Virus record (IMG/VR): IMGVR_UViG_3300031884_000002
Coordinates: 186,001 to 250,000 of that record
Strand: one strand, 5' to 3'
DNA length: 64,000 bases
In this document: one piece after another, positions 1-64,000 of the stretch
How the letters are laid out: every line of letters starts with the position of its first letter
Position numbering within the stretch: position 1 is the first letter of the stretch
The notes under the pieces: model-generated
What the model was told of the DNA's origin: nothing
The model's input: the letters and a program-made list of their open reading frames with translations, nothing else
The model's database searches: none
Made by a program: the position numbers and the translations under genes

Positions 1-24
1 TAATACATTCATACTTAAAAAAAT

Positions 25-951
25 ATGAAAACAAAACTAACAACAAACATATTTATTAATAGATCTAATATAGTACATAATAAAAAATATGATTATTCCA
101 CTTCAAATTACATAAATTCACATACTAAAATTTTAATTATATGTAATATTCACGGGAAATTTTATCAATTGCCATATCATCATTTAAGAGGAATAGGTTG
201 CCCTAAATGTGGGAAATCTAAAAAATTAACAATTGAAGAGTTTATATTAATATCTAATAAGAAACATAATAATAAATATAATTATTCAAAATCTATATAT
301 GTAAATAACCATACTAAACTAATAATAAGTTGTCCTAAACACGGTGATTTTTTACAAAAGCCAAACGATCATATGAATGGACATGGATGTGATATATGCG
401 GAGGAAAAATAAAAATAACTTCTAAAGAATTTATTATTAAAGCAAATTTAATACATAATAATAAATTCGATTATTCTAACATAGAATATACAAATACAAC
501 CACAAAAACAAATATAAAATGTGTTAAACACGGAGAATTTTATCAATTACCATCAAGTCATTTACAAGGAGTGGGATGCCCCAAATGTAACTATGAAAAA
601 CTTGCGTTAATTAAAGTATCCAAAGCAGAATCTGATTTTTTAGATTATATAAAAATCGACATAAATAATAGATCTAAATTTATAGAAAATTATATAGTTG
701 ATGGATATGACCCATTCACCAATACTATATATGAATTCTTAGGAGATTATTGGCACGGTAATCCTAAAAAATTCAAACCAAATAAAATTAATAAGAGTGT
801 TAATAAAACATATAAAGAATTATATGATTATACATTTCATAGATTTAAAAACATTAAAACTATAGGATATAACATAAACTATATATGGGAAAGTGATTGG
901 AACACTTTTAAAGATGGACTAACAAAAAAACCAAATATATTTAAATTTTAA
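25..951 (+). CDS. Free-standing endonuclease: three CxxHGxF..HxxGxGCxxC repeats plus C-terminal PD-(D/E)xK/Vsr-like domain
   Basis: Three ~58-aa repeats (CNIHGKFYQ..HLRGIGCPKC; CPKHGDFLQ..GHGCDIC; CVKHGEFYQ..GVGCPKC), then VDGYDP..IYEFLGDYWHG..YIWESDW. Confidence 0.75.
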   Translation: MKTKLTTNIFINRSNIVHNKKYDYSTSNYINSHTKILIICNIHGKFYQLPYHHLRGIGCPKCGKSKKLTIEEFILISNKKHNNKYNYSKSIYVNNHTKLIISCPKHGDFLQKPNDHMNGHGCDICGGKIKITSKEFIIKANLIHNNKFDYSNIEYTNTTTKTNIKCVKHGEFYQLPSSHLQGVGCPKCNYEKLALIKVSKAESDFLDYIKIDINNRSKFIENYIVDGYDPFTNTIYEFLGDYWHGNPKKFKPNKINKSVNKTYKELYDYTFHRFKNIKTIGYNINYIWESDWNTFKDGLTKKPNIFKF

Positions 952-1487
952 TATTCCGATTCACTATCTAATATTTCTTGTATCTCTTTTTCTGTCAATC
1001 CAGTAGAACTTAAAATTTGTTCAAGTTCAACACTTCCGTTTGGAATAGTCAAAAGTAGCGATACATATTCATTTGCTTGATACGATGGAACTTGAAATCT
1101 ACCACCAACAAGTTTTAATATTTCTTTATGATGTCTAAGTTTTTTAGATTTTATCCAAGGATAAAACTTATCAGATTTAGGAATAATTGCAATCAATAAT
1201 TTATAAAATTGAGCCGATGGTATTTTATCCAATACTTGGTATAATTGTGCCATTTCTTCTAAAATATTAGCATCCATTGATAATGCTCTCAATATCATAA
1301 AATGATTAAACGATTTTTTATCTTCTTCTGATAATTCTAAATAATAGGTAGGAGACTGGATTTGACGTATGTGTTTAACATGGTCAAATATAGATTTTTT
1401 CTTGGGACCTGTATTTTCAGATTTCTTCTTCATCATCTGCTTTATGTTTTGATTTATAGAGTGATGTTTTCTTATGATTTCGTTCAA
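948..1487 (-). CDS. Putative clamp-loader small subunit (T4 gp62-like); true start probably ~16 codons downstream (MMKKK)
   Basis: FMILRALSM..QFYKLL..IPK..KFYPWIK..QANEY pattern resembles T4-like gp62; replication context. Confidence 0.55.
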   Translation of the reverse strand: MNEIIRKHHSINQNIKQMMKKKSENTGPKKKSIFDHVKHIRQIQSPTYYLELSEEDKKSFNHFMILRALSMDANILEEMAQLYQVLDKIPSAQFYKLLIAIIPKSDKFYPWIKSKKLRHHKEILKLVGGRFQVPSYQANEYVSLLLTIPNGSVELEQILSSTGLTEKEIQEILDSESEY

Positions 1488-1689
1488 CTATTAATATTCG
1501 GTTTAATAAAGACTGATCGTTTTTTTGCAAAATATCATCATTATCTTGAAGAATATCCATTTTCTTAAGTATAAAAGGAACATCTTGAGATGTCAACTTA
1601 ATCATTTTCTTATTAAGAAAATAGAATAATATATACACTGTAACTATACTTATACTAAGTAATATCAGAGAAATAATTAGATATATCAT
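1417..1689 (-). CDS. Small membrane-anchored hypothetical protein
   Basis: N-terminal 25-aa hydrophobic segment, then a charged tail. Confidence 0.55.
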   Translation of the reverse strand: MIYLIISLILLSISIVTVYILFYFLNKKMIKLTSQDVPFILKKMDILQDNDDILQKNDQSLLNRILIVERNHKKTSLYKSKHKADDEEEI

Positions 1690-1829
1690 TGTTTATATTT
1701 CGAAGTATATTTTCCATCCCAATCAACGTCTTCAATATAAAGTTCTTTATATGGATTGGTATGTTTTTTATTTTTTTTATTTTTTACGTTTTTATACTTA
1801 TCACGATTTTCTTTAAATGATTTCCCCAT
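1686..1829 (-). CDS. Small basic protein (47 aa) absent from the ORF track
   Basis: Hand translation MGKSFKENRDKYKNVKNKKNKKHTNPYKELYIEDVDWDGKYTSKYKQ*; TGA overlaps the ATG of the next gene (ATGA). Confidence 0.55.
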   Translation of the reverse strand: MGKSFKENRDKYKNVKNKKNKKHTNPYKELYIEDVDWDGKYTSKYKQ

Positions 1830-1876
1830 ATTTTTAGTAGTTAAATGTTTTCATTGCCATACATATATATTAGATA

Positions 1877-2178
1877 TGATTGTTAAAAACATTATTAACC
1901 CAGAGAAAAAAGACAATGTAATTGGAAATGTCTTTCATATATTCTATCCTGATATAGCCAATTCCATATTATTTGATAGTGATTTATCTTCGTGTATCAT
2001 ATACGGAAGTAAATCAATTGTTATGACTAATTTGAAAAACATTCATAAACTTATGAAGGTTGATAACAAATCAAACGTGATAATTTTTTCATATATTATG
2101 ACTATAGATGGATATCGTAGGATAGATACTTATCAAGGTCCAATCGATACCATTGGTAAATATATTAGACGATATTAA
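1877..2178 (+). CDS. Hypothetical protein (ORF track start 1756; likely start near MIVKNII)
   Basis: Open frame; the upstream part of the track ORF is antisense to the small basic gene; start approximate. Confidence 0.45.
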
Positions 2179-2473
2179 GATATTTGGTTTCAAGTCCATC
2201 GGCCAGATTTACTTTCTGTGTCTTTGCCTTCTGTATCATTATAGATGTAATCGGAAGATATGCGTATAACTTTTCCGGTCTTCCTTTGCCTCCAGTTTTA
2301 GCACCAAACTCTATAATTTTTTGGTCGCTTTTCTGGGCATTAAAGTTCACCCTGCATGTAATTTCCTTTTCAATATGAGGATTTAATTTCCAAACTTCCT
2401 TAACTGTGAAAGTTTGAGTTTTGGGCCAATTAGTAATTTTATTAGAGTTTTTCATAATTTTTTCTTTAAGCAA
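2165..2473 (-). CDS. Hypothetical protein, possibly winged-helix DNA-binding
   Basis: GGKGRPEKLY wing-like motif; own sigma70-type promoter. Confidence 0.45.
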   Translation of the reverse strand: MLKEKIMKNSNKITNWPKTQTFTVKEVWKLNPHIEKEITCRVNFNAQKSDQKIIEFGAKTGGKGRPEKLYAYLPITSIMIQKAKTQKVNLADGLETKYLNIV

Positions 2474-2477
2474 ATTA

Positions 2478-2505
2478 AGTATATCAGATTTTACGATTTT
2501 GTCAA
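2478..2505 (-). promoter_or_regulatory. sigma70-type promoter TTGACA-16-TATACT
   Basis: Read on the minus strand; extended -10 TG present. Confidence 0.7.
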
Positions 2506-2508
2506 TAG

Positions 2509-2973
2509 TTATTTTAAAAGTTCGGGATGTTGATGAATATTCCCAATAATTTGTCGATTATGCATACGATATAATGATAAATTATTTTGTATTTTTATTA
2601 GATTATTTTCTAACTTTCTGTTTATAACATAACCAGCATCTGCTCCATATATATCCTCAGACGGAATACACCATTCTACTACTCCATTTCCAACAAAATC
2701 ATTCATATCACACCGGTAACAATACTTGATAATATCTCCTTCATAAATCTCAATTCCATTATTATCTTTTAATCCAGTAAATTGGTCTATTATAAGACGA
2801 CCATTGAATGTTCTACTTAATATAGAATTAGGATAATCAAATGGCTCCTCCGATTCACAATCACACCGGTCCCAACAATCGCAATCTGGGTCTAACATAT
2901 ATTCTTTATAAGGAATGCCATCTATAATCTTTTTTTCTTTAGTATCCCATATTTTAAACTTTAATTCACGCAT
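2509..2973 (-). CDS. YopX family protein
   Basis: MRELKFKIWD..QFTGLKDNNGIEIYEGDII..IIGNIHQHPELLK. Confidence 0.9.
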   Translation of the reverse strand: MRELKFKIWDTKEKKIIDGIPYKEYMLDPDCDCWDRCDCESEEPFDYPNSILSRTFNGRLIIDQFTGLKDNNGIEIYEGDIIKYCYRCDMNDFVGNGVVEWCIPSEDIYGADAGYVINRKLENNLIKIQNNLSLYRMHNRQIIGNIHQHPELLK

Positions 2974-2979
2974 GACTAA

Positions 2980-3007
2980 ATTATAGCATATTTTAAAGTC
3001 TTGTCAA
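2980..3007 (-). promoter_or_regulatory. sigma70-type promoter TTGACA-16-TATAAT, 6 nt from ATG (leaderless)
   Basis: ttgacaagactttaaaatatgctataatttagtcATG. Confidence 0.8.
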
Positions 3008-3016
3008 TAAAATAAA

Positions 3017-3042
3017 AAGTCCTCGACCAATGCCGAGGACTT
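3017..3042 (-). terminator. Intrinsic terminator
   Basis: aagtcctcg/cgaggactt inverted repeat with T-tract on the minus strand, after 3061..3783. Confidence 0.75.
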
Positions 3043-3060
3043 AATATAAAATATTTAAAC

Positions 3061-3783
3061 TTATTTCTTCCAATCAACTGATAATTTATTATTTTTTTGT
3101 TTAGGAAACTTATATGGAGCTTTTTCACCTTTAACTGAATAATCACGTTGTAATTTAATGTCTTTTGTATTTACTTCTCTCATTGGTTTATTAGGTAAAT
3201 CATCTTCTTTTTTAACTGCTTTTTCATTAAAGTTTTTTTCTTTATTAGATTTATCTCCAACTGTTTTTGCAGTTGGTTTATTTTGCTGTGGAAGTCCCTT
3301 ATCGGGAGCATCTATAGGTTTAACTTTGTTATTATCAAGTGATTTTTTATAATTTTTTTCAACATGAGTTTCTTGATTTTTTAAATTATCTTTAATAAAG
3401 GCTTTAACTTGAACTAAGTTTTGATTTGTAATATACACTCTATCTTCATTTCGGGTATAGGCTTCAATGTTATAACAATCTTCCCATCTTGGAATTATTC
3501 TAATTTTATATAAATCTTCGGCTTCAACTCTAATATCGTCGTGGTCATCCCATTTAACTGTATAATTCTTGTTAATTGCAGACACGGTTTTCTCAATATC
3601 ATCTAAAATCTCTTGTTTGCATTTCTTTTCTGCTTTATGCGGAACTTCTTTTTTATATTCATCGGCATGTTCGACTTCAGGCAATCGTTGATTTATATCT
3701 TTACCAGTTACTGATTTCTCAACTTCTTCTTTAAGAATACGCTTTACGACCTGTTTAAATTGAATTGGAGATATTTTTATCAT
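3061..3783 (-). CDS. Hypothetical highly charged protein, possibly virion-internal
   Basis: TATTTATA motif 4 nt upstream; N-terminal helix ending ILKEE. Confidence 0.5.
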   Translation of the reverse strand: MIKISPIQFKQVVKRILKEEVEKSVTGKDINQRLPEVEHADEYKKEVPHKAEKKCKQEILDDIEKTVSAINKNYTVKWDDHDDIRVEAEDLYKIRIIPRWEDCYNIEAYTRNEDRVYITNQNLVQVKAFIKDNLKNQETHVEKNYKKSLDNNKVKPIDAPDKGLPQQNKPTAKTVGDKSNKEKNFNEKAVKKEDDLPNKPMREVNTKDIKLQRDYSVKGEKAPYKFPKQKNNKLSVDWKK

Positions 3784-3803
3784 ATAGTATAAATATAATA
3801 TAA

Positions 3804-4121
3804 TTAAGCAAAAGCTCGGTTATCAACACTTTTTTTAATATCTTCTTTACAATACGTGAATATTTTCAAACTTGGAACTGTCTGTTTTAATATAAGTTTT
3901 TCTGCAAAATTATTAGTCTCGTCTAAATATGCCATATCAAATGGTTTATTTGTACTTTTACTTAGGTTTATAGCTTCAAATAAATCTTTACTATTATTAT
4001 AAATCTCAATTACTATATTATTTTGATATAACGATGTAAGCATGGTGATAATATTGGTTACACTGCCGCCAGTTCCTAATATAGCAGCATGATATTTTCT
4101 GTTTAAAAAATAACCAGTCAT
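3804..4121 (-). CDS. Degenerate receiver (CheY-like) domain protein
   Basis: IEIYNNSKDLFEAI..PFDMAYLD..LKIFTY; N-terminal acidic pair missing. Confidence 0.4.
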   Translation of the reverse strand: MTGYFLNRKYHAAILGTGGSVTNIITMLTSLYQNNIVIEIYNNSKDLFEAINLSKSTNKPFDMAYLDETNNFAEKLILKQTVPSLKIFTYCKEDIKKSVDNRAFA

Positions 4122-4129
4122 ATAGTCAT

Positions 4130-4519
4130 TTATTGATTCTTTAACTTATCATTTTCTTCTTTATATGCCATTAAACTGCGTTGTAAAGAAGTGATTTCCT
4201 CCTGTAAAGTTGCCGATAATTTTCCACTTGTTACTAATTGAGCATCCAAATCTGCCATGCTTTTCTTTAATTTTACGTTTTCACTTATTAATTCATCTAT
4301 TCTAGCATTAAGCCCCTCAATTTCTCTTAAAAACTCAGCTTTCATAGTGTCAATGACCCCCTTGACGATATTCAATGCTTGAAGTTGAACTTCGGCATCG
4401 GATTTTGCTTTTTGTTTCTTCTCGGAAGAATTGGTTTTTTTAACGGCAATTAAATATGCGGCAACGCCGGTTATTATGGCGGGAATACCGGTTTTTAAAA
4501 TTGGAGTATATTCAATCAT
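4130..4519 (-). CDS. Membrane-anchored coiled-coil protein
   Basis: One N-terminal hydrophobic helix, then a long heptad coiled coil. Confidence 0.55.
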   Translation of the reverse strand: MIEYTPILKTGIPAIITGVAAYLIAVKKTNSSEKKQKAKSDAEVQLQALNIVKGVIDTMKAEFLREIEGLNARIDELISENVKLKKSMADLDAQLVTSGKLSATLQEEITSLQRSLMAYKEENDKLKNQ

Positions 4520-4567
4520 ATACTATATAAATATATGATTGAATGTCAAACCTTTAACTTTTATATA

Positions 4568-5275
4568 TTAAATTATACATTTTCCATTAGCACAGCTTGC
4601 TTCGGCAGTATGTTGTGTCTCGTCGTCGTCTTCTTCTAGTTTTTTATAATCGACCATAGACCAATTTTTTAACAACTCGTCAAACTTTGCATTTTCTTCA
4701 TCTGTTATAACGGCTTCCATAGGAGGCTGTTTGTAAATTTTATCACCCGTAAAAGGCAATAGAGAAACTGCGGTAAAATCCTTTTGATTATCAAATAAAA
4801 ACTTGGTAACATCATCCCACTCTTCATCTTTTACCATAACCGTACAACTAACACTGTGGTTTAATGGCTTAGTATTTACACTTGTAGTTCCAGAATTAAC
4901 CCAATTTTCTTGGGTTAATTTAATAAGTCTTAAATGTTCTATTGCCGATAAATCAGCTTTAATTTTTACATTTTCCGGAACTTCTATTGGAAATGTAATA
5001 ACATCATCCGTTTTATTTTCGCTCCAAACACTTTCTTCACAAGCATGTTCATTAAATAATTTAAAATATTTATATACATTATCTTCTTTATTAACTTGTA
5101 TTCTTCTAAGATAGCGCCTAGAATGATGTGGATGTATTCCGGATGCGGCTGATAAAACAATGCTATTAGTATTATGTGTTACTGTTCCATTTTTTAATTG
5201 ATAAGTATGCGTTTTATCAACTTCTATATCTACTGTTAATTTACGCATTCCAGTTTTTATTGATTTTATTTTCAT
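4568..5275 (-). CDS. nrdJ: Class II RNR fragment 3: 35-aa IntC plus 200-aa C-extein
   Basis: ..TVDIEVDKTHTYQLKNGTVTHN|TNSIVLSAASGIHP..YLRRIQ..HSVSCTV; terminal redox pair CANGKC. Confidence 0.9.
   Translation of the reverse strand: MKIKSIKTGMRKLTVDIEVDKTHTYQLKNGTVTHNTNSIVLSAASGIHPHHSRRYLRRIQVNKEDNVYKYFKLFNEHACEESVWSENKTDDVITFPIEVPENVKIKADLSAIEHLRLIKLTQENWVNSGTTSVNTKPLNHSVSCTVMVKDEEWDDVTKFLFDNQKDFTAVSLLPFTGDKIYKQPPMEAVITDEENAKFDELLKNWSMVDYKKLEEDDDETQHTAEASCANGKCII
5171..5275 (-). mobile_element. Split intein RNR-2, C-fragment (35 aa, +1 Thr)
   Basis: Block F (VDIEV) and block G (THN|T). Confidence 0.9.
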
Positions 5276-6270
5276 AATTTTATATTTGTATTTATCTGAT
5301 CTATAACTTGTTCTATCGTTTCGGTTATATTCTTTTTAAATTGTTTTTCTTTTACTCGTAATATGACATATTTTTTCGACTGTAGTAAAAACTCTTTGAC
5401 AATATCACGCTCTTTTATATGTTCCATGTTATGCCAATATTCCCCATCAAATTCTATTATGATATTGGATATTACAACATCTGGCACACAATATTTTAAA
5501 TTATATGGATTGTCCTCAAATACAATAACTTCCGAATTAGTAATTGGACATCCTCTAAACAAATACTTCAAATCATCCGATAACGACATATATAATAATT
5601 TTGAAAATTGTAATTGTGACTTCGACTCTCCAAAAAAACAATTCATTTTACTATCTATATATTCACGCCATTTTATTTTTCCATCCGTATCTCCATATTT
5701 ACAAATAAAAAAATTCAAATCTCTACTTTGATATTTTTTAACTAATTCCGTTGCCTCAATCAATGACTTTCCTTTTTTTAAAACCCAATCATCGACTTTC
5801 CTAACACATACTCGATTTCGCTTCCATTCTTCAATTTTAAATTTTGCATCGGCTCCATATATACGAACACAATTTTCCATATTTAAAGATGATTTTTTAG
5901 AATGTATATTCTTTATATTTTTTATATCATCTTCAGAATATCCATTCAACCTTAAAGATTCTTCCGACACCGATAATTTTCTATTTTTTTCTTTATATTT
6001 TTTAGTTCCATCGACTTCTCCGTATTTTTTAATATAATATGGCAACGTTCCTCTTGGTTTTAACTTTTCAGTATATTCTTTATATTTTTTAATACCGTCA
6101 CATTTTCCAAATTTAAATATATACATTCGTTCAGAATGAGTGCATGAATATGTCTTAAATCGCTTAGTTCCAATAATCAGTCCATATTTATGAATTAAAA
6201 ACCTCTTTAATCTTAATAATTTTGTGTTTTTAGTTTTCATTAAACGTGTATTAAACCATATATTACACAT
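5272..6270 (-). CDS. Free-standing Vsr-like/PD-(D/E)xK homing endonuclease between the halves of split intein RNR-2
   Basis: KYGxxxG repeats; VPDVV..IIIEFDGEYWH..ILRVKE; ATGA overlap with the IntC ORF. Confidence 0.85.
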   Translation of the reverse strand: MCNIWFNTRLMKTKNTKLLRLKRFLIHKYGLIIGTKRFKTYSCTHSERMYIFKFGKCDGIKKYKEYTEKLKPRGTLPYYIKKYGEVDGTKKYKEKNRKLSVSEESLRLNGYSEDDIKNIKNIHSKKSSLNMENCVRIYGADAKFKIEEWKRNRVCVRKVDDWVLKKGKSLIEATELVKKYQSRDLNFFICKYGDTDGKIKWREYIDSKMNCFFGESKSQLQFSKLLYMSLSDDLKYLFRGCPITNSEVIVFEDNPYNLKYCVPDVVISNIIIEFDGEYWHNMEHIKERDIVKEFLLQSKKYVILRVKEKQFKKNITETIEQVIDQINTNIKL

Positions 6271-6289
6271 GACTTAATACATATAAATA

Positions 6290-7138
6290 TCAGTCAAATG
6301 ATAAAATATCATCGTTTTTTTCTAGATTTCTCGCTTCTACATATCCCCGACCTTTAACTAAAAATTTATGATTTGGAGTAGTTGTAACAATAGTTCCATC
6401 ATCCATTTCCACATCTATAGTATCGGATACTCCATTTATATATAACTTTGTAATATATTGCCAATCATTATTCTCATCTTTAACCATAATCTTAGAAGTT
6501 ACAGGTAAAAATTGTTTTTCATTTAAATTTTCATAATCTTCTAATTTATATCCATTTATCTCAAACAATTCCGATAAAGTTTTATCTCCGATAGAAGTTT
6601 TTATAATAGTCTCGGGAACAACACAACCTTCAGGTTTTATACATGTAATTCTTGCCGCTTGATTTATGCCTATTTTCTTAGCCCATATTTTATTAGTTTC
6701 GACTGCTACTTTGGCAGATTGTTTCTGAAACTCTGGATTGAATAATATATCAGGATTATCCATCATTCCAGTTATAGAAACTCCTAATAATGCTTCGTTA
6801 TTTGACAATTCCTCGGAAGTATGTCCTAAATATGGAAATGAAGTATATCCAGCTTGTAAAGTTCCTATTAAAGTAGCCGCCCAAGTAGCGTCTTTAAACT
6901 TATCACTGGAAGTTATTTTTGCTCCATTTATGGAAGTTAAATTACACATTTGGAATCCACAACGCCCATCATCGGTTACTGGAATAAATGAAATTTCGAA
7001 GCAGTTATGTATTAAAATATTATTAGCAAAAAAATTATGATTATTCTTTACAGATATATCATATACATCTTCATTTGGACGAACCGTTATTTTTTTTATT
7101 TTAATTCTGGTAATTTTTTTATTCTGTTTTGTTTCCAT
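6290..7138 (-). CDS. nrdJ: Class II RNR fragment 2: IntC (45 aa) - extein (126 aa) - IntN (111 aa)
   Basis: VYDISVKNNHNFFANNILIHN|CFEISF..FQMCNLTSIN..LLGVSITG..TCIKPEG|CVVPET..TTPNHKF. Confidence 0.92.
   Translation of the reverse strand: METKQNKKITRIKIKKITVRPNEDVYDISVKNNHNFFANNILIHNCFEISFIPVTDDGRCGFQMCNLTSINGAKITSSDKFKDATWAATLIGTLQAGYTSFPYLGHTSEELSNNEALLGVSITGMMDNPDILFNPEFQKQSAKVAVETNKIWAKKIGINQAARITCIKPEGCVVPETIIKTSIGDKTLSELFEINGYKLEDYENLNEKQFLPVTSKIMVKDENNDWQYITKLYINGVSDTIDVEMDDGTIVTTTPNHKFLVKGRGYVEARNLEKNDDILSFD
6293..6625 (-). mobile_element. Split intein RNR-2, N-fragment (111 aa)
   Basis: Block A CVVPETII and block B TTTPNHKF, then stop. Confidence 0.9.
7004..7138 (-). mobile_element. 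Split intein RNR-1, C-fragment (45 aa, +1 Cys)
   Basis: VYDISV..HNFFANNILIHN|C. Confidence 0.92.
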
Positions 7139-7260
7139 AATTTTAATTCTTTTCTTAAACTACTTCCTGTTGTTAAATAATCTTTTATATTTCTAATTGT
7201 AATTATAGGATATTCCGTAAATATATCCTGTTTTCCTCTATCGTAAATATTATATGGGAT
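7096..7260 (-). pseudogene. Probable 3' remnant of a deleted endonuclease gene
   Basis: 54 stop-free codons with no ATG, filling the spacer between intein halves and overlapping the IntC start, as the intact nucleases do at the other three loci. Confidence 0.5.
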
Positions 7261-7268
7261 TTATAAAA

Positions 7269-8552
7269 TCAATTTATTTTTAATAAAATATCAGTCTCTG
7301 TCAAATCCTTTGCCTCTATCCATCCACGTCCCTCCACAAATACCTTATGGTCCGGAGTTAATTTCAGAACTTCTCCATTTTCTCCTTGGATTTCTAATAT
7401 TTCTGCATTTTCACGGGTTTTCATAGCCATTGTTATTTCATTATTTTCTAAAGAACGAGTTTCTATATTATATGATATTGCATCAAACTTTTCCCCGTTG
7501 TTGTATCGTTCTACCAATTCGTCTATTCTAATATCTCCTTTAGTAGTAGATACCAATGTATCTCCTGTTACACAAGGGTTTAATAATTGACGTTCATCGA
7601 CGACATAGAGAAATCCAGGTTCTCCAAATTGTTTTGTTTTTTCTATTAACAATTTAAATTCTTTGAATGTAGTTCTTCCACGGACAATGATGGCTGAATT
7701 ATTACTTCTGGCTCTCTGTGGATTTTTATCAAACCAGTTACCAGTTTTGGCATTCATCATTTCATCATCGTCTGCATCGAATATCACGCTACATGCACTT
7801 CTTCTAATTCCTCCACTTAAAACAGCATCGGCACAATGCATAAGTATATCATATGCATTTATAGGCTTAAGTCGTACTTGGTGGTCCTTTTCAATAATTT
7901 CATCTAATAATTCTTTTACTTTTTTATGACAATTTTTAAGTCCTTTATAACCGGGGGCTTTACCACCACCCGTTTTAAGTTTTGCTCCTTTTGGTCTTAT
8001 TTTACTATAATCAAATACAATTTTTCTTCCGGAATATGCTGTATTTTTAAAATAACAATTTAACAATGCTTCGATACTATCGGACCATCCTTCAATCGAA
8101 TCTTGTACTACATATGTAATAATAGTTCCAGTTTTATCGTTGGCATTTACCAATGCAGGAAGACGATTTAGAAATCGTTTAGTTAATCCAAATCCAATAC
8201 CAGTCCCACATAATAATGCATAAAAAGACTCCGCAAAAGCACGAATAGAATCTATATGTCTTACTCCGCAATTAAACATTCTACAGTTATGAGCTTCTAT
8301 AGCCTTTCCTCCAAATTGCATAGAACGCATAGAGGGAGTAACTTTCCGTTCACGTACAAAATCAAATGCTCTTACAATTTCCAATTTATCTTTTTCATTT
8401 AAAAAACTGTATTTTTTTAAATGCATTTTTTCTACTCTGGATACAGTTTCTTCCCATGTTTCTCTTCTCTTTTTCTTTTCTTCATATTTTGCATATTTTG
8501 TAGTAAAGGTGAAGTTTCCCATCTCATCTAACATATTTGGTATCTTATTCAT
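7269..8552 (-). CDS. nrdJ: Class II (B12-dependent, monomeric-type) RNR fragment 1: 326-aa N-extein plus 101-aa IntN
   Basis: RRETWEETV, PSMRSMQFGG, RMFNC, FDYSKIRPKG, VLSGGIRRSA, GEPG..NP|CVTGDT. Confidence 0.92.
   Translation of the reverse strand: MNKIPNMLDEMGNFTFTTKYAKYEEKKKRRETWEETVSRVEKMHLKKYSFLNEKDKLEIVRAFDFVRERKVTPSMRSMQFGGKAIEAHNCRMFNCGVRHIDSIRAFAESFYALLCGTGIGFGLTKRFLNRLPALVNANDKTGTIITYVVQDSIEGWSDSIEALLNCYFKNTAYSGRKIVFDYSKIRPKGAKLKTGGGKAPGYKGLKNCHKKVKELLDEIIEKDHQVRLKPINAYDILMHCADAVLSGGIRRSACSVIFDADDDEMMNAKTGNWFDKNPQRARSNNSAIIVRGRTTFKEFKLLIEKTKQFGEPGFLYVVDERQLLNPCVTGDTLVSTTKGDIRIDELVERYNNGEKFDAISYNIETRSLENNEITMAMKTRENAEILEIQGENGEVLKLTPDHKVFVEGRGWIEAKDLTETDILLKIN
7272..7574 (-). mobile_element. 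Split intein RNR-1, N-fragment (101 aa)
   Basis: Block A CVTGDTLV and block B LTPDHKVF, then stop. Confidence 0.92.
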
Positions 8553-8611
8553 AAATTATTTTTAAAAACTATTGTAGTAATAACTATATCTATATTTTTA
8601 TAATAAATAAA

Positions 8612-9073
8612 TTATTCTCCTTTGGATTTATTCCATTTTTTACGGATTATATCTTTTTGAGCTTCTTCTTGACCTTTGAGTTTATTAATAAGTTCCATAC
8701 CTTCGATAGAAGCCATCTCATACATTCCAAGTCTCCCAGTAGCTGCATCCAAATCACAAATATAACTACTACCATCGGGACCAAATCGATTTTTAATAAT
8801 ATGGAACTTAGCAGTATTAGTAAGTTTATTATCCATTGTTCTTGCTTGAGAAGCTACAAAATCAGAAGTCATTAACTTCTTATATGATTCCGCCATGTCA
8901 TCTCCTTCAATAATATCATTCTGAGCGGCACTATTATGCGTATAAATATCATTAGCAAAAAACATATGAGTATCATCTACTGTAATATCAATAGTTTCTT
9001 GATCTCCTATACACTCAATACTAACAATTTCATCAAGGTTAAATTCTTCTGTGTTTAATTTATGTTCTTTCAT
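8612..9073 (-). CDS. Replicative helicase C-fragment: 47-aa IntC plus 106-aa C-extein
   Basis: TIDITVDDTHMFFANDIYTHN|SAAQ..MAESYKK..IIKNRFGPDG (DnaB-family KNRxG motif). Confidence 0.9.
   Translation of the reverse strand: MKEHKLNTEEFNLDEIVSIECIGDQETIDITVDDTHMFFANDIYTHNSAAQNDIIEGDDMAESYKKLMTSDFVASQARTMDNKLTNTAKFHIIKNRFGPDGSSYICDLDAATGRLGMYEMASIEGMELINKLKGQEEAQKDIIRKKWNKSKGE
8933..9073 (-). mobile_element. Split intein helicase, C-fragment (+1 Ser)
   Basis: Blocks F and G ending THN|S. Confidence 0.9.
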
Positions 9074-10118
9074 AATATTTATTTACAAATCTAATACATT
9101 TTTTAATTACTTTTTCTTTATTTTTAAGATATTCTTCTTCTGGAATTCTTAATATTTTATATCCTAATGATATTAAAAATAAATCTCTTCGCTTATCTTT
9201 TTCTATGATGGATGGGAAGGAATGCCAATAACTACCATCAAACTCTATTATAGCATTCCCACATTTAAAATCAACATAAATTAAGTTTAATCCATATTTT
9301 CCATTGGCAAAAAATGATTGTTCTTTATTATAGGTAAAATACTTTACCAATTCTTTTTGTTTAGATACTAATTTAGATGTTATATTATTAAACAACTCTT
9401 GTGATATTTTGCTGTATGGATTACTTTTACCTCTACAATTAGAAACCATTTTTTCTATATGGTTATAATATTTCTCAACCCCTTCAATCGAACCAAACCT
9501 TTCAATAAATCCTATTAGTGACAATGTATGATTTCTTTTATCATATGATGCCCTCCAACGTTTATATCCATCTTCTACTCCCCATTTACTTTGAAATTCC
9601 GGCAGCGTCCTTCCATTTTTCCATTTTCCTTTTTGCTTTCGTTTCTCAATTCCAAGTTTCCAATTTTTTAAATATTTCTCCCATTTTATTTTACCCTCTT
9701 CTTTTCCATATTTTTTAATATATCCATCCAATCCTAAATTAGATATTTTTCTTTTAGATATTATTTCTTTTTGTTCCACTGTATAATTTTGATTTCGTGC
9801 TGTAATTTTTTTATTTTGCTCCTCAAATATTTGTTTGCCGATTAAATCACCATATCTATGTTGTAATGATGCTAATGAAAATCCATCTTTTCCGAATTTT
9901 TTCGATTCGGTCAACCTCTTTACCCAACTTCCATCAACATTATATTTTAATAATTTAACTATCATTTCTTTTTTTATATTTCTAATATAATTTTTATTAA
10001 ATATTTTTATTATACTATCAATTTCCAATAAAGAGTGATTAGTTAAAATTGCCTTAAATGGAGCCGCAAATTTTTGTGATAAAAAATGTTCTCTATTTTT
10101 GTAATATAATTCTTTCAT
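9060..10118 (-). CDS. Free-standing Vsr-like homing endonuclease between the helicase intein halves
   Basis: KYG/KWG/RFG repeats; YVDFKC..IIEFDGSYWH..GYKILRIPE; same family as 5272..6270. Confidence 0.85.
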   Translation of the reverse strand: MKELYYKNREHFLSQKFAAPFKAILTNHSLLEIDSIIKIFNKNYIRNIKKEMIVKLLKYNVDGSWVKRLTESKKFGKDGFSLASLQHRYGDLIGKQIFEEQNKKITARNQNYTVEQKEIISKRKISNLGLDGYIKKYGKEEGKIKWEKYLKNWKLGIEKRKQKGKWKNGRTLPEFQSKWGVEDGYKRWRASYDKRNHTLSLIGFIERFGSIEGVEKYYNHIEKMVSNCRGKSNPYSKISQELFNNITSKLVSKQKELVKYFTYNKEQSFFANGKYGLNLIYVDFKCGNAIIEFDGSYWHSFPSIIEKDKRRDLFLISLGYKILRIPEEEYLKNKEKVIKKCIRFVNKYYERT

Positions 10119-10151
10119 ATTATATAAATATGGACCGTAACCACAAAAACA

Positions 10152-11501
10152 TCATTTTTTAGTAAATAATTTATCTCCTATAGATAAGCCACTTATAATA
10201 CTTTTTAGTTTTTCATATTGTGTTGGAAACCTATGATTTTCAGAACATTCTATAATTTTACCACTTTTCAATGTAATTCTATACACTGGTTGTTTTTTAA
10301 CAGGATATATATAAGATACTTTTCTATATCCGTTATGTGTTAATATCTTATCTCCAACTATTATATTTTTGATTTTAATATTACCTTTAAGTTCTTCGTT
10401 CACAATAGTTTGTAAAGACAAACACCGATTAGCCTGAGAGACCGACCAACCGGCTATTTGGAGTGACCCTAATACAGACCTGACCTCTTCGCTTTTTGCC
10501 CCGGCATCTTCATATGATTTAGAACCTTTGGGTGCAGTCGAAGATAATAACAAATCCACATAGTCAACTACCCACATATCAATATGAATACCGGTGACAA
10601 TTTGAAGATGTTCGGTAAATGCTTTTAAAGTATCAGCCGTAGCTGTTTTTAATGGAAAATATTTAATGTATAAAGTGCCAGCCCCATTAGCCTTCGTAGC
10701 ATCCAACGCTACTTTTATTTTAGCCTTATTTGCTTGACGTTCTTGAAATGGAATGCCAGATAAATAAGAATCATATCTGTGACCAGTATAATCAGCACTT
10801 AATTCCATGGTAAAATGAAGAACATTTTTTCCTTGTTTAAGTGCTTCCGCTCCAAAATTAACCAATGTCCAGCTTTTACATCCACCGGGATTTCCACATA
10901 TAATACCCAATTCTCCCTTTCCCAATCCGCCATCCATCAATTTATCTAAAATTGGTTGATTTGTTTTTATTGTGTATCGAGTATCTTTAGACGACCTAGT
11001 TTCAAAACTCTCAAAATAATTTTCCCCAATATCTCTATCCATTCCAGCTTTAAGAGCTTCATCTAACTTTAATTTAATAGTATCAAACTTTTGATTTTTA
11101 AGAAGTTCTAATGAATCTGCAATTGCCGATTTTAATTTTTGATGCTTACAAAACTCTAAAAACTTATCCTTAACATACGTTAAATCGGTAGCAGATGCAT
11201 TTTTAAAAGCGGATAATAACTGGGATTTTACCGCCATTTGAAGGGTACTATCAGAAATTAAATTACATTCTTGTCCCAAAATCATCATAGTAGGAGTATC
11301 TTTATACTGTTTCCAGTGGTCTATGATTTTGGAAACTATCCATTTTTGTTGGTCGGTATCAAAAAAATCAGGAGTTAATATATCATATATTCTCTCCAAA
11401 AAAGCCCTATCTGAAATTAGAACTGAAATTACTTTTGCTTGAAACTCTTTTTCATATTGTCGGGATGCTAACGTATCTACTTTATTATATTCTTCATTCA
11501 T
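10152..11501 (-). CDS. Replicative helicase (T4 gp41/DnaB-like) N-fragment: 359-aa extein plus 90-aa IntN
   Basis: GGLGKGEL..GNPGGCKS, HFTMEL, VVDYVDLL, SQANR|CLSLQT..CSENHRFPT. Confidence 0.9.
   Translation of the reverse strand: MNEEYNKVDTLASRQYEKEFQAKVISVLISDRAFLERIYDILTPDFFDTDQQKWIVSKIIDHWKQYKDTPTMMILGQECNLISDSTLQMAVKSQLLSAFKNASATDLTYVKDKFLEFCKHQKLKSAIADSLELLKNQKFDTIKLKLDEALKAGMDRDIGENYFESFETRSSKDTRYTIKTNQPILDKLMDGGLGKGELGIICGNPGGCKSWTLVNFGAEALKQGKNVLHFTMELSADYTGHRYDSYLSGIPFQERQANKAKIKVALDATKANGAGTLYIKYFPLKTATADTLKAFTEHLQIVTGIHIDMWVVDYVDLLLSSTAPKGSKSYEDAGAKSEEVRSVLGSLQIAGWSVSQANRCLSLQTIVNEELKGNIKIKNIIVGDKILTHNGYRKVSYIYPVKKQPVYRITLKSGKIIECSENHRFPTQYEKLKSIISGLSIGDKLFTKK
10155..10424 (-). 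mobile_element. Split intein helicase, N-fragment (90 aa)
   Basis: Block A CLSLQT and block B CSENHRF; resembles gp41-type split inteins as I recall them. Confidence 0.9.
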
Positions 11502-11585
11502 AGTTTAACAGTCTATAGTAAAAATAAGTATCTTTCAACTTTTTTTAAAACCGGATTTTATTAAACTTTTTTATATTAAAATAAT

Positions 11586-11613
11586 TTGACATTTTTCATT
11601 TTTAATATATACT
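11586..11613 (+). promoter_or_regulatory. sigma70-type promoter TTGACA-16-TATACT
   Basis: Upstream of 11686; the leader has SD-like AGAAAAGG. Confidence 0.7.
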
Positions 11614-11685
11614 TATAGGTAAGATACGAAATCGGATGTAGGTCCGCCAAGTTCTTAAATATTAACAATAAAAGAAAAGGTATAT

Positions 11686-12516
11686 ATGTCAAACTACGAA
11701 ATAAATGTTCTCGTCAATGGTTCACGTTGTAAAATCTATTCCCACAATGGAAAACGATTTATAGAAGCAAAATCAGGTTCTAATTATGTATTAGAAATTA
11801 AAAATAATTCATATAATAGAGTTCTATCAGTATCCAGTGTCGATTCGTTAAATACGATTACTGGAAAAAATGAAGATGCATTAACTGGGGCTGGTTATGT
11901 TATAAATGGATATACATCCGTAAAAATAGATGGATTTAGAATTAGCGATAATGAGGTATCACAATTTAAGTTCGATGTAAAATCAAAAGGATATGCCGCA
12001 TCTAAAAAAGATGGAAGTGAACGTAATGTTGGAGTTATTGGTGTTCGTATTTTTAATGAAAAAATAAAACCGACAGTAAGTTATACTAAATATAATAACG
12101 ATTATCTAAGTTGTGATAATACAAACCCATCGAAATATTATAATGATATAACATGGGGAAGTTCGATACACTCCCAAACAATGTGTAATGCATCAAATTG
12201 CACGTCTAATTCTTCTATTGGTGGATTATATGGAGATGGTAAATATGGATACAACATAAATAACGTGGTGCAAAACTATCCAATAGAACCCAGAGGATTT
12301 GATATGTCAACTTCATTTGGAGAAGCGAAGGAAAGTAAAGTTATCGAAGTAGAGTTTGAAAGGCAAAATATAATAGATTCAATTGATATTTATTACGCTA
12401 CAAGGGAATCTTTAATTGAGATGGGAGTTCCTATAACAAGTGAAAAACAAGTAGCATTTCCCGAACCTTTCAAAGAATCAAGATACTGTGAGCCTCCTAA
12501 AAATTGGAAACCATAA
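11686..12516 (+). CDS. Hypothetical beta-rich protein
   Basis: 276-aa ORF with promoter, SD-like sequence and terminator. Confidence 0.7.
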   Translation: MSNYEINVLVNGSRCKIYSHNGKRFIEAKSGSNYVLEIKNNSYNRVLSVSSVDSLNTITGKNEDALTGAGYVINGYTSVKIDGFRISDNEVSQFKFDVKSKGYAASKKDGSERNVGVIGVRIFNEKIKPTVSYTKYNNDYLSCDNTNPSKYYNDITWGSSIHSQTMCNASNCTSNSSIGGLYGDGKYGYNINNVVQNYPIEPRGFDMSTSFGEAKESKVIEVEFERQNIIDSIDIYYATRESLIEMGVPITSEKQVAFPEPFKESRYCEPPKNWKP

Positions 12517-12522
12517 ATAATA

Positions 12523-12543
12523 AAGCCCTTTTTATAAGGGCTT
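12523..12543. terminator. Probable bidirectional terminator between convergent genes
   Basis: aagccctt..aagggctt inverted repeat with A/T flanks. Confidence 0.7.
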
Positions 12544-12545
12544 AT

Positions 12546-13097
12546 TTATTGAGGATAAATGTCTTTTAGAAATTGAGGAGTTTCAAATACACTACCTTCT
12601 TTACAAATATTTCTATATAAATCTTTATAATATGTATTAGTATGAATATATTTAGGATTATATTCATCAAGTTTATGTAATAATGAAGTTGTCGTGGTTG
12701 GCATTTTTAAACACCATCCTACCATTGGTTTAGTATAAAAATCATCTTGGTCTGTTGGACTATCGAATACCACTTCTCCATATTCAATATCAACCTTATA
12801 TTCTCCATATACTGGTTCTTTTCGATACATATCATTATTATCATATGTAATAGGAATATAATTACGAGACATTTTAAGTATATCTCCTTCATATAAATCT
12901 TTTAAATAGTTGTCCTGAAGCCCAGTATATCTTTGTATAACACATTCTGATAAAGGTATTAACACAGTTGGTCCTGCATTTCCTAATACTACAATACAAT
13001 TAGATTCCAGTTCTTCAAATATAAAGTAATACATGTTATTTAACTTTTGATTCCATGCTCTAAATTTAAGAGTATTTATATCCATATTATTTTCCAT
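12546..13097 (-). CDS. YopX family protein (second copy)
   Basis: LKFRAWN..QRYTGLQDNYLKDLYEGDIL..GSVFETPQFL. Confidence 0.85.
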   Translation of the reverse strand: MENNMDINTLKFRAWNQKLNNMYYFIFEELESNCIVVLGNAGPTVLIPLSECVIQRYTGLQDNYLKDLYEGDILKMSRNYIPITYDNNDMYRKEPVYGEYKVDIEYGEVVFDSPTDQDDFYTKPMVGWCLKMPTTTTSLLHKLDEYNPKYIHTNTYYKDLYRNICKEGSVFETPQFLKDIYPQ

Positions 13098-14169
13098 CTC
13101 TTACTTGATTATCCAAGAATGAAAATACGTCAGATACCCAATTATTATAATCTGGCATATTTACATCTAATCTATCATTTCTTACTAATTTAAAAAATGC
13201 ATTTCTATCTAATTTTGGTATTTTATTTTCAGTTAATATTTCTTGAAGATGTAATTGGGAAGTAGTTCCTAACATAGTATCTTTTAATTGCATCAATGCA
13301 TAATTACGTTCTATTATAGATTTATTAGTAACAATATTCTCACATACTACAAACTTATTTCGCATATCAGTCGCATGATTCACAATCTCATCAATAGTAT
13401 GAATTGTTTCTTCTTTTAAATATGGAAAATGCTTACATACAGTTTTTAAACCGGCTCTTTCAATTCCATTTATATTATCACTTTTATCTCCGTCCATACT
13501 TCTAAATAACACAAAATTATTAGGATGAATATTATATTCCGAAATAACTTCATTCACTCCATATATTCGTTTTTTAGTAGGAGAATATATTTGAACTTTA
13601 GAACTTGCCAACTGTAAAAAATCCTTATCAGTTGACATTATAGTTACTTTTTTGGAGTTTTTAAATTGCTCCAATGCCAGATAAGATATTACGTCATCGG
13701 CTTCAACCATATTTTCGCTTACTATATTTACTGGTAATACTTGAAGATAATTTATAAATTGAAGATATTCTTTTTGTTTCTGTTGGTCTTCATTATCAGG
13801 AGTAGAATCATCATCATATACTCTATTCAATCTAATTTTATTTGTGCTATATGCTTTATAGGCAGGGAAGATTGCTTTTCTTTTTTGAGACCCCCCAACT
13901 CCGTCAAATACTACTATACAACGAGAAGGAGTTAATAATTTAATTGCCGCACCTAAAGATTTTAGAGAAGCCACAACTCCACCACTATGTTCGCCATTGG
14001 CATTCATTGAGACGGTGGCACAAAATGCTCGGATGAATAGATTATTACCATCAACTATTAAGATATGATTATTAGTTTTATCTCTCCAGTTTAAATGGGA
14101 ATCCTTCATTTCGGACTTTATGTTTTTAAAAAAAGAAAATAACTTGGCTTTATCTAAATCATCACTCAT
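13087..14169 (-). CDS. 5'-3' exonuclease/flap endonuclease (PolI 5' nuclease, T4 RNase H-like)
   Basis: ILIVDGNNLFIRAF, VVFDG, EADDVI, STDKDFLQL, GDKSDNINGI. Confidence 0.92.
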   Translation of the reverse strand: MSDDLDKAKLFSFFKNIKSEMKDSHLNWRDKTNNHILIVDGNNLFIRAFCATVSMNANGEHSGGVVASLKSLGAAIKLLTPSRCIVVFDGVGGSQKRKAIFPAYKAYSTNKIRLNRVYDDDSTPDNEDQQKQKEYLQFINYLQVLPVNIVSENMVEADDVISYLALEQFKNSKKVTIMSTDKDFLQLASSKVQIYSPTKKRIYGVNEVISEYNIHPNNFVLFRSMDGDKSDNINGIERAGLKTVCKHFPYLKEETIHTIDEIVNHATDMRNKFVVCENIVTNKSIIERNYALMQLKDTMLGTTSQLHLQEILTENKIPKLDRNAFFKLVRNDRLDVNMPDYNNWVSDVFSFLDNQVRDGK

Positions 14170-14483
14170 AAGTTTTTAATCCAATTCCATAATTTATTAT
14201 ACCATTTTATAATATATTTTCGTTTATGTTCTTTAATTGCGGTTTTCAATACTTTAGTAGGATATAATCTATTATTTAAGTTTGGTTCATCCAAATAAAA
14301 AACCAATCCAGTTGCTTTAGATAAAGGCTGTATTTCTAAAAACTCTTTGATATCAAATGCCGGAAACTTTTTATTTATAGTAGGTAATGTTATTCCCTTA
14401 AAAGAATCAATAGTATTTGATTCAATTGGAATGTTGAATGGTTTACGTTGTTCGTTTAATATTTTTTCTTTACGATGTCCCAT
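14166..14483 (-). CDS. Small chimeric protein: major-capsid-like segment plus prohead-protease-like segment
   Basis: aa 28-65 FKGITLPTINKKFP..EIQPLSKATGLVFYLD resembles the gp23 QPxxxPTGxxF region; aa 68-91 match ORF 17310..17717. Confidence 0.55.
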   Translation of the reverse strand: MGHRKEKILNEQRKPFNIPIESNTIDSFKGITLPTINKKFPAFDIKEFLEIQPLSKATGLVFYLDEPNLNNRLYPTKVLKTAIKEHKRKYIIKWYNKLWNWIKNL

Positions 14484-14489
14484 ATAAAA

Positions 14490-14517
14490 AGTATATACTA
14501 AATTGAAACATAATCAA
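14490..14517 (-). promoter_or_regulatory. sigma70-type promoter TTGATT-16-TATACT, 6 nt from ATG
   Basis: Read on the minus strand. Confidence 0.65.
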
Positions 14518-14534
14518 CTTATTTTAGAAAATAA

Positions 14535-14561
14535 AAAAGAGTGGACTTTCACCACTCTTTT
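14535..14561 (-). terminator. Intrinsic terminator after the recA C-fragment
   Basis: aaaagagtgg..ccactctttt inverted repeat with T-tract. Confidence 0.75.
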
Positions 14562-14580
14562 CGGTAACTATTTAGAAGAG

Positions 14581-15858
14581 TTATTCTTCTGATTTTGATT
14601 CAGTAATAGGAGGAACTTCCTCTGATACTTCTTCAATGTCTTCCACAATTTTAGAATTAGGGTCTCTATAATTCATAATATAATCATTACAAATCACTTG
14701 ATAAAACTCTTCTTTAAGATCTTTATCAGAGTTCATAAGTTCTACAAACTTAGAAGTATTAAACTCCAATGATTCTCCATTTGCTCTTTTCCATGTATAT
14801 TTAGCAGCAGTTCCAGTTATAATTCCACGCTCTTTTGAGAAATTAAGCCAACTTGCCAAATCTTGGATACCGGAATCATAATGGATTTCAAATTGTGCTC
14901 CTCGTGCTCCCGGTCCCATTCTACTCTTAATAACTTGACAAGTACATTTTACTCCAATTACTTCATCATTTTTCTTCAATTTTCCAATGGTTCCCATTCT
15001 TACTCTGGTAGAACACGCATAACTTAAAGATTTTCCACCGGGAGTAGTCCATTTGTCTCCGAATGGACCTGCATTCATATTAAATCTTAATTGATTAGTA
15101 AATACAATCAGGATTCTTTGTTTAGCAATAAGACCGGTTATTTTTCGGAATGCCTTTCCTAAGATTAGGGATTTTCCTGTATTATATCCATCAATCCCAT
15201 GTTCTGCTTCAAGTTCTTTTTCGATAGTAGCTTGTGCTACTGAATCAATAAAAATAGTTAATAATTTATCTTTATTTGCTTTTCTAAAAGCACCTATACA
15301 AGTTTCTATATGTGTAAATAAATCTTCCAATGTTGTAAATGGAACATAATTTGTATTTTTAACATTTACTCCAAGCGCAGTCCAAAACTTTCTATCAACT
15401 GCAAACTCAGAATCAAAAAATACACTATATCCACCAAGTTTACTTGTTTCTGCAATAATATGAGCGCACATTAAAGATTTACCGGTGTTATGATTTAGCA
15501 TCCCATTTCCAAAATAACAATGTTCTGGATGTTCGACCGTAATATCTACAATTTTATATTTTCCAATTAAAGCAACTGATAATACTATACTATAAGTTTC
15601 ATCATCACATAAAATACTATGTTTATTAGGGATTATATCTTTACATTCTACCCATCCAGAATTTGTAAAAAACTTATGTTCTCGACTCACTTTTATAGTT
15701 TTTCCATTATCTAATGTTACTAAATATGTATCCAATATACCTTTATTAACAAATCTGGTTATTTTTGTATATTCACCATTCAATGTTTTTACTTTTATGG
15801 TTTTTCCTTCTTTAAGGAGAGAATCTACTTCTCCTACAGTTATTATTTTTTTATTCAT
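14581..15858 (-). CDS. recA: RecA/UvsX C-fragment: 124-aa IntC plus 301-aa C-extein
   Basis: ..VSREHKFF..IVDITVEHPEHCYFGNGMLNHN|TGKSL..FFDSE..IFIDSVA..FTNQLR..TTPGGKSL. Confidence 0.9.
   Translation of the reverse strand: MNKKIITVGEVDSLLKEGKTIKVKTLNGEYTKITRFVNKGILDTYLVTLDNGKTIKVSREHKFFTNSGWVECKDIIPNKHSILCDDETYSIVLSVALIGKYKIVDITVEHPEHCYFGNGMLNHNTGKSLMCAHIIAETSKLGGYSVFFDSEFAVDRKFWTALGVNVKNTNYVPFTTLEDLFTHIETCIGAFRKANKDKLLTIFIDSVAQATIEKELEAEHGIDGYNTGKSLILGKAFRKITGLIAKQRILIVFTNQLRFNMNAGPFGDKWTTPGGKSLSYACSTRVRMGTIGKLKKNDEVIGVKCTCQVIKSRMGPGARGAQFEIHYDSGIQDLASWLNFSKERGIITGTAAKYTWKRANGESLEFNTSKFVELMNSDKDLKEEFYQVICNDYIMNYRDPNSKIVEDIEEVSEEVPPITESKSEE
15487..15858 (-). mobile_element. Atypically split intein RecA, long C-fragment (blocks B, F, G; +1 Thr)
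   Basis: Block B SREH and terminal HN|T in one ORF; block A absent. Confidence 0.9.
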
Positions 15859-16940
15859 ATAATATTTCTTTTTAATTTTTCTAAATTTTTATTGTCTATT
15901 ATTATTTTACCAGAATTTATAAGAGTCGATATAAAATTAATATCATATTTTGATATGTCAATATCATTCTCCGTCAAATACCCTCCATATTTTAAATTAA
16001 ATCTGGAACAATATTCTTTTAATGCCTCTGATTTTAACACATTTAATCTAATTGGCAACATATTATATGGTTTTATTTCATAAATCGAATTTCCTATTAC
16101 TATATCAGGACAGTATGTTCGACCAATTCCCATATCATCTTTATATTTTATTCTATGTTTTGATATTTGGAATGTAATATTGTTAAAAATCAAATGACAC
16201 ATTATTCGCAATTCTAATGAAGATCTACAAAAATATTTTATTCCATCGTTTAATATCCAACACTTAACTCCAATTCCTGCATTTTTTCCGGGCGATTTAC
16301 CATACATCGGATTTAACCGTCCGGTTTGTGGATTATTTTTAGGATATCCGTATTTTTCACATAATTGCTTGCATTTTACACTTCCAAATCCAAATTCATT
16401 CTTCAATGTATTATAAACTTGCTGTTTATATTTTAACTTATGTTTTAATTCCTCAAATCTCTTTATGATTTTTGAGGTAATTGGTTTTAATTCTACTCCC
16501 CGTGTAATTGGTATTGCTTTTCTTCCGTTTATCTTAGACTGTATATTAATATAATTTTTAGAATTCTCTTTTCTCTGTATATCTAAATTTTTATATTTTA
16601 AAAAATATAAAACTTGCTTATGCGAAATATTTTTCATTATGTTTTTAACATCTTGTAATATTCCTCCATTATTAATGGATTCCAATACTAACATTCCATA
16701 TATTTTATCTAATTCTATAAGTTTTATATTTCTTTTAGCAAGCGCATATTCACTAAGTTGATTTGATTTATATTTAATGTTATTATATTTTAATTTATCA
16801 ACTAAATTAAATTCATTTGCAATTCTCCTAATAGGCTTTCTTCCAATTTTTAATTGGAAGATTTCCGTTTCGCTTAAACCATCGTGTATAGATGATATAA
16901 TCGTGTCTATTGTCTGTGCATCTGTTACTTTTTTAGCCAT
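15855..16940 (-). CDS. Free-standing endonuclease, TnsA-like PD-(D/E)xK, between the RecA intein halves
   Basis: NPMYGK motif; CRSSLE..IKYKD..RTYCPDIVI..YEIKP; ATGA overlap with the IntC ORF. Confidence 0.75.
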   Translation of the reverse strand: MAKKVTDAQTIDTIISSIHDGLSETEIFQLKIGRKPIRRIANEFNLVDKLKYNNIKYKSNQLSEYALAKRNIKLIELDKIYGMLVLESINNGGILQDVKNIMKNISHKQVLYFLKYKNLDIQRKENSKNYINIQSKINGRKAIPITRGVELKPITSKIIKRFEELKHKLKYKQQVYNTLKNEFGFGSVKCKQLCEKYGYPKNNPQTGRLNPMYGKSPGKNAGIGVKCWILNDGIKYFCRSSLELRIMCHLIFNNITFQISKHRIKYKDDMGIGRTYCPDIVIGNSIYEIKPYNMLPIRLNVLKSEALKEYCSRFNLKYGGYLTENDIDISKYDINFISTLINSGKIIIDNKNLEKLKRNII

Positions 16941-16987
16941 AATATTTAATATTGGTAATATAATATAAATATCAGGCTACATAAAAA

Positions 16988-17305
16988 TTATTCAATAATA
17001 ACTTCAATTAAAGTATCTTCCGTAACACAGCCTTCTAATCCTGATAATTCGGTCACTCTACCTACAGGTAGACCTCCGTGTGCTCTATTAGAAATTGCCA
17101 AATCTAATAAAGTTGAACCGGTTGATACCCATTCTTTTATTTCGGATGGATTATCATCTTCATCTACGAAATATGCTACTTTGGTTCCATCTTTAGATGC
17201 CTTATTCATTGCGGTTTGTAGCAACAACGCTAAATCATCTCTATTAACATTAGACTCTACTTCTACATGTTTTGATTTTGTATTTATATTTTTTTCTTTT
17301 GCCAT
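16988..17305 (-). CDS. recA: RecA/UvsX N-fragment: 92-aa extein plus 13-aa IntN
   Basis: VSTGSTLLDLAIS..GGLPVGRVTELSGLEG|CVTEDTLIEVIIE*. Confidence 0.9.
   Translation of the reverse strand: MAKEKNINTKSKHVEVESNVNRDDLALLLQTAMNKASKDGTKVAYFVDEDDNPSEIKEWVSTGSTLLDLAISNRAHGGLPVGRVTELSGLEGCVTEDTLIEVIIE
16991..17029 (-). mobile_element. Atypically split intein RecA, 13-aa N-fragment
   Basis: Block A only (CVTEDTLI), then TAA. Confidence 0.85.
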
Positions 17306-17309
17306 AATT

Positions 17310-17717
17310 TTATTTTTTAATTTGTTCTAAAGGTTCATTTGAAATAAGTGCTATATATTCAATTTCATAATTAGAAACTAAATATGAACCATTTTCTTGT
17401 TTATCAGATAAGTTTCCAATACCAACTGGGGTTAATGTAAAGGTTCCGCTTTCTAAGAATTCTTTAATTGGAATTTGTTTAGGATTTACAGTTGTATCTA
17501 AACAAAGAGATACTTTTCCATCTGGACTTAAGTTAATATCCGAAATTTGAGAACAAATATTTGTAATATCCTGATTCATACCACTATATAAAAATGCATG
17601 TTTAGTTTCAACATATTGTTTTTTATATTTAATAATAGCTTCATTTAAGACATCATTAGGATATATTCTATTATTTAGAGATAATTTATTTGCCATAAAT
17701 GGAAATTCTACATCCAT
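17310..17717 (-). CDS. Catalytically degenerate prohead protease (T4 gp21-like) paralog
   Basis: NNRIYPNDVL..ICSQI..TPVGIGNL..NYEIEYIALISNEP follows the gp21 motif order without the His/Ser/Asp motif residues. Confidence 0.6.
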   Translation of the reverse strand: MDVEFPFMANKLSLNNRIYPNDVLNEAIIKYKKQYVETKHAFLYSGMNQDITNICSQISDINLSPDGKVSLCLDTTVNPKQIPIKEFLESGTFTLTPVGIGNLSDKQENGSYLVSNYEIEYIALISNEPLEQIKK

Positions 17718-17723
17718 AGAAAT

Positions 17724-17751
17724 ATTATATCAACTTTTTTAGTTTTATCAA
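17724..17751 (-). promoter_or_regulatory. sigma70-type promoter TTGATA-16-TATAAT, 6 nt from ATG
   Basis: Read on the minus strand; extended -10 TG present. Confidence 0.7.
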
Positions 17752-17767
17752 CTTTTTTTAAATAAAT

Positions 17768-17808
17768 AAAAAGACCGTATAATACTAAAAATATTATACG
17801 GTCTTTTT
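17768..17808 (-). terminator. Intrinsic terminator after the SSB gene
   Basis: aaaaagaccgtataata..tattatacggtcttttt long inverted repeat. Confidence 0.8.
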
Positions 17809-17820
17809 TGTAATTATATT

Positions 17821-18651
17821 TTAAGATGATTTTGCAAAAAACTTGTCAAAATCTTCTTCTTCTGCCGCAGTTGGAACCGGCGTTGCAGTTTCAGCAACGT
17901 CTTTTTTATCAACTGTAGCCGATGCTTTTTCGACTTCGGCTGTCGAAGGCTCTTGACCTTCTGGAGCCAAATAATCTTCGATAATTGCGTCCAATTCCTC
18001 ATACGTCTTCAATGGGAATACTTGAGTAATATCCAATTGTTTTCGGATGCTTTCCATAGCCTCTTTATTGGTAGGAGATACCGCTAAAGTTTTCTTCGGA
18101 CTTGGAATAATAGTTGTCTCAGGAAAAGGTTTTCCAGTTTTCTTATCAATTTTCTGACCTTTTTCAATGAATTTAACGTCAATATCATTGCCTTCACGTA
18201 AATCTGTAATATCGCCCCATTCAGTATTACAATAAGAAAGCAATTGCTTATATACCGTAATTCCAAATCCCCAGAAACGAACCCCTTGTTCCTCTTCACC
18301 ACGAACAATAATAGGAACATAAGTTCTAGCAACCGACTTAAAGTGCTTGTTTGCTAATTCCTTTTCTTCCGTAGTACCGTTTGTAGTAAGAGCCTCAAAT
18401 CTCTCTTGAAATGGATCAGGTTTTCCAAAAGTGGAAGGTGCCAATATAGAAGCAATTCCATTGAACTTGTAATAAAACTTCAATTCAATAAATGGAGAAT
18501 CTTGTTCTTCACCATTTGGGCGATAAGGAACTATTCGGATTCTTTGAGTACCTTCTCTTGGTTTCCAGAGAAGACGATTAAAATCAACGGTTTTTTTACC
18601 AGATTCTAATTGTTTAAGTTTATTTTGTAGTTTTTCTATGTTAAGTGCCAT
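17821..18651 (-). CDS. Single-stranded DNA-binding protein (T4 gp32-like)
   Basis: LWKP..IRIVPY..PFIE..VRGEEEQGVRFWGFG..GDITDLREGND; acidic tail EEEDFDKFF; next to recA. Confidence 0.8.
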   Translation of the reverse strand: MALNIEKLQNKLKQLESGKKTVDFNRLLWKPREGTQRIRIVPYRPNGEEQDSPFIELKFYYKFNGIASILAPSTFGKPDPFQERFEALTTNGTTEEKELANKHFKSVARTYVPIIVRGEEEQGVRFWGFGITVYKQLLSYCNTEWGDITDLREGNDIDVKFIEKGQKIDKKTGKPFPETTIIPSPKKTLAVSPTNKEAMESIRKQLDITQVFPLKTYEELDAIIEDYLAPEGQEPSTAEVEKASATVDKKDVAETATPVPTAAEEEDFDKFFAKSS

Positions 18652-18778
18652 AATTTTTAATTTAGTTAATTGTTTAATTATTTTCGGTCAAAATCAAAAA
18701 CTATAATTATGTTCCATCTTCTAACCTCTAATAACTATAAATGAGTTTAGCAAAAAATCAAAAATATTACAACTTTTT

Positions 18779-19165
18779 TTAAGATCCCATTCGTTCAAAT
18801 TGTAACGGAATAATTTTAACAGAAATATCTCCATTGATAATAAGGGAGTTTTTATACAATTCCCATTGTACCATATAAGTTTTATCAAACACTCCTCCAT
18901 TTTCATCTCGTATCAATTGATTTAAACTATTTATGGTATATAAAATATTAAACTCTTTTTTTCGATGTATTAAAATTGTGCTTGGAAGTTTTTTAATATT
19001 GTTAATCACGTTGTACGTTAAATAACATTCTTGTTTGTTATTTACATTTGAAAATATAAATATTCTATTACATTGAGTGTAAGTATTATATATTAAATCT
19101 AAAGTTTTATTTATATTATCGTAGTTACAAAACGTACATAGGAGTTGTCGATTTATCGAGTACAT
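18779..19165 (-). CDS. Hypothetical phage protein
   Basis: 128-aa ORF, co-directional with neighbours. Confidence 0.65.
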   Translation of the reverse strand: MYSINRQLLCTFCNYDNINKTLDLIYNTYTQCNRIFIFSNVNNKQECYLTYNVINNIKKLPSTILIHRKKEFNILYTINSLNQLIRDENGGVFDKTYMVQWELYKNSLIINGDISVKIIPLQFERMGS

Positions 19166-19190
19166 GGGGTATATTGTGTTCTACTCATGC

Positions 19191-19859
19191 TTAAAGGTGG
19201 TCTATTAAAAAAGTAACTGCTTCTTTTAAATTTAAACGATTCGCTTCTTTTAAAAGAATTGATAATTCTTCTTTTAAATTAAGAGGAGGAACTAGATTTG
19301 AAAGTGTAGTGTTATCTCCACCAATTATTTGTTTAACTACTTGTTTAGTTGCCGCAACTTGATTCGGAGTCTGTGGTTGATTAGGCGTTACCGATGGCTT
19401 ATCAACATCTATATCTTGTGATTTTCCTCCGATTGGCTCTACTGCTAATTGATGCCCGTTTTGAAATATATTCGGCTCATGTTTTGGTTGTTGAGGCTCT
19501 TCGTCATTAGGTTCATTTTTAGAAGGTATTGATAATGGTTTTTCAGATGGTTCAGTTACCTTTGGTTTCGCTGGTTCTTTTAATGTATGAGTTCCAGATT
19601 TAATTGCGGCATCCCGTTTTTCCTTTGATGAAAATGTCGTAGTTCTTCCACTGTTTATACTAAACGCTTGTCTATCGGGAAACTTTCCCTCTACCATTCC
19701 ATTTGTAATTTTTAATGATTCTATTTCAGACAATCCATGGTTAACAAAATACTCATATAAAACATCCATATGATTGTTATTTTCCATATTAAATATTCCA
19801 TCCGTAACCCTTTGGTCGATAGATACTTCTGATAAAATGTAATCAAATAAACTTTCCAT
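19191..19859 (-). CDS. Hypothetical protein with Pro-rich linker
   Basis: TATTTATA just upstream; N-terminus ends ILSE. Confidence 0.6.
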   Translation of the reverse strand: MESLFDYILSEVSIDQRVTDGIFNMENNNHMDVLYEYFVNHGLSEIESLKITNGMVEGKFPDRQAFSINSGRTTTFSSKEKRDAAIKSGTHTLKEPAKPKVTEPSEKPLSIPSKNEPNDEEPQQPKHEPNIFQNGHQLAVEPIGGKSQDIDVDKPSVTPNQPQTPNQVAATKQVVKQIIGGDNTTLSNLVPPLNLKEELSILLKEANRLNLKEAVTFLIDHL

Positions 19860-19902
19860 ATATTATAAATATATACCAGTTTTTATGAAATACATTTTAT
19901 AT

Positions 19903-21252
19903 TTAAAATTGCAATTGAAGACTTCCATATGAATCTCCAATATAGCTTTTAACTGGAAATATGGAATTAAACGACATAATTTTTACAACTTCATCCAATA
20001 CTTCTTCCCCATCTGGGATATAAAAATCATATAGAATTGAATCATATGTATATAATATTGGCATCGTTTTTTTATTCTTCAAATATTCTTCCACTAAATT
20101 AAGTCGGGAAATTGCAAGTTCTCCTTCAAATGCTTGTAAAATATAATTAAATAATTTATATGGATTTGGGTCTAATATATGCTTGGTTGTTATTTTTCGA
20201 TTAAATATAGGGGTTAGAATATATCCATTAGATTTGAAAAACTCCCATTTATCAAACACATAAGTTTTTAAGTTTGATAAATATTTTATATGAGAATATT
20301 TATCTTCGATACCGCCATAAAGTTGTCTAAATGTGATTCGTTTGGCTTCTTTTATTTCGTCTACGGATATATTTTGTTTTTGAAAATATAATTTTGCCAA
20401 ATATTCATAAATATCGATTGAAGTATCCAATGTATAATTAGTCAGATAACATATTATACGAGGATGAAATGCACTGTAATCCACCAATGCCATTTTACCA
20501 TCTTTTCCATATCTGGAAATAAACTTATCTCTGGTTCCATCGAAATTATTCAGTGCTGCAAAATTGATATTGTTAAACTTATTAGATGGTCTTCCAGTTG
20601 AAGTGTATAAATTATATTCACTATATATAATATTATTGACTGGATATTGTGAATATTGTTTATAATATAACTCTCTATCTACATATATTCCATTTTTTTC
20701 AATTCTGGATAATGCCGGAATAATATTATTATTTATACTATTAAAAGCAATATCTAAGTTAGAAGAGTTAATCAACGGGTTAATATCAATCCATATATCT
20801 TCAAACATTTCCAAATGTTTTAATATCGGTATTGTTTGATTTAACTTCCCAATATTATCGTATGTTCGATAAATAAAATCATGCGCCGATGTTGAATAAT
20901 CGGTTAATTTTAAAATTTCATTATCGTTTAAATAAGAGGATAAATTTATATCATATACATTCTTACAATTCAATAGTTGGATAAATGATTTTTTATCAAT
21001 TACCCATTTTATGTTTTCCGATGACAATATAAATTGTAAAAACTGTATTTTTAATTCGGTTGATAAAGAAGAATCTGGATGATTTATAGATATATAATAA
21101 GTCATCTCTGATTTTATATGTTTAATAAAAATTACACTTATTTTATTTTCAGCCGAATGTAATTTATAGTCGATTGGAATAATATGAATTGCCAATGCAT
21201 CCGTTCCTATAGAACTGATGAACCGTTCAAAATCTAATTTATTTTCAATCAT
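19903..21252 (-). CDS. Compact family A DNA polymerase-like protein
   Basis: TSTGRPS, motif A VDYSAFHPR, motif B EAKRITFRQLYG, NYILQ, motif C LYTYDS. Confidence 0.75.
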   Translation of the reverse strand: MIENKLDFERFISSIGTDALAIHIIPIDYKLHSAENKISVIFIKHIKSEMTYYISINHPDSSLSTELKIQFLQFILSSENIKWVIDKKSFIQLLNCKNVYDINLSSYLNDNEILKLTDYSTSAHDFIYRTYDNIGKLNQTIPILKHLEMFEDIWIDINPLINSSNLDIAFNSINNNIIPALSRIEKNGIYVDRELYYKQYSQYPVNNIIYSEYNLYTSTGRPSNKFNNINFAALNNFDGTRDKFISRYGKDGKMALVDYSAFHPRIICYLTNYTLDTSIDIYEYLAKLYFQKQNISVDEIKEAKRITFRQLYGGIEDKYSHIKYLSNLKTYVFDKWEFFKSNGYILTPIFNRKITTKHILDPNPYKLFNYILQAFEGELAISRLNLVEEYLKNKKTMPILYTYDSILYDFYIPDGEEVLDEVVKIMSFNSIFPVKSYIGDSYGSLQLQF

Positions 21253-21295
21253 TGAACGGACATAGTATCAGAACTGATTAAAAACTCAAGTATTT

Positions 21296-23758
21296 TTAAA
21301 CGGGAAGAAGACCAATTTTTGTTCGAACTCCGTTTCGGAGTGGAATTACTCCAGCCGTGATTGTAGTCGTCCATTTTCCGGCTTCTATATTTTCAGTAAT
21401 ATTTGTTATTCTAAATATAATATTTGTTTCACTATATGGTTCAGGAAGACCTCGAACTAAAAACATCATAAATGTTCGTAACCCACCTATACCTTGAATA
21501 GTAAAAGTAGCTTGTATACCGGGCATTATTCCAACATACGTTGGATTATTATCATAATCTCCATCGTCCATTAACATATTAACAACATCAGATGCGGGAA
21601 GTACTAGTCGTCGTATAATAGTTTTATCATCGGAAACCGTAGTTAATTGAAACATTTCAGGAGTTGCCGATAAAGTTTGTAAATCCTTCATCAATGTAAT
21701 TCCATCGTTTTTTGGTTTATCATTTTTTACATCGTTGGAGTTTTTGATGGAATCATCTAAAAATAATCGGTCTCTAAACATATAGTCTAATAATTCATTA
21801 GTTCCATTATTTGATTTTGTATCGGCGTTTTTTCGTATATTAGTAGCCGCATATAATGAACGTATCGCTTGACCCGAACTAATAGTAGGCTTAAACTCCA
21901 TTCCTGTCAAGATTGAATTATCTGTCATATATTCAAATATAAATGGAGTCCCTACATTATCAGGAATATATTTAGTATCGATTATTTTCATAGTCGATTG
22001 ATTTCCATCTGGAACGGGATTTCCGGTTGAAGATACTAATCTAAAATCCCAGAAATTTCCACATGCTGAACTTATAGAAGACATCATTTTATCTATTAAA
22101 TCAGTATAAGTAATAATTCCATCATCATGCACTAATTTTTTAAGAAAATTAACATTTACATATAAATTTTTTAAATATCCATTTTCAAAAGTTCCAGTTC
22201 TTACCGTTGGAAACTCACATATGGAATCCACCGGAGAAACTCCATTGTTATATCTTCCACTGTTAATAAGTTCATCTAAATTATCTCGATATGTCCCTCC
22301 CAATTGAATACATACATGATATAACCTTTTGTCGGCGGCATCTTCATTTTGAGGTTTAATAAAATTAGAACATATTGATAATTGTGTTATATCATCATTT
22401 GATATATTATTTGTAGCTTGTGCATCCTGTCCATAAAAATATTTAGGTGCAAATGTATTGGGAATCAATAATATTCCACCATCGCTCGATATCATGTTTT
22501 TATGCCCAGTTATTAAAATGTCATCTATGTCAATTCTAAAAAACTCTCCTCCACTAATAGTCGAATAATCCACATTACAATAATTAAATATTTCAATGAT
22601 AAGTCCTAAGTTAATCCACGTATTTGCCAAGGGAGAAGTTATATCAAAATCATCTTCCCTATGTACGAACGTATTTATGAGATTGTTTTCAGAGTTAATA
22701 TCTCTTCCATAAAATATACCATAAAGATATTCTTTCCAATTATCTTCATGTTTCTGTTTTAAATATTTTATGAACTTATTCAAAAATACTTCATCCGATG
22801 TTTCAGGAGTTCCTTTATGAAGATTGCTGTTTTTGTCAATTACGGATTTTAATAAATCTATTCTCTCATCTACGAAATCAATTAAACTTCCGAATGGCAA
22901 TTTTGCATTGGATGTATTTGAAGTCGTATCTTTCCCATCGCTATCAACCGGAACATCTTCAGTAGTGGAATTAATTATCAATCCCGAATACATTCTATCT
23001 CTGGAAGAAATTTCAGTCATACACTTAATGGTAGTTCCTTCGACTGACCAATTAAAATTACTAACTGTTCCAAGCATTACGTCGTAATTTCCATTTGAAC
23101 CTAAAATATTCTGTGTATATAGTGGATATGGGTCTCGGAATAATGTATTTAAATTTGGAACACTGGTTACATCTATCAAATTCATAGGATTAAAATTATT
23201 CCATCCCCATTCCAATACAAATGTTATAGAAGGAACTAAAAAATAAGGAGTCATATATTCCAATTGTGCTCTGGAAAAACAAACCCAATTTATAGTTGCC
23301 TTTCTATATAATTCATGTTGAATAATTATATTTATACTTTCAATTTGAGGGCTGGGAACTTGAATTGGATATGTAGAAGTTCTATTATTATTTATTAGAG
23401 TATGTGGAGTAAATGAGGAATTAGGCTGAAATCCTATAATACTTTCATTGTATCCGCTAGTTCTGGAAAATCCATAAGTGCTAAAAAAATCAGAAGGAGA
23501 TGCTAATATAAATCCGGGTTTATTTGCGTTTACACCGGTTTCCATACCTTGTCCGTTACTTGTAACTCTAATCCACGGAGTTTGTGGTCCTCTATATTTA
23601 GACCAATTTCCAGTAGTATTACCCCAATCCCCATTATTAGCATTTACATAATTCAATCCTCTATTATCACCTTCTCTTCTTGTTAATTCTGATTGTATTT
23701 GAATTGGGATGTTACATGGATACCATGGAATCAAATTTGGAATCGAAGTTATTGACAT
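21296..23758 (-). CDS. Putative baseplate hub/tail-associated protein
   Basis: 820 aa; LEWGW and FRITNITENIEAGKWTTTI hub-like ending; downstream of tape measure and LysM-like genes. Confidence 0.55.
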   Translation of the reverse strand: MSITSIPNLIPWYPCNIPIQIQSELTRREGDNRGLNYVNANNGDWGNTTGNWSKYRGPQTPWIRVTSNGQGMETGVNANKPGFILASPSDFFSTYGFSRTSGYNESIIGFQPNSSFTPHTLINNNRTSTYPIQVPSPQIESINIIIQHELYRKATINWVCFSRAQLEYMTPYFLVPSITFVLEWGWNNFNPMNLIDVTSVPNLNTLFRDPYPLYTQNILGSNGNYDVMLGTVSNFNWSVEGTTIKCMTEISSRDRMYSGLIINSTTEDVPVDSDGKDTTSNTSNAKLPFGSLIDFVDERIDLLKSVIDKNSNLHKGTPETSDEVFLNKFIKYLKQKHEDNWKEYLYGIFYGRDINSENNLINTFVHREDDFDITSPLANTWINLGLIIEIFNYCNVDYSTISGGEFFRIDIDDILITGHKNMISSDGGILLIPNTFAPKYFYGQDAQATNNISNDDITQLSICSNFIKPQNEDAADKRLYHVCIQLGGTYRDNLDELINSGRYNNGVSPVDSICEFPTVRTGTFENGYLKNLYVNVNFLKKLVHDDGIITYTDLIDKMMSSISSACGNFWDFRLVSSTGNPVPDGNQSTMKIIDTKYIPDNVGTPFIFEYMTDNSILTGMEFKPTISSGQAIRSLYAATNIRKNADTKSNNGTNELLDYMFRDRLFLDDSIKNSNDVKNDKPKNDGITLMKDLQTLSATPEMFQLTTVSDDKTIIRRLVLPASDVVNMLMDDGDYDNNPTYVGIMPGIQATFTIQGIGGLRTFMMFLVRGLPEPYSETNIIFRITNITENIEAGKWTTTITAGVIPLRNGVRTKIGLLPV

Positions 23759-24624
23759 AAAATAATCTCATCATTGGTTAAAGCATCATATAATAATTGT
23801 TTTCTCTCATTGAATCTCCAAAAATTACAATCTCTTAACTCTTTAATTATATTGTTCTGTCTATCAACATCAGATTTATGTAATATTCCATTTATATCAT
23901 AATGATGAGATTCATCATATTCAAATACAATATTTTTATCTTTATCATAACCATCCAAAAAATATCCAGCAATTTTATATTCTCCTCCGTTTTCTGCATG
24001 TTGGAAATTATAATTTCCAATTTTATTTATTTTATCTATAAACTCACATGCAATTTTATTATAATTGAAAAGTTTTCCATCTTTATATTTTATATTTAAT
24101 ATATTTTGTGTAATAATTCTTCTTTTTTTTCTATATTCTTCTGAATTATGAATATTTTTCATATTATCTATATGAGATTCATTCGACCACATTTTTTTAC
24201 TATTGATTTGATGTTTTTTACGATATTCGTGAGATTCCATTATAGGCTTTATTTTTTTTCTAAAATCTGGATTTTTCCATTGTAAAATTGCTTGTTCTTT
24301 CAATTTTAATTTAGTTTCCAAAGATACCGGATGTTCTTTTAACCTTCTTGACGTGACATTACTCATTTTTTCTTTATATTCATTAGTATAGAAAAATAAT
24401 TTATTTTTTGTTTTTCCGCTCTCTTTAGTAGCACAGTTTCTACAGTTAGAATTATTTCTTGTATTTAATATTAATGATTTTTTACAAGAATATATTTGTT
24501 CTTTACCACATTTAGGACATTTTTTCGTCCATTTTTTCTCTCCAGTATTTTCGCATACGTTCTTGTCTAATTCGGTCTGAGTTTCTTTCATACCACTCTC
24601 GTTTCCATTTAAGTTCGGCTTCAT
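23749..24624 (-). CDS. Free-standing endonuclease (Zn-ribbon plus PD-(D/E)xK/EDxHD-like)
   Basis: CPKC..CRNC; FQHAENGGE..YFLDGYDKDKNIVFEYDESHHY. Confidence 0.75.
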   Translation of the reverse strand: MKPNLNGNESGMKETQTELDKNVCENTGEKKWTKKCPKCGKEQIYSCKKSLILNTRNNSNCRNCATKESGKTKNKLFFYTNEYKEKMSNVTSRRLKEHPVSLETKLKLKEQAILQWKNPDFRKKIKPIMESHEYRKKHQINSKKMWSNESHIDNMKNIHNSEEYRKKRRIITQNILNIKYKDGKLFNYNKIACEFIDKINKIGNYNFQHAENGGEYKIAGYFLDGYDKDKNIVFEYDESHHYDINGILHKSDVDRQNNIIKELRDCNFWRFNERKQLLYDALTNDEIILCQ

Positions 24625-24664
24625 ATTTTTCTTCTTTAGTTTTATATATTTTATGTCTTCCCAT
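24512..24664 (-). CDS. 50-aa basic mini-ORF overlapping the endonuclease 5' end out of frame (copy 1)
   Basis: MGRHKIYKTKEEKYEAELKWKREWYERNSDRIRQERMRKYWREKMDEKMS*; 29/44 identical to 49374..49511. Confidence 0.65.
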   Translation of the reverse strand: MGRHKIYKTKEEKYEAELKWKREWYERNSDRIRQERMRKYWREKMDEKMS

Positions 24665-24716
24665 AACTTTTTATTTTTTGTTCTACATATAAATATATAA
24701 CTCTATACAAAAAACT

Positions 24717-25031
24717 CTAACTATTTAGATTGTTGAATTGGGTTATTATAGAATTGACATTTATAGGTATTCTAAGTTGAATACCAGCCGGAACCGATAA
24801 TCGACCATTTCCCAATCCGTTATTTGCCAATGATATAATCCAATAAAGAGAATAATCATTATAATACTTATATGCCAATACATCTAAATACATAGTGTCA
24901 TTTGTGATTATTACTATATCACTATCTTGAGGAGTAACTAATGGGTATGTAACCGATGAGTATATTTGTTTTCCGTCCCATCTTATAGAAGATGAAATGT
25001 TAGAATATCGTGATGAATAATTATTTACCAT
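24717..25031 (-). CDS. LysM-like/tail-X-like baseplate protein
   Basis: LDVLAYKYYNDYSLYWIISLAN..VPAGIQLRIP. Confidence 0.75.
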   Translation of the reverse strand: MVNNYSSRYSNISSSIRWDGKQIYSSVTYPLVTPQDSDIVIITNDTMYLDVLAYKYYNDYSLYWIISLANNGLGNGRLSVPAGIQLRIPINVNSIITQFNNLNS

Positions 25032-25043
25032 ATATTATATGTA

Positions 25044-27233
25044 TTATGAAGATACCGATACAACTAAACTTTGATCCATTGGGGTTGGAGATTTTCCAAG
25101 TGGAATTGCAGTATTCCAAGCATTAGAAGTAAATACATTAGTGCGAGGAGCGTTTCCAAAATTAGCACCGCCCGCAATAGGTTGTTCTTTTTCCAATAAG
25201 TTCATAGATACTGCAATATCAACTTCTCTTGGTAATTGACCATAATTAGTCGTACTCGGAGACGTAATATAGTTTGCCAAATGAGACCACGAAACTCCGC
25301 TTTCTTGACTGGTTGTTTCCCAACTTGCATCTTCAGGAACTGTAAGATTCACCGATTTTATAATACATGGTTGATTTTTATACATATCCCCGATTGTTAT
25401 ATAATACATCGGAGGAATTATATATCTATTTGTAATGTTGTTTACTCCTTGAGTTCCTCCTGATGTATAATTTGAAGGTTTAACTGCGGTTGTTAAATAA
25501 TTAATTCTTTGCCAAGTAGGTGCCAGTTCAACTATACTATTTATTATAATTTTAAAATTAAATGATAAATCTCTGGAAAATCCGGAATAATTAAATATTT
25601 TATCGGCTCTTCCTATAAAAGAAAACTCATCATATGTAGCACTATCGTTTGCCGCCAATCCCTTTATAGTTGCTCTAAAAGGAATATATTTTTGATTTAC
25701 GATATCATAAAAGTAAAATGCTAATTGGTCATGAGTATATGGTTTCCAAGTTACATTGCTCCATCCAACCATTGGTCCAGTTCCTTTTTTATTTACATCT
25801 AATACTGTTAATGTATTGATAGCATCAAATGCCAATGAAGAAGGTAGTCGTAGGGAATTTTCTAATTGAGTTGCAATATCATCGGATACTAATTTAGTAG
25901 AGGAGTCTCTATATTCTTTTAATACCCCATATTGATAGGTTAATCCACGATTACTATCAGTTTTATTTTTTGTATTAAATAATTTATTATATCCATTTAT
26001 GGTGGTATTATTATTTTGTAATATGCTGGAATTTTGTTTAGGATTTGTATTGTATGTAGATTTCCCCGAATTTGATACAAATCCGGTATTTGTTATATCA
26101 ATCAATACAGATTGCATTAAAGTATTATACGAACTAACCGATAATGAGTCTGTTTTTTTACTTGGATAATTTTTTGATGAATCTGCATAATCGTAAAATT
26201 GATACATTATATCCGAATTTGTAAATGGACCAGAATTGGCAATATTAGAACCTACATTGTCGCCATACCTATAGCCGGATTTTAATGTATTCGTACTTTG
26301 ATTTGTATTATATCCAACCTTTCCAACTCCGCTAATACTACCATTTACTAAAGTAGATGTTAATACAATATTATTCGTAATATTTCCATTCGTATCAACC
26401 GTTACAAATAATCGAGACGCATCCACCGGATATTCTCCGTTTTTCCTAATTATAGTTGACCCAGCTACCCATTGTTGCTGAATGTCTTGTTTTATACCAT
26501 TTTTATCATTATATGACAATCTATATGTCTCATCATCTATCATCATTCCGTAGGCACCCTCACTGCTATTAAATGATATTCCTTTTTGGGATGCTGGTTT
26601 TATATTAGCTATCAATGCTGATATAAAACTTGGACCGTTTGACGAATTGTTAGTCCATTTTGATTTTAATTTATTTAATCCCGAGTTTGCAGTCTGTGCT
26701 CGCAATAATCCATGTCCATCGGTAGTTGAATTTATATTAGGAAGAGCATCTGCAATCGTTCCATTGGGTGGTTTTACATTACCCGTAGAAATACCTATTA
26801 ACGAGGTCAATGCTCCTAATAATCCACCGGATAAATCTAAATGTCTAGTTACTCTTGGAACAATATATAACGTAGCTCCACGTCCTGCCGATACTAATAC
26901 TTCAGTTGGAGAATATAATCTAGTTTCATTAAATGCATTTCCGGTTTGCATTAAAAATTGTTTTCCGAGCCATATCAATCCTTTACCCGACGTTAAAAAT
27001 TGAGCCATTCTATCAACATCTAGAAGAGATCCACCAACTGGGAATATGAACGAATCTAATTTAGTATTTGGGTATTTGTTAGATTTATCTATATAGGTAT
27101 AAACATAAGGTTCTCCATCGGATGTATGAGGATTTAATTTATGATATAATTGTATATTTACACTATCCCATACAGATTCTAATCTGCCGGGTGCGGATGG
27201 TTTAATAGTGGTTAATTGTTGAATATTTGCCAT
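25044..27233 (-). CDS. Putative baseplate/tail-tube initiator protein
   Basis: C-terminal tube-like domain (IPFRATI..FIGRAD..YSGFSRDLSFNF..PP..TIGDMY); follows tape measure. Confidence 0.6.
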   Translation of the reverse strand: MANIQQLTTIKPSAPGRLESVWDSVNIQLYHKLNPHTSDGEPYVYTYIDKSNKYPNTKLDSFIFPVGGSLLDVDRMAQFLTSGKGLIWLGKQFLMQTGNAFNETRLYSPTEVLVSAGRGATLYIVPRVTRHLDLSGGLLGALTSLIGISTGNVKPPNGTIADALPNINSTTDGHGLLRAQTANSGLNKLKSKWTNNSSNGPSFISALIANIKPASQKGISFNSSEGAYGMMIDDETYRLSYNDKNGIKQDIQQQWVAGSTIIRKNGEYPVDASRLFVTVDTNGNITNNIVLTSTLVNGSISGVGKVGYNTNQSTNTLKSGYRYGDNVGSNIANSGPFTNSDIMYQFYDYADSSKNYPSKKTDSLSVSSYNTLMQSVLIDITNTGFVSNSGKSTYNTNPKQNSSILQNNNTTINGYNKLFNTKNKTDSNRGLTYQYGVLKEYRDSSTKLVSDDIATQLENSLRLPSSLAFDAINTLTVLDVNKKGTGPMVGWSNVTWKPYTHDQLAFYFYDIVNQKYIPFRATIKGLAANDSATYDEFSFIGRADKIFNYSGFSRDLSFNFKIIINSIVELAPTWQRINYLTTAVKPSNYTSGGTQGVNNITNRYIIPPMYYITIGDMYKNQPCIIKSVNLTVPEDASWETTSQESGVSWSHLANYITSPSTTNYGQLPREVDIAVSMNLLEKEQPIAGGANFGNAPRTNVFTSNAWNTAIPLGKSPTPMDQSLVVSVSS

Positions 27234-27239
27234 ATAATT

Positions 27240-29561
27240 TTAATGATTAGTTCCATAATTTCCACTAAACTGTAGATTCCTAGACATAATACTGGATAAA
27301 CGTTGACTATCAATATTAACTCCGATTTTTCCATCATTCAAATCTTTTCGTAAATCATTGATTGCTCCTATTACTTGTTGTAATAATTTATTGGAATCTT
27401 CATTTTGATTTACTTGTTCTTTAGAATTATCAGTTTGTTGTTTAACCTCGGTAATAGCCTGTTCTTGTGTTTTCTGAGGCGCAGATGTTAATGTATCTAT
27501 ACTATGATTTATTGTAGTTGCTATTCCACCGGTTCCTGCTCGTAATCCTGCCGCAAATTTTGACATGCCCGGAATGTGATCCAATATCCAAGCAAATACA
27601 TGTCTAAACGGATAAGTTAAAGCATCATATAACATAGAGCCAACTGATACTATTCCTTTAACTATTGATAATCCTAATTGAGATGGTGATTTTCCACATA
27701 ACTTATCCCATATCCATTTAGCCGCTTTTACAAATGGATCAATTAACACATGATATAATGATTCTCCTATTGCTAATAGACCCATTAAAATCTTAGTTCC
27801 AAAGTTCATATTAGGGTCATTCCATATAGTTTTCCATCTTCCAAATAAATCAATTATAAATTGAATTGCAGTTATTACAAGTCCAATCGGACCTAATATT
27901 TTTGAGAATGCTCCAAAAAAAGTAGCAAACTTAGAACTTCCTGTAAATAATGTAAATAAAGGTTTCATATATTCTACTAACTTAGAAATCCAACCTCCTA
28001 TTTTTGAAATTATAGATAGCTTTTTGAACCATCCGACTACGTTTGATATTGTGATTTCTATTCTGGAAATGTATTTCCACATAATAGACAATTCCTTTCC
28101 GGTTTCAATAGTAGCCCATCTTGCATTTTCCAATCCAGATGATATTCGTGATATTAAAGACACCGTAGCTAAAAACATAGGTATCATCGGAATTATTGCA
28201 GGAACTATTGATAACACTCCATCTATAAAAGGTAAAAAAACAAGACCCAGTTGAGCAACTAATTGATTCCATTTTTGTTGAATTGCCACTATTCTTTCTT
28301 GGTTACTTTTAGTTTGTAAATCCAATTCAAATTGTTTAGTTTTATCTTTTAATACATTATCATTTGCTTCTTTCAACTGAGTATATGCTTTAATTTGGTT
28401 TTTGACTTCATTAGTTCCATTAAGTCGTGCATTATTCCATTCTTTATCGGCTTGCACCATATTCATCAATTCACTTACACTTCTTCCAGTTGCCTTGGCA
28501 AATGCCTCTTGTTGAAATACATCTAATTGATTAAATCTATTTTGTTTTGTTAATCTCAATATTTCTCTATTAGACTCTTCTAAGTTTCTATGATATGCCA
28601 ATTCACGGGCCTTTTGTAGATTTATAGAATGTCCCAATAAAACAGAAGCTTCCATTTCTTCTTGAACGCTTTCTGTAAAATTAAGAATATGACGAGAAGC
28701 ATCTGATACCGAGTCCATTGAAGTTCCTAATCGTCTAAACTCAATTGCCGATTTAATTGCTATAGAAGGTATTCTGGACATCAAAGATAAGGTATTACTT
28801 GATTTCGATGCTATATCTCCCATTACTTGTGATAAATTAGTTCCGGCTGCATTACTTAATGCTCCAGCCATATATGCCATACTCTTCTGGCTTTCCATTG
28901 TAGTTCCGGATAAAACTGCCATATTCTTAAAAAATCCAGCAGATATTTCTTCGGCTACTCCTAACTGAGCACTTAGTAGTGCGGTTGTTTTGACTAAATC
29001 TTCCGATGTTATGTATATACTTCCATATGCGTGTGATAATTCAATGGCAGATTTATAAACACCTTCGATGGTTACTCCCATATCCATCAATGAAATTGTG
29101 ATTGCCTGTGCGTCCCATTGAATAGTTTTAGTATTCTGCCTCAACATTCCCATCGTTTTATTAAATACAGTAACCGCTTTATCCATATCTAAAAATAATT
29201 TCCACGTCTGCTGGGCGATGTATAAAAATGGAGCGAATATGGATTCATTCATGTATTTAAGAAGAGCCATTTCTTGTTCTTCTGCTTTGATTCGTTGTTT
29301 TATGGAAGACACAATATTTTTTTGTTCTACTTCTCGTATTCCGAAATATTTTCCAAGTCCGTTTTGGGCTTCAAACTCTTCAGTTCTACTTTTATTTAAA
29401 CTTGCCGATAATTGTCCTTGTCTTTGTAACCTATTATTCCAACTCATATTGAGTTTTTCAGAAATCCCAAGCATGTCGGTAAGAGTATCGTTGCTATTTT
29501 TTAACAATTCATTATACTCCGCAAGAACTTTTGGATCTACATCTTTATTTTGGTCTGCCAT
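27240..29561 (-). CDS. Tape measure protein
   Basis: Long helical Ala/Leu-rich protein with hydrophobic segments and periodic aromatics; position in tail module. Confidence 0.75.
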   Translation of the reverse strand: MADQNKDVDPKVLAEYNELLKNSNDTLTDMLGISEKLNMSWNNRLQRQGQLSASLNKSRTEEFEAQNGLGKYFGIREVEQKNIVSSIKQRIKAEEQEMALLKYMNESIFAPFLYIAQQTWKLFLDMDKAVTVFNKTMGMLRQNTKTIQWDAQAITISLMDMGVTIEGVYKSAIELSHAYGSIYITSEDLVKTTALLSAQLGVAEEISAGFFKNMAVLSGTTMESQKSMAYMAGALSNAAGTNLSQVMGDIASKSSNTLSLMSRIPSIAIKSAIEFRRLGTSMDSVSDASRHILNFTESVQEEMEASVLLGHSINLQKARELAYHRNLEESNREILRLTKQNRFNQLDVFQQEAFAKATGRSVSELMNMVQADKEWNNARLNGTNEVKNQIKAYTQLKEANDNVLKDKTKQFELDLQTKSNQERIVAIQQKWNQLVAQLGLVFLPFIDGVLSIVPAIIPMIPMFLATVSLISRISSGLENARWATIETGKELSIMWKYISRIEITISNVVGWFKKLSIISKIGGWISKLVEYMKPLFTLFTGSSKFATFFGAFSKILGPIGLVITAIQFIIDLFGRWKTIWNDPNMNFGTKILMGLLAIGESLYHVLIDPFVKAAKWIWDKLCGKSPSQLGLSIVKGIVSVGSMLYDALTYPFRHVFAWILDHIPGMSKFAAGLRAGTGGIATTINHSIDTLTSAPQKTQEQAITEVKQQTDNSKEQVNQNEDSNKLLQQVIGAINDLRKDLNDGKIGVNIDSQRLSSIMSRNLQFSGNYGTNH

Positions 29562-29607
29562 ATAATATAAATATAGAATTATTGAGTTTTAACCGTTAAA
29601 ATAACCC

Positions 29608-29635
29608 TTGACTTTTTATATTTCTCTGATATACT
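29608..29635 (+). promoter_or_regulatory. sigma70-type promoter TTGACT-16-TATACT, 6 nt from ATG
   Basis: ttgactttttatatttctctgatatactgtaaacATG. Confidence 0.75.
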
Positions 29636-29641
29636 GTAAAC

Positions 29642-29944
29642 ATGATTGAAAAACGAGAAAATGTAATCTTCGGGTTTATCGGAGATTTGATTAAGTTTAT
29701 TGCTGAAATTATAATTCTAGCAGCCGTTACCTTTGTAGTTATATTTGCATTATTTGCACCTGCTTTTGCGCCATATTTTCGAGGACGATATATGGGTGAG
29801 TTTGGATGTGGGAATGACGATAAGCGAGTAAAATCAAAAATGGTAATGGTAAACTTTGTATTGTGGATGATTTGCATTTTCTCTTGGATTGTTTTACTTG
29901 GATATGGATTAACTCCTCCTGATGGATGTGGATTAGCTAAGTAA
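29642..29944 (+). CDS. Small two-helix membrane protein
   Basis: Two hydrophobic segments; leaderless promoter. Confidence 0.65.
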   Translation: MIEKRENVIFGFIGDLIKFIAEIIILAAVTFVVIFALFAPAFAPYFRGRYMGEFGCGNDDKRVKSKMVMVNFVLWMICIFSWIVLLGYGLTPPDGCGLAK

Positions 29945-30012
29945 AATATAATTAATTAAAAAAGTTTGGCTGGCATATATGTATATTTGTAGATTAAAAC
30001 CAGATTACATAT

Positions 30013-30834
30013 ATGCCAGATAATAATACAATATCAATAACCAGACCATCAGTGACAACTCCTATCCCCATAAAGGCGGAAGTTCCTAAGTATCCAACCG
30101 AAATTATATCATTACCAAGTCAAGGATTTCCCTATGATGAATCCAATCCATTAAGTTCAGGAACGTTAGAATTAAAAAACTTAACGGCAAAAGAGGAAAA
30201 TCTATTGACTAATCAAACATTGATGAAAAATGGAACTCTGCTTGATAAACTATTGGAATCGGTAATAGTTGATAAAACAGTAAAGACAAATGAAATGTTA
30301 ATGTGTGATTTTGATGCGGCAATATTTGCGTTAAGAAGAATGGCATATGGAGATTCTTATGAAGTTACTATTACTTGTGGAAAATGTGGAAAAGATACTC
30401 AAGTTGATATAGATTTAAGTCAAATGAAAAACTCGGAGTTAGTCGAAAGCAATTTTATAAAAGGGCAAAATAATTTTATATTTGAATTGCCATATAGTAA
30501 ACGAACTGTTACATTTAAATTATTAACCAGAAAAGATATATTTAACATAGAAAAAGAAATTGAGGCTATGAAAAAGGTTAGTAAACAGAGCACTGAAATG
30601 ACAACTCGTTTAAGTTATATAATTACTTCTATAGACGGTGAAAATGAAGTTTCTAAAATTAGAAAGTTTGTAAATGATGGTGAATTAATTTCAAAAGATA
30701 GTCTCGAATTAAGAAAATATATTAAATCAATATCTCCAACATTGGATACTACATTTGATTTTACTTGTTCCTCATGTGACTCCGAAAGAAAGCAAGAGGT
30801 GCCTATGGGTATCGGGTTTTTTTTCCCTAACTAA
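30013..30834 (+). CDS. Baseplate hub/tail assembly chaperone (T4 gp26-like)
   Basis: ISLPSQG..LTAKEENLL..CGKC..FELPYSK..CSSC..GFFFP. Confidence 0.75.
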   Translation: MPDNNTISITRPSVTTPIPIKAEVPKYPTEIISLPSQGFPYDESNPLSSGTLELKNLTAKEENLLTNQTLMKNGTLLDKLLESVIVDKTVKTNEMLMCDFDAAIFALRRMAYGDSYEVTITCGKCGKDTQVDIDLSQMKNSELVESNFIKGQNNFIFELPYSKRTVTFKLLTRKDIFNIEKEIEAMKKVSKQSTEMTTRLSYIITSIDGENEVSKIRKFVNDGELISKDSLELRKYIKSISPTLDTTFDFTCSSCDSERKQEVPMGIGFFFPN

Positions 30835-31036
30835 AGAATACGTATTATCCATACACAATATAATATTTGATTTGGTTCATGTAGGTCGATTCGACCACGA
30901 TGCATTATATTCTATGCCAATTCCACTTCGTAATTTTTATTATAATCGATTGATTAAAAATAAAGAACACGAAGAACGGGAAATAGAAAAATCCAAAGGA
31001 ATAAGTGAAGCTAAACCTACATCTATTAGGAGATAA
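30815..31036 (+). CDS. Out-of-frame chaperone extension, probably reached by frameshift (track ORF 30755..31036)
   Basis: No convincing start codon; overlaps the GGG TTT TTT TTC CCT AAC TAA end of the upstream gene in the +1 frame. Confidence 0.55.
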   Translation, partial: GFFSLTKEYVLSIHNIIFDLVHVGRFDHDALYSMPIPLRNFYYNRLIKNKEHEEREIEKSKGISEAKPTSIRR

Positions 31037-31423
31037 TTAAAATTGGGTCGTAGATGGATGGCTTAATTGTTGAACTGATTTCTGTAAAGATGGTATTTCT
31101 ATACATTTTATTTGGTCTTGATCACGTTTAGTATAATCTAATTTTTTCTTAGCAGTATCAAGTTCAGTTTTTTGAGCTTTTAAATTAACAGTTCTCTGTT
31201 TATCTTTTAACTGTTTCATTTTCTGCTGATCGGACACAGACATAGCAACCGATGGTGGATTGGTTACTGGTGCTCCTCCTGACATATTAACATCATCTTC
31301 ATCTTCATTTTCCATATCCATTGCATTGTATTCATTTACAATTTCTTTTACAATGTGTTTAACTAATTCTTTTAACTGAGATTCGGTAATCATATTAATC
31401 TTGTCCCGATTCGGAATCATCAA
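31037..31423 (-). CDS. Hypothetical coiled-coil protein
   Basis: ITESQLKELVKHIVKEIVNE leader-like helix. Confidence 0.55.
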   Translation of the reverse strand: MMIPNRDKINMITESQLKELVKHIVKEIVNEYNAMDMENEDEDDVNMSGGAPVTNPPSVAMSVSDQQKMKQLKDKQRTVNLKAQKTELDTAKKKLDYTKRDQDQIKCIEIPSLQKSVQQLSHPSTTQF

Positions 31424-32369
31424 ATCCTATTTCTTTATCTATAGTAGGACGGTCCTCACCAGCTAAATGTTTGGCTAACAACTCATCATCATTAGTAACT
31501 TCTTGGTCACGATTATGTAATTCTTCGGCATCTCCAATAGAATCTTCGGTATGTTCATCTGGTTTAATCGATTCCTCTTTGGCTACGTCTAAATTACGGT
31601 CTGCAAATACGAATAATTCTTCGGCTGATGGGTCATATTTTCCAATGTAAATGTAAGTAGGAGTTTTATCATTTAATCCACTTTTTACTTTTTTCATTGT
31701 CTGAATAGCAATTTTAACTTTACTTCCACCAATAGAAGAACCTACCCGATGAAGTGTTCTTTCAATAGAAGCATCATCTGCCCACATTCTAAATGGAACT
31801 TCTCTAATTTCTCCGGACGGAGTATACAATACTATTCCTTGTAATTTTTTCTTCTTTGCTGTTTTAGGAGTTTCTTCTCCGGATGGTTCATTATCAATAG
31901 GAGTTTCATCTCTTGGAACTTCGGGAAGGTCAACTGCACCTTGTCCTGCTAATGGAGGAGCAGCCGCACCAGATGTAGCATCTTCTTTATTTAAACCTTT
32001 TAGTGTCTTGGCTAAGTTGGCTCTTTTTCCTAATTTTCCACCTTTAGAAGCTGCCGCATTTAATTTTGAAGATGGTATTTTTTCATCTTGAGGAACGTGT
32101 AATTGTTTATGTAATGCACCTGGTTTTTTAATTGCTTTCTGTATCCATTTTTTATCTTTTCCTTCTTCTTCTACTTCTTTTCCTTCTGCCGTATTGCTTT
32201 CCTCAACTTCTTTCAAACATCCAGATTTACATTCTTTACATTTCTTTTCTCCGAATATAACATTCTTACCGCATTTGCATTTCTTGCATTTTCCCTCATT
32301 TAATTGAGTTAAAACTTCCTTGGCGCAGACACGAATAAGGGTTTCTAAAAGTTCTTGTTTTATTTTCAT
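31395..32369 (-). CDS. Modular hypothetical protein (Cys-rich finger, basic KWIQKAIKKPGAL module, acidic tail)
   Basis: Modules separated by LNE/LKE/VEE motifs; TATTTATA upstream. Confidence 0.6.
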   Translation of the reverse strand: MKIKQELLETLIRVCAKEVLTQLNEGKCKKCKCGKNVIFGEKKCKECKSGCLKEVEESNTAEGKEVEEEGKDKKWIQKAIKKPGALHKQLHVPQDEKIPSSKLNAAASKGGKLGKRANLAKTLKGLNKEDATSGAAAPPLAGQGAVDLPEVPRDETPIDNEPSGEETPKTAKKKKLQGIVLYTPSGEIREVPFRMWADDASIERTLHRVGSSIGGSKVKIAIQTMKKVKSGLNDKTPTYIYIGKYDPSAEELFVFADRNLDVAKEESIKPDEHTEDSIGDAEELHNRDQEVTNDDELLAKHLAGEDRPTIDKEIGFDDSESGQD

Positions 32370-32425
32370 ATATTATATTGTAAAGTTATAAATATAAATA
32401 TAACAATTATAATACAAAAACCAAT

Positions 32426-32454
32426 AAAAAAGCACCAGAACAATGCTGGTGCTT
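32426..32454 (-). terminator. Intrinsic terminator after hsp20
   Basis: aagcaccag..ctggtgctt inverted repeat with T-tract. Confidence 0.7.
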
Positions 32455-32477
32455 GGTTGTTAATATTCAATTATTAA

Positions 32478-32975
32478 TCATTTAATTTCTATTTTTTTAA
32501 TCTCTTCTTTCTTAGGAGTAGGTTTAATTTTCTTTAATGTAATCTCAAGAATTCCATTATTAAACTTCGCATCTACGTTTTCTTTATCATAATTAGAACC
32601 AAGAGAAAAACTGCGGCTAAATGAAGATTTCTTCAATTCTTTATGAATGTATTGGGAACCAGTAGAATAATCTTTTTTATCTTGCTTTTCTCCTCTGATA
32701 GACAATATATCATCTTTAATCTCAATTGTTACTTGGTCTTTTGATAAGCCAGGTATTTCCGCCTCGATTAATGTGGATGTTTCGGTATCTTGAATATCTA
32801 CTTTAGGATATGAGTTTTTTCCATAAAAATCAATTCCAAAATCATCAAACAAATCAGGAAATGAGGAGTTAAAAATCTCATTATATATTGATGTATACGG
32901 GGTTAAAAACTCATCTCGGTTAGAAAACAAAGATGGAAACGAAGTATTGTAACGGACTAATTTATTAGTATTCAT
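32478..32975 (-). CDS. Small heat-shock protein (Hsp20)
   Basis: YPKVDI..IEAEIPGL..LSIRGEK..SFSRSFSL..AKFNNGILEI. Confidence 0.95.
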   Translation of the reverse strand: MNTNKLVRYNTSFPSLFSNRDEFLTPYTSIYNEIFNSSFPDLFDDFGIDFYGKNSYPKVDIQDTETSTLIEAEIPGLSKDQVTIEIKDDILSIRGEKQDKKDYSTGSQYIHKELKKSSFSRSFSLGSNYDKENVDAKFNNGILEITLKKIKPTPKKEEIKKIEIK

Positions 32976-33084
32976 ATTTACCTTTCTATAATAGTTGTTT
33001 ATCTATAGTTTATCATCATACCTACACAAGTAGCATATGATACCAATAAATATATTCCGAAATTTGAAAAATGTCAAGTATTTT

Positions 33085-33651
33085 TTACTCTATAATTTCA
33101 TCGATACAACCAAGCTTCAAAGCGTCTTGAGCAGACATAATCCAATCCGTATTACTTTCATACACTTTTTTTAATTTATTTTTTGATATTTTAGTATGTT
33201 TTAATACGTGATTATTCATTATTTCTTGCAATCGTTCAGCTTCTTCTATATTTTTTAGTTGTTCTTTTAAAGTTCCATCAGACATATCGCTTAATTGATG
33301 GTGCATAAAAGTAGAATAACTATATGAATATCTCTTATAACCAGTTATAGATATAATAAATCCAGCACTTGTAGCGCAACCTGTTACAATCGTATTAATT
33401 TTGGTTTTGCACTTTTTCATTATTCCTATCAATCCAAAACAATGATAAACATCGCCGCCATGACTATCAATGTAAAGTTTAATGGGAGGTGGAGTATATT
33501 CTAAATTATGTAATGAATATAATTTTTTATTATATTCATCATCATCTTCTATTTCTAATATTGATTTTGTTAATTCTCCAATTGTAATTTGTGTAACGTC
33601 TTTATTGAATAATAATATTCTATCTTTGGGAGTGGGTAATATAATAGGCAT
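33085..33651 (-). CDS. clpP: ClpP-like serine protease
   Basis: IKLYIDSHGG, GCATSAG (Ser), FMHHQ (His), TDWIMSAQDALKLGCIDEI (Asp). Confidence 0.88.
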   Translation of the reverse strand: MPIILPTPKDRILLFNKDVTQITIGELTKSILEIEDDDEYNKKLYSLHNLEYTPPPIKLYIDSHGGDVYHCFGLIGIMKKCKTKINTIVTGCATSAGFIISITGYKRYSYSYSTFMHHQLSDMSDGTLKEQLKNIEEAERLQEIMNNHVLKHTKISKNKLKKVYESNTDWIMSAQDALKLGCIDEIIE

Positions 33652-33653
33652 GT

Positions 33654-34463
33654 TTATTTAAAATTTAATGATGGATGTAGTTCATTATGACATTTGTGAC
33701 ATAGAGTTATACCTGATACTTTATTGTTTATGTGATAATCTACAACTGTATCCGATATCAATTTTTTAATTTCAAAATCTTTTAACATTTCTTCTGTAAT
33801 TTCTACCATATGTTTTTTAATAATTTCGGTCATGTATTCTTTATCGTGATGTATATGTAATTTATCATCACTTCCACATTTTACACATTTAAATCCATCT
33901 CTTACTAAAATTGGATATTTCCATTCCTTATATAAACGTCTATCAGCATAAACTATTGGATATATATTACTTATTCCGCCTTTCCATTGAGAATGATTAC
34001 TTCTGTTTAATGTTGGAATAGTTCCGTTTAATCTATTTTCTTTCATTGTTCTGGAGTATTTATTTTTTCTATCCTGAGTAAATGCAATAGATGTTGCTAA
34101 TCCATTATTTTTAACTCTTTCATCTGTTTCTTTTGAAAGACCACTATTCCAAGTAGTAAGTTCTCCAGAATTAAATCTTTTTATTCTGGTCTCTAATGAT
34201 TTTTCCAAACATTTTTTATTATGTCCCCAATTGTTATGTATTCTACTGTAATGTCCTTTACACAATTCACAGAATGATTTTAAACCATATGACCATTTGA
34301 CTTTTCCTCCACATCCACATTTGCATAAGGGCCACATTCCATTAAGATAAAAATCAACATAGAATGCGTCAGATTTTATTCCATGTGCAATACTATTATG
34401 ACGACTTAATGATTTATAGTTATCAAACTCAATTTCACATAATTTACATTTATATTCAGACAT
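33654..34463 (-). CDS. HNH endonuclease with N-terminal C2H2 finger (likely start 34463 rather than 34511)
   Basis: CKLC..HNSIAH; CKCGCG; RDGFKCVKCG..LHIHH..GITLCHKCHNELH. Confidence 0.8.
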   Translation of the reverse strand: MSEYKCKLCEIEFDNYKSLSRHNSIAHGIKSDAFYVDFYLNGMWPLCKCGCGGKVKWSYGLKSFCELCKGHYSRIHNNWGHNKKCLEKSLETRIKRFNSGELTTWNSGLSKETDERVKNNGLATSIAFTQDRKNKYSRTMKENRLNGTIPTLNRSNHSQWKGGISNIYPIVYADRRLYKEWKYPILVRDGFKCVKCGSDDKLHIHHDKEYMTEIIKKHMVEITEEMLKDFEIKKLISDTVVDYHINNKVSGITLCHKCHNELHPSLNFK

Positions 34464-34466
34464 AAA

Positions 34467-34501
34467 AAATCCTTCCAAATATAAGTATATAGGAAGGATT
34501 T
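34467..34501 (-). promoter_or_regulatory. Hairpin with SD-like 3' arm and a promoter-like motif in its loop
   Basis: AAATCCTTCC-tatatacttatattt-GGAAGGATTT, then TTT ATG. Confidence 0.6.
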
Positions 34502-34573
34502 CAAACCGCAATATATTTTATTTATAATTACGCAATCTTATCTTTGATTATGTTAATATTGCGTAATCGTAAG

Positions 34574-35065
34574 TCAATACTGAAGTATGGCAAAATCGTA
34601 GCTCAACGCTAACGTTATATTCAACGGTTCACCAGTATCAGTCCAATCTAATGTTCCGCCATCAAATGATACAGGAAATGCACCTTTTAACGTCCATTCT
34701 TCTACTTTGTCGCCAATTGGACCAGTCATGTTTAATGTAATATCTTTCTTATAAAAGTCAGCATATCCATCACGCCCAGTTACAGATTCATGAGATAATC
34801 TAAACCATTCAAATGCGGCTTGAGCAGAAGAAGGAACTACTGGGTCATACAATTCAATAGTAATCTGTTCCCATGTGGTTTTTCCTTTATAAAAATATTG
34901 TAAATTGATATAATCAATAGTTTTACGATCCTGTTTCCACTTTGGTCTATCGGTTTTCTTAATAGTATATGTAGGAATGCCGTCAATATACATTATAAAA
35001 CGGTTCTTTGTCTTTGGCTCAAATTGAGTGTAAAATATTTCTTGGTTGGTGAGAAGATCCGGCAT
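34574..35065 (-). CDS. Tail tube protein (T4 gp19-like)
   Basis: FEPKTKNRF..YKGKTTWEQITIELYDP..YKKDITL..EEWTLKGAFP..LSYD. Confidence 0.88.
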   Translation of the reverse strand: MPDLLTNQEIFYTQFEPKTKNRFIMYIDGIPTYTIKKTDRPKWKQDRKTIDYINLQYFYKGKTTWEQITIELYDPVVPSSAQAAFEWFRLSHESVTGRDGYADFYKKDITLNMTGPIGDKVEEWTLKGAFPVSFDGGTLDWTDTGEPLNITLALSYDFAILQY

Positions 35066-35121
35066 TTTTTTATCTTTCAGTTATTCAACCACCGTTGAAT
35101 TGTGTTGTTTAATATGTTTCA

Positions 35122-35829
35122 TTATATATAAATATACTGAAAAAATGTTTTATTCGAAAAATTATATCTCCAAAATTTTTTAGGTTTTAACGTATCAATT
35201 ATTTTTTGTTGTCTAATTTTATCTTTTTTACGTTGTGCTTCTTTATTATGATATTTACTATCATATTCCAATACCACATTATGAATTGGATCATATCCAT
35301 CTATATAAAACATATTGTTTCCTGTTTTTAATTGATAATTTAATACGAAATTAAATCCCAATTTATTCCATTTATCTATAAGTTCCTTATGTCCTTTATC
35401 CATTGCTATATTATTCCACTTACATCTATCAATCATATGTTCCCGTTTAAGTGGATTTTTCCATGCTTTTTTAACAGATTCTGATACTTTTTTCTTTGTT
35501 TCTTCACTTAATGTTGTTCCTAAATATCTATTTCTTTGTTTTAACTTCATTTCAGCCGTATGTTTTCGTCCAAACATTGGATGTTTATCCCCGCTTACCA
35601 TTTTTCCAAATTTCTCTTTATTTAGAGAAGACCAAGTTGGTTTACCTATCTCAATACAAGAATGACATAATTGACCTTTAGAGATAGAACATGACATTTC
35701 ATACATTGTGTTTGGATTCCCCGTTTTTCCTATAACTTCAGAACCACACGAAGGACACCGTTTACACCATTTTCCTTCAATGTTTTTCCAAATTTTTCCA
35801 GTCTTAATATGTTCTTGGACTTTACTCAT
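35122..35829 (-). CDS. Free-standing endonuclease (Zn-ribbon, NUMOD3-like, PD-(D/E)xK)
   Basis: CPSC..CHSC; HPMFGRKHTAE; FYIDGYDPIHNVVLEYDSKYH. Confidence 0.75.
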   Translation of the reverse strand: MSKVQEHIKTGKIWKNIEGKWCKRCPSCGSEVIGKTGNPNTMYEMSCSISKGQLCHSCIEIGKPTWSSLNKEKFGKMVSGDKHPMFGRKHTAEMKLKQRNRYLGTTLSEETKKKVSESVKKAWKNPLKREHMIDRCKWNNIAMDKGHKELIDKWNKLGFNFVLNYQLKTGNNMFYIDGYDPIHNVVLEYDSKYHNKEAQRKKDKIRQQKIIDTLKPKKFWRYNFSNKTFFQYIYI

Positions 35830-35830
35830 T

Positions 35831-37969
35831 TTATGAAACAGTTATATCTTTATAGCCATTATTTAACGCCCATTCTGCTACTCTAAAAATTTCAACTAAT
35901 CTAACATTTATATCCTCATCATTCAATCCCATACTAATCATATGTGTTCCTCCTAATTGATTGCCGATATTACCAGCCATTTGGTCATGGGGATTGTCAC
36001 TCTTATCAAATGGATTTTCCGGTTCCGGTTCATCCGTTTGTTTCCATTCATCCCCTTCTTCTGGCTTAGGTTTAGGCTTAAATTCTTTACGTTGAATTTG
36101 ATTTTGTTTAACCCAGTCTTTATCGGATTGAATTGATAATATTCGATCTTTCAACTCTTGTGCCGACATTCTAAATACGTTTCCATTATCAATCGGATCA
36201 AATTGTAAGACTTCCTTAAACATATGATAAGCATTACGATTTGACATATTCAATTCAGGAGGTCCATTGTATTTGGTTTTATTGTCGGTGATAATTACTC
36301 TAATCACTTCACTATTAAGCATTCGGCTCTTTTCCCGTTTGAATTTCCCCAGTGTGATATTCAATTTTTTCAATTCATTAAATATCCCGAGTAATACCTG
36401 CTTAATAGTTTTTGAGGTGAATCCAGCAATGTAAAAATTTATTATTCCAGTGTTTCCTTCTCCTTTTTCCCAGTAAGAACCATCCGTGGTTAAGATGTCA
36501 TAAGTAGTGCCGACTTTATTTTTATTAAAATAATCTAATTGATCTTTTGGTAGATTCCGAAGTATGGGAGACAATACCGTGTCACATAGATAATAAGTCA
36601 AATCATGAACGCTATCCAGTCTATGTTTATAGGAGGCTCCATCAATATAAACATTCATTGATTCCGATAACATTTTAGGAGTCTTTCTTTTGGTAATGTC
36701 TATCTGCCATCGATGTCCTTTAATATGTAATGGATCATTTTCAGGAACGCCGGCTCCAACACCTTCTCCCATAGATTTATTTATATATTTAAGTCGTTTT
36801 TTAATTTCGTCATTATACGTTTGATAATCAATCATGGATTGTAATATTATAGAATCATCTTGTTTATTTTTTATTCCATACTGATATGCCCGTTTTGATT
36901 TTTCTCTTAATGCGTTAAGATTATCAAGTGTCAATCCATTTAATGATTGGAATGTTTTATCATAAAACGGTTTAGGATGACGTTGTTTTAAATCTTTTTG
37001 TTTAATCTCCATTACAATATTATTACTATACCATTCTTCTAAATAATTTAATAACTCTTGTAATGATGGAAATGATATAGCCGGACTTTTAAACTTTAAT
37101 CGGAATGCTCCAGTGTGTGCATTAATCACCCATTCTCCATCTCTCATGTTATTATAACCAAATCCTTCTTGTAGCCTAAATGAATTACAAAACCATTCAT
37201 CATGTAAAAATATTTTTACGGATGTTCCATTTGGTTCTATATGAAAATTAGAAGTTTTTGAATTAATATCTGCGTTTTCATCAATACTTAATTCTTTGTC
37301 ATATTGATTGGTGATTGAAGTTTTCAATTTTCCAATAATTCCTTTTTTACGAAGTAATTTATATACAATATTTTCAACACTTAATTCTCCATCGGTATCA
37401 AGTCCATATTGTCTAAATGCGTCCAAATAATCCTTGGCACGTTTCATGGTTTCTTGATTTCCAGATGATATAGAATTATCAATATATTTTTTAACACCAG
37501 TATATTTTATTTGAATCAATGATTTATCTATGCCTTCTATATTCTGTCTTGATGGTTTTTTAATCCATTGATTTTTAATAATAGAATATATTCCATTGAC
37601 ATATGGTTTTTCTGCCGCCATATCTTGGATATTCATTTCTACTTTATGTCCTTTAATTTCTATATTATGTTCTCCATTCCATTGAGAACTAACCAATTTA
37701 ACCATTTTAATAGCGGTTTCTTCTGGCATCTGTAACGCTTTTAAATCAACTATAACATGAATATCGATATCACTTTCAACATTCCAATTAAAAGAAGCCA
37801 ATGAACCCATAAAATATACATCTATAACTGGAGCCTCAAATTTTGATTTCCTATAAAAATCATCGGATATTTTTAGTAAATCAAGTCTTATTTCAGGATT
37901 TAAATTATAGGCCGCATCCCATATTTCAGGATTTAAACTATTATGAATAATGACAGGAGAATTACGCAT
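35831..37969 (-). CDS. Multidomain protein with N-terminal Pol-beta-fold nucleotidyltransferase
   Basis: MGSLASFNWNVESDIDIHV (GS..DxD), third acidic residue in VEMNIQD; further unrecognised modules. Confidence 0.7.
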   Translation of the reverse strand: MRNSPVIIHNSLNPEIWDAAYNLNPEIRLDLLKISDDFYRKSKFEAPVIDVYFMGSLASFNWNVESDIDIHVIVDLKALQMPEETAIKMVKLVSSQWNGEHNIEIKGHKVEMNIQDMAAEKPYVNGIYSIIKNQWIKKPSRQNIEGIDKSLIQIKYTGVKKYIDNSISSGNQETMKRAKDYLDAFRQYGLDTDGELSVENIVYKLLRKKGIIGKLKTSITNQYDKELSIDENADINSKTSNFHIEPNGTSVKIFLHDEWFCNSFRLQEGFGYNNMRDGEWVINAHTGAFRLKFKSPAISFPSLQELLNYLEEWYSNNIVMEIKQKDLKQRHPKPFYDKTFQSLNGLTLDNLNALREKSKRAYQYGIKNKQDDSIILQSMIDYQTYNDEIKKRLKYINKSMGEGVGAGVPENDPLHIKGHRWQIDITKRKTPKMLSESMNVYIDGASYKHRLDSVHDLTYYLCDTVLSPILRNLPKDQLDYFNKNKVGTTYDILTTDGSYWEKGEGNTGIINFYIAGFTSKTIKQVLLGIFNELKKLNITLGKFKREKSRMLNSEVIRVIITDNKTKYNGPPELNMSNRNAYHMFKEVLQFDPIDNGNVFRMSAQELKDRILSIQSDKDWVKQNQIQRKEFKPKPKPEEGDEWKQTDEPEPENPFDKSDNPHDQMAGNIGNQLGGTHMISMGLNDEDINVRLVEIFRVAEWALNNGYKDITVS

Positions 37970-38537
37970 TGGAAATATTGATTATAAATGCATCGGCAGT
38001 ATCACGAGTAATTCTTGTGATTTTAAACTTAAGAGGAAGATTAGACATATTTACAGGTCTAATTTGACCTTCAAACATTTTTGAATAATCTCCTGAATCA
38101 ATGACTATTTCTTCTACCTTTTCTCCACCTTCATTTTCTATAAGACCCATTGCTTGCATTTGCCCTCCGGGTTGTTCTTTAGAATATTTAGCCTCTCCGC
38201 TAAGATTCATCATTTCTTTATCTTGGGGATATGCATCAGTAGCAGATTCTTGTTTTAATTTTCTACGTCTTTCTTGTTCTTCTGCTACATAGGGACGAAG
38301 CCATGGAATCACTTCATCTAAATTTATTTCTGGATATTCTATAATAGCACCGCAATCACTGTGCCGCATTGTATCTCCACCATCATCCGAGTATGTATGT
38401 TTTTCAAATATTTCTTTGTTACAATGAGGACATATATCATATTCCTGTGGACGAGAACCTTTTTTAATCAGATTCTCAGTAGTAAATCTGGCTATGGTTT
38501 CGGAAATGAGTTTTTGAGTGTCAATATCTACGTTCAT
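37962..38537 (-). CDS. Hypothetical protein with CxxC..HxxC finger (likely start 38537)
   Basis: TATTTATA 4 nt before ATG at 38537; CPHC..HSDC. Confidence 0.55.
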   Translation of the reverse strand: MNVDIDTQKLISETIARFTTENLIKKGSRPQEYDICPHCNKEIFEKHTYSDDGGDTMRHSDCGAIIEYPEINLDEVIPWLRPYVAEEQERRRKLKQESATDAYPQDKEMMNLSGEAKYSKEQPGGQMQAMGLIENEGGEKVEEIVIDSGDYSKMFEGQIRPVNMSNLPLKFKITRITRDTADAFIINISNA

Positions 38538-38573
38538 ATTATATAAATATAATATAAAATGTAGATATGTCAA

Positions 38574-39095
38574 TCAAGTTTTAGATAATCGAATTATTTT
38601 ATCTATGGAAGTTTCATAGGAATTAGAATTATGTAATATACCTACTCCTCCTTCTTTATTCCAGTCTTGAATTGTATCTTCCATATCATCTATAAGTATT
38701 CCAATATTAGTGGCATAGCACTTCTTCCATCTTCTACCCCGAACTATGTATATTTTCTCGTATATTATCTCTGGGATGTGTTTTTTAAGCCACATCTTCT
38801 TCCCTTGTTCTACGACCATAGAATAACCTTCATCGGATGTTCCAGTGGAAGATAGAATACGAATATCAGAATAATGAGTTATGGCGGCATTGTATAATTC
38901 TTTACCTCCCTTAATCCAATCCATATCAGCCCAAAAATCAATTCCGGCATCTAAAAATATTTGTCTGGCTTTCTTATCTCCATGTTTTTGGTTATATTGT
39001 TTTATAGTTAATCCTCCCGATAAATTGGAATATGATTTATCAAAGTCACATAACACCCCATCCAAATCTAAAAATAATTTGTAATTTCTATTCAT
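38574..39095 (-). CDS. HAD-family 5'(3')-deoxyribonucleotidase-like protein
   Basis: LFLDLDGVLCDF, ILSS, GKKMWL, ILIDD..W..GG.GILH. Confidence 0.85.
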   Translation of the reverse strand: MNRNYKLFLDLDGVLCDFDKSYSNLSGGLTIKQYNQKHGDKKARQIFLDAGIDFWADMDWIKGGKELYNAAITHYSDIRILSSTGTSDEGYSMVVEQGKKMWLKKHIPEIIYEKIYIVRGRRWKKCYATNIGILIDDMEDTIQDWNKEGGVGILHNSNSYETSIDKIIRLSKT

Positions 39096-39102
39096 TGTAT
39101 AG

Positions 39103-39130
39103 ATTATACCGAATATTTGGAAAATGTCAA
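39103..39130 (-). promoter_or_regulatory. sigma70-type promoter TTGACA-16-TATAAT, 7 nt from ATG
   Basis: Consensus hexamers read on the minus strand. Confidence 0.8.
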
Positions 39131-39344
39131 TAAAATATCGGTAAAATTGAAAATTGGAAGATTTTATTTCTACGTAACTTGTTTATATTCAGGCATTTAT
39201 AAGAAATACATTACTATCTTTTATACATTTGAAATTTCAAAATACGTCAAATCCTCAATGTTTTCATTATAATAAGTTGACGAGTAAAATAAAATCTGAT
39301 ATACTCTTAATAGATAAAGAAAAGTAACAAAAGAAAATAATAAA

Positions 39345-40988
39345 TTATTTCAATAAATTTATTAATTTATAATGTTCTGTTAATTTATCTAAATCACTTG
39401 CATATTTAGTAATATCTGCTTTGCTATTTAAATTAGCTATTTTTGATAATACAGTATCAAGTGTTCCTTTATCAATTCCATCTTTTAACTTTCTATCAAT
39501 TATAGTTTTTATTTCTGGAAACTTAGATATTGCTTTCTCTGCAAATGTTGAATAACTTACATTTGATGGTTTACTGGGAGACGTAGGTTTATTTTTAATT
39601 TCTGGTTCACGTATATTTGATGGGGGAGGATTTACCGGAGTTCCTGTATCTACAGGAGTAGGTTCTTTTAATGCTTTACGAACATATTCTTCAGTCGATA
39701 ACCCAGTTCCGTTGGCATCAACTACTAATTTTATATATTCTCTAGCTTCCTTTTCATTTTTACACTTGTTTAAAGTTAGTAATGCTTTAACTGCATTTTG
39801 TATGTTAGGTATTTCAAAAATATCAACTTCCGCAGGTTTAATGTCAACGTTTCCATTTGCCTTTACTGCTTCATTATAATTCTCTTTAGCATCTTCTCTT
39901 TTTAAAATATTAGGGTCAAATCCTGCATTTTTAAGAGCCATTACAAATTGACCGAAATCTTTTCCAGTTTCTATTAAATTAATATCTTCTGGATTTTTTC
40001 CACTTAAAATCGAACTTATCACATCCAACTTAAACACTTGTGGTTTACCATCTCTATTATTAAACTTAATACTTTTTTCATTTGGGTCAAATATAAACTT
40101 GATTTTTTCTGGATCTTCTTTAATTCCTTTATATTCAGTCCATTTTTGTTCTACTCCTCCTAATAACGATTTAAATAATGGAACTGAATATTTGGATTCT
40201 ATAGCATTCAATTCATTTGAATCTTTAATTTTTTTAATTAAGTTACTATTTTTATTGGCAGATTCCAATAAAAACTTAACGGAAGGGTTTACATATGATG
40301 GACTATTAGGATTTATCTGGTCGTCCCAAAACTCAAACATTACTATTTCTCCAGTTTTATTTTCATTCGGAATATTTACTGCTTCTTCTATTGCAACTGT
40401 ATCTCCCGATTTTTCATCATTTTCTTTTTCTTCGTTTTCCCATAATACCAATATTCTATTTCTATGTATTTTATTGGACCATTTTAAACTTATTTTTTTA
40501 AACTTATCATTTGATAATTTAACCGTTTTAGTTACATTTAACGGCAATCCAAAGTTTCTATATTTTCTAAAATGTCCTCGGAACCAATTCATCCATCCTC
40601 CAGCCTCTTCTTCTGTATTTCCTACTTCCTTTTCAGTCGTTCTTCCACCCTCAGAATCATCCCCTATGTCTATTCCATGTGATTCTTCCTCTATAGCTAC
40701 AACTCCATCATCACTACTTCTATTTCCAGCAATAGCATCTACATCTAAATCATTACCCTCTACATCTGTGTTTGGATCGGGTTCTCCTAATTTAGAAATA
40801 ATCATTTTACAAACTGAATCTACAATTTTTAAAAAATCAAGTTCCGCTTGATTTAATTGATTTTTATTCGAAGTTTGATTGGTAGAATTAACAGGTTTAG
40901 AAAATCTATTTTTTAATTTATCAATCCATCCAGCCTCATTTATATAAGGGGAACCTTGTAAATTGTATAAATATTTATTCGCTATCAT
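39345..40988 (-). CDS. Large hypothetical protein, possibly virion-internal, with a RuvA domain III-like helical module
   Basis: INE/IEE motifs; NAVKALLTL..EKEAREYI..LSTEEYVRKALK. Confidence 0.55.
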   Translation of the reverse strand: MIANKYLYNLQGSPYINEAGWIDKLKNRFSKPVNSTNQTSNKNQLNQAELDFLKIVDSVCKMIISKLGEPDPNTDVEGNDLDVDAIAGNRSSDDGVVAIEEESHGIDIGDDSEGGRTTEKEVGNTEEEAGGWMNWFRGHFRKYRNFGLPLNVTKTVKLSNDKFKKISLKWSNKIHRNRILVLWENEEKENDEKSGDTVAIEEAVNIPNENKTGEIVMFEFWDDQINPNSPSYVNPSVKFLLESANKNSNLIKKIKDSNELNAIESKYSVPLFKSLLGGVEQKWTEYKGIKEDPEKIKFIFDPNEKSIKFNNRDGKPQVFKLDVISSILSGKNPEDINLIETGKDFGQFVMALKNAGFDPNILKREDAKENYNEAVKANGNVDIKPAEVDIFEIPNIQNAVKALLTLNKCKNEKEAREYIKLVVDANGTGLSTEEYVRKALKEPTPVDTGTPVNPPPSNIREPEIKNKPTSPSKPSNVSYSTFAEKAISKFPEIKTIIDRKLKDGIDKGTLDTVLSKIANLNSKADITKYASDLDKLTEHYKLINLLK

Positions 40989-41030
40989 ATGTAATATAAA
41001 TATATTATAATATATTGTTTAACTAAAAAA

Positions 41031-41055
41031 TAAACCTCCCATTAGAGGAGGTTTA
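41031..41055 (-). terminator. Intrinsic terminator after the sheath gene
   Basis: taaacctcc..ggaggttta inverted repeat with T-tract. Confidence 0.75.
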
Positions 41056-41075
41056 TATGTTTTTTAATTGCTCAC

Positions 41076-44000
41076 TTAAGAGATTGTCGGAAATGACGCA
41101 CCAGTAGTCGTAATGGTAATTGGAATCTTCAAAAACTCAGCAGTCTTGGTTGGTTTAATCCAAAGTTGACATACCATTATATTCTGGTCTTCCAATGCAG
41201 GAGTATTATTAGATGCATCCATTACTAATTGGAACGCATATAATCCGCTTCTTTGTTGAACTCCTTCTAAGTATGGATTTGCAATCGCAAGAAGTTTATT
41301 CCAAGTTGCCGCATTACTCTGTTCGAATAATACGTATTTTCCAACTGATGCAAAAAACTTTTTGATATTGATTAATAATCTACGAACACTAATTCTATTA
41401 GTAGCATTAGATGCATTTTGAAGTGTTTTTTGACCCCATACCACAAATCCTTCATCTGGAAATGATACGATAGGATTAACCTTTCCTTCGTATAATGTAT
41501 CACGCTCACTATTGATTACACGATCAGTAACTCCTACTGCTCCGGGAATACCACCACGATTTAAACCAGCAACCGCAAACCATTCTGCTGATACATTATC
41601 ACTTGCGGCATAAACGGCTGGTAATACTACAGATGGAGGAACAGTTACAATTTGATTTATATTTGTATCAAGTATTCTTACCCATGGATAATAAGTTCCG
41701 GCATAACTTGTATCAAATTCAGCAGCCAAATCAACAGTTTCGGTTATTTGACCCGTAGCCGGATTTCCACCATCTTCATAGATATCAAGAATATAAAACA
41801 CATCGCCACGAGTTTCACACATGTCAACTACTAAATTAGTAACATATGAATGTAATGAATAAATAATACCAGGAGTGGTGATTAAATTAATATCCCATTC
41901 ATCAGCATTACTAAGAGCACCTATACATTGAGCATAAGCAACTGAACCTGCGGCAGTACTGTTAGCACAATTTAATCCTTGGGTATTTCCAGCTACAATA
42001 TTATCACCAACATTGACTGGGATAGAAGGAGCCTGACCATCGAATCCACCTTGGAACCCAAGAATAAAGTTTCTCATTTTAACATAAGTACTTTCATTCA
42101 CTGGATCAACACTGGCAGAAATAACAGTACTTCCATTTATAAATGACCCAGTACTAACTCCGAAATCAGTATATTCAACATCCAATGCGAATAGTTTTCC
42201 AGCCGATACAGAATTAGCTGGAACCGGAGCAAAATAAGGTAAGTTATCAGGATATGCATCGACCCCCATTGAACAAGTTGGGTATAATCCAATTAACTCA
42301 GCGTCGGCGCTATTAGGAGGACCAGCAAAATCAACACCGGATGGATATTTTCCGGGATATAATCCATATACAGATGCCTTGGTATATGCCATGTGAGTAA
42401 CAAACATTCCAATTCCTCCGGCTAACGGTGAAGAATATGCAGCAAATCCATAAGGAACAGCAGTTACGGGATAATTCGTATCTGCCATTTGTATTCTTAT
42501 ATATTGGCTTACATTTGCATAAATACCATATGTTACAATTTTACCATTAAAATTGATATATGAATATTGATCTCCGATTACACGAGCAATATAATTAGGA
42601 GATGTAGGATCTAAAGTTAAATTATTATATTGCTCCAATATAACTGGCTGTCTATCAGTATCATCAAATGCTCTTACTGTAAGAGTGAATGATCCCCAAT
42701 CACTACCGGCAACCTGAGTTGCTAATTTTACATTGGAGATTTGTATTTTGCATAGTTGATTTGCATAAGTACCATCTGCTAACGTAGCAACTTGAAACAA
42801 ATTAAAACGAGTTGGAGTTCCACCGTTCCACGATGCAATTTGTTGAGATAATATCCAAGGAGTATACGCATTAGTCAATGAATAAACAGAATCTCCTTTA
42901 GTTGGCTGGAATGAGTTTGCATCGGTAAAGTTTAAAGGTTCTCCTGCATATGCAGTTGATCCAGAAGGCATTGCCGACCCAAATATTTTCCAATTATTAG
43001 GTTGAGATACAACTTCTGCTATTTTTGAAGGATATAAGTTATAAAGATATGCAGATTCAATCTTGGTTCCCGCCGCATAGGTTGCTTGATTACCAGCCGT
43101 TGGATTATTTCCGAATACATTTGTAATATAATGTGGATCGCTTTCGACCAATGAAAAATTATATATTCCATATCCACTACCCAATGAAGAACTTAGAACA
43201 ATTGCAAAATTATCAGCAGGTAAATTAGCCAATTGTGATGCAGTTGTAAATCCATAAGAACTACTTAATGTAGAACCATAAAATCCCGGAACTTGCAAGG
43301 TAGAAGTATTTAAGTTTTCCCATTGTGTATTTCCCAATACCGCTAATACTTTTTGAACGGGAGCACCAGTCCATTGGAACGAACAAGTATTATATACACC
43401 GGAACTTGCATAAAATCCACCATCTAAATATCCAAATGAACCACTCAAACATCCATTAACTATTAAACTTACATTTCCACAATGGTCAGTTGAGGTAATA
43501 ACTCCACCATTCATTATATAGATATCAGGAGCACCAACCGCAGGATTTCCTAAATCTTGAGAATCGGAAATTACAGAACTATTAGCCGATATAATTTGAG
43601 AAGTATAGAAGGTAGGTGGATATTGTTCGAGTGGAACATTTCCTTGAGTATAATCAAAACTTGCACTTAATCCGGCACTAAATAAAATACTGCTTAATAT
43701 AGAAGCAGATGCGGCAGATCCAGTCAATGCAAAAAATGATGCTGATGAAACTTGAAATGCTCCTGTATAAAGTAAAGTTCCATTAATATTACCAGCCGCA
43801 GTTTGACCATAATAAATTAAACTTCCACTTGGTCCCGGAGTCCCTGCAATCGCAGTTCCTTGTGCCGGTTGTAAAGTTAATGATGATGCAACTCCATTAA
43901 GTTCAATTGAACCACTTACATATACCGTATTAACATAAAATCCAGTAAAACTTCCAGTACCTGAAAAACTTCCTGTACCAGTTAAGCTTCCAGTAATCGT

Positions 44001-44585
44001 AGAAGTTCCAGAAACGGATAACCCGCTTCCGCTTTGAGCAACTCCTCCATTTATACTTCCCGTACCTGATAAAAATCCAGTTCCGGAAAAATATCCACTT
44101 CCACTAAAAATACCATCAACATTAGAAATACTACCGGGAGATGAAAAAGAAGCAGTATAAGGATAAGTTACGCCCGCTGTATTAAATGACATTCCAATTG
44201 GAATCTGGCCATATGCTGGAAGTGTAATATTTGAAGATTGAGATACTAAATATCCACAATCCATAGCACGAGTCCATTCTCCACTTTGAGCATAAATAAC
44301 AAATGGATATTTTTGAGTATATCCGGTTAATGCTCCAACACGACAAACAGTGACAAATCCTTTAGCCTGTAAATATTGAGTGGCAGTATAAGGACCATAA
44401 TAGGTTCCATCAGGAGTTCCAAATTGTGCCTGTAAGGTTGGAATATCGGTAAATGTAGTTGGATAAAACCCAACTCCTTGAGGAAATGGTGCCACGACAA
44501 CTGCGCCAATATCAGCAACGCCTTGAGCGATACCAGATTGGTTTATTTCGTTTATAAAAACACCGGGAGAAATCATGTTTGACAT
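41076..44585 (-). CDS. Contractile tail sheath protein (T4 gp18-like) with large insertion
   Basis: ISPGVFINE; YAGTYYPWV..WFAVAGLNRG..LYEGKVNPI..VWGQKTLQ..RISVRRLL..LFE..KPTKTAEF. Confidence 0.95.
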   Translation of the reverse strand: MSNMISPGVFINEINQSGIAQGVADIGAVVVAPFPQGVGFYPTTFTDIPTLQAQFGTPDGTYYGPYTATQYLQAKGFVTVCRVGALTGYTQKYPFVIYAQSGEWTRAMDCGYLVSQSSNITLPAYGQIPIGMSFNTAGVTYPYTASFSSPGSISNVDGIFSGSGYFSGTGFLSGTGSINGGVAQSGSGLSVSGTSTITGSLTGTGSFSGTGSFTGFYVNTVYVSGSIELNGVASSLTLQPAQGTAIAGTPGPSGSLIYYGQTAAGNINGTLLYTGAFQVSSASFFALTGSAASASILSSILFSAGLSASFDYTQGNVPLEQYPPTFYTSQIISANSSVISDSQDLGNPAVGAPDIYIMNGGVITSTDHCGNVSLIVNGCLSGSFGYLDGGFYASSGVYNTCSFQWTGAPVQKVLAVLGNTQWENLNTSTLQVPGFYGSTLSSSYGFTTASQLANLPADNFAIVLSSSLGSGYGIYNFSLVESDPHYITNVFGNNPTAGNQATYAAGTKIESAYLYNLYPSKIAEVVSQPNNWKIFGSAMPSGSTAYAGEPLNFTDANSFQPTKGDSVYSLTNAYTPWILSQQIASWNGGTPTRFNLFQVATLADGTYANQLCKIQISNVKLATQVAGSDWGSFTLTVRAFDDTDRQPVILEQYNNLTLDPTSPNYIARVIGDQYSYINFNGKIVTYGIYANVSQYIRIQMADTNYPVTAVPYGFAAYSSPLAGGIGMFVTHMAYTKASVYGLYPGKYPSGVDFAGPPNSADAELIGLYPTCSMGVDAYPDNLPYFAPVPANSVSAGKLFALDVEYTDFGVSTGSFINGSTVISASVDPVNESTYVKMRNFILGFQGGFDGQAPSIPVNVGDNIVAGNTQGLNCANSTAAGSVAYAQCIGALSNADEWDINLITTPGIIYSLHSYVTNLVVDMCETRGDVFYILDIYEDGGNPATGQITETVDLAAEFDTSYAGTYYPWVRILDTNINQIVTVPPSVVLPAVYAASDNVSAEWFAVAGLNRGGIPGAVGVTDRVINSERDTLYEGKVNPIVSFPDEGFVVWGQKTLQNASNATNRISVRRLLINIKKFFASVGKYVLFEQSNAATWNKLLAIANPYLEGVQQRSGLYAFQLVMDASNNTPALEDQNIMVCQLWIKPTKTAEFLKIPITITTTGASFPTIS

Positions 44586-44701
44586 ACGTTTATATTTTAT
44601 TTTTTAATAAAAATCTCAATATCCAACTACCAATTAAATATTGAAACTATTAAATATAAATATAACTCGTTTTCTCAAAGATATAAAAAAATATTATATT
44701 T

Positions 44702-44968
44702 TTATACTGTGGAAGATGGTGTAAAAGTTCCATCGGTTAAACTTAGATTTCCTTCGCCATAACTACTAAGAATCTTATTTAACAGGTCTTTTTCTGTTTT
44801 TTGAAGGTTAATCCATGCCGCTTCTGTTTCTTTTTCTGCGTTCTCAAGATTTAATCTCTCTACTTTAAGAGTTCCAAATCGCAATAATGTTTGCTGAATA
44901 TTAGATTGTAACTGTTTAATATCGGACATTTCCGATTCTTTTAATTTTACTGGAGTAACTTTATTCAT
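44702..44968 (-). CDS. Small coiled-coil hypothetical protein
   Basis: 88 aa; ends YGEGNLSLTDGTF. Confidence 0.6.
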   Translation of the reverse strand: MNKVTPVKLKESEMSDIKQLQSNIQQTLLRFGTLKVERLNLENAEKETEAAWINLQKTEKDLLNKILSSYGEGNLSLTDGTFTPSSTV

Positions 44969-45003
44969 GTTTATATATATTTGATTATTTTATTTTTTAT
45001 TTA

Positions 45004-45432
45004 TTATATTTTGATTTTTTCCAATGCCGACGTATCGGCATAAGTATAATATTCATCTTCAGATGTTTGTATTGTATTCCATATGGTTTCGGCTCTACCT
45101 ATTCTATGGTCCTTACCCGATACAATTCCCTTATAACGATTAGATAAACAATATTTCAATGCTGCTTGATATAATAATAGTCCAAATCCTTCTTTTTTTT
45201 GAACTGCTGATATGAAATCCACATATAAATAACCACTTTTTGGTTTTATATCCCCCAAATCATCAAAATTAGAAGTTAAAGTTATGTATCCCAATGCTTC
45301 ATTATTATCCGACAACATATCTATACTGATTGAATATTCATTATTTTTAATAGTAGAAAATTTTATTTTTCCTTCTTTATATAAAATAAATGCTAATTTT
45401 TCTTCAGTTAATAATGATTTTAACTTAATCAT
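45004..45432 (-). CDS. GNAT-like acetyltransferase with MIKLK leader
   Basis: LGYITL..YVDFISAVQKKEGFGLLLYQAAL..AETIW. Confidence 0.6.
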   Translation of the reverse strand: MIKLKSLLTEEKLAFILYKEGKIKFSTIKNNEYSISIDMLSDNNEALGYITLTSNFDDLGDIKPKSGYLYVDFISAVQKKEGFGLLLYQAALKYCLSNRYKGIVSGKDHRIGRAETIWNTIQTSEDEYYTYADTSALEKIKI

Positions 45433-46208
45433 ATAAAATATGTTTTATAGTTTATATTTTCATTTAGAGGATTGTAATTATTCCAACCTGATAGTTCATA
45501 CTGATATTTTTGCAATTTAATATTTAATTCTCGTATTTCATTTTCCATTCCTCCCATAGAGTCCAATCTTTCAATTTCACGTTCTATTTTAGGTATTTCA
45601 TATGTTAAAAATAAAAATCTTTTTTCTTTTATACTTGATAATTTAGCCTCATCTAATTTTTCTTTGGGTAAGTCGAAATGCATCTTTTCACCTTTAATTG
45701 GAGAATATACTATTTTATCAATAGTTACTTCCATGTCTACCACTGTATCTTTTTCATCGAATGAATTAGATTTAACATATGCCAATGTAAGATGGGGATG
45801 ATATATTGGATGAGAATCTTCATTGGGAAACTCACATGCTGCTTTATTTAATTTTTTAATAACATCGGATTCTACATCATATTTAACAACATCAAATCCT
45901 TTTTCTTTATTTTTGAATTGACTTATACTTTTAAGCGTAGCTTTAAATTGAATTACATCTTTGATTAAATTTTCAATTTCTTTTTTAGTAAGATCAGGAA
46001 AAAAACCATACTTTATAGTAATATGAATTTCTTCTAATTCTCTTCCCATTCCTTCTTCTTTTGTATATAAAACATCGTCTGATATTATATCTTTTCCAAT
46101 TTTAATTATTTTTTTAGAATCTTTATCACTGATGAAGCACATTAAACATCCATAATCAACGGATTTTTTTCCACGGTCTTCATTTAACATATTTTTTAAT
46201 TTAATCAT
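45429..46208 (-). CDS. 2H phosphoesterase (T4 57B/Acb1-like) with MIKLK leader and C-terminal coiled coil
   Basis: Two HxT motifs (HITIKYG, YHPHLTLAYVK); YGCLM near the N-terminus. Confidence 0.75.
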   Translation of the reverse strand: MIKLKNMLNEDRGKKSVDYGCLMCFISDKDSKKIIKIGKDIISDDVLYTKEEGMGRELEEIHITIKYGFFPDLTKKEIENLIKDVIQFKATLKSISQFKNKEKGFDVVKYDVESDVIKKLNKAACEFPNEDSHPIYHPHLTLAYVKSNSFDEKDTVVDMEVTIDKIVYSPIKGEKMHFDLPKEKLDEAKLSSIKEKRFLFLTYEIPKIEREIERLDSMGGMENEIRELNIKLQKYQYELSGWNNYNPLNENINYKTYFI

Positions 46209-46211
46209 ATA

Positions 46212-46973
46212 TCAAGAAGGGTCATATCCCCATTCAAAAATAGAATTACCATCCGTATATAAATCTTTAACAGGAACAACTTTAGATAATATTCTATATC
46301 TATCAAACTCAGTTTTACCATGTGTAACTGCATAATCTCGTATTGGAGTAACCCAATCACCTGGATTTATTTTAACTTCTGATTCTTCGGATGTCATTTT
46401 CTTTTTTATTCTTTCTTCTTCATTGCATAAATAATCATAATATTTACTTTTATCTGTAAAATATTTGACATGGGCTGGTATTTTTCCAGTTTTTAATATA
46501 TATTTCTTTTGTTTTTCAATATCTTCCAATTTTTCTTGGGAAGTCAATACCATTGGAACCGCTCGATAAACTCTTATTTTCAAGTTCGGCTTGTCTTTTA
46601 TACTCCTATAAATAGAAACTGCTAATCTATCTAATGTTTCATTGGAGCCATATCCATAAAATCTATATGCTTCAGGAGAAGTGTAAATATCGGGATATGT
46701 AGTGGTGAGATTATATACTGGGTCATCTGTTCTATCTGGAGCAGAATGATTTCCTCTATAATTTTCATCTTCGGTTAATACCGTTAATTTTCCAATCTTT
46801 TTTAAGAAATTGAGTATGGTTTCCCATGCTTTTTCAACATGACCGTTTTCCAACATCATATCAACTTCAAGTTTTAATTCGGGGTCGGCAGAATCATAGA
46901 ATAAAGTTAATTCATGAATACCAACCATTCCAGTATATATGGCTTCTTTTATTAAGTCAGTTAATTTAATCAT
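46212..46973 (-). CDS. Two-module protein with ADP-ribosyltransferase-like domain and MIKL leader
   Basis: RVYRAVP..INPGDWVT..YA..HG..EWGY resembles the ART strand pattern. Confidence 0.5.
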   Translation of the reverse strand: MIKLTDLIKEAIYTGMVGIHELTLFYDSADPELKLEVDMMLENGHVEKAWETILNFLKKIGKLTVLTEDENYRGNHSAPDRTDDPVYNLTTTYPDIYTSPEAYRFYGYGSNETLDRLAVSIYRSIKDKPNLKIRVYRAVPMVLTSQEKLEDIEKQKKYILKTGKIPAHVKYFTDKSKYYDYLCNEEERIKKKMTSEESEVKINPGDWVTPIRDYAVTHGKTEFDRYRILSKVVPVKDLYTDGNSIFEWGYDPS

Positions 46974-48418
46974 ATTTGTTTAATAAATTTCAATGGCATT
47001 TTATATCCTACGATAATAGTATAAGGAGATATACCTTCTGAATGATAATCAGACGGAATTTCTCCTAATTCTAACTCATATGATATATATTCTCTAACCA
47101 AGTGTTCGGCAACTTGAGGTTCATATTCTAAGTTTAATTCTGGTATTTTTAATTCCGATTTAAATGCCGGAAGATTTATTTCTAAACATATGTTTCCATA
47201 AGTTCCGTTTTGATATTCTTCTGGATTTACGCTTGTAAATATACCATGTGCGCTTCTATTATTTATTCCCGTTCCACCACTACCCACTAACTCTCCGTCT
47301 TGTTTAATCAATTCCCAGTTTTCTTCAGTTGTATAATGATACACTGGACTTGGATTCGATTTAAACTCTTTTAATGTGGTTTCAAGATGACCGTTATAAA
47401 TATCATCGGCACTTATATTTACTACTTGTTCTGCATCATTTGAATAAGTCCAATCTATTATATTCTTAATAACGTCGAATGATTCGTTTTCTTTGTTATA
47501 TTCTAACCAAATTATATTATTTTTTAAGTCATATAATTTTATTATTTTCTGATTAAAATATGAACTATATTCTAAATCAAATCTATTTTTTAATTTGGAA
47601 ATTTCCGATTTAGGACATTCATAATCAAAATGGTCCAGATACTCCTGCCAATCATCCCATTTATCAGAATCTTCCGGATACATCTCATCTCTTTCTAAAT
47701 CCGTTATTTCTGATAAAGATTTAGGTTTAAATTCGTCTTTTTCAATTCCTACTATTTTAATTTGTGTATTGAAAAATACAAAGCAATCAAAACTTCCATC
47801 GGAACCACCATCTGGAAGAATGGCACCATCATACCCATCTCGTTTTAATTCTCCTAAACTCATTTTTTCATATTCATCCCATCCAGCCGGATTATTTAAT
47901 GTAACTATTGCAGTTATAATATAACCCTTACTATTAGCACCTGATTCTCCTTTTACTATTTTTTCTTTGTTTGAAGTAAACCACACTATTCCGTGAGTTG
48001 ACTTTTTAATATTAAAAGTTTTAAACGGTTCTTTAGTTCCATGATAAACTGTTAATTTTCCTTTTATATTTTCTGATAATCCATGTGCTTTCATTTGTAA
48101 TTTTTGATAATTTAATTTATCATTTGAACTGATACTATTAGTTTTAGTTACATGGTAATACGGGAATCTTTTTTTAATCAATGCTTTAACTTCTTCTCTA
48201 ATATCCTCGGATGGTTGATTATACCAATAAATGGTTTGATTACTAGCATTATATCTAAAATTATATTTATCTCTATTGTAACTCCATCCATATTTATCCA
48301 ATAAATCCGAGTGACTTTCTATATTACTATCCATTATTATATTGAAATCATCATCCACACATCCCACAATGATATAAGGAGATTTAATTTCATTTAATAA
48401 TATTTTCAATTTAATCAT
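46970..48418 (-). CDS. Multidomain protein with ART-PolyVal-like domain, a second ART-like domain and MIKLK leader
   Basis: VYHGT..F..F..GIVWFT..LNNP..GYDG..VF..QIK; later VYHYT..GIFTS..YG..LEI. Confidence 0.65.
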   Translation of the reverse strand: MIKLKILLNEIKSPYIIVGCVDDDFNIIMDSNIESHSDLLDKYGWSYNRDKYNFRYNASNQTIYWYNQPSEDIREEVKALIKKRFPYYHVTKTNSISSNDKLNYQKLQMKAHGLSENIKGKLTVYHGTKEPFKTFNIKKSTHGIVWFTSNKEKIVKGESGANSKGYIITAIVTLNNPAGWDEYEKMSLGELKRDGYDGAILPDGGSDGSFDCFVFFNTQIKIVGIEKDEFKPKSLSEITDLERDEMYPEDSDKWDDWQEYLDHFDYECPKSEISKLKNRFDLEYSSYFNQKIIKLYDLKNNIIWLEYNKENESFDVIKNIIDWTYSNDAEQVVNISADDIYNGHLETTLKEFKSNPSPVYHYTTEENWELIKQDGELVGSGGTGINNRSAHGIFTSVNPEEYQNGTYGNICLEINLPAFKSELKIPELNLEYEPQVAEHLVREYISYELELGEIPSDYHSEGISPYTIIVGYKMPLKFIKQI

Positions 48419-48480
48419 AATCCCTTTGATTTTAAATATTGTTTAATCATATCCAAATATTCTGATTTAATACTATTCAT
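48415..48480 (-). CDS. 21-aa mini-ORF coupled to the next gene
   Basis: MNSIKSEYLDMIKQYLKSKGL*; TATTTATA 5 nt upstream; ATGA overlap. Confidence 0.4.
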   Translation of the reverse strand: MNSIKSEYLDMIKQYLKSKGL

Positions 48481-48496
48481 ATTTATATAAATATAT

Positions 48497-49471
48497 TTAT
48501 TTAGATATAGAATTTACTATTTGTCTAACCTTCTCAAATGATATTTTAATATTGCATAATTGTAATTTTTTAACGATTGTTCGTATGGATGCTCCCGTAT
48601 TTCTTAAAGTTATTATAGATGTTTTTTCGTAATCTGTAATAGGTCTATACTTATGATGATTTTCTTTACTTCTATAATATTTATATTTTCTGAATATATT
48701 ATTATCAATTAATATTCTTTTTATAACATCGTATCCATAATTTTTATATTTTAATTTTTTAATAGTGTTCATTAACCCATATTGCTTATAGTTTTGTATA
48801 ATTTCCATCTCATCTTTGCGTGTTACGAATTTCCATTGATGGTGTTTATCTTTACTTAATAATCCTATATGAGATATGCTTATTTTTTGTTTTGATTTTT
48901 CGGTGTGATGCTTTCCATACCAATGAGATTTTTTTCCGTTTAAAATTGGAGTGTTTGATTTTATTTTAGCAATTGTTTCTTGTGTATGATGTTTTCCATA
49001 AAATGGATTTCCTGTACCACTAAATAGTTTTTTCATTTTAAGTTTATATTCTTCAGTTGGAATGTATCCACTCGCTCCTTCTCCACCATTTGTTAAATTA
49101 CATAGTTTTATATTATTCTTTTTGGCCTTTTTTATTTCGTTTATTTCTAGTTCAAATGCTTCTTTTTCAGTAATATTCTTTTTTATAAACAATACCTTTA
49201 CATCGTGTCCTAAGTTTATTATTTTTTTTATTTTATTAAATAAATGTAAATTATTATTTGGAATTTCGTTTTTTTTAACTTTTCGGATATGTTCGTAATA
49301 TCTATATTTACACCCCTTCCCAATGTAAAATACAATATTATTTACTGGATCTATTAAATTATATACATAAAATCTATTTTCTTTCTTTCCAATACTTTTG
49401 CATACGTTTTCGTTTAATTTGCTCTGAATTTTTTCTATACCAATTTCGTTTCCATCTTCGTTCGGCTTCAT
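48497..49471 (-). CDS. GIY-YIG homing endonuclease with NUMOD3-like repeats
   Basis: FYVYNLID..FYIGKG..R..H..E..LCNLTNGGEG; NPFYGKHHT, HWYGKHHT. Confidence 0.88.
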   Translation of the reverse strand: MKPNEDGNEIGIEKIQSKLNENVCKSIGKKENRFYVYNLIDPVNNIVFYIGKGCKYRYYEHIRKVKKNEIPNNNLHLFNKIKKIINLGHDVKVLFIKKNITEKEAFELEINEIKKAKKNNIKLCNLTNGGEGASGYIPTEEYKLKMKKLFSGTGNPFYGKHHTQETIAKIKSNTPILNGKKSHWYGKHHTEKSKQKISISHIGLLSKDKHHQWKFVTRKDEMEIIQNYKQYGLMNTIKKLKYKNYGYDVIKRILIDNNIFRKYKYYRSKENHHKYRPITDYEKTSIITLRNTGASIRTIVKKLQLCNIKISFEKVRQIVNSISK

Positions 49472-49511
49472 ATTTTTCTTCTTTTGTATTGTATATTTTA
49501 TTTCTTCCCAT
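49374..49511 (-). CDS. 45-aa basic mini-ORF overlapping the GIY-YIG 5' end out of frame (copy 2)
   Basis: MGRNKIYNTKEEKYEAERRWKRNWYRKNSEQIKRKRMQKYWKERK*. Confidence 0.65.
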   Translation of the reverse strand: MGRNKIYNTKEEKYEAERRWKRNWYRKNSEQIKRKRMQKYWKERK

Positions 49512-49573
49512 AACTTTTATTAACCTTTCTACATTATAAATATATAACTACAAACATAAAACTACAAATATTT

Positions 49574-51127
49574 TCATTTATTTTTAATTATATTTCTAAC
49601 TATATTAAATGCTTCGTCTCTTGTTAAATTTGGATTTTCATATATAGCATCTCGTATAGCGTCTAATATTTCTTTATAAATTGGACCCCTTGGTATTTTT
49701 AACGATATTAAATCATCACCAGTTACCGGTAATTTATCGGTTTTCTTTGGAATTGAGTTTTTTAATGCGTCAATTCGTCTTATAATATTTGGTATTTGTT
49801 CTGGATTTGTATGACTTCCTTCATGAGACGCATTATCCGCCGACATAACATCCAAGGTTGCTTCCAAATGGTCTCCCAAATCAACTACAAACTTTCTAAG
49901 TGCTTTATCAGTCACTAATTCTCCTTTTTCACCGGACCTTTTAAGTCGCATATGATTTTTAATTCCGGCAACTACTGGATTTATAATTTCCGATGGATAT
50001 TTCAGATTAGTTAATATTTCTCGTGCCATGTCAGCACCTATATGCTCGTGCTCATAAAAATGGATTTCTCCATCAACTATAGTTTTGGTTTTTACTTTAC
50101 CAACATCGTGAAACAATGCCATTAATCTATTTATTAGATTAGGTTTAGTTTTCTTTAATACTTCGAGTGAATGCATCCATACGTCGTGTTTATGATATTT
50201 ATTTTGACCCATTCCTATTGCCTGTTCCAATTCCGGTGAAATATATTTCATTGCCCCAATATCTTTTAACATATCCAATGCTTCGGCTGGATGGTCGGTT
50301 AATAACATTTTATTCATTTCATCTCGGATACGTTCTTTCGAAATGTGTTGTAATTCATTTATATTACGTTTCATTCCTTCTAACGTTTCTTCGTCTAAAG
50401 TGAATCCATATTTTATAGCGAATCTGACTCCTCTCAAAATCCGCAAACTGTCTTGTTGATATATTTCATCGGCAGGAGAAGTAGTTTTTAATATTCCATT
50501 GTGAATATCTGATATTCCTCTTCCGGTTATATCCAATACTTTACTAGTAGTTAAATCAAACACCAAGCTATTGATAGTGTAATCTCTTCTATAGATATCA
50601 TCTTCTATGGTTCCTGCTCTTACAATTGGCTTCCTACTTCCATGTATATATTCTTCTTTTCGTGCGGCAACACATTCTATATCCATATTAGATAAGTCAA
50701 TTCCATTATATTCTACCCCTTTCAAAACAAACTTAGCAGTTCCAAATGTAGGAAATAATACAGGATTTGACATATTCTTAGTGTATTCTGCTAATTTTTG
50801 TAAAGTGGCTTCATCTTTATTACAAATTAAATCCCAATTTGTTTTTATAAATTGTATAAACTCTTTAAATACAACTTCCGTTGGACCTTTATAATTTTTC
50901 ATAAATAAGGTAGCCCAACGAGCAAACTCCATTCCTCCAGTTATATCGTGATTTGTTACAACCACATCCAAATCTTTTGGTGAGCCACCCATTTCCATAT
51001 CCCTCACTGCGCCACCAGCAAGATATACTTGTCCTCTATACGGTCCTTCTTGTACCAATTTCTTTAGGTATTCTATGGCTGTGGTTTCTACAACACCTTC
51101 GTTTAATAACATTTTCAATTTAATCAT
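49574..51127 (-). CDS. cca: tRNA nucleotidyltransferase (CCA-adding/poly(A) polymerase family) with HD domain and MIKLK leader
   Basis: LAGGAVRD..DLDV, RRDYTIN, QDSLRILRGVRF, ISKERIRDE, ALFHDVGK. Confidence 0.88.
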   Translation of the reverse strand: MIKLKMLLNEGVVETTAIEYLKKLVQEGPYRGQVYLAGGAVRDMEMGGSPKDLDVVVTNHDITGGMEFARWATLFMKNYKGPTEVVFKEFIQFIKTNWDLICNKDEATLQKLAEYTKNMSNPVLFPTFGTAKFVLKGVEYNGIDLSNMDIECVAARKEEYIHGSRKPIVRAGTIEDDIYRRDYTINSLVFDLTTSKVLDITGRGISDIHNGILKTTSPADEIYQQDSLRILRGVRFAIKYGFTLDEETLEGMKRNINELQHISKERIRDEMNKMLLTDHPAEALDMLKDIGAMKYISPELEQAIGMGQNKYHKHDVWMHSLEVLKKTKPNLINRLMALFHDVGKVKTKTIVDGEIHFYEHEHIGADMAREILTNLKYPSEIINPVVAGIKNHMRLKRSGEKGELVTDKALRKFVVDLGDHLEATLDVMSADNASHEGSHTNPEQIPNIIRRIDALKNSIPKKTDKLPVTGDDLISLKIPRGPIYKEILDAIRDAIYENPNLTRDEAFNIVRNIIKNK

Positions 51128-51129
51128 AT

Positions 51130-51744
51130 TTAATAAGTATATGGTTCATAAATCTCATGTGGCAATCTCAATGCTAACAATGCAATTTCAACTTCTTTCA
51201 AACATTCGTTGACTCCACCACCAGTTAAAACAATATTTCTATAATTTTTCAAAAAATCCATTAAATCAGGTATATTTACACAATCTCTACTATCTCTTAA
51301 CAATTCGTATACTTCTTTTCTGTCTGTTCTTCTATACTCTCTTAAATATTTAGCCCACATTTCACGAGTCATATCTCTAGAATCTCGTATGTCATTTTCA
51401 TACATGAATCTTACAAAATTAGCAATTGTATCATCTGCTAAATTATTGTCAATACAATATCTAAAAAACGCATATCCTTTATCATACCAGATAGAACTAT
51501 TAATCACATCTTCGTTCAATCCTTGTTCCATGAACCAATATTTATATTCTGATTCATCAGGAAATCCTAAATCCGGACCATTAAATAAAAATATTAATTT
51601 ATAACAATCTAAATTGTTTAGAAATTCACAATATCTATCCATCCTAAAACCAAATGATTTTCGATATTCCGGTTGAATATCTACCGATATAAAAGTTTTA
51701 CCATTGAATGATTCTTCAGTTAAAATGGATTTTAGGTTTATCAT
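51130..51744 (-). CDS. Isochorismatase/cysteine-hydrolase-like protein with MINLK leader
   Basis: FISVDIQPEY..DKGYAF..IVLTGGGVNECL. Confidence 0.5.
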   Translation of the reverse strand: MINLKSILTEESFNGKTFISVDIQPEYRKSFGFRMDRYCEFLNNLDCYKLIFLFNGPDLGFPDESEYKYWFMEQGLNEDVINSSIWYDKGYAFFRYCIDNNLADDTIANFVRFMYENDIRDSRDMTREMWAKYLREYRRTDRKEVYELLRDSRDCVNIPDLMDFLKNYRNIVLTGGGVNECLKEVEIALLALRLPHEIYEPYTY

Positions 51745-52559
51745 AAAAATATAAGTTTATATAATTCTTTTATAAACTGTCTCCATCGAACCGGCTCTTT
51801 CTTTTTCATATCATCTATATTTTCCAGTATTTCATTCAATCTTTCATCTCTGTAAAATGCATTATTTGAATAATTATTAGATATTAGTTCTTTAAATGCG
51901 GTTTCCCATTTATTCTTAGGGAAGTTTTTATTTAGATATCGTTTAATATGAAACGCATATGTATGAAGATTAGTTTTAAACTCTATATCTCGCATATGGT
52001 GAGCAGTTCTACCCGAACTTGATGAGTTATATCCTAATAAATCAGTTGTTCGATTTAACACTTTTTCCTTTGGTAATCCGGTTTTTGATATCATTTGAAC
52101 CAAATGACGAAGTTCATGTTTTACCGTATCAATCAATTCGTCTGTTGATTTTTTAAAACTATGTATAAACGAATACGTATCAATTATAATATATAATTCG
52201 GTTGGATTTTCTTCCACTTTAACATATCCTGTATTAGAAGAATTAAACCCGTTTGTAATTCTAACTACAATATCCGGAAACTCTCTTTGTTTTGATAATA
52301 TTCTAAAATCGGATAGTCCCCAAGCTGTATCTACTTTATATGATTCAATTTTAAATAATAATCGTCCTTCTTTTTTGTATTGGGTTGCTAATCTATAATA
52401 TTCGTTATATTTTATTATCGAATGATTCGATTTAGTTTTAGAATGTTCCGCTCTTGTTTTGAAATAAGGTAAAAATAATGCCGCAATATATTTTGCGGCT
52501 GCTGTTGCCAATGCATCAGCCTCAACCTGTAATTCAAAGTTTTCTGTTAACTCTATCAT
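51741..52559 (-). CDS. Zincin-like metallopeptidase
   Basis: TVKHELRHLVQ (HExxH) with downstream Glu (DIEF). Confidence 0.6.
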   Translation of the reverse strand: MIELTENFELQVEADALATAAAKYIAALFLPYFKTRAEHSKTKSNHSIIKYNEYYRLATQYKKEGRLLFKIESYKVDTAWGLSDFRILSKQREFPDIVVRITNGFNSSNTGYVKVEENPTELYIIIDTYSFIHSFKKSTDELIDTVKHELRHLVQMISKTGLPKEKVLNRTTDLLGYNSSSSGRTAHHMRDIEFKTNLHTYAFHIKRYLNKNFPKNKWETAFKELISNNYSNNAFYRDERLNEILENIDDMKKKEPVRWRQFIKELYKLIFL

Positions 52560-53131
52560 ATATTCTTAAGAAACGTATCAAAATATTTATTATTTCTTCC
52601 CAGTTCTATTTTTTTACCATTTTTATCAATGGCACTTCTTTTATATTCGGCAGTTGCTGTTTTCCAATCACCCAATAAAACAGCTCTTACAAACTTTGGA
52701 AAGTGTCGTATTGTACCTAAATTATAAGCAAAGTCAATCAACATTTCTTCTTTGTGCTGGTCCAATGTCGGAATATTAACTTTAAACATGTGTTTAATAT
52801 CGGAATATACTTTTCCTTTGGCAATTGTCAAATCTCTGATAAGCAATTCATTTGCTTGTTTATCAGTTATTCCGTTTTTAAATAGATGCATTTCATTATT
52901 TTCTATTTTATGCCCAAATCCTATATGTGGACCGGTTGGGTCTTGATACATGTGCCATATTCCATTTTTATATCCTTTATTTATTCCATTCTCCACATTT
53001 TTAATGTATTTTATTAAAGTGGGTGAAAACTCATGGTGCGTATTCGATTGAATATGACCGGAAGGAATGTCAATATTTTCAAACACAAAAAAATTTTTGT
53101 ATTTCGGAGTTTGGGTTTTTGCGTAGCACAT
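52556..53131 (-). CDS. Phage lysozyme (GH24, T4 lysozyme-like)
   Basis: VENG..YQDPTG.HIGFGH..GIT..ANELL..DL..IDFAYNLG..FPKF. Confidence 0.8.
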   Translation of the reverse strand: MCYAKTQTPKYKNFFVFENIDIPSGHIQSNTHHEFSPTLIKYIKNVENGINKGYKNGIWHMYQDPTGPHIGFGHKIENNEMHLFKNGITDKQANELLIRDLTIAKGKVYSDIKHMFKVNIPTLDQHKEEMLIDFAYNLGTIRHFPKFVRAVLLGDWKTATAEYKRSAIDKNGKKIELGRNNKYFDTFLKNI

Positions 53132-53189
53132 AAATATAAATATAATTTTAATTAGTTAAACAAGAAATCCACTCATATTTATTATTTAT

Positions 53190-54380
53190 ATGAATAATGA
53201 AGAATATCAAGAATATAATAATGCGTTGATTCGCTGGCCGGGGAGCGGTAGTTTGGATGTTGCTTCGTTAACTATATTTGGAAATTATAATAATGACGCT
53301 CAATTTATACGAGATTGTATAGGAGCATCGAAATGGGCATGTTTAAGATTAGGATATCCAACGGTTGATGTAGAATTAGTAGATAAGATAATATATCCTG
53401 CTTTTGAAGAGTCTGTTAATGAATATAATGCAAAAGTAAATGAGTTTAATGCTATTAACAATATGATAGCATTACAAGGACAGACCATTTCATCTACGAA
53501 TGGAGGAGTAACTGGAAAAGTAGTAAACTCAACGGGTCTTGAAAGGATGACTATAATCGCTCGTGATTATGGAAGTGAAGCAGGTAGCGGTGGTAATTAT
53601 GATTGGAAAATGGCATCATTTCAAGTTTATCCAAATCGGCAAACCTATGATTTACAAGAACTTATAGGATTTGGAGAGGATTGTAATAGAATTGAAATCA
53701 AAAGAATATTCCACGATAGACCACCCGCATTTCAAAGAATATATGATCCATTTTCCATGACTGGAATGAGTTATTCTAATATTTTAACCGAATTAGGATT
53801 TGGAGCATATAGTCCTGCAACTCAATTTTTAATGTGTCCTATATTCGAAGACATGTTAAGAGGTCAAGCCATTCAATTTAATGATTTAGTTAGAAAGTCG
53901 GCATTTTCATTCCACGTTGCCAATAATAAAGTAACTTTATTTCCAGTTCCTGAATGTGGATATAAATGTCATATTCAATATACCACTGATAATATCAAAT
54001 TAGAAAACAATTCTTTATATGGAGATGGAACTAATGTTATTAGTGATTTAGCCGACATTCCATATTCGGTTCATCCATATTCCAGTATAAATGATGCTGG
54101 AAGACAATGGATTAGAAAATATTTCTTAGCAAATTGTAAAGAAATATTAGGATGTATTCGTCAAAAAGTTCAAACTTTACCAATTCCCGGTGGAGAAACG
54201 ACTTTAGATGGTGCAGAGTTAAGAAGCGAGGCACAGCAAGAAAAGCAACTATTACAAGATAATTTGAAAGAAATATTAGAAAACACAAGTAAATATAATC
54301 AGATGGAAAAACAATCTGCTTACAATTCGCAGTTAATGGATAATTTAAAAGCGGTTCCTCTTGGATTATATATATTTTAA
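53190..54380 (+). CDS. Neck/head-tail adaptor protein (T4 gp13-like)
   Basis: RLGYPTVDVEL..QWIRKYFLA..LG.IR.K..IPGGETTLDG.EL..EA. Confidence 0.8.
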   Translation: MNNEEYQEYNNALIRWPGSGSLDVASLTIFGNYNNDAQFIRDCIGASKWACLRLGYPTVDVELVDKIIYPAFEESVNEYNAKVNEFNAINNMIALQGQTISSTNGGVTGKVVNSTGLERMTIIARDYGSEAGSGGNYDWKMASFQVYPNRQTYDLQELIGFGEDCNRIEIKRIFHDRPPAFQRIYDPFSMTGMSYSNILTELGFGAYSPATQFLMCPIFEDMLRGQAIQFNDLVRKSAFSFHVANNKVTLFPVPECGYKCHIQYTTDNIKLENNSLYGDGTNVISDLADIPYSVHPYSSINDAGRQWIRKYFLANCKEILGCIRQKVQTLPIPGGETTLDGAELRSEAQQEKQLLQDNLKEILENTSKYNQMEKQSAYNSQLMDNLKAVPLGLYIF

Positions 54381-54417
54381 CCAACTCAACAATATGAAAT
54401 GTACTAAAGTTTTAGGG

Positions 54418-54445
54418 TTGACAAATAGAAAATAATCTATAAACT
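54418..54445 (+). promoter_or_regulatory. sigma70-type promoter TTGACA-16-TAAACT
   Basis: 8 nt from ATG at 54454. Confidence 0.6.
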
Positions 54446-54453
54446 GTGGCAAT

Positions 54454-54696
54454 ATGAAAAACAAAAAACTATTCGTAAAAACTAACACCGGCACATTTAT
54501 CTTAAATGAAGGATATGGCGAAACCGACATGAATAATCCCGAAGAAAAACGAGAAGTTCAAATTGGAAAAGAAATATATTCTATTTTAGAATATTCTGTT
54601 AAAAACTTAAAAAATCAAGAATCAGTATATGAAAACTTAGTAAAAATTGCCAAATTAGCAGAAGAATTGGTAAATATGCATGGAAGTCAACTCTAA
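54454..54696 (+). CDS. Small hypothetical protein
   Basis: 80 aa; ILNE motif near the N-terminus. Confidence 0.55.
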   Translation: MKNKKLFVKTNTGTFILNEGYGETDMNNPEEKREVQIGKEIYSILEYSVKNLKNQESVYENLVKIAKLAEELVNMHGSQL

Positions 54697-54698
54697 TT

Positions 54699-55169
54699 AT
54701 GAGAGGTCGATATTTTAGTCCCAGAGATATATCTTTCATTCGAGGGGTCAATGAAGAATTGCTTAATCGAGTAATTCAAACTGGCGTAGTTATATATAAA
54801 ATTGCGGCAGATATAACTCAGACAAATATTTATGGAGAAGTATCCAATAAAAGTATTAAAAAATATCATCGAGGATTATACATAAACGCATATGTTGATA
54901 GAGGAGAATTAACAACTGAACCCAATGATTTTATTGATAAGAAACAAAATACCGTGTTTAAGTTTTTATATCACGAATTAAAAAAATTAGAGTTTTATCC
55001 TCAAGAGGGAGATATTATACAATTCAATGACCGTTTATATCAAACCGAAAATGTAGTAGGACAAGACCAATTATTAGGAGGACAACCAGATAAATCGTTC
55101 AGTATAATTGTAAACACACATTATAGTCGTCTTTCGGTAAATGATTTGAAGTTTGTAGACCAGCATTGA
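54699..55169 (+). CDS. Head closure/neck protein (T4 gp14-like)
   Basis: TNIYGE..YPQEGDIIQF; between gp13-like and gp15-like genes. Confidence 0.6.
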   Translation: MRGRYFSPRDISFIRGVNEELLNRVIQTGVVIYKIAADITQTNIYGEVSNKSIKKYHRGLYINAYVDRGELTTEPNDFIDKKQNTVFKFLYHELKKLEFYPQEGDIIQFNDRLYQTENVVGQDQLLGGQPDKSFSIIVNTHYSRLSVNDLKFVDQH

Positions 55170-55216
55170 TTTATATAAATGCGGGTTATTGACATTGTAA
55201 TTATATTTATATTTAT

Positions 55217-56350
55217 ATGTCAAATAATGAACTTTCATCCACTCCTGTATTAAATAGAGCAGAACAGGTGCGTAGAGATAATGATACTCAAAAGAGTTTA
55301 TCTATTAGTTTATATGATATAGATAATACAATTTTAAATCATTTACAAAATAATTTAAAACTTCAAGTGGAACATGAAGGAGTTATAAAAAAACCGGTTT
55401 GTATGTTTGGGTCTCCTGAATTATGGAAGGCAATGCAAAAAGATTCATTTATTAGGGATTACCAAGGAAAAATAACACTTCCAGCTATTATTTTAAAAAG
55501 AACCACTTCAAATACCGATGAAACATTTATTCATTTTAATAGATATTTAAATGAAGCAGTTATAAAAACATATTCCGAAAAAAATCAATATACTAGGTTT
55601 TCTATTTTAAATGGAAGTAATGCTCCCGTAAATGAAGTTTATAATATAACATTTCCAAGTCATATGAAATTAACTTATAAGTTTATAATATGGACGGAAT
55701 ATATTTCTCAAATGAATCAATTAGTGGAAGCATTTCAATTTAATACTAAAGATTATTGGGGAACTGAACATGGATACAAATTCAGAGTTGATAGCGTATC
55801 ATTCGGACATACGGTGGAATTACAAGCGGGGGATGATAGATTGGTAAAAACTGAGTTTGATTTAAACGTTCATGGATATATTTTGCCCGAGACGATGACT
55901 AAATTAGATTCTCAAAAACAAACGTTTAAAAAACTTTTAACCGCTAAAAAAATAGTAATGGGAGTTGATTTATCATCGGATACTCAACCTTTATATCCAT
56001 ATGGAAATAATAATTCAAAATGGAAAAGTCAGCAATATCCAAATAAGGATGCCGATGAAATTATTACTCCTGCTCCAATTTCAGTATCGGATGGAGTAGT
56101 AAACCCTGAAACTGGAATAATATCCAATTCTAATCCAGTGTATTCTACACTTTCTTATGTTTCGTCAGTTGGAAATACAAACATAAATAATATATATCCG
56201 TCCGTATCTGGTCCATATTTAACATTAGTCGAAACTCCCGCTTCTATAACATCGGCAGGACAAGAAGGACAAGCATCATTTGACGACCAATATTTTTATG
56301 TGTATACTAAAAATCAATGGAGACGAGTAGCAATATCAAGTTTTTCCTAA
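55217..56350 (+). CDS. Tail terminator/sheath stabiliser (T4 gp15-like)
   Basis: FGSPELW..TLPAIILKR..FPSHMKLTY.FIIWTEY..QMNQLVE; synteny. Confidence 0.65.
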   Translation: MSNNELSSTPVLNRAEQVRRDNDTQKSLSISLYDIDNTILNHLQNNLKLQVEHEGVIKKPVCMFGSPELWKAMQKDSFIRDYQGKITLPAIILKRTTSNTDETFIHFNRYLNEAVIKTYSEKNQYTRFSILNGSNAPVNEVYNITFPSHMKLTYKFIIWTEYISQMNQLVEAFQFNTKDYWGTEHGYKFRVDSVSFGHTVELQAGDDRLVKTEFDLNVHGYILPETMTKLDSQKQTFKKLLTAKKIVMGVDLSSDTQPLYPYGNNNSKWKSQQYPNKDADEIITPAPISVSDGVVNPETGIISNSNPVYSTLSYVSSVGNTNINNIYPSVSGPYLTLVETPASITSAGQEGQASFDDQYFYVYTKNQWRRVAISSFS

Positions 56351-56353
56351 ATT

Positions 56354-57325
56354 ATGATACTTTATAATGCAAAAGATATTTTTATTCAGAGAAAACCGAC
56401 TATAGGTAATGGGTTTGAAGAATATGTTTTCAGGTCAACTCCCAATGAAGTTATCGTTTTTGATTCCAATAGTAATTTAATAAGTATTGATTATTTAACA
56501 TTAGCCGATACATTATCGCCATTATTAGCATCTACTTCTCAATCGATATCTTCAAGTTATTCGAGTTATTCCCTATTATCCAATATATCAAATACTTCTT
56601 CATTTATGGCGTTTAATGGAAATAGACCTATAAAACGAAGTGGATATTCCGGATTAAATGTTGGAGGTCAAGATGTTGATGATTTTCTAAATAATTTCTT
56701 TTTTCCATTTGTATCGGCTACAGTATCAGATTCGGGTGGCGGATTATATCAGACTGGAAGTTTGCAAACCGTATCGGTATATTCAAACATAACTGTAAAT
56801 GACGAGACTGGATTCGGGTCTGGTTCTATATTTAAAGATGGTGCGGTATGGAATAATCAAGCATCAATTCCTCCATATTCATTTACATTTAATGATATAA
56901 ATACATATTCTAATCATACGTATCAAACTTTTGTATCGGTTAATAATAATGGGTCTCCCACCGTGATAAGTTCAAATGCAATCTCAATTTCATTTGTATA
57001 TCCATATTTATGGGGAATGAGTGTCACTTCGGGGTTATCGGGAATCTCATTATACAACGCATTTACTCCTCAAATAGTGACACAAACTTCCAAGACTATC
57101 AATTTAAATGGAAGTGCGGTATATATTTATTTTGCATATCCGGCAATTTATCCCGATTTAACATCGATATTAGACCCTAATTCATTTCAAGTAATTGGAA
57201 GTTTTAATAAGTCAACCGTATCCGTAACCAGTACAGGATTAACTAACAACTGGACTACTAATTATAAAGTGTATCAAACTCAATTAGTATCGAGTCCAGC
57301 CGGAAATTTTCAATTTATATATTAA
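56354..57325 (+). CDS. Structural fibre-associated protein
   Basis: Ser/Thr-rich beta protein; YIYFAYP motif; fibre cluster. Confidence 0.55.
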   Translation: MILYNAKDIFIQRKPTIGNGFEEYVFRSTPNEVIVFDSNSNLISIDYLTLADTLSPLLASTSQSISSSYSSYSLLSNISNTSSFMAFNGNRPIKRSGYSGLNVGGQDVDDFLNNFFFPFVSATVSDSGGGLYQTGSLQTVSVYSNITVNDETGFGSGSIFKDGAVWNNQASIPPYSFTFNDINTYSNHTYQTFVSVNNNGSPTVISSNAISISFVYPYLWGMSVTSGLSGISLYNAFTPQIVTQTSKTINLNGSAVYIYFAYPAIYPDLTSILDPNSFQVIGSFNKSTVSVTSTGLTNNWTTNYKVYQTQLVSSPAGNFQFIY

Positions 57326-57328
57326 TTT

Positions 57329-60300
57329 ATGATATCGATAATAGATGGATTTAGTGTGACATCTGCTCTTCCAGCGGATTTGAAGACTATTATATCAACC
57401 TCCTCAAGTTTAACCTCTATAAGTTCTTCTTGGAGATATAATGGAATGTTGGTTTATACTCAAGCAGAAGGTCAAGAATGGAGATTAGTCGGAGGAGTGT
57501 CCGATTCAAATTGGAAATTAATATCAACGAGTGGAAGTTCGGCATCGTCATCATACAGTAACACTTCATCGGTAAGTTTTAACTCAACTACATCAAGTTA
57601 TTCGTATTCATCATCATATTTGATTGGATATTCTAATATTACAATAAGTCAATCTATAAGTTCAAGTTTTGCATCCCAATCGTTGAGTTCTAGTTATGCT
57701 AATACCGCATCGTATCTAATAGGATACACCACTCCATTTCTTGTCAGTAGTTCGATTTCATCATCATTTGCATCACAATCGTTGAGTTCATCGTATCTAA
57801 TAGGATATGTTACTCCTACATTTGTATCATCGTCCATATCAAGTTCATTTGCGTCTAGTTCTATTACTGCATCATATTTAATAGGATACGTTCCTCCGTT
57901 TTTAGTAAGCAGTTCCATTTCTGCATCATTTGCATCAGGTTCGATTACCAGTTCATATTCTTTAACTGCATCATACGCTTTAAATGCAGGTTCCGGTACA
58001 ACTTTAATTACTGGTTCAACATACCCAATCACATCGAGTTGGGCTAATAATGCTGGAACAGCATCTATATTACTTGGTAGTATAATTTCAAGTTCATATT
58101 CTTTAACTTCATCATATGCATTGAATGCGGGAGGTGGAGGGACCATTTTAATTACTGGATCGACATATCCAATCACGTCAAGTTGGGCATTAACTTCTTC
58201 TATTACCACCAATGCAATTACGTCTAGTTATTCATTAACAAGTAATTCTTCATCATATTCTTCCCATGCTCTATCATCCAGTTATGCGGGAACCGCTGTA
58301 TTCGGAGATGAAGTTTTGTATATAACATTACCGGGGTCTGGGTCGTCTGTTGATATCGGAAATTTCGTATCTAATAGTAAAGGACATAATTTAATTATAA
58401 CTATAAATCCTATCGATAATCTTTGGTGGGTTGGGGCTAAAACATATATTTTAACCGGTGTTTATAACAATGGATGGGCGGGTTCTGATTTCCAACTTGT
58501 TGCACCTATTTCCGCAACCGGACCATATGAGATAACGTATAATTCAGGATTGAGTTATGCATTTAGTGATTTTGAATTAGAAGCATATATGGATATTTAT
58601 TCTAAATTGTTTATTAGAATACGTGTAACCGAAGCATATGTTCCAAACCGAACTGTAGCTGTTAGGATAACAAATATTGGAGATCCAACCGATGCATTTA
58701 CACAAACAACCGGTTCAGCAACCGGTTCAACTGACACCACATATTGGCCAACTGCAACCATCGAACAGAATGCTAATAATGGAACTATAGTACATAGTAA
58801 TTTAAATGTAACTGGAAATGTAACTTCCAATTTTACCGGAAGTTTATTTGGAACTTCTTCTTATTCATTGTATAGTAATAATGTTTCGGCATCCTATCTA
58901 TCTGGTTCAAATGCAATTGTAACAACTGCTAACATTTCTCAGTTATCTGCATCCGTTGGTTATTTTGCAGGAGGACAGGCAACCATTGATTCTACGGGTT
59001 CATTGAATTTATTTAATGGTGCAATAACAATGAATCATTTTTTTAACAATACCGCTTTTAATTTATATGGTATTCCGGCTACAGATCAAGGATCACAGAT
59101 TAATTTGTACGGAAATAATGCAAATAATCAATGGCAATTACAAGGTGGAGGTGCTGGATCTGGAGCAACTGGATTTACCATATATAAATGGATTGGTGGT
59201 AATATTTTAACTGGAAGTATTCCATTTAGAATATTTGACAATGGAAATGTTAGAATTGGGGCAATGTCACAATCCGCTGGTTTTCCGGGACCAAATGCGA
59301 TGGATGATGGAAATTCTGTTCAAATTGTAGGAAGTTTATCTATTTTATCAGGAAGTATAACATCATCTATAATTTCAGCCAGTTCTATTATTTCACATTT
59401 CACTGGAAGTTTATCTGGAACTTCAAGTTACGCAGTGACATCATCATATTTTAGCGGCTCAATTTCCAATTCAAACACATCCATAACTTCAAGTTATTCA
59501 ACCACTGCTTCGTATGCGTTAAACGGAGGAACTGGTGGTATATTAACAACTGGTAGCACATATCCAATTACCAGTAGTTGGTCTACCAACTCCATAACTG
59601 CATCTTATTTTAGTGGATCGATTTCTAATGCTACAACCGCAAATACTGCTAGTTATGTTTCTTCCAGTAATGTAATAGGAACTGTTTTAAGTTCAAGTTA
59701 TGCTGTTACTGCATCATATGCATTAACTTCTAGTTTATTGACCGGAAATATATTAAACTCTCAATTACCATCCCAAATAAATGTGTATGGAATAACTGCA
59801 AGTTACATTGATATAATAAATAATATTTTACTCGGTGGCACAATTGCAAATGCAACTAATTTACCAAATACTTCTATTGTTATAGGTGCCGGAACTGGTA
59901 ATAATGCTACTAATGCAAATCAAAGTAACTTTTTAGGAACTAATGCAGCATATAATGCAACTAATGCAAATAATAGTAATTTCTTCGGACAATCTGCCGG
60001 TCAAAGTGCGGTCAATGCAAATAACAGTACTTTCATAGGAGGATTTGCTGGATCGGGAGCAACCAATTCAAGTCAGAGTGTATTTATTGGTCCAATTGCT
60101 GGTGCAAACGCAAACAACGCAGGACTTAGTACGTTCATAGGTCAATCTGCTGGATATTATTCGACCAATGCAAATAACTCTATATTCATAGGTTTTAATG
60201 CTGGTTCTAGTATAGGGACAAGTACAAGTAATGCGAATAACGCTATATTCATTGGTAATTATGCAGGATTAAATGATACTGTAAATAATAGTGCCGGTCA

Positions 60301-60922
60301 TTCATCTATTTTAATTGGTGATTATACATCGACAGGTGGTAATCAGGATAGCATAGCAATTGGAAAAGGAACAAAAAATAGTATAAATAACCAAGTAAAC
60401 ATTGGAAATAGTTTATTTATCAATGGAATATATTCCGGTTCCAGTTCAGTTTCAACTCCTCAGTTAAATGTTAAGATGGGAATTGGATTAAATAATCCAG
60501 TAAACACGTTGGATGTTATTGGAAATATTAGTGCATCAGTAATCACGGCATCATTATTTTTAGGTACTGCATCCTATGCTGGAACTGCTTCTATATTACT
60601 CGGAAGCGTAGTTTCAAGTTCTTATTCTTCGTTTGCATTAACCGCATCTTATGCATTGAACGGTGGGTCAGGAAGTTCGGGAACATCATTAGTTACCGGT
60701 TCAACTTATCCAATTACGTCAAGCTGGGCTATATCAGCATCTTGGGCACCAATAAATGGAAGCTCTAGTTATTCACAAACTAGTGATTTTGCAGTTATTG
60801 CTGGAAATTGTTTATATACATCTAGTTATGCATTAACCGCATCTTATGCATTGAACGGTGGAGGAAGTGGATCTGTTGGTCCTTCGACTCCTGATATTAT
60901 ACAAATCCAAGTATTTATGTAA
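57329..60922 (+). CDS. Long tail fibre/adhesin with Ser-rich repeats and beta-roll repeats
   Basis: SSSYA/TASYA repeats; four TGSTYPITSSW units; ~14-aa NSxFxGxxAG repeats. Confidence 0.75.
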   Translation: MISIIDGFSVTSALPADLKTIISTSSSLTSISSSWRYNGMLVYTQAEGQEWRLVGGVSDSNWKLISTSGSSASSSYSNTSSVSFNSTTSSYSYSSSYLIGYSNITISQSISSSFASQSLSSSYANTASYLIGYTTPFLVSSSISSSFASQSLSSSYLIGYVTPTFVSSSISSSFASSSITASYLIGYVPPFLVSSSISASFASGSITSSYSLTASYALNAGSGTTLITGSTYPITSSWANNAGTASILLGSIISSSYSLTSSYALNAGGGGTILITGSTYPITSSWALTSSITTNAITSSYSLTSNSSSYSSHALSSSYAGTAVFGDEVLYITLPGSGSSVDIGNFVSNSKGHNLIITINPIDNLWWVGAKTYILTGVYNNGWAGSDFQLVAPISATGPYEITYNSGLSYAFSDFELEAYMDIYSKLFIRIRVTEAYVPNRTVAVRITNIGDPTDAFTQTTGSATGSTDTTYWPTATIEQNANNGTIVHSNLNVTGNVTSNFTGSLFGTSSYSLYSNNVSASYLSGSNAIVTTANISQLSASVGYFAGGQATIDSTGSLNLFNGAITMNHFFNNTAFNLYGIPATDQGSQINLYGNNANNQWQLQGGGAGSGATGFTIYKWIGGNILTGSIPFRIFDNGNVRIGAMSQSAGFPGPNAMDDGNSVQIVGSLSILSGSITSSIISASSIISHFTGSLSGTSSYAVTSSYFSGSISNSNTSITSSYSTTASYALNGGTGGILTTGSTYPITSSWSTNSITASYFSGSISNATTANTASYVSSSNVIGTVLSSSYAVTASYALTSSLLTGNILNSQLPSQINVYGITASYIDIINNILLGGTIANATNLPNTSIVIGAGTGNNATNANQSNFLGTNAAYNATNANNSNFFGQSAGQSAVNANNSTFIGGFAGSGATNSSQSVFIGPIAGANANNAGLSTFIGQSAGYYSTNANNSIFIGFNAGSSIGTSTSNANNAIFIGNYAGLNDTVNNSAGHSSILIGDYTSTGGNQDSIAIGKGTKNSINNQVNIGNSLFINGIYSGSSSVSTPQLNVKMGIGLNNPVNTLDVIGNISASVITASLFLGTASYAGTASILLGSVVSSSYSSFALTASYALNGGSGSSGTSLVTGSTYPITSSWAISASWAPINGSSSYSQTSDFAVIAGNCLYTSSYALTASYALNGGGSGSVGPSTPDIIQIQVFM

Positions 60923-60943
60923 AAATAAACGATATATAACATT

Positions 60944-61291
60944 ATGACATATTCTAAATTATTATTAAGCGGATCGATTTCGGGACAACCTATTCTTATA
61001 AACTCGGTAACAAGTGGTTCATCAACTCCTATTCATACTGCGGTGGCTGGGTCGGCGGCATTTGATGAAATATATATTTACGCCACCAACAATTCTTTAT
61101 ATACCGTTATGTTAACAATGTGTTGGGGAAGTATAAGTTCATCAAATCAATTACCGATTGGTATTTCATCAGGAGTTGGACGAGTTTGCGTATGCGATGG
61201 AGTTTTATTAAATAATAGTTTAACCGCATACGGTTATGCATCTGTATCTGGTTCAATTTTAATTGATGGATTTGTAAATAGAATACAATAA
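60944..61291 (+). CDS. Small fibre-associated structural protein
   Basis: DEIYIYATN..GFVNRI; directly after the fibre gene. Confidence 0.55.
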   Translation: MTYSKLLLSGSISGQPILINSVTSGSSTPIHTAVAGSAAFDEIYIYATNNSLYTVMLTMCWGSISSSNQLPIGISSGVGRVCVCDGVLLNNSLTAYGYASVSGSILIDGFVNRIQ

Positions 61292-61294
61292 ATT

Positions 61295-62029
61295 ATGTCA
61301 TTACATACATTGAGAAGAAACAATAGAAGATTCTCGGCTGGAGAATATATGGGAGTTCCTACCGTACCTGATTTTTTAACAAATCTTATAAGTGCATGGC
61401 CGGGTAATGGAAATACTAACGATGTCTATGGAACAAACAATGGGACAGGAGAAGGAAGCCTTAGTTATGGCAGCGGATTGAATGGTTATCAAGCATTTAG
61501 TGGAAATGGGTCAAGCTGTTATGTTGTTTCGGCAAATACTGTAAATCCAGTTCTGTTTGCTGGTTATTCATTCTCTGCTTGGTTCAATACTACTACGAGT
61601 GGATTTCCTATTGTATATATGGACCAAAACCCATTAGCAGCAGGAACTATATATGATAAAGTATTCGGTATAAATACATCTGGTAATATTTATTTTGCTA
61701 TATTTAATGGGTCTGCATATGCTATACTTTCAACTGGAAAAAATTATTTGGATGGAGTTTGGCATCACGCAGTAGTAACCAGCAATAATACAAATGTATC
61801 ACAAATTTATGTTGATGGAACGATAGTAGCGTCGGGTCTTGGTAATGGTTCTAATTATGCAGGTTATTGGAAACTTGGTATGAATCATTATACCAGTTAT
61901 CCAATTGGCACTGCTCCAGCATCTCCTTTTTATTTTTCCGGATTATTACAAGATTTGAGATATTATGGAGCAGTTTTAACGGGACCACAAGTTACAACAT
62001 TATATCAAAACGGACCTAGAATAGCATAA
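61295..62029 (+). CDS. LamG/concanavalin A-like domain protein
   Basis: YSFSAWFNT..DGVWHHAVVT..IYVDG..FSGLLQDLRYY..LT..QV..LY. Confidence 0.85.
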   Translation: MSLHTLRRNNRRFSAGEYMGVPTVPDFLTNLISAWPGNGNTNDVYGTNNGTGEGSLSYGSGLNGYQAFSGNGSSCYVVSANTVNPVLFAGYSFSAWFNTTTSGFPIVYMDQNPLAAGTIYDKVFGINTSGNIYFAIFNGSAYAILSTGKNYLDGVWHHAVVTSNNTNVSQIYVDGTIVASGLGNGSNYAGYWKLGMNHYTSYPIGTAPASPFYFSGLLQDLRYYGAVLTGPQVTTLYQNGPRIA

Positions 62030-62032
62030 TTT

Positions 62033-63334
62033 ATGACAATATTTTATCCAGTTGGTTCATTCATATATAGTAGAAATACTGCTAGTTCAAGTTATGTCGA
62101 ACTAGCACTATCTACAAATCCAAATACAATTTTGTATATGGATACATCATCAAACATGAGTTTGATATCGTCGTCTGTGTTAGATTTAACATCGTCGGCA
62201 GCAGTAAGTTCAAGTTGGGCTTTATCAGCATCATATGCGCCCGGAAGTCCATCGGTATCTGCTTCTTATTCCAACACTGCATCATATGCTAATCAAGCAT
62301 CTAGTATGTCAATTAGTTCAAATGACGCATTAGGAACTTTATATTATGTGATGATGGCAACTGGATCATCAGGACAATCTCCTGTATATATAGATACAAT
62401 TGATTTAGTATATAATCAAGCTACTTCTGTATTGACTACTACAAATCTATCGTCGTCGGCAACAGTTATTAGTGGAAGTGCAACTCAAAATCCATTATCT
62501 GTAATTGGAAATAATAATTCATTTTGTGAAATTACTAATCAAAATTATTCTAGTGGAAATATAGCGTCATCAGATATTGTTGCTACGGCTGATATTGGAA
62601 ATGATAATATTTATTATATTGATTTAGGAATCAATTCATCTGGATATAATGCATCTCAAATTGGAAATGCACTGGATTCATATATTTATGCAACCGGAAG
62701 TAATAGTAGTAGTTTATATATAGGACACACTGATATTAGTGGTTCTGTTCATATTTTTGCCGGTAGCATTATAAACACTGGCTCTGGAATAGTTGTAACT
62801 GGACAATCAATTACAACTACTCTTCCATTAATTGCATCTGTTTTTATAGTATCCTCCAGTAATACTTTACAGCCTATCTTTGTAAGTTCCAATTTAAATA
62901 ACGAACTTGAAGCAATAGTTCAGAATCTAAATACAGGTGCTACTGCATCGGCAGATTTTGTATGTGTTAATGCATCGGGAAGTTATTTGACAAATAATTA
63001 CGTTGATTTAGGTATAAATGGACCGGGTTATGCAATTTCTCAATTTATTGGAGGACCAAACGATGCTTATTTATTTTCAACGGCAAGTAATTTTTATATA
63101 GGAAACATAACTCCAAATTATAATTTGTCATTATTTGCTGGAGGAACTATGTCAACTGCATCTATTACGGTAAACGGAACTACAAATAATATAGGAATTG
63201 GAATTGTCAATCCAGTTAATAAATTAGATGTGACTGGTAATATTTCATGTTCGGTAATAACTGCATCTATGGTATACGGCTCAAATCTAATTACTCCCGC
63301 ATTATCCATTGCATATGCAGTCGCATTGGGATAA
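62033..63334 (+). CDS. Tail fibre-like protein with duplicated beta module
   Basis: Two QN..G..AS.D..Y.DLGIN..Y..DxY modules; Ser-rich. Confidence 0.65.
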   Translation: MTIFYPVGSFIYSRNTASSSYVELALSTNPNTILYMDTSSNMSLISSSVLDLTSSAAVSSSWALSASYAPGSPSVSASYSNTASYANQASSMSISSNDALGTLYYVMMATGSSGQSPVYIDTIDLVYNQATSVLTTTNLSSSATVISGSATQNPLSVIGNNNSFCEITNQNYSSGNIASSDIVATADIGNDNIYYIDLGINSSGYNASQIGNALDSYIYATGSNSSSLYIGHTDISGSVHIFAGSIINTGSGIVVTGQSITTTLPLIASVFIVSSSNTLQPIFVSSNLNNELEAIVQNLNTGATASADFVCVNASGSYLTNNYVDLGINGPGYAISQFIGGPNDAYLFSTASNFYIGNITPNYNLSLFAGGTMSTASITVNGTTNNIGIGIVNPVNKLDVTGNISCSVITASMVYGSNLITPALSIAYAVALG

Positions 63335-63379
63335 AATAACGAAAATTACAAAATAGATTACTATTTATATGGAGAAACA

Positions 63380-63997
63380 ATGAAGATTCTAATACCAAAT
63401 TATATATTTAATGCATCGGCAAAACAAATCACTTTTCCGACATACACTGCTTTATCATTATCTTCATTTTTAATTATTACAGATACTACAGTAAACAAAA
63501 TAATTTATAATTTTGCTGACCCAACTGCGGGCGGAACTGTATCGGGAAATATATTAACATTAACCTATAATACGGTTGGACTGAGTAATTCTGACCAATT
63601 ATTGATATATTATGATGATGGAACGGTTCAAGCGAGAGACACTACACTTCAGTTAATGGAAAATCAAAATGATTTATTAAGAAGAATGGTGAAATTGTTA
63701 GAATCGCAAGGAACCGTGGATTTAAGTAATAGACAACGAGTTTCTTTGGATGCGGCCCCCGCAGCATTAACTATAGGTGTTATTAATACAGGTATAGGAA
63801 CTTTTAATTCGACTCTTTCAACTGCCACTACATCTAATGGGTGGCAAGTAGCAAACGGCGGTGCTGGATTCACTCCATACGCATTGACTAATTTATTTCC
63901 AATGCCTGTTGCGGAAGGACCTGTTGGGCAAGAGTGGAGAATCGCCGATAACGCTAGGAACACTTTCGCAAATGCAATTAGACCAAATATAAAATAA
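63380..63997 (+). CDS. Structural/tail-associated hypothetical protein
   Basis: TATTTATA upstream; beta-rich N-terminal domain; fibre cluster. Confidence 0.5.
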   Translation: MKILIPNYIFNASAKQITFPTYTALSLSSFLIITDTTVNKIIYNFADPTAGGTVSGNILTLTYNTVGLSNSDQLLIYYDDGTVQARDTTLQLMENQNDLLRRMVKLLESQGTVDLSNRQRVSLDAAPAALTIGVINTGIGTFNSTLSTATTSNGWQVANGGAGFTPYALTNLFPMPVAEGPVGQEWRIADNARNTFANAIRPNIK

Positions 63998-64000
63998 TAA

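Follow-up and report, generated by a model that had tools for sequence, protein, structure and literature searches.

Atypically split inteins found in nature have N-terminal intein fragments (IntN) of 15 aa in PolB16 OarG, 16 aa in VidaL, 25 aa in AceL TerL and 37 aa in GOS TerL (PMC13014065, PMC10189870). PolB16 OarG is a natural S1 split, and its 15-aa IntN has been called 'the shortest characterized so far' (PMC10189870). For VidaL, a naturally split intein with PDB entries 6VGV and 6VGW, PMC13014065 refers to Neugebauer 2017 and Burton 2020. The same source cites the S1-split Ssp DnaB M86 intein, in which a block-A-only IntN of ~11 residues supports trans-splicing; that intein was engineered and evolved in the laboratory rather than split naturally. 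A genomic arrangement of this kind is known from the 'fractured genes' of Dassa 2009 (PMC2677866), in which the N-part with its IntN, a free-standing endonuclease gene, and IntC with the C-part lie on one strand within phage DNA-metabolism genes. The terminase locus among them was broken after motif N1 and became AceL/GOS TerL.

The window, a 64,000-nucleotide stretch of DNA, contains a locus of the same general layout. Judged from its sequence, it is a giant-phage recombinase gene, uvsX, cut within the ATP-binding loop by a split intein. UvsX is absent from the eight host types described by Dassa 2009, however, and the nuclease genes reported there are GIY-YIG or Vsr-like, in contrast to the endonuclease-I/TnsA-like gene of the window (PMC2677866). 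In addition, all but one of the inteins in that study are split at the canonical site, with an IntN of 88–105 aa.

The resemblance to VidaL, whose sequence was taken from the supplement of bioRxiv 10.1101/2023.01.23.525296 and from PDB 6vgv, extends to the class-1 Cys1, the S1 split after β2 and an IntC of ~125 aa, and the start of the window IntC aligns no more than one residue from that of VidaL. The native exteins of VidaL, ESG on one side and SGK on the other, correspond to the same P-loop insertion site. In contrast, the two IntC are only 21–25% identical, a remote homology; the VidaL IntN is 16–17 aa long and basic (+3), whereas that of the window is 13 aa long and acidic (−4), so that the charge polarity is reversed; and the +1 residue is Ser in VidaL but Thr in the window. 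Pseudomonas phage PA5oct carries a VidaL-like split intein at the same site of a UvsX-like gene (GESG, then C...HN, then SGKS), and the shared P-loop position makes it allelic to the window intein, although the gene between its halves resembles Vsr/DUF559 and not endonuclease I. An intein by the name of 'VidaL UvsX-2' may also exist. A literature search returned nothing for 'VidaL UvsX-2', a Lake Vida intein or CVTEDT; Neugebauer 2017 and Burton 2020 lay outside its reach.

The initial annotation had placed the 13-residue IntN among the shortest in nature, and comparison with the published atypical IntN of 15–37 aa (PMC13014065, PMC10189870) bears this out: it is 2–3 residues shorter than those of PolB16 and VidaL, and 2 residues below the 15 aa of the shortest natural IntN published (PMC10189870). 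The gain over that record is small, and an artificial 11-aa IntN already exists (PMC13014065). The architecture is not new either: VidaL and PolB16 already have the S1 break point, and an intein of the VidaL type sits at the same P-loop site of the PA5oct UvsX-like gene. PolB16 OarG differs in being cysteine-less (Ser1/Ser+1), in residing in a PolB gene and in belonging to another intein lineage.

Locus layout and splice junctions

The host uvsX gene is divided between two ORFs on the same strand, and each of them encodes one of two complementary parts of the intein (Table 1). The ORF coordinates and sequences, blocks B, F and G, and the passage from HN to TGKS had been given in the initial annotation exactly to the base. 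Specifically, block B of the C-ORF is VSREH, block F is IVDITVEHPEHCYFGNG and block G is MLNHN. The TGA of the middle ORF and the ATG of the C-ORF overlap as ATGA, an overlap found wherever the junction DNA of relatives was read.

Table 1. Features of the split uvsX locus, in window coordinates
Feature	Position	Strand	Description
N-ORF	16988..17305	−	105 aa; C-terminal end SGLEG followed by CVTEDTLIEVIIE, then TAA
Middle ORF (nuclease gene)	15855..16940	−	361 aa, free-standing
C-ORF	14581..15858	−	425 aa; 124 intein residues to HN, then TGKS
uvsX N-extein	17030..17305	−	92 codons; end ELSGLEG, first half of Walker A
IntN	16991..17029	−	13 codons, CVTEDTLIEVIIE; block A, strands β1–β2; net charge −4
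TAA stop closing the N-fragment	16988..16990	−	same-position stop in L002, L014, L016, L018, L022, L023
Spacer / nuclease-gene 5′ leader	16941..16987	−	47 nt; motif CCTGATATTTAT at 16965–16976
IntC	15487..15858	−	124 codons; blocks B, F, G; end HN
uvsX C-extein	14584..15486	−	301 codons; begins TGKS, second half of Walker A
Terminator-like hairpin past C-ORF	14534..14562	−	consensus scan only

Both pieces of the host protein are recognised by profile searches. The Pfam RecA profile is matched by the N-ORF at positions 3–63 and by the C-ORF at positions 62–261 (E 1.6e-30 for the C-ORF), and phrog_97 (UvsX-like) matches the N-extein with an E value of 6.5e-12 and the C-extein with 4.8e-47. Since profile positions 63 and 62 abut, the two uvsX pieces meet at the P-loop. 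The N-extein is colinear with the intein-less orthologues L003–L013 and L015, and the C-extein with L003. The latter (L003:3857-5038), a protein of 393 aa with 77–83% identity, reads ELSGLEGTGKSLMCAHII across the junction. Its uninterrupted sequence fixes the splice junctions between G and C and between N and T, as well as the length of the product, 92 + 301 = 393 aa, confirming two earlier claims, that the intein lies within Walker A between GLEG and TGKS and that the predicted product is a 393-aa RecA. The Walker A sequence predicted after excision, GLEGTGKS (GxxxxGK[ST]), is identical to that of L003, and the predicted junction peptide of the ligated product is VTELSGLEGTGK. The gp32–uvsX–RNase H synteny is also seen at the locus.

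A consensus scan places promoter-like and terminator-like sites on the flanks of the three ORFs, but promoter-like matches are no more numerous than in shuffled sequence. As both kinds of site come from consensus matching only, we infer co-transcription and the operon structure from the arrangement of the genes. L018 and L002 share the spacer motif CCTGATATTTAT of the window, which is degenerate in L016 and L014. As a general phage promoter it was rejected, with 18 matches in the window versus 22 expected; not being enriched elsewhere in the window, the motif is taken to travel with the cassette.

Intein hallmarks, fold and relatives

In the window, Cys1 directly follows SGLEG, and the other splicing residues are SREH (H61), D105, H123-N124 and Thr+1. 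The Pfam Intein_splicing profile matches C-ORF residues 19–78 with an E value of 8.7e-9 and a score of 35.8, equal to the gathering cut-off, and a PDB sequence search matches the window IntC to VidaL 6vgv with an E value of 1.6e-5.

Public data contain 30 distinct N-fragments, whose IntN is 13 aa long in 20, 14 aa in 9 and 19 aa in one; Cys1 is present in all 30 tails, and the 13- and 14-aa tails follow the pattern CVTEDTxIxVII[ED]. The same data also yield 58 matching split IntC fragments, as well as 16 mini-inteins that occupy the same site in contiguous form and are 133–152 aa long except for one of 200 aa. Among the 58 split IntC homologues, H61, W69, D105, Y115, N118, H123 and N124 show no variation, and position +1 is occupied by Thr in 36 and by Ser in 22. 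By sequence, the CVTEDT family is thus a large, conserved and natural one, evidently related to the VidaL intein. The three-ORF architecture also occurs in L002, L014, L016, L018, L022 and L023, at 45–89% identity measured over the intein part or the C-ORF.

An AF2 model of a natural contiguous relative (P0117:75-217; pLDDT 94.9) was used to stand in for the two pieces of the window. Its best PDB match in Foldseek is VidaL 6vgv, with a TM score of 0.88 and an rmsd of 2.1 Å, and its matches to VidaL, Ssp/Npu DnaB and gp41-1 span TM scores of 0.78–0.88. The Ssp DnaB M86 intein (6frg/6frh) is likewise close in fold, with TM scores of 0.81–0.84. Judged on this contiguous relative and on the Pfam match, the window intein would adopt the HINT horseshoe fold. 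In the P0117 model, the window break maps to a 2-residue turn between strands 10–15 and 18–23. The 13-aa IntN carries block A only and the break follows strand β2, which defines an S1 split.

The intervening nuclease gene

The middle ORF comprises a helical N-terminal region (aa 8–197), a NUMOD3-like NPMYGKSP motif and a C-terminal PD-(D/E)XK nuclease domain (aa ~224–348). The window protein by itself returned nothing meaningful in Pfam, PHROGs and PDB sequence searches, and its assignment, given that it has no direct match, rests on the family alignment and profile. Specifically, 22 of the 29 aligned proteins, out of 33 homologues, match Pfam Phage_endo_I (PF05367) and 13 of the 29 match TnsA_N, while the family profile matches T7 endonuclease I (1fzr/1m0d) with an E value of 4e-4. 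Residues E243, P278-D279, E288 and K290, invariant in the family, align with the E...PD...ExK catalytic motif of T7 endonuclease I, and the best Foldseek match is TnsA (probability 1.0, E 7e-3). The middle ORF is, by these sequence features, a T7-endonuclease-I/TnsA-like PD-(D/E)XK putative nuclease. A precedent for a restriction-like fold in homing is provided by the PD-(D/E)XK homing endonuclease I-Ssp6803I (PMC2677866). Unlike T7 endonuclease I, TnsA and I-Ssp6803I, the putative nuclease of the window is extended at its N-terminus by ~200 aa of helical structure and bears the NUMOD3-like motif, and its gene is free-standing in a split intein rather than junction-resolving, transposon-borne or intron-borne.

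At each of the eight loci for which the neighbouring genes were read, the nuclease gene separates uvsX-N from IntC. The earlier proposal that a nuclease inserted right after block A, instead of in the usual endonuclease loop, is correct as to position, but what lies there is a free-standing gene of its own, in the manner of Dassa's fractured genes, and not a domain of the intein. GC content is 25–26% in the cassette versus 32–35% in the exteins, and we count the low value toward a possible mobile origin.

Among close relatives the family shows presence/absence polymorphism at one conserved site, as is expected of homing endonucleases. Near-identical inteins occur in split and contiguous form (P0113/P0115 and P0133/P0141), and the contiguous forms are scattered over the intein tree, whose well-supported branches require at least 10 transitions; a contiguous allele, L020, was used for comparing the junctions at the DNA level. 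The putative nuclease may be a selfish passenger that cuts nuclease-less alleles and is copied into them by repair. Homing of this kind would explain the interleaving of split and contiguous forms on the tree.

Splicing pathway and alternative readings

We consider it highly probable that the locus is a 'fractured' uvsX, in which a class-1 mini-intein that sits in the Walker A loop, between G and TGKS, was split after β2 by a free-standing homing-endonuclease gene. The three ORFs, which lie on one strand, would be co-transcribed and translated into two pieces, one of 105 aa (92 UvsX residues and the 13-aa IntN) and one of 425 aa (the 124-aa IntC and 301 UvsX residues), with the ATGA overlap probably coupling translation of the C-ORF to that of the nuclease gene. 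The acidic strand of IntN would then pair with the first strand of IntC, closing the β-hairpin and completing the HINT fold; we assume that so short an IntN associates efficiently. Following established class-1 intein chemistry, a thioester would form at Cys1 and be attacked by Thr+1 to give a branched intermediate, and cyclisation of Asn124 and an O-to-N acyl shift would release the 393-aa UvsX with an intact P-loop.

The UvsX pieces could instead form a non-covalent two-subunit recombinase of the kind reported for the HNH-fractured NrdA of phage Aeh1, with the intein remnants doing no splicing and acting only as handles for dimerisation. Fractured genes that do not splice are on record (discussion in Dassa 2009, PMC2677866). 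In the window, however, the break falls inside the Walker A loop, where a continuous backbone is needed. Furthermore, Cys1, the block B His (H61), the block F Asp (D105), the His-Asn pair (H123, N124) and Thr/Ser at +1 are invariant in 74 family inteins of 48–89% identity, which would not be expected of a mere docking module, and we give this arrangement little chance.

An equally improbable reading is that insertion of the nuclease gene killed the intein and left uvsX a decaying pseudogene, a fate to which the unusual place of the interruption and the dispensability of some phage recombinases would lend themselves. Decay is at odds with the low dN/dS in all parts of the locus: between the window and L018, it is lowest in the intein parts (IntN 0.03, IntC 0.07), followed by the exteins (0.09–0.12) and the nuclease gene (0.18), values that are rough because synonymous sites are near saturation (pS 0.6–0.7). 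In the same comparison, amino-acid identity is 89–92% in the intein parts and 74–79% in the exteins. The three ORFs are intact, the stop, the start and the ATGA overlap are conserved, dozens of diverged lineages retain the architecture, and no accumulation of frameshifts or stops was seen in close relatives. We regard the intein, as judged by its class-1 features and its conservation, as real, selectively maintained and atypically (S1) split within a fractured gene.

A still less probable alternative is that the intervening 1.1 kb is an intron containing the nuclease ORF, whose removal as RNA would leave an uninterrupted, cis-splicing mini-intein. Group I introns are a frequent location of homing endonuclease genes, and such introns occur in the recA genes of Bacillus and phage 0305phi8-36. 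A sensitive Rfam scan of positions 14000–18000, however, matched no intron family, group I introns included (E ≤ 1), and gave only a chance sRNA match, leading us to reject a group I intron or any other kind of structured RNA there. The nuclease ORF adjoins both flanks, leaving only 47 nt non-coding. In addition, all 30 N-fragments terminate at a stop codon that follows 13, 14 or 19 intein residues, and all 58 IntC fragments have their own Met start, neither of which an intron requires. Finally, although the window is a metagenomic assembly, it is scarcely credible that the TAA at 16988–16990, as placed by the initial annotation, is an assembly or sequencing artefact in a truly contiguous gene, because the exact N-ORF, middle-ORF and C-ORF proteins are each found on 16 contigs, independent diverged loci have a stop at the same position, and the gap is filled by a conserved 361-aa ORF.

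None of this changes the known mechanism of split inteins. A more far-reaching proposal, which we hold tentatively and at slightly less than even confidence, is that CVTEDT is the shortest natural split IntN (13 aa) and an efficient, VidaL-orthogonal tag, and that the nuclease represents a new homing family that repeatedly splits contiguous mini-inteins by homing into the sequence encoding the β2 loop. The reversal of IntN charge relative to VidaL suggests possible orthogonality. A short IntN is accessible by peptide synthesis and hardly perturbs the tagged protein, and naturally split inteins usually outperform artificially split ones (PMC10189870). If the proposal is true, it would provide an orthogonal ultrashort tag with dozens of natural variants, the 30 N-fragments, the 58 IntC variants and the contiguous relatives being material for consensus design. 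It would also offer a live example of the origin of a split intein: the intein-less, contiguous and split alleles of the family document the route by which a mini-intein is proposed to become a split intein, through invasion by a homing endonuclease, a route that recurs here at a non-canonical loop, together with a so far unannotated endonuclease-I-like nuclease family tied to one target site.

The uvsX locus and its splice junctions

The window belongs to a 353,772-bp IMG/VR contig of a jumbo phage (30.5% GC), in which the uvsX locus forms part of a gp32–uvsX–RNase H module. ORF calls and translations bear out exactly the three minus-strand ORFs described in the initial annotation. The middle ORF and the C-ORF share an ATGA overlap of TGA and ATG. 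Pfam RecA profile positions 3–63 fall on the N-ORF and 62–261 on the C-ORF, indicating that the two pieces abut at the P-loop, and both ORFs are UvsX-like in PHROGs. The Pfam Intein_splicing match covers C-ORF residues 19–78; block B of this intein part is VSREH, and blocks F and G are IVDITVEHPEHCYFGNGMLNHN.

Features of the uvsX locus, neighbouring fractured genes and the PA5oct counterpart (window coordinates unless an accession is given)
Feature	Position	Strand	Size	Description
uvsX N-ORF	17305-16988	minus	105 aa	C-terminus ...ELSGLEG, then CVTEDTLIEVIIE, then TAA
Leader (N-ORF stop to middle ORF)	16941-16987	minus	47 nt	contains conserved motif
Middle ORF	16940-15855	minus	361 aa	putative nuclease
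C-ORF	15858-14581	minus	425 aa	first 124 residues intein, then TGKS
Flanking ORF 1	17310-17717	minus	135 aa	
Flanking ORF 2	14166-14483	minus	105 aa	
Fractured helicase gene	8612-11501	minus		DnaB-like (gp41-type)
Helicase N-part	10152-11501	minus	449 aa	ends in canonical long IntN
Helicase-locus nuclease	9060-10118	minus	352 aa	DUF559/MTES_1575 Vsr-like
Helicase C-part	8612-9073	minus	153 aa	starts with IntC-like segment
NrdJ-like gene	4568-8552	minus		class II ribonucleotide reductase
NrdJ-like piece 1	7269-8552	minus		ends in IntN
NrdJ-like piece 2	6290-7138	minus		begins with IntC, ends in second IntN
NrdJ-locus nuclease	5272-6270	minus		Vsr-like
NrdJ-like piece 3	4568-5275	minus		begins with IntC
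PA5oct locus (L021)	NC_071039.1 134722-137728			17-aa IntN, Vsr-like nuclease gene, IntC+UvsX

Uninterrupted uvsX is found on twelve related viral contigs. The closest intein-less orthologue (L003:3857-5038; 393 aa; 77–83% identity to the window) reads ...ELSGLEGTGKSLMCAHII... at the junction, exactly as expected after removal of 13 + 124 residues, indicating an IntN of 13 residues, an IntC of 124 residues and a product of 92 + 301 = 393 aa with the Walker A sequence GLEGTGKS. Doubt had been raised about the TAA that ends the N-ORF; the exact window proteins of each of the three ORFs are present on 16 contigs, which answers it, and an assembly artefact is disfavoured.

Conservation, break position and probable mechanism of the split intein

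The three-ORF layout recurs in the related loci L002, L014, L016, L018, L022 and L023, with the ATGA overlap at every junction examined as DNA; identity to the window, where measured over the intein part or C-ORF, is 45–89%. A search with the N-ORF yields 30 distinct N-fragments ending CVTEDTxIxVII[ED], all with acidic tails (13 aa in 20, 14 aa in nine and 19 aa in one), while a search with the IntC region yields 58 split IntC fragments (120–130 aa) and 16 contiguous mini-inteins at the same site (133–152 aa, with a single member of 200 aa). These 74 inteins all retain the block B His, W69, the block F Asp, Y115, N118 and the terminal His-Asn, and all 58 split IntC fragments have Thr or Ser at +1. 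Between the window and its closest relative, L018, amino-acid identity is 89–92% in the intein parts (IntN, IntC; dN/dS 0.03–0.07), 74–79% in the exteins (0.09–0.12) and 66% in the nuclease gene (0.18), the ratios being rough because synonymous sites are near saturation. Even so, the pattern of conservation and dN/dS is what a maintained, working intein would show, and a decaying pseudogene is disfavoured. Members of the same family, one split (P0137) and one contiguous (P0147), reside in proteins that have a DnaB_C helicase domain; they are ~52–54% identical to the window IntC and indicate that the family has transferred from the P-loop of one RecA-fold ATPase to that of another.

In contiguous relatives, a variable loop of 3–15 residues separates CVTEDTxIxVII from a (K)ITVGEVxxLL segment, which corresponds to the start of the split IntC fragments. 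The AlphaFold2 model of one such relative (P0117:75-217; pLDDT 94.9) has a hairpin of strands 10–15 and 18–23 with a two-residue turn, to which the window break maps, so that IntN is predicted to contribute β1–β2 only; a break at the end of β2 is known in the intein literature as 'S1' (PMC13014065). At the DNA level, a cassette of stop codon, nuclease gene and new ATG occupies the place that the loop codons have in the contiguous allele L020. The leader carries a motif, CCTGATATTTAT(N)TTATA, that is conserved at equivalent sites of L018, L002, L016 and L014 and shows no enrichment elsewhere within the window; possibly it acts as a regulatory element that travels with the nuclease gene.

Very probably, the fragments are made separately, IntN docks on IntC, and class-1 splicing restores the P-loop. 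Specifically, the two recombinase fragments would be produced from one transcription unit, flanked by promoter-like and terminator-like sites recognised only as matches to a consensus; the acidic 13-residue IntN strand would dock on IntC at its mostly basic N-terminal region; and a Cys1 thioester, Thr+1 attack, Asn124 cyclisation and an acyl shift would complete splicing. The docking and splicing steps are predicted from established intein chemistry and the conservation described here. Non-covalent complementation, in which the two UvsX fragments would associate unspliced, is disfavoured, as is removal of the intervening region at the RNA level.

The architecture is that of the 'fractured gene' of Dassa 2009, in which the intervening genes are GIY-YIG and Vsr-like only (PMC2677866). 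VidaL and PolB16 already provide examples of the S1 break, and inteins of the VidaL type use the insertion site seen here. In reviews up to March 2026, natural IntN lengths span 15–37 aa and the 15-aa PolB16 fragment is named as the shortest characterised (PMC13014065, PMC10189870). Relative to the literature consulted, IntN fragments of 13–14 aa, below that range, the large size of the split-intein family and the endonuclease-I-like family of the nuclease gene are new; among the papers searched, none mentions a CVTEDT-type motif or a comparable UvsX split intein.

The nuclease gene between the halves

The 361-aa middle-ORF protein alone has no match in Pfam, PHROGs or PDB sequences. Alignment of its 33 homologues reveals invariant R239-S240, E243, H262, Y266, P278-D279, E288 and K290; Pfam matches Phage_endo_I in 22 and TnsA_N in 13 of 29 aligned homologues. 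The family profile matches T7 endonuclease I (1fzr, 1m0d, 2pfj; E 4e-4), with RSsLE and YcPD falling on the catalytic Glu and Asp regions. In the AF2 model (pLDDT 91.4), the N-terminal half is helical and the C-terminal domain alpha/beta, and the top fold match is TnsA. The segment NPMYGKSP is NUMOD3-like, and two distant homologues match Pfam NUMOD3.

A profile search with the family alignment against 1.84 billion representatives gives 65 mostly full-length clusters at E<=1e-30 and ~1,000 clusters, mostly of the C-terminal module alone, at E<=1e-10. Beyond the top ~65, most matches listed share only this NUMOD3-like-plus-nuclease module and differ in their N-terminal regions, which suggests a large, seemingly unannotated family whose members are probably free-standing endonucleases.

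In all eight loci with neighbours read, including those of two more distant homologues (P0071, P0069), the nuclease gene lies between uvsX-N and IntC-uvsX. Contiguous forms are scattered in the tree of the 74 inteins, which includes near-identical split/contiguous pairs; 16 changes are needed, and well-supported branches force at least 10 of these, in a tree that rests on 125 columns and has poorly resolved deep forks. Presence at one site and scattered contiguous forms are what a homing endonuclease gene coming and going there would produce, and the middle ORF is a putative gene of this kind.

Related and neighbouring split inteins

IntC residues 3–127 align with VidaL (6vgv; E 1.6e-5), which is also the top PDB match of the P0117 model (E 7.8e-12; TM 0.88/0.87; rmsd 2.1 Å). 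The VidaL IntN is CLPKEAVVQIRLTKKG (16 aa), with native exteins ESG|...|SGK (supplement of bioRxiv 10.1101/2023.01.23.525296). A tblastn search of GenBank phages located an unannotated VidaL-like fractured UvsX-like gene in the Pseudomonas jumbo phage PA5oct, with the same match in about ten related Pseudomonas phages. Its ORFs encode 81 aa ending ...FAGESG|CLPETAKVKIRLSKKQS, a 477-aa Vsr/DUF559-like nuclease, and 423 aa with an intein part ending ...SSHN|SGKS. PA5oct is cultured, and its first two ORFs are annotated as hypothetical proteins only. Together with the VidaL exteins, this locus indicates that the VidaL and window types share the P-loop position of RecA-like recombinases and the structural split point. 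However, they are only 21–25% identical, the VidaL-type IntN is basic and of 16–17 aa whereas the window type is acidic and of 13–14 aa, and the splitting nucleases belong to different families.

A second atypically split intein, absent from the window, lies at a more downstream site in the uvsX of relatives, FGDK(Y/W)|C...NHN|T. It is found in L016:3501-6266, L017 and L023:3418-5181, is contiguous in L020 (P0084), and has an IntN of 15–17 aa (CVDPFTTKIKIRYNV in L016); its halves are separated by a Vsr/DUF559-like nuclease gene in L016 and L017, whereas L023 has none there.

The helicase gene of the window is also fractured, and the NrdJ-like gene is apparently divided into three by two canonical split inteins, with no nuclease gene at the first break; four split inteins thus lie within ~13 kb. 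The ORFs flanking uvsX share a 30-residue motif (43% identical, E 1e-4), and each has a weak match (E 3e-4 and 5e-3) to the N-terminal portion of phrog_207, head maturation protease. In L018, a 379-aa DUF723/DUF4379 ORF (L018:4781-5920) directly follows uvsX and overlaps its stop; its absence from the window suggests a further insertion polymorphism.

What the first reader, a model, noticed from the sequence alone, without database searches (positions are those of the whole stretch)
17310..17717. Apparently inactive prohead protease paralog in the replication module
Seen: a 135-aa ORF between SSB and recA with its own leaderless promoter. Known: gp21-family proteases run NxRxYP..GExxHP..SH..SSRGxG..DxVxxP. 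Here the scaffold remains (NNRIYP..CSQI..TPVGIG..ALISNEP) but the His, Ser and Asp positions are replaced. Inference: a pseudo-protease acting as a decoy for protease-sensing immunity, a timing inhibitor of the true protease, or a binder of LxE-tagged cargo.
Basis: partly seen in the sequence, partly recalled or inferred. Interest (0 to 1): 0.6.

Follow-up and report, generated by a model that had tools for sequence, protein, structure and literature searches.

The report
Catalytically dead mini prohead-protease gene
A lake-water jumbo phage carries, in front of its recA gene, a small intact gene whose product has the fold of the T4 head-maturation protease but has lost all three catalytic residues; it belongs to a previously undescribed lineage of such dead mini-proteases, and what they do is not known.

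Summary
Window 17310-17717 (-) is an intact 135-aa ORF between a gp32-type SSB and recA.

**What it is**
- **Fold.** It is confidently predicted (pLDDT 93) and matches T4 gp21 far above anything else (Z 13.2 against 6.6 for the next hit).
- **Catalytic residues.** The gp21 His, Ser and Asp positions are a shortened loop with no His, Thr96 and Ala123. No other catalytic set is conserved.
- **Family.** It is not a one-off. At least 22 metagenomic proteins, 20 of them 116-147 aa long, share the loss. They sit on one side of a 98/92-supported branch, apart from the 14 triad-bearing proteases compared.
- **True protease.** The phage's own 208-aa protease has the triad intact. It lies in the head module about 88 kb away.

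**New points**
- **Promoter.** The "own" promoter is the recA promoter.
- **Accessory gene.** A relative with 93% identical SSB has the same terminator and promoter feeding straight into recA. Its 20-kb contig carries no copy of this gene, so the gene is dispensable.
- **Second copy.** A truncated copy (14166-14483) lies on the other side of recA.

**Function (inferred)**
It is probably an early-made cytoplasmic binder of the protease or of its Glu-containing cleavage sites. A predicted complex with the true protease got only weak support. The immune-decoy idea remains possible and untested.

The parts
17310..17717 (-). Mini-gp21 gene (P0001, 135 aa): gp21/Peptidase S77 fold with no catalytic His, Ser or Asp
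   Evidence: ORF. AF2 pLDDT 93.3, pTM 0.84. 5jbl: Foldseek E 4.6e-8, VIA Z 13.2, rmsd 2.8 A over 123 residues. Catalytic columns. Family conservation.
17724..17751 (-). Sigma-70-like promoter TTGATA-16-TATAAT with TG extension. The -10 element ends 6 nt before the ATG. The same element drives recA in a relative that lacks the gene.
   Evidence: (11 of 12, best in 7 kb). Conserved in L021 at 6898-6927, followed there by a 23-nt leader and recA. Not verified by RNA.
17768..17808 (-). Intrinsic terminator-like hairpin closing the gp32 SSB gene
   Evidence: 19 pairs, T run. Conserved in L021.
17821..18651 (-). gp32-type single-stranded DNA-binding protein, the upstream neighbour
   Evidence: PF08804, E 5e-10.
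16988..17305 (-). recA N-terminal part. It starts 4 nt after the mini-gp21 stop, so it is probably co-transcribed. It ends 13 residues into an intein.
   Evidence: PF00154. Junction sequence. Uninterrupted 393-aa recA in L021.
14166..14483 (-). Truncated second copy (P0002, 105 aa). It keeps only the first ~30 residues of the mini-gp21 domain (NNRLYP plus the helix) after an unrelated ~55-aa N-terminus. Its stop overlaps the start of the flap-endonuclease gene.
   Evidence: BLASTP to P0001 43% over 30 aa, E 5e-7. A2 profile E 7.1e-8, positions 6-35. Absent from L021. No relatives in the word search.
14490..14562 (-). Terminator-like hairpin after recA (14562-14534) and promoter-like site (14517-14490) ending 6 nt before the P0002 ATG. 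Same layout as in front of P0001.

Best explanation
**Shown.**
- The gene encodes a compact, well-folded core of the T4 gp21 (Peptidase S77) prohead-protease fold.
- All three catalytic residues are gone.
- It also lacks the stretch matching the first ~39 residues of gp21 and the ~40-residue C-terminal tail.
- It belongs to an old, diversified lineage of such triad-less mini-gp21 proteins in uncultivated large phages.
- Two motifs that are invariant in the active proteases compared are also kept in this lineage: N-x-R-I-Y-P and G-x-G.
- The gene is dispensable. It sits between the recA promoter and the recA start codon, far from the head genes, while the true protease is in the head module.

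**Inferred.**
- It is transcribed from a host-type promoter together with the recombination genes, before the late head genes.
- Without the terminal extensions it probably stays in the cytoplasm rather than entering the prohead.
- It acts by binding, not cutting. The likeliest partners are the phage's own protease subunits or the Glu-containing cleavage motifs they recognise.
- The effect would be to restrain or mask proteolysis outside the prohead. Which partner, and to what end, is open.
For: **Fold.** pLDDT 93.3. T4 gp21 (5jbl) is the top hit at Foldseek E 4.6e-8 and VIA Z 13.2, against 6.6 for the next entry. Model residues 1-128 align with gp21 residues 40-173. BFVD and the ESM Atlas return prohead proteases.

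**Homology.**
- All 27 tblastn hits lie on prohead-protease genes.
- All 14 aligned family members hit phrog_207, best E 2e-15; 12 of 14 hit PF03420, best E 5.5e-9.
- One member (P0006) matches 503 phage records, and all 25 listed lie on prohead-protease genes, 22 of them annotated as such.

**Loss of catalysis.**
- H85 and S140 are the residues mutated to kill T4 gp21 (PMC12991175). The third member is Asp (PMC5694885).
- All 14 triad-bearing relatives keep H, S and D. All 22 triad-less ones have no His, have T, R, S, V, Q or C at the Ser column, and have no Asp.
- Five members contain no His at all.
- The family-invariant residues are N15, R17, I18, Y19, P20, A27, G99 and G101.

**One lineage.** A single branch with 98/92 support separates triad-less from triad-bearing proteins. 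The phage's own protease falls in the triad clade.

**Position.**
- The gene lies in a replication module: DnaB-like helicase, flap endonuclease, recA, SSB and polymerase.
- The true protease sits near the terminase and portal genes.
- Relatives lie among early-type genes such as gp32, endonuclease VII, RNA ligase, YopX and NUDIX, never in head modules.

**Dispensable.** L021 has gp32 at 93% identity, then the terminator and promoter, then recA directly.

**Binding to the protease.** The predicted complex with the true protease scored 0.39, against 0.02 for the best control. The tool's verdict was weak support. That mark was reached by 58 of 80 solved complexes and 2 of 110 mismatched pairs. 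At 0.60 or under, only 7 of those 80 solved complexes reached it, and so did both mismatches that passed. The runs shared at least 88% of contacts, and the partner's pLDDT was at least 84.
Against: - No experiment or RNA data bear on expression or binding.
- The complex score is weak. It may only echo the solved gp21 homopentamer, as the tool itself warns.
- The roles of the retained NxRIYP and GxG motifs are unknown. They may be needed only for folding.
- The gene is missing at this position in a close relative. A truncated copy lies nearby, and the region is full of mobile elements. All this would also fit a gene of little or no use to the phage.
- No model coordinates were available, so I could not check whether a peptide-binding groove survives.
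Confidence: 0.45

Rival explanations
1. Passenger or decaying gene. It is a leftover duplicate of a protease-like gene that travels with the mobile DNA around recA and does nothing useful for the phage.
For: - The gene is absent at this position from a relative whose SSB and flap endonuclease are 93% identical. recA itself is only 82-85% identical, which suggests exchange of this segment.
- A truncated copy lies on the other side of recA.
- An intein and a free-standing ORF interrupt recA.
- The word search found no close homologue.
Against: - The ORF is intact, and the fold is predicted at pLDDT 93 from only 14 sequences.
- Twenty-two diverged members at 22-38% identity keep the same length class and the same invariant residues.
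- The protein sequence is identical on 16 contigs. No differences were seen where an independent freshwater run covers it.
- A relative whose SSB is only 46% identical still carries an orthologue downstream of its SSB.
Confidence: 0.17
2. The fold has been recruited to recombination or replication, for example as a partner of the SSB or RecA. Its role would then have nothing to do with proteolysis.
For: - The gene lies between the SSB and recA and shares the recA promoter.
- Its closest relative, P0004, also lies downstream of a gp32-type SSB.
Against: - The close relative runs the same SSB and recA genes without it.
- Other family members lie next to unrelated early genes.
- The protein is acidic, pI 4.8, which is not what a DNA binder looks like.
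- Nothing in the fold searches points to a recombination mediator.
Confidence: 0.1
3. Counter-defence pseudo-protease. Made early, it would mask host sensors that are tripped by prohead-protease cleavage, such as the CBASS CD-NTase activation loops. Alternatively it would mop up free protease so that those sensors are not cut.
For: - Prohead-protease activity is a trigger of CBASS, through cleavage of I/LxE-type loops (PMC12991175).
- The gene is accessory, sits in an early-type region and has a patchy distribution, as anti-defence genes often do.
- The motifs kept are ones shared with the active enzymes.
Against: - This rests on inference only.
- The host and its defences are unknown.
- No known anti-defence family matched. 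I did not run the PADLOC library, which holds defence rather than anti-defence models.
- A dead enzyme is not an obvious decoy for a sensor that responds to activity.
Confidence: 0.12
4. It is still a protease that uses a different catalytic site.
For: Thr96 stands at the nucleophile position, and threonine can act as a nucleophile in other enzymes (established knowledge).
Against: - The Thr is not conserved: the column reads T, R, S, V, Q or C.
- There is no conserved His, Ser, Cys, Asp or Lys anywhere in the family.
- Five members have no His at all.
Confidence: 0.03

Closest known systems
T4 gp21 prohead (capsid assembly) protease, Peptidase S77 / PF03420, PDB 5jbl
   Same: - Same fold: Z 13.2, rmsd 2.8 A over 123 residues.
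- Detectable sequence homology over about 90% of the length.
- The NxRxYP and GxG motifs are shared.
   Different: - No His85, Ser140 or Asp equivalents.
- No counterpart of gp21's first ~39 residues, which include the nine self-cleaved residues that block the active site (PMC9958956), and no C-terminal tail.
- 135 aa against 212 aa.
- Lies in the replication module behind a host-type promoter, not in the head module.
- Scores below the Pfam gathering threshold, 15.7 against 27 bits.
The phage's own prohead protease (P0003, 208 aa, genome 291273-291899, outside the window)
   Same: A paralogue in the same genome. The two share the N-R-x-Y-P helix region at 37% identity over 27 residues.
   Different: - P0003 keeps H80, S133 and D160 and matches PF03420 at 79.7 bits.
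- It lies near the terminase and portal genes.
- It falls in the triad-bearing clade, so the two are not recent duplicates.
Diverged short paralogues of the phiKZ-type prohead protease: SPN3US gp117, 201phi2-1 gp206 (145 aa), PhiPA3 gp143 (136 aa) (PMC5694885)
   Same: The same kind of thing. Each is a short second copy of the prohead protease in a giant phage, lacks the C-terminal part and is of unknown function. The authors said they knew of no earlier report of such a paralogue.
   Different: - A different protease family (S80) and, as far as can be seen, a separate origin.
- No profile similarity to this family: hhalign probability 0.14%.
- gp117 keeps the Ser and Asp. The family here has lost all three residues.
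T4 Inh, the minor head protein annotated as an inhibitor of the gp21 protease
   Same: A phage-encoded protein annotated as inhibiting the prohead protease (annotation of NC_000866). This is the functional role considered here.
   Different: There is no sequence relation: hhalign probability 0.14%. Inh is a head protein encoded near the head genes.

Membership tests
Peptidase S77 (T4 gp21 prohead protease) | Match to PF03420 above the curated threshold of 27 bits | tested here: not met
   P0001 scores 15.7 bits, E 0.011, over residues 8-42 only. Relatives in the same clade reach E 5.5e-9.
Peptidase S77 (T4 gp21 prohead protease) | gp21 / herpesvirus-protease fold | tested here: met
   AF2 pLDDT 93.3. 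5jbl: Foldseek E 4.6e-8, TM 0.68-0.70. VIA Z 13.2.
Peptidase S77 (T4 gp21 prohead protease) | Catalytic His-Ser-Asp (T4 H85, S140, Asp) | tested here: not met
   The His loop is shortened and has no His. Thr96 stands at the Ser position and Ala123 at the Asp position. The catalytic residues are taken from PMC12991175 and PMC5694885.
Peptidase S77 (T4 gp21 prohead protease) | N-terminal pro-segment and C-terminal tail flanking the core | tested here: not met
   The model aligns with gp21 residues 40-173. The open frame has only 4 codons upstream of the ATG and 9 residues after the last motif.
Peptidase S77 (T4 gp21 prohead protease) | Gene lies in the head-morphogenesis module | tested here: not met
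   It lies between the SSB and recA. The head module holding the true protease is about 88 kb away.
Peptidase S77 (T4 gp21 prohead protease) | Cleaves head proteins after Glu in I/LxE motifs | not testable with these tools
   This needs biochemistry.
Triad-less mini-gp21 lineage (delimited here) | Short protein (mostly 116-147 aa) that keeps N-x-R-I-Y-P and G-x-G, has no His, Ser or Asp triad, and is separated from the active proteases in a tree | tested here: met
   Twenty-two members. Invariant residues. Split with 98/92 support. Only 14 active proteases were in the tree, and the rooting is arbitrary.
phiKZ-type protease paralogues (SPN3US gp117 group) | Detectable sequence relation to gp117 | tested here: not met
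   hhalign probability 0.14%, E 0.41.
T4 Inh protease inhibitor | Detectable sequence relation to Inh | tested here: not met
   hhalign probability 0.14%.

The most novel reading that the evidence does not exclude
Mini-gp21 proteins would be a class of phage counter-defence pseudoenzymes. Made early, these dead copies of the head protease would keep its peptide-recognition surface. They would either cover the protease-sensitive tripwire loops of host immune sensors, such as the CBASS CD-NTases, or sequester any protease that is free outside the prohead. Either way the cell would not notice head maturation.
Probability: 0.12. Interest if true: 0.85.

Novelty: new variant of a known kind. Interest (0 to 1): 0.5.

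Why it matters
Prohead proteases are among the most conserved enzymes of tailed phages and herpesviruses. A March 2026 preprint reports that their activity triggers bacterial CBASS immunity (PMC12991175).

A recurrent, diversified lineage of dead copies encoded outside the head module suggests that this fold has a second, non-catalytic use in phage infection. A parallel case exists in phiKZ-like phages and is still unexplained (PMC5694885).

If these proteins regulate or mask the protease, they would be a natural handle on when capsids mature and on protease-sensing defence. If not, they are still a clear, testable example of a viral pseudoenzyme.

The finding also corrects annotation. Several relatives match the protease family, and at least one similar short protein in public tables is named a prohead core scaffold protein. 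The members examined here lack the catalytic residues.

Tried and rejected
- **Close DNA relatives.** Megablast of the region against cultured phages found nothing.
- **Word-index protein search.** It found only the protein itself, on 16 contigs. This is why I used the exhaustive HMMER search.
- **Related loci.** The search with P0001 confirmed nothing.
- **Context of relatives.** Most contigs carrying relatives are 1.5-4 kb, so they gave little context.
- **Cultured phages.** tblastn with two family members (P0008 and P0006) matched one place per record in every listed row, always on the prohead-protease gene. No cultured phage with a sequence-detectable mini-gp21 turned up.
- **Short fold matches.** BFVD lists three proteins of 140-144 aa, one from Yersinia phage fHe-Yen9-04. 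I could not fetch their sequences to inspect the catalytic columns.
- **T4 Inh and SPN3US gp117.** Neither is related.
- **Expression.** All 20 runs that hold the phage are lake or freshwater DNA runs. None is RNA.
- **Variation.** Laying four runs on 5,001 bases, within the operators' 6,000-letter limit, showed no differences in the gene. No selection test was therefore possible.
- **T4 gp21 structure paper.** It is not held. I could not look up what the NxRxYP motif and the pentamer interface do.
- **P0002.** The word search found no relatives.

Full report
**1. Where the window lies**

The window is bases 186001-250000 of a 353,772-bp virus record that CheckV rates as complete. GC content is about 30%. 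The sequence is held by 20 lake-water and freshwater DNA runs and by no RNA run.

The finding lies in a replication and recombination block on the minus strand. In order it contains:
- a DnaB-like helicase at 10152-11501;
- a YopX protein;
- a flap endonuclease at 13087-14169;
- recA, in two pieces;
- the ORF in question;
- a gp32-type SSB at 17821-18651;
- a DNA polymerase fragment.

**2. The observation**

The 135-aa ORF at 17310-17717 (-) is real, and its stop-to-stop frame is 139 codons.

A hairpin terminator (17808-17768) closes the SSB gene. It is followed by TTGATA-16 nt-TATAAT with a TG extension, the best promoter-like site in the 7 kb scanned. This site ends six nucleotides before the ATG. 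That geometry predicts a leaderless mRNA, but no RNA data exist to confirm it.

About ten other genes in this genome have a TTGAC-like hexamer, a TATAAT box and an ATG 5-8 nt later. The layout therefore recurs in this phage and is not special to this gene.

**3. Homology and fold**

Pfam and PHROGs alone give only marginal N-terminal matches to the prohead protease: PF03420 at 15.7 bits and phrog_207 at E 3e-4.

The other evidence is much stronger:
- All 27 tblastn matches in cultured phages fall on prohead-protease genes, 26 of them annotated as such. Eight cover at least 80% of the protein.
- The exhaustive HMMER search found 13 short relatives, 116-144 aa long. A profile search added more.
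- All 14 aligned members hit phrog_207, best E 2e-15. Twelve hit PF03420.
- Among solved structures the profile finds only T4 gp21, E 3.6e-11.
- AlphaFold2 on the 14-sequence alignment gives pLDDT 93.3 and pTM 0.84.
- The model matches T4 gp21 (5jbl) at Foldseek E 4.6e-8 and VIA Z 13.2, rmsd 2.8 A over 123 residues. Model residues 1-128 align with gp21 residues 40-173.
- Herpesvirus proteases come next, at Z 6.6 or lower.
- BFVD and the ESM Atlas return prohead proteases.

**4. The catalytic site**

T4 gp21 is inactivated by H85A/S140A (PMC12991175). The third triad member is an Asp (PMC5694885).

I aligned 39 sequences in all: T4 gp21, the phage's own protease and the proteins found by the searches.
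- All 14 triad-bearing proteins keep GE-x-x-H, SSRG and the Asp. These are also invariant columns in the 13-sequence alignment of active proteases.
- All 22 triad-less proteins have no His at that position. They have T, R, S, V, Q or C at the Ser column, and no Asp.

In P0001 the His loop is shortened. One alignment places Met47 opposite His85 and the other places a gap there. Ser140 corresponds to Thr96 and the Asp to Ala123. The near-invariant second His of the active enzymes (the SH motif) is Gln57.

The only His in P0001 is His40. It sits in a column where the family mostly has Arg. Five family members have no His at all.

The family-invariant residues are N15, R17, I18, Y19, P20, A27, G99 and G101. 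None of them forms a plausible alternative catalytic set. The second refutation condition, an intact alternative site, is therefore not met either.

**5. A lineage, not an accident**

In a maximum-likelihood tree of 36 proteins, one branch with 98/92 support separates the 22 triad-less from the 14 triad-bearing proteins. The phage's own protease lies among the latter. P0001 is therefore not a recent duplicate of its resident protease.

Three caveats apply. The active proteases in the tree are the few that the mini-gp21 profile happened to find. The root is arbitrary. Several branches are long.

**6. The true protease**

The phage's own protease is 208 aa and matches PF03420 at 79.7 bits with H80, S133 and D160 intact. 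It lies at genome 291273-291899, among the terminase gene, a 1420-aa portal gene and homing-endonuclease genes.

**7. New: the gene is accessory and sits in the recA leader**

A 20-kb viral contig (L021) encodes an SSB 93% identical to this phage's. In it the same terminator and the same promoter are followed by a 23-nt leader and an uninterrupted 393-aa recA. Then come the recA terminator and the flap endonuclease.

Compared with that relative, this phage has three extra pieces:
- P0001, which replaces 14 nt of the recA leader;
- an intein plus a free-standing ORF inside recA;
- P0002, between the recA terminator and the flap-endonuclease start.

Protein identity is 93% for the SSB and the flap endonuclease but only 82-85% for recA. 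This suggests that the recA segment was exchanged.

A more distant phage (L004), whose SSB is 46% identical, carries the closest relative of P0001 (36% identity) two genes downstream of its SSB. Presence is therefore patchy, but the position recurs.

Other family members lie among small early-type genes: endonuclease VII, a T4-type RNA ligase, YopX, NUDIX and a faint denV-like hit. None lies among head genes.

**8. Function**

What is shown:
- a folded gp21 core with no catalytic residues;
- no counterpart of gp21's first ~39 residues, which include the nine residues that block the active site until self-cleavage (PMC9958956);
- no C-terminal tail. In the phiKZ-type enzyme that tail is inferred to target the protease into the prohead (PMC5694885);
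- retention of two motifs that are also invariant in active enzymes;
- a host-type promoter shared with recA;
- an acidic protein, pI 4.8.

From this I infer a cytoplasmic binding protein that is made before the head genes and acts on the protease or on its recognition motifs.

T4 gp21 is a pentamer (PMC9958956), so mixed oligomers are conceivable. The one complex prediction allowed paired P0001 with the true protease.
- It scored ipSAE 0.39 (runs 0.45, 0.30 and 0.39) against 0.02 for the best of three controls.
- The tool's verdict was weak support. The mark was reached by 58 of 80 solved complexes and 2 of 110 mismatched pairs.
- At 0.60 or under, only 7 of those 80 solved complexes reached it, and so did both mismatches that passed.
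- The runs shared at least 88% of contacts, and the partner's pLDDT was at least 84.
- Because a like complex (the gp21 pentamer) is solved, the tool warns that the score may reflect likeness rather than binding.

I therefore hold the protease/substrate-binding explanation at about 0.45. The rivals are:
- a gene of no use to the phage, 0.17;
- the counter-defence version, 0.12;
- a recombination accessory, 0.10;
- residual catalysis, 0.03.

**9. Comparison with what is known**

The protein is homologous to Peptidase S77 but fails that family's defining catalytic, architectural and positional features (see the membership table). I do not file it as a protease.

The nearest precedent in kind is the short diverged paralogue of the phiKZ-type protease: SPN3US gp117, 201phi2-1 gp206 and PhiPA3 gp143. 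Its function is unknown, and its authors said they knew of no earlier report of such a paralogue (PMC5694885). That group shows no profile similarity to this one and keeps Ser and Asp. T4 Inh, annotated as a protease inhibitor, is unrelated.

Four literature searches and a jumbo-phage comparative paper turned up no description of a triad-less S77 lineage. The library is incomplete, so this is not proof of absence.

**10. Verdict**

- This is a new variant of a known kind: a pseudoenzyme offshoot of the prohead protease.
- Interest is moderate. It would rise sharply if a link to protease-sensing immunity were shown.

Noticed in passing
window 14581-17305 (-): recA is split inside its Walker A motif by an intein that is itself split.
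- The N-terminal ORF (16988-17305) ends 13 residues into the intein, starting at the Cys after G-L-E-G.
- A 361-aa ORF with no family match follows (15855-16940). By eye it has a P-D...E-x-K nuclease-like motif.
- The next ORF (14581-15858) starts with about 123 intein residues (Pfam Intein_splicing) ending in H-N. It then resumes with T-G-K-S and the rest of recA.
- The relative L021 has an uninterrupted G-L-E-G-T-G-K-S.
- From memory, this looks like the atypical split inteins with a very short N-fragment described from phage genes in metagenomes.
   Followed up: partly
window 14166-14483 (-): A 105-aa ORF (P0002) keeps only the first ~30 residues of the mini-gp21 domain, after an unrelated basic N-terminus (pI 9.9).
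- It has its own terminator, promoter and 6-nt layout.
- Its stop overlaps the flap-endonuclease start (ATGA).
- It is absent from the relative L021, and the word search found no homologues.
- It may be a truncated duplicate or a chimeric small gene.
   Followed up: partly
whole genome G000, e.g. 132736, 34251, 123630, 188509 (window 2509-2973), 224574 (window 38574-39095): About ten more ORFs start 5-8 nt after a TATAAT box that is preceded by a TTGAC-like hexamer. Leaderless transcripts from host-type promoters may be common in this phage. There are also no obvious Shine-Dalgarno sequences before recA or the flap-endonuclease gene.
   Followed up: partly
outside the window: L016 13033-17295 (-) and 7507-9240 (-) (genome about 289.5-299.3 kb): The portal gene is 1420 aa long. 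HNH-endonuclease matches lie at residues about 190-300 and the portal match at 858-1206. This suggests an inserted element or a fusion. A 577-aa homing endonuclease lies directly downstream of the true protease. The genome seems rich in selfish elements.
   Followed up: no
window 19903-23758 (-): The 449-aa ORF matches only the C-terminal part of a DNA polymerase profile (positions 947-1210 of 1445). The adjacent 820-aa ORF has no family match. The polymerase may be split or very divergent.
   Followed up: no
window 17107-18299: One contig of an independent freshwater run (X17) joins 17107 to 18299, skipping 1191 bases that include P0001 and part of the SSB gene. Only 24 letters lie on the shorter side. 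This is probably a related organism or an assembly artefact, but it could be a variant that lacks the gene.
   Followed up: no

What the first reader, a model, noticed from the sequence alone, without database searches (positions are those of the whole stretch)
24512..49550. Same promoter plus overlapping mini-ORF module on two unrelated endonucleases
Seen: ~24530-24700 and ~49380-49550 are homologous. Each has TATTTATA, then 23 nt later a 50- or 45-aa Arg/Lys/Trp-rich ORF (29/44 identical). The nuclease frame opens 40 nt inside it at TAT GAA (ATG in the +1 frame). Homology ends where a PD-(D/E)xK nuclease (copy 1) or a GIY-YIG nuclease (copy 2) begins. Inference: a portable 5' control cassette for selfish nucleases. 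The mini-protein could be an inhibitor or autorepressor, could damp nuclease initiation, or could be fused to the nuclease by a +1/-2 frameshift in the A-rich junction.
Basis: partly seen in the sequence, partly recalled or inferred. Interest (0 to 1): 0.65.

Follow-up and report, generated by a model that had tools for sequence, protein, structure and literature searches.

The report
Shared two-gene head on phage nucleases
A lake jumbo phage carries about ten mobile nuclease genes that share the same front end, a promoter plus a conserved 45-60 aa helical mini-protein gene that the nuclease gene reads through in another frame, so each short transcript most likely makes two proteins from two nearby start codons rather than one frameshift fusion.

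Summary
The 354-kb lake jumbo phage holds 11 copies, and IMG/VR holds over 100 related loci.

- **Which frame codes.** The mini-ORF frame is under purifying selection. In 13 close pairs, 43% of differences are silent in it, against 18% in the nuclease frame.
- **The nuclease frame.** Where a nuclease follows, it is always +1 and stays stop-free across the mini-ORF (P between 2e-4 and 1e-36). It always has its own ATG, either just after the promoter box or 19-73 nt inside the mini-ORF.
- **Frameshifting.** No slippery site is conserved. In one GIY-YIG lineage the catalytic GIY strand overlaps the mini-protein's conserved C-terminal motif. A +1 frameshift fusion is therefore unlikely.
- **Mobility.** The whole unit (promoter, mini-ORF, nuclease) is missing from the same intergenic site in a related phage, so it is a free-standing homing-endonuclease cassette.
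- **Promoter.** The core box is the phage's general promoter. The phage shows no Shine-Dalgarno use, and many ATGs sit 4-8 nt after the box. A variable direct repeat is specific to the module.
- **Mini-protein.** It is an uncharacterised, basic, single-helix protein. I infer that it binds DNA or regulates the cassette.

This is a new variant of known kinds: overlapping genes and regulated homing-endonuclease cassettes.

The parts
23759..24716 (-). Copy 1 cassette: the whole inserted unit (promoter, mini-ORF, nuclease) between the stop of the 104-aa gene (24717-24719) and the ATG of the 820-aa gene (23758)
   Evidence: In related contig L092 the homologous 104-aa and 822-aa genes are 1 nt apart, with nothing between them.
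24689..24719 (-). Copy 1 promoter. W1 TAGAGTT is at 24713-24719 and overlaps the neighbouring gene's stop codon. W2 TAGAGTT is at 24699-24705. The -10-type box TATATTTAT is at 24689-24697.
   Evidence: Sequence. The direct repeat has an offset of 14 nt. The box is general in this phage.
24512..24664 (-). Copy 1 mini-ORF, 50 aa (P0001), a basic protein predicted as one long helix
   Evidence: AlphaFold2 gives a helix over residues 10-49 with pLDDT 94.6. The frame is under purifying selection.
23749..24624 (-). Copy 1 nuclease ORF, 291 aa (P0003): a disordered leader encoded in the overlap, then a Zn ribbon, a helical region and a C-terminal PD-(D/E)xK-like domain. It overlaps the mini-ORF over 24512-24624 (113 nt, +1 frame). 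Its last 10 nt overlap the start of the next gene.
49536..49568 (-). Copy 2 promoter. W1 TTTGTAGTT is at 49560-49568. W2 TTTGTAGTT is at 49546-49554. The box TATATTTAT is at 49536-49544.
49374..49511 (-). Copy 2 mini-ORF, 45 aa (P0002)
48497..49471 (-). Copy 2 nuclease ORF, 324 aa (P0004), GIY-YIG plus NUMOD3. It overlaps the mini-ORF over 49374-49471 (98 nt, +1 frame).
48415..48494 (-). 3' end of cassette 2: a second promoter box (48486-48494) and a 21-aa remnant ORF (48415-48480). The remnant is a displaced duplicate of the C-terminal end of the CCA-adding enzyme gene. Its stop overlaps the ATG of the next gene (TTATGA).

Best explanation
The two regions are the shared front end of free-standing homing-endonuclease cassettes in a jumbo myophage from lake water.

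**Parts of a cassette**
1. A sigma-70-like promoter. Its -10-type box, TATATTTAT, is the phage's general one. A variable 5-11-nt word W is repeated 14-15 nt apart, at the -35 position and just upstream of the box.
2. A conserved gene for a 44-60 aa basic protein, predicted as one long helix after an N-terminal MGRKK arm.
3. A nuclease ORF with its own ATG very near the 5' end of the transcript. That ATG lies 4-6 nt after the box, upstream of the mini-ORF ATG, or 19-73 nt inside the mini-ORF. In the two window copies it is at +40.

**How it is read**
- The nuclease ORF reads through the mini-ORF in the +1 frame. A stretch of 100-160 nt is therefore dual-coding.
- The overlap-encoded nuclease N-terminus is a poorly conserved, disordered leader.
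- Different nuclease domains are joined behind it: GIY-YIG, Zn-ribbon/PD-(D/E)xK-like, and HNH-like.

**Shown**
- The module is a family.
- The mini-ORF frame is under protein-level selection.
- The nuclease frame is kept stop-free and carries an ATG.
- The cassette is an insertion.
- The phage shows no Shine-Dalgarno signal.
- The 5' RNA has no significant predicted structure.

**Inferred**
- Two proteins are made from two competing 5'-proximal starts on one short, A-rich, unstructured transcript.
- Ribosomes on one frame occlude the other start, which sets a low nuclease dose.
- The mini-protein is a small DNA-binding regulator, most likely acting on the W-W repeat of its own promoter.
For: **The module is a family**
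- There are 9 copies by tblastn and 11 by profile in the 353,772-bp genome.
- Eighty loci were fetched of the 102 in IMG/VR, and 63 of them are distinct.
- A representative library gave 274 hits. Almost all are stand-alone proteins of 44-96 aa with the domain at residues 1-44.

**The mini-ORF frame (f0) is the selected frame**
- Codon position 3 is the most variable in both classes of loci.
- In 13 close pairs there are 447 nt differences. Of these, 191 are silent in f0 and 79 are silent in f1.
- Amino-acid identity is 70% in f0 and 49% in f1.

**The nuclease frame (f1) is held open**
- 29 distinct loci with a nuclease in f1 have no f1 stop from nt 25 to nt 132 of the mini-ORF.
- The mean chance probability of that is 0.17 per locus (over the 33 distinct loci that lack an f1 stop), given the protein sequence and the genome's codon usage.
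- The summed log10 probability over those 33 loci is -36. It is -3.6 if only the most permissive member of each of 7 clusters of the 29 is counted.
- The 30 loci whose downstream gene starts at the end of the mini-ORF carry on average 1.7 f1 stops in the same stretch.

**The nuclease has its own start**
- An f1 ATG is present in every such locus.
- In loci L039, L072, L080, L083 and L085 the GIY strand (CCGIYGL) is encoded over the mini-protein's RM.RY motif. A fusion after the mini-domain is therefore impossible there.
- No shift site is common to the junctions.
- The AlphaFold2 model of P0003 has a low-confidence N-terminus (pLDDT below 50 for residues 1-16; means of 40, 47 and 62 for the first three blocks of ten residues). 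Confidence is high from the Zn ribbon onward.
- The 5' 146 nt of both mRNAs fold no better than shuffles, with z-scores of -0.86 and 0.07.

**Phage context**
- Shine-Dalgarno-like words occur in 4% of starts against a 5.5% background.
- The box lies 4-8 nt before the ATG of about 32 of 301 long ORFs.

**The cassette is an insertion**
- The empty site is seen in L092. Relative L105 has no cassette at the copy 2 position.

**The W-W repeat is specific to the module**
- Exact repeats of 5-11 nt occur in most modules. In 45 control promoters the repeats are mostly 3-5 nt.

**The sequence is sound**
- It is identical in contigs of two further runs.
Against: - **No expression data.** No RNA run holds this phage. 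Transcription starts, use of either ATG, and the existence of the mini-protein all remain unmeasured.
- **In-frame fusions exist.** A mini-domain fused in frame to a nuclease occurs in nature. P0086 has the mini-domain, two further mini-like repeats and an HNH-like domain on contigs up to 101 kb. P0077 is another case.
- **Mini-like repeats in the nuclease frame.** Two of this genome's HNH-type nucleases (C1:152134 and C1:271431) carry mini-like YY..NKEKI repeats in f1 directly after the junction. That reads naturally as one protein split by a shift.
- **Chance ATGs.** An ATG in an A-rich +1 frame is fairly likely by chance, so its presence is weak evidence on its own.
- **Mini-protein function is weakly grounded.** The DNA-binding or autoregulator role rests only on composition, the predicted helix, a 0.89 feature-similarity lead to an AT_hook-containing cluster, and the W-W repeat.
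- **W and the mini-protein are inherited together.** Their correlation therefore does not show binding.
Confidence: 0.6

Rival explanations
1. Programmed +1 ribosomal frameshifting, or transcriptional slippage, at the A-rich end of the mini-ORF fuses the mini-domain to the nuclease. The mini-domain would then be the nuclease's N-terminal DNA-binding module.
For: - The downstream nuclease is in the +1 frame in every nuclease-linked locus and never in -1.
- Junctions are A-rich, for example AACAAAAAAAAGTGG at C1:120580 and GAAAAAATGG in copy 1.
- In-frame natural versions exist: P0086, P0077 and L082/L084. The L082 junction YWKKWTKKCPDCG matches the product predicted for a shift at GAA AAA A|TGG in copy 1.
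- Two GIY-YIG copies (C1:73675, C1:120580) have no ATG between the mini-ORF start and the GIY motif.
Against: - A shift at the end of the mini-ORF gives no reason for f1 to be stop-free across the whole mini-ORF, yet it is.
- Every locus has an f1 ATG. The two GIY-YIG copies without an internal one have it 5-6 nt after the promoter box.
- No shift motif is conserved. Copy 2, L039 and L076 have no A-run at the junction.
- In the CCGIYGL lineage the GIY strand overlaps the conserved end of the mini-domain.
- L082/L084 is a 114-aa deletion remnant, and P0077 lacks the GIY strand. Two of the three in-frame cases therefore look degenerate.
- In one copy (C1:182311) the nuclease is in the other frame, with an ATGA stop-start overlap.
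Confidence: 0.08
2. The association is positional, not functional. The mini-gene is an ordinary small phage gene whose 3' end or neighbourhood is a favoured landing site for homing endonucleases, so different nucleases pile up behind it.
For: - In marine phage contigs the mini-ORF is an ordinary operon gene without the module promoter. It lies directly before a DnaB-type helicase, or before DNA-methylase genes that sit at that same position.
- A solo 91-aa paralogue exists in this genome.
- Three or more unrelated nuclease folds follow it.
Against: - At the empty site of L092 the mini-ORF is absent along with the nuclease. It therefore travels with the cassette rather than waiting as a target.
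- This genome holds 10 nuclease-linked copies at unrelated sites, each with the same W-W promoter architecture.
- The f1 frame is kept open by codon choice through the mini-ORF. That implies co-adaptation, not mere adjacency.
Confidence: 0.12
3. The mini-ORF acts only in cis, as an upstream or leader ORF. Its translation controls the nuclease start, and the peptide itself has no function.
For: - The mini-ORF is short, lies at the 5' end and overlaps the nuclease start.
- In loci with short overlaps the downstream ATG lies within its last 11-35 nt, and once as ATGA. These are classical coupling layouts.
- T4 homing endonuclease genes also overlap upstream ORFs (PMC2988022).
Against: - Conservation at the amino-acid level is strong. 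R3 and Y40 are invariant and G2 and Y25 nearly invariant across 92 sequences. Silent changes predominate.
- The family persists as stand-alone genes, as in-frame domains, and in fungal-looking proteins.
- The structure prediction is confident.
Confidence: 0.08
4. The mini-protein is a direct protein inhibitor or immunity factor of the nuclease, antitoxin-like.
For: - The two genes are tightly co-encoded and co-transcribed.
- The nuclease is potentially toxic.
Against: - The same mini-protein family precedes at least three unrelated catalytic folds, as well as methylases and a helicase. A shared protein-protein interface is therefore unlikely.
- About half of the nuclease-like ORFs of this phage do without it.
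Confidence: 0.04

Closest known systems
Free-standing homing endonuclease genes of T4-like phages (seg, mob) and their regulation
   Same: - They are intergenic insertions between conserved genes that carry GIY-YIG or HNH nucleases.
- Some have their own promoters.
- Several ORFs overlap the upstream ORF (mobE by 1 nt, segC by 20 bp). The review reads this as coupling that limits nuclease translation.
- I-TevI represses its own promoter (PMC2988022, read).
   Different: - Here the overlapped upstream ORF is not a host-phage gene. It is a conserved mini-gene that travels inside the cassette.
- The overlap is 100-160 nt and dual-coding.
- No Shine-Dalgarno sequence or RBS-sequestering hairpin is involved.
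- Any autorepression would be by a separate small protein, not by the nuclease.
Out-of-frame HNH endonuclease ORFs hidden inside phage DNA-methylase genes (ShiLan-type insertions; PMC11855218)
   Same: A homing nuclease ORF overlaps another open reading frame out of frame in a phage. How the nuclease gets translated is an open question there too.
   Different: - There the nuclease ORF lies inside a large host gene that stays open through the insertion.
- Here a small conserved ORF lies over the 5' leader of the nuclease ORF, and the pair has its own promoter.
Embedded or overprinted phage gene pairs such as lambda Rz/Rz1 and the phiX174 overlapping genes (from general knowledge, not tested here)
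   Same: Two proteins are read from one DNA stretch in different frames, each with its own start.
   Different: - In those pairs both products are functional over the overlap.
- Here only the mini-ORF frame shows amino-acid constraint. The nuclease frame is merely kept open.
Programmed +1 frameshift genes (prfB/RF2 type; from general knowledge)
   Same: A short 0-frame ORF ends soon after a long +1 ORF opens.
   Different: - No shift site is conserved.
- The +1 frame is open and carries an ATG far upstream of the junction.

Membership tests
Free-standing homing endonuclease cassette | Encodes a nuclease of a recognised homing-endonuclease family | tested here: met
   Copy 2 hits LEM-3_GIY-YIG at 41 bits (cut-off 27) and NUMOD3 at 65 bits. 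Copy 1 relatives carry NUMOD3 in 13 of 31 cases.
Free-standing homing endonuclease cassette | Presence/absence polymorphism at an intergenic site between conserved genes of related phages | tested here: met
   In L092 the flanking genes are 1 nt apart, whereas the window has 958 nt between them. L105 lacks cassette 2.
Free-standing homing endonuclease cassette | The nuclease cleaves the cassette-less allele and drives gene conversion | not testable with these tools
   This needs a cleavage assay and a co-infection assay.
PD-(D/E)xK nuclease (copy 1) | Significant match of the C-terminal domain to a PD-(D/E)xK family or fold | tested here: inconclusive
   P0003 itself has no Pfam hit. Among 31 relatives, 3 hit DUF559, 2 hit MTES_1575 and 2 hit RAP. 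The PDB profile search found nothing. The best Foldseek E-value is 0.025, to RAP-domain chains, and the other weak hits are Hjc, Vsr, AbaSI and Cas4-like. H209, E215, D224, D227, E235, E238, H241 and D252 are invariant.
Programmed +1 ribosomal frameshift | A conserved shift-prone site at the 0/+1 junction | tested here: not met
   Junctions differ. Several have no A-run, and in one lineage the GIY strand precedes the end of the mini-domain.
Programmed +1 ribosomal frameshift | The +1 ORF lacks an initiation codon of its own | tested here: not met
   An f1 ATG is present in all 31 nuclease-linked loci examined.
Overlapping (dual-coding) gene pair | Both frames stay open over the overlap beyond chance | tested here: met
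   The mini-ORF is intact in 63 of 63 distinct loci. The f1 frame is open with P between 2e-4 and 1e-36.
Overlapping (dual-coding) gene pair | Amino-acid-level selection in both frames | tested here: not met
   The mini-ORF frame is constrained. The nuclease frame is only 49% identical and only 18% of differences are silent in it. The excess of variation at codon position 3 is somewhat lower than in loci without the overlap.
AT-hook DNA-binding motif (mini-protein N-terminus) | GRP core flanked by basic residues | tested here: not met
   The window copies read MGRHK and MGRNK, and most others read MGRKK. A GRPK core occurs only in fungal-looking relatives. Pfam gives no hit. The Atlas lead scores 0.89, below its 0.9 mark.
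Leaderless mRNA | Transcription starts at or within a few nt of the start codon | not testable with these tools
   This is inferred only from the 4-8 nt spacing between box and ATG. No RNA data exist.

The most novel reading that the evidence does not exclude
Homing-endonuclease cassettes of Shine-Dalgarno-less jumbo phages carry a self-contained dosage switch. A cassette-encoded, single-helix DNA-binding mini-protein recognises the cassette-specific W-W repeat in its own promoter. Its ORF is also overprinted on the nuclease's leader, so the two 5'-proximal starts compete. The same front end can then be recombined onto any nuclease domain. The mini-protein would be a new family of small sequence-specific regulators, with relatives fused as repeat arrays in HNH enzymes and present in fungal proteins.
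Probability: 0.25. Interest if true: 0.7.

Novelty: new variant of a known kind. Interest (0 to 1): 0.55.

Why it matters
- **A shared expression module.** If the reading holds, selfish nucleases in a large, uncultured group of freshwater jumbo phages share one exchangeable module that solves expression and dose control. In T4 the same problem is solved with late promoters, RBS hairpins and autorepression by the nuclease itself.
- **A natural dual-coding system.** It is a compact case of start-codon competition on A-rich, Shine-Dalgarno-less, possibly leaderless transcripts.
- **An uncharacterised protein family.** The mini-protein has hundreds of members and a confident, simple fold prediction, but no Pfam, NCBIfam or PDB relative and only a function-unknown PHROG match. 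It is easy to test.
- **A point for annotators.** Gene callers report either the mini-ORF or the long ORF, and may misread the pair as a frameshifted pseudogene.

Tried and rejected
- **Family and structure searches for the mini-protein.** Pfam, PHROGs and NCBIfam gave nothing meaningful. The exception is phrog_17714 (unknown function), matched by 12 of 92 members. A profile search of the PDB gave only a chance hit at E 0.89.
- **Search of GenBank phages.** tblastn with two mini-proteins found no match. BLAST's low-complexity filter may have masked these Lys/Arg/Glu-rich queries, so this says little.
- **Mini-like repeats in the HNH nucleases.** I tested whether the repeats in the N-terminal half of the HNH-type nucleases match the mini-protein profile. 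The alignments are visible but not significant (best i-E 0.02 in a 10-sequence database).
- **Expression data.** No RNA run holds the phage. Start sites, slippage and expression could not be read.
- **Homodimer prediction.** Complex prediction on two copies of the mini-protein scored 0.00 and returned no verdict. This is not evidence either way.
- **RNA structure at the 5' end.** I looked for a T4-style hairpin hiding a start codon and found none.
- **An early shift in the A-run.** I considered a shift at codons 3-5 (AGA AAA AAA) as the reason f1 is open. I rejected it because several loci have an f1 stop directly after that run.
- **W-W as a target-site duplication.** The empty site of L092 does not contain W, so this is not supported.

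No alternative genetic code was used. The single read-laying run used 1,101 bases.
Full report
**1. What is at the coordinates**

The genes of the finding lie on the minus strand. In copy 1 the box TATATTTAT is at window 24689-24697. A 50-aa ORF (24512-24664, MGRHKIYKTKEEKYEAELKWKREWYERNSDRIRQERMRKYWREKMDEKMS) follows 24 nt later. A 291-aa ORF (23749-24624) has its ATG 40 nt inside the small ORF, in the +1 frame.

Copy 2 has the same layout. The box is at 49536-49544, the 45-aa ORF at 49374-49511, and the 324-aa ORF at 48497-49471. The two DNA stretches align from upstream of the box to the end of the small ORF and then diverge. The small proteins are 29/44 identical.

Copy 2 is a GIY-YIG/NUMOD3 enzyme. 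Copy 1 has a CxxC...CxxC zinc ribbon, a helical middle part and a compact C-terminal domain. Its relatives carry NUMOD3 (13 of 31) and, weakly, DUF559, MTES_1575 or RAP. The best structural matches are all PD-(D/E)xK-type but none is significant. Only the fold label of copy 1 remains soft.

**2. The genome**

The window is C1:186001-250000 of a 353,772-bp, 30.5% G+C virus record. It encodes a tail sheath, a DnaB-type helicase, a gp32-like protein, a RecA-like protein and a T4-type baseplate protein, so it is a jumbo myophage. Identical DNA is held by 16 or more lake-water metagenome runs. None of them is an RNA run. Contigs of two further runs, one filed under a separate 2023 study, cover the copy 1 module without a single difference or indel. 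The frame arrangement is therefore not an assembly error.

Shine-Dalgarno-like words are not enriched before long ORFs (4% against a 5.5% background). G is depleted there, and position -1 is T in 74% of starts. The box TATA(T/C)TTAT lies 4-8 nt before the ATG of about 32 of 301 long ORFs, including structural genes. Some boxes have TTGACA 17 nt upstream. The core "promoter" in the finding is therefore the phage's general promoter. Many genes probably have leaderless or near-leaderless transcripts. That is an inference from spacing, not a measurement.

**3. The small ORF is a family**

A tblastn search finds 9 copies in the genome, and a profile search finds 11.
- Seven precede an intact nuclease ORF that overlaps them deeply in the +1 frame. 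These are three GIY-YIG, one Zn-ribbon/PD-like, two with an HNH-like C-terminal domain (WH.DH...NLQPLW) behind YY..NKEKI repeats, and one HNH.
- One precedes a decayed nuclease.
- One has a short overlap.
- One ends in TTATGA, which overlaps the ATG of a GIY-YIG gene in the other frame.
- One is a solo 91-aa gene.

IMG/VR holds 102 related loci. Eighty were fetched and 63 are distinct. They fall into two groups.
- In about half, the downstream ORF is again in the +1 frame with deep overlap. Every one of these matches one of this genome's nuclease families.
- In the rest, the next gene has its own ATG within the last 11-35 nt of the small ORF. Some of these have the same promoter architecture, before DUF723/zinc-finger, HTH or DUF7487 proteins. 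A marine group has no module promoter, and there the small ORF is an ordinary operon gene before a DnaB-type helicase or N6/N4 DNA methylases.

A search of 1.84 billion representative proteins gives 274 hits. Nearly all are stand-alone proteins of 44-96 aa. There are a few in-frame fusions and a few fungal-looking proteins with two tandem GRPK(I/L)Y...NRAKS.R.Y units. No Pfam, NCBIfam or PDB family matches. One PHROG of unknown function matches 12 of 92 members.

**4. Which frame is selected**

In both groups of loci the third codon position of the small ORF is the most variable and the second the least. In 13 close pairs there are 447 nucleotide differences. Of these, 191 are silent in the small-ORF frame and only 79 are silent in the nuclease frame. 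Amino-acid identity is 70% against 49%.

The nuclease frame is nevertheless held open. Given each small protein's sequence and the genome's codon usage, the chance that the +1 frame has no stop between nt 25 and 132 averages 0.17 per locus. Yet all 29 nuclease-linked distinct loci are open. The summed log10 probability is -36 over the 33 distinct loci without an f1 stop if they are treated as independent. It is -3.6 if only the most permissive member of each of 7 clusters of the 29 is counted. The 30 loci whose next gene starts at the end of the small ORF carry on average 1.7 stops in that frame. The third-position excess is also lower in the overlap group (0.41-0.48 against 0.49-0.60). That fits an added constraint.

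**5. How the nuclease is made**

Every nuclease-linked locus has an ATG in the nuclease frame.
- In some it lies 4-6 nt after the box, upstream of the small ORF's ATG. Five copies of this genome, which begin MN..., are of this kind.
- In the others it lies 19-73 nt inside the small ORF. Position +40 recurs in unrelated lineages through different codon pairs.
- The two GIY-YIG copies that first suggested a frameshift, because they have no ATG between the small ORF's start and KSGIY, have such a box-proximal ATG.

No shift-prone motif is shared by the junctions. In the lineage L039/L072/L080/L083/L085 the catalytic GIY strand (CCGIYGL) is encoded over the small protein's conserved RM.RY motif. 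That excludes a fusion behind the mini-domain there.

In the AlphaFold2 model of the copy 1 nuclease the N-terminus is of low confidence. pLDDT is below 50 for residues 1-16, and the first three blocks of ten residues average 40, 47 and 62. Confidence is high from the zinc ribbon onward. The first 146 nt of both transcripts fold no better than shuffled sequence.

The simplest reading is two proteins from two start codons close to the 5' end of one short, A-rich, unstructured transcript. Whichever frame is being translated occludes the other start. This last step is inference.

**6. The unit is mobile**

In the related contig L092 the homologues of the 104-aa and 820-aa genes that flank copy 1 are separated by one nucleotide. 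In the window 958 nt (23759-24716) lie between them. That is exactly promoter, small ORF and nuclease. The first W word overlaps the upstream stop codon, and the nuclease's last 10 nt overlap the downstream ATG.

At copy 2, a relative (L105) has no cassette before the homologue of the 482-aa gene. The CCA-adding-enzyme gene that the cassette abuts ends colinearly with its homologue. A second, better-conserved copy of that C-terminal peptide (MNSIKSEYLDMIKQYLKSKGL*) sits behind the nuclease. It is preceded by another promoter box, and its stop overlaps the next gene's ATG. The insertion thus duplicated the invaded gene's end and appears to restore expression of the downstream gene.

The genome has about 23 nuclease-like ORFs. 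Roughly half begin directly after a promoter box without any small ORF.

**7. The small protein and the W-W repeat**

AlphaFold2, run with 92 homologues, predicts an extended N-terminal arm (MGRKKIY.T) followed by one helix over residues 10-49, with mean pLDDT 94.6. The invariant or nearly invariant positions are M1, G2, R3, Y25 and Y40. The nearest named Atlas cluster contains AT_hook in 14% of its members, at a score of 0.89. That is a lead only. A homodimer test gave no verdict.

Upstream, most modules carry an exact direct repeat of 5-11 nt with an offset of 14-15 nt. The layout is W, then TTTTAT(G)TT, then W, then the box. The first W sits at the -35 position. W differs between modules but its two copies agree within a module. 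In 45 other promoters of the phage the longest such repeat is mostly 3-5 nt. That pattern is what an operator for a module-specific DNA-binding protein would look like. However, W and the small protein are inherited together, so the correlation I see between W classes and residues 13-23 does not prove recognition.

An in-frame natural version (P0086) has the mini-domain, two further mini-like units and the HNH-like domain. It sits on contigs up to 101 kb, directly behind TATAAT-N5-ATG. This shows that the domain can work as part of a nuclease. It is the main reason I keep a frameshift or split-domain reading alive at low probability.

**8. Comparison with what is known**

T4-type free-standing homing endonuclease genes share several features with these cassettes: the intergenic insertion, occasional own promoters, overlaps with the upstream ORF that are read as dose-limiting coupling, and autorepression by I-TevI (PMC2988022). 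Out-of-frame HNH ORFs hidden inside phage methylase genes are the closest published overlap case (PMC11855218).

Three things are different here. A conserved mini-gene belongs to the cassette itself. The overlap is long and dual-coding, with only one frame constrained at the amino-acid level. The context lacks Shine-Dalgarno sequences and is box-proximal. I found no paper that describes this module.

**9. Verdict**

I class it as a new variant of known kinds. The function of the mini-protein is the open and testable part.

Noticed in passing
window 6290-8552 (-), and 5272-6270 (-): The ribonucleotide reductase gene is in two ORFs. ORF 7269-8552 ends in the N-terminal half of an intein splicing domain. 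ORF 6290-7138 begins with the C-terminal half. About 130 nt lie between them, which looks like a split intein or 'fractured gene'. The next ORF (5272-6270) has a DUF559/MTES_1575-type nuclease domain.
   Followed up: partly
window 14581-15858 (-): The RecA-like protein carries an intein splicing domain near its N-terminus (residues 19-78, 35.8 bits, at the Pfam cut-off).
   Followed up: no
window 46970-51127 and genome C1:231432-273577: Six otherwise unrelated genes begin with MIKLK.(L/M)L.E. Among them are the CCA-adding enzyme and the 482-aa gene on either side of cassette 2. Their neighbours in relative L105 begin the same way. I did not determine whether this is a shared N-terminal signal or a favoured initiation region.
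   Followed up: partly
window 48415-48494 (-): Behind the copy 2 nuclease lie a second promoter box and a 21-aa remnant that duplicates the C-terminal peptide of the CCA-adding enzyme. The remnant's stop overlaps the next gene's ATG. The cassette insertion duplicated about 45 nt of the invaded gene.
   Followed up: yes
whole genome G000: - Shine-Dalgarno words are not enriched before starts.
- Position -1 is T in 74% of starts.
- The promoter box lies 4-8 nt before about 32 of 301 long ORFs.

This suggests widespread leaderless-type starts and a host without Shine-Dalgarno use. I infer a Bacteroidota-like host but did not test it.
   Followed up: partly
whole genome G000; in the window for example 35122-35829 (-): The genome has about 23 nuclease-like ORFs related to the cassette nucleases. 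Roughly half have no mini-ORF and start directly after a promoter box.
   Followed up: partly
genome C1:135275-135502 (-); loci L082/L084: These are decayed cassettes. The mini-ORF is intact, but the Zn-ribbon nuclease is cut to 75 aa, or collapsed by internal deletion into a 114-aa in-frame remnant that keeps only the first zinc knuckle and the C-terminal ...FFRYNE... end.
   Followed up: partly
proteins P0081, P0120, P0156, P0157, P0186: These are G+C-rich, fungal-looking proteins that carry one or two tandem units, GRPK(I/L)Y.T.EE...ANRAKS.R.Y..NK, matching the mini-protein profile. Their origin and function are unknown.
   Followed up: no
window 19903-21252 (-): This 449-aa ORF matches only the C-terminal part of a DNA-polymerase PHROG (profile positions 947-1210 of 1445). 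The polymerase may be split into several ORFs in this element-rich region.
   Followed up: no
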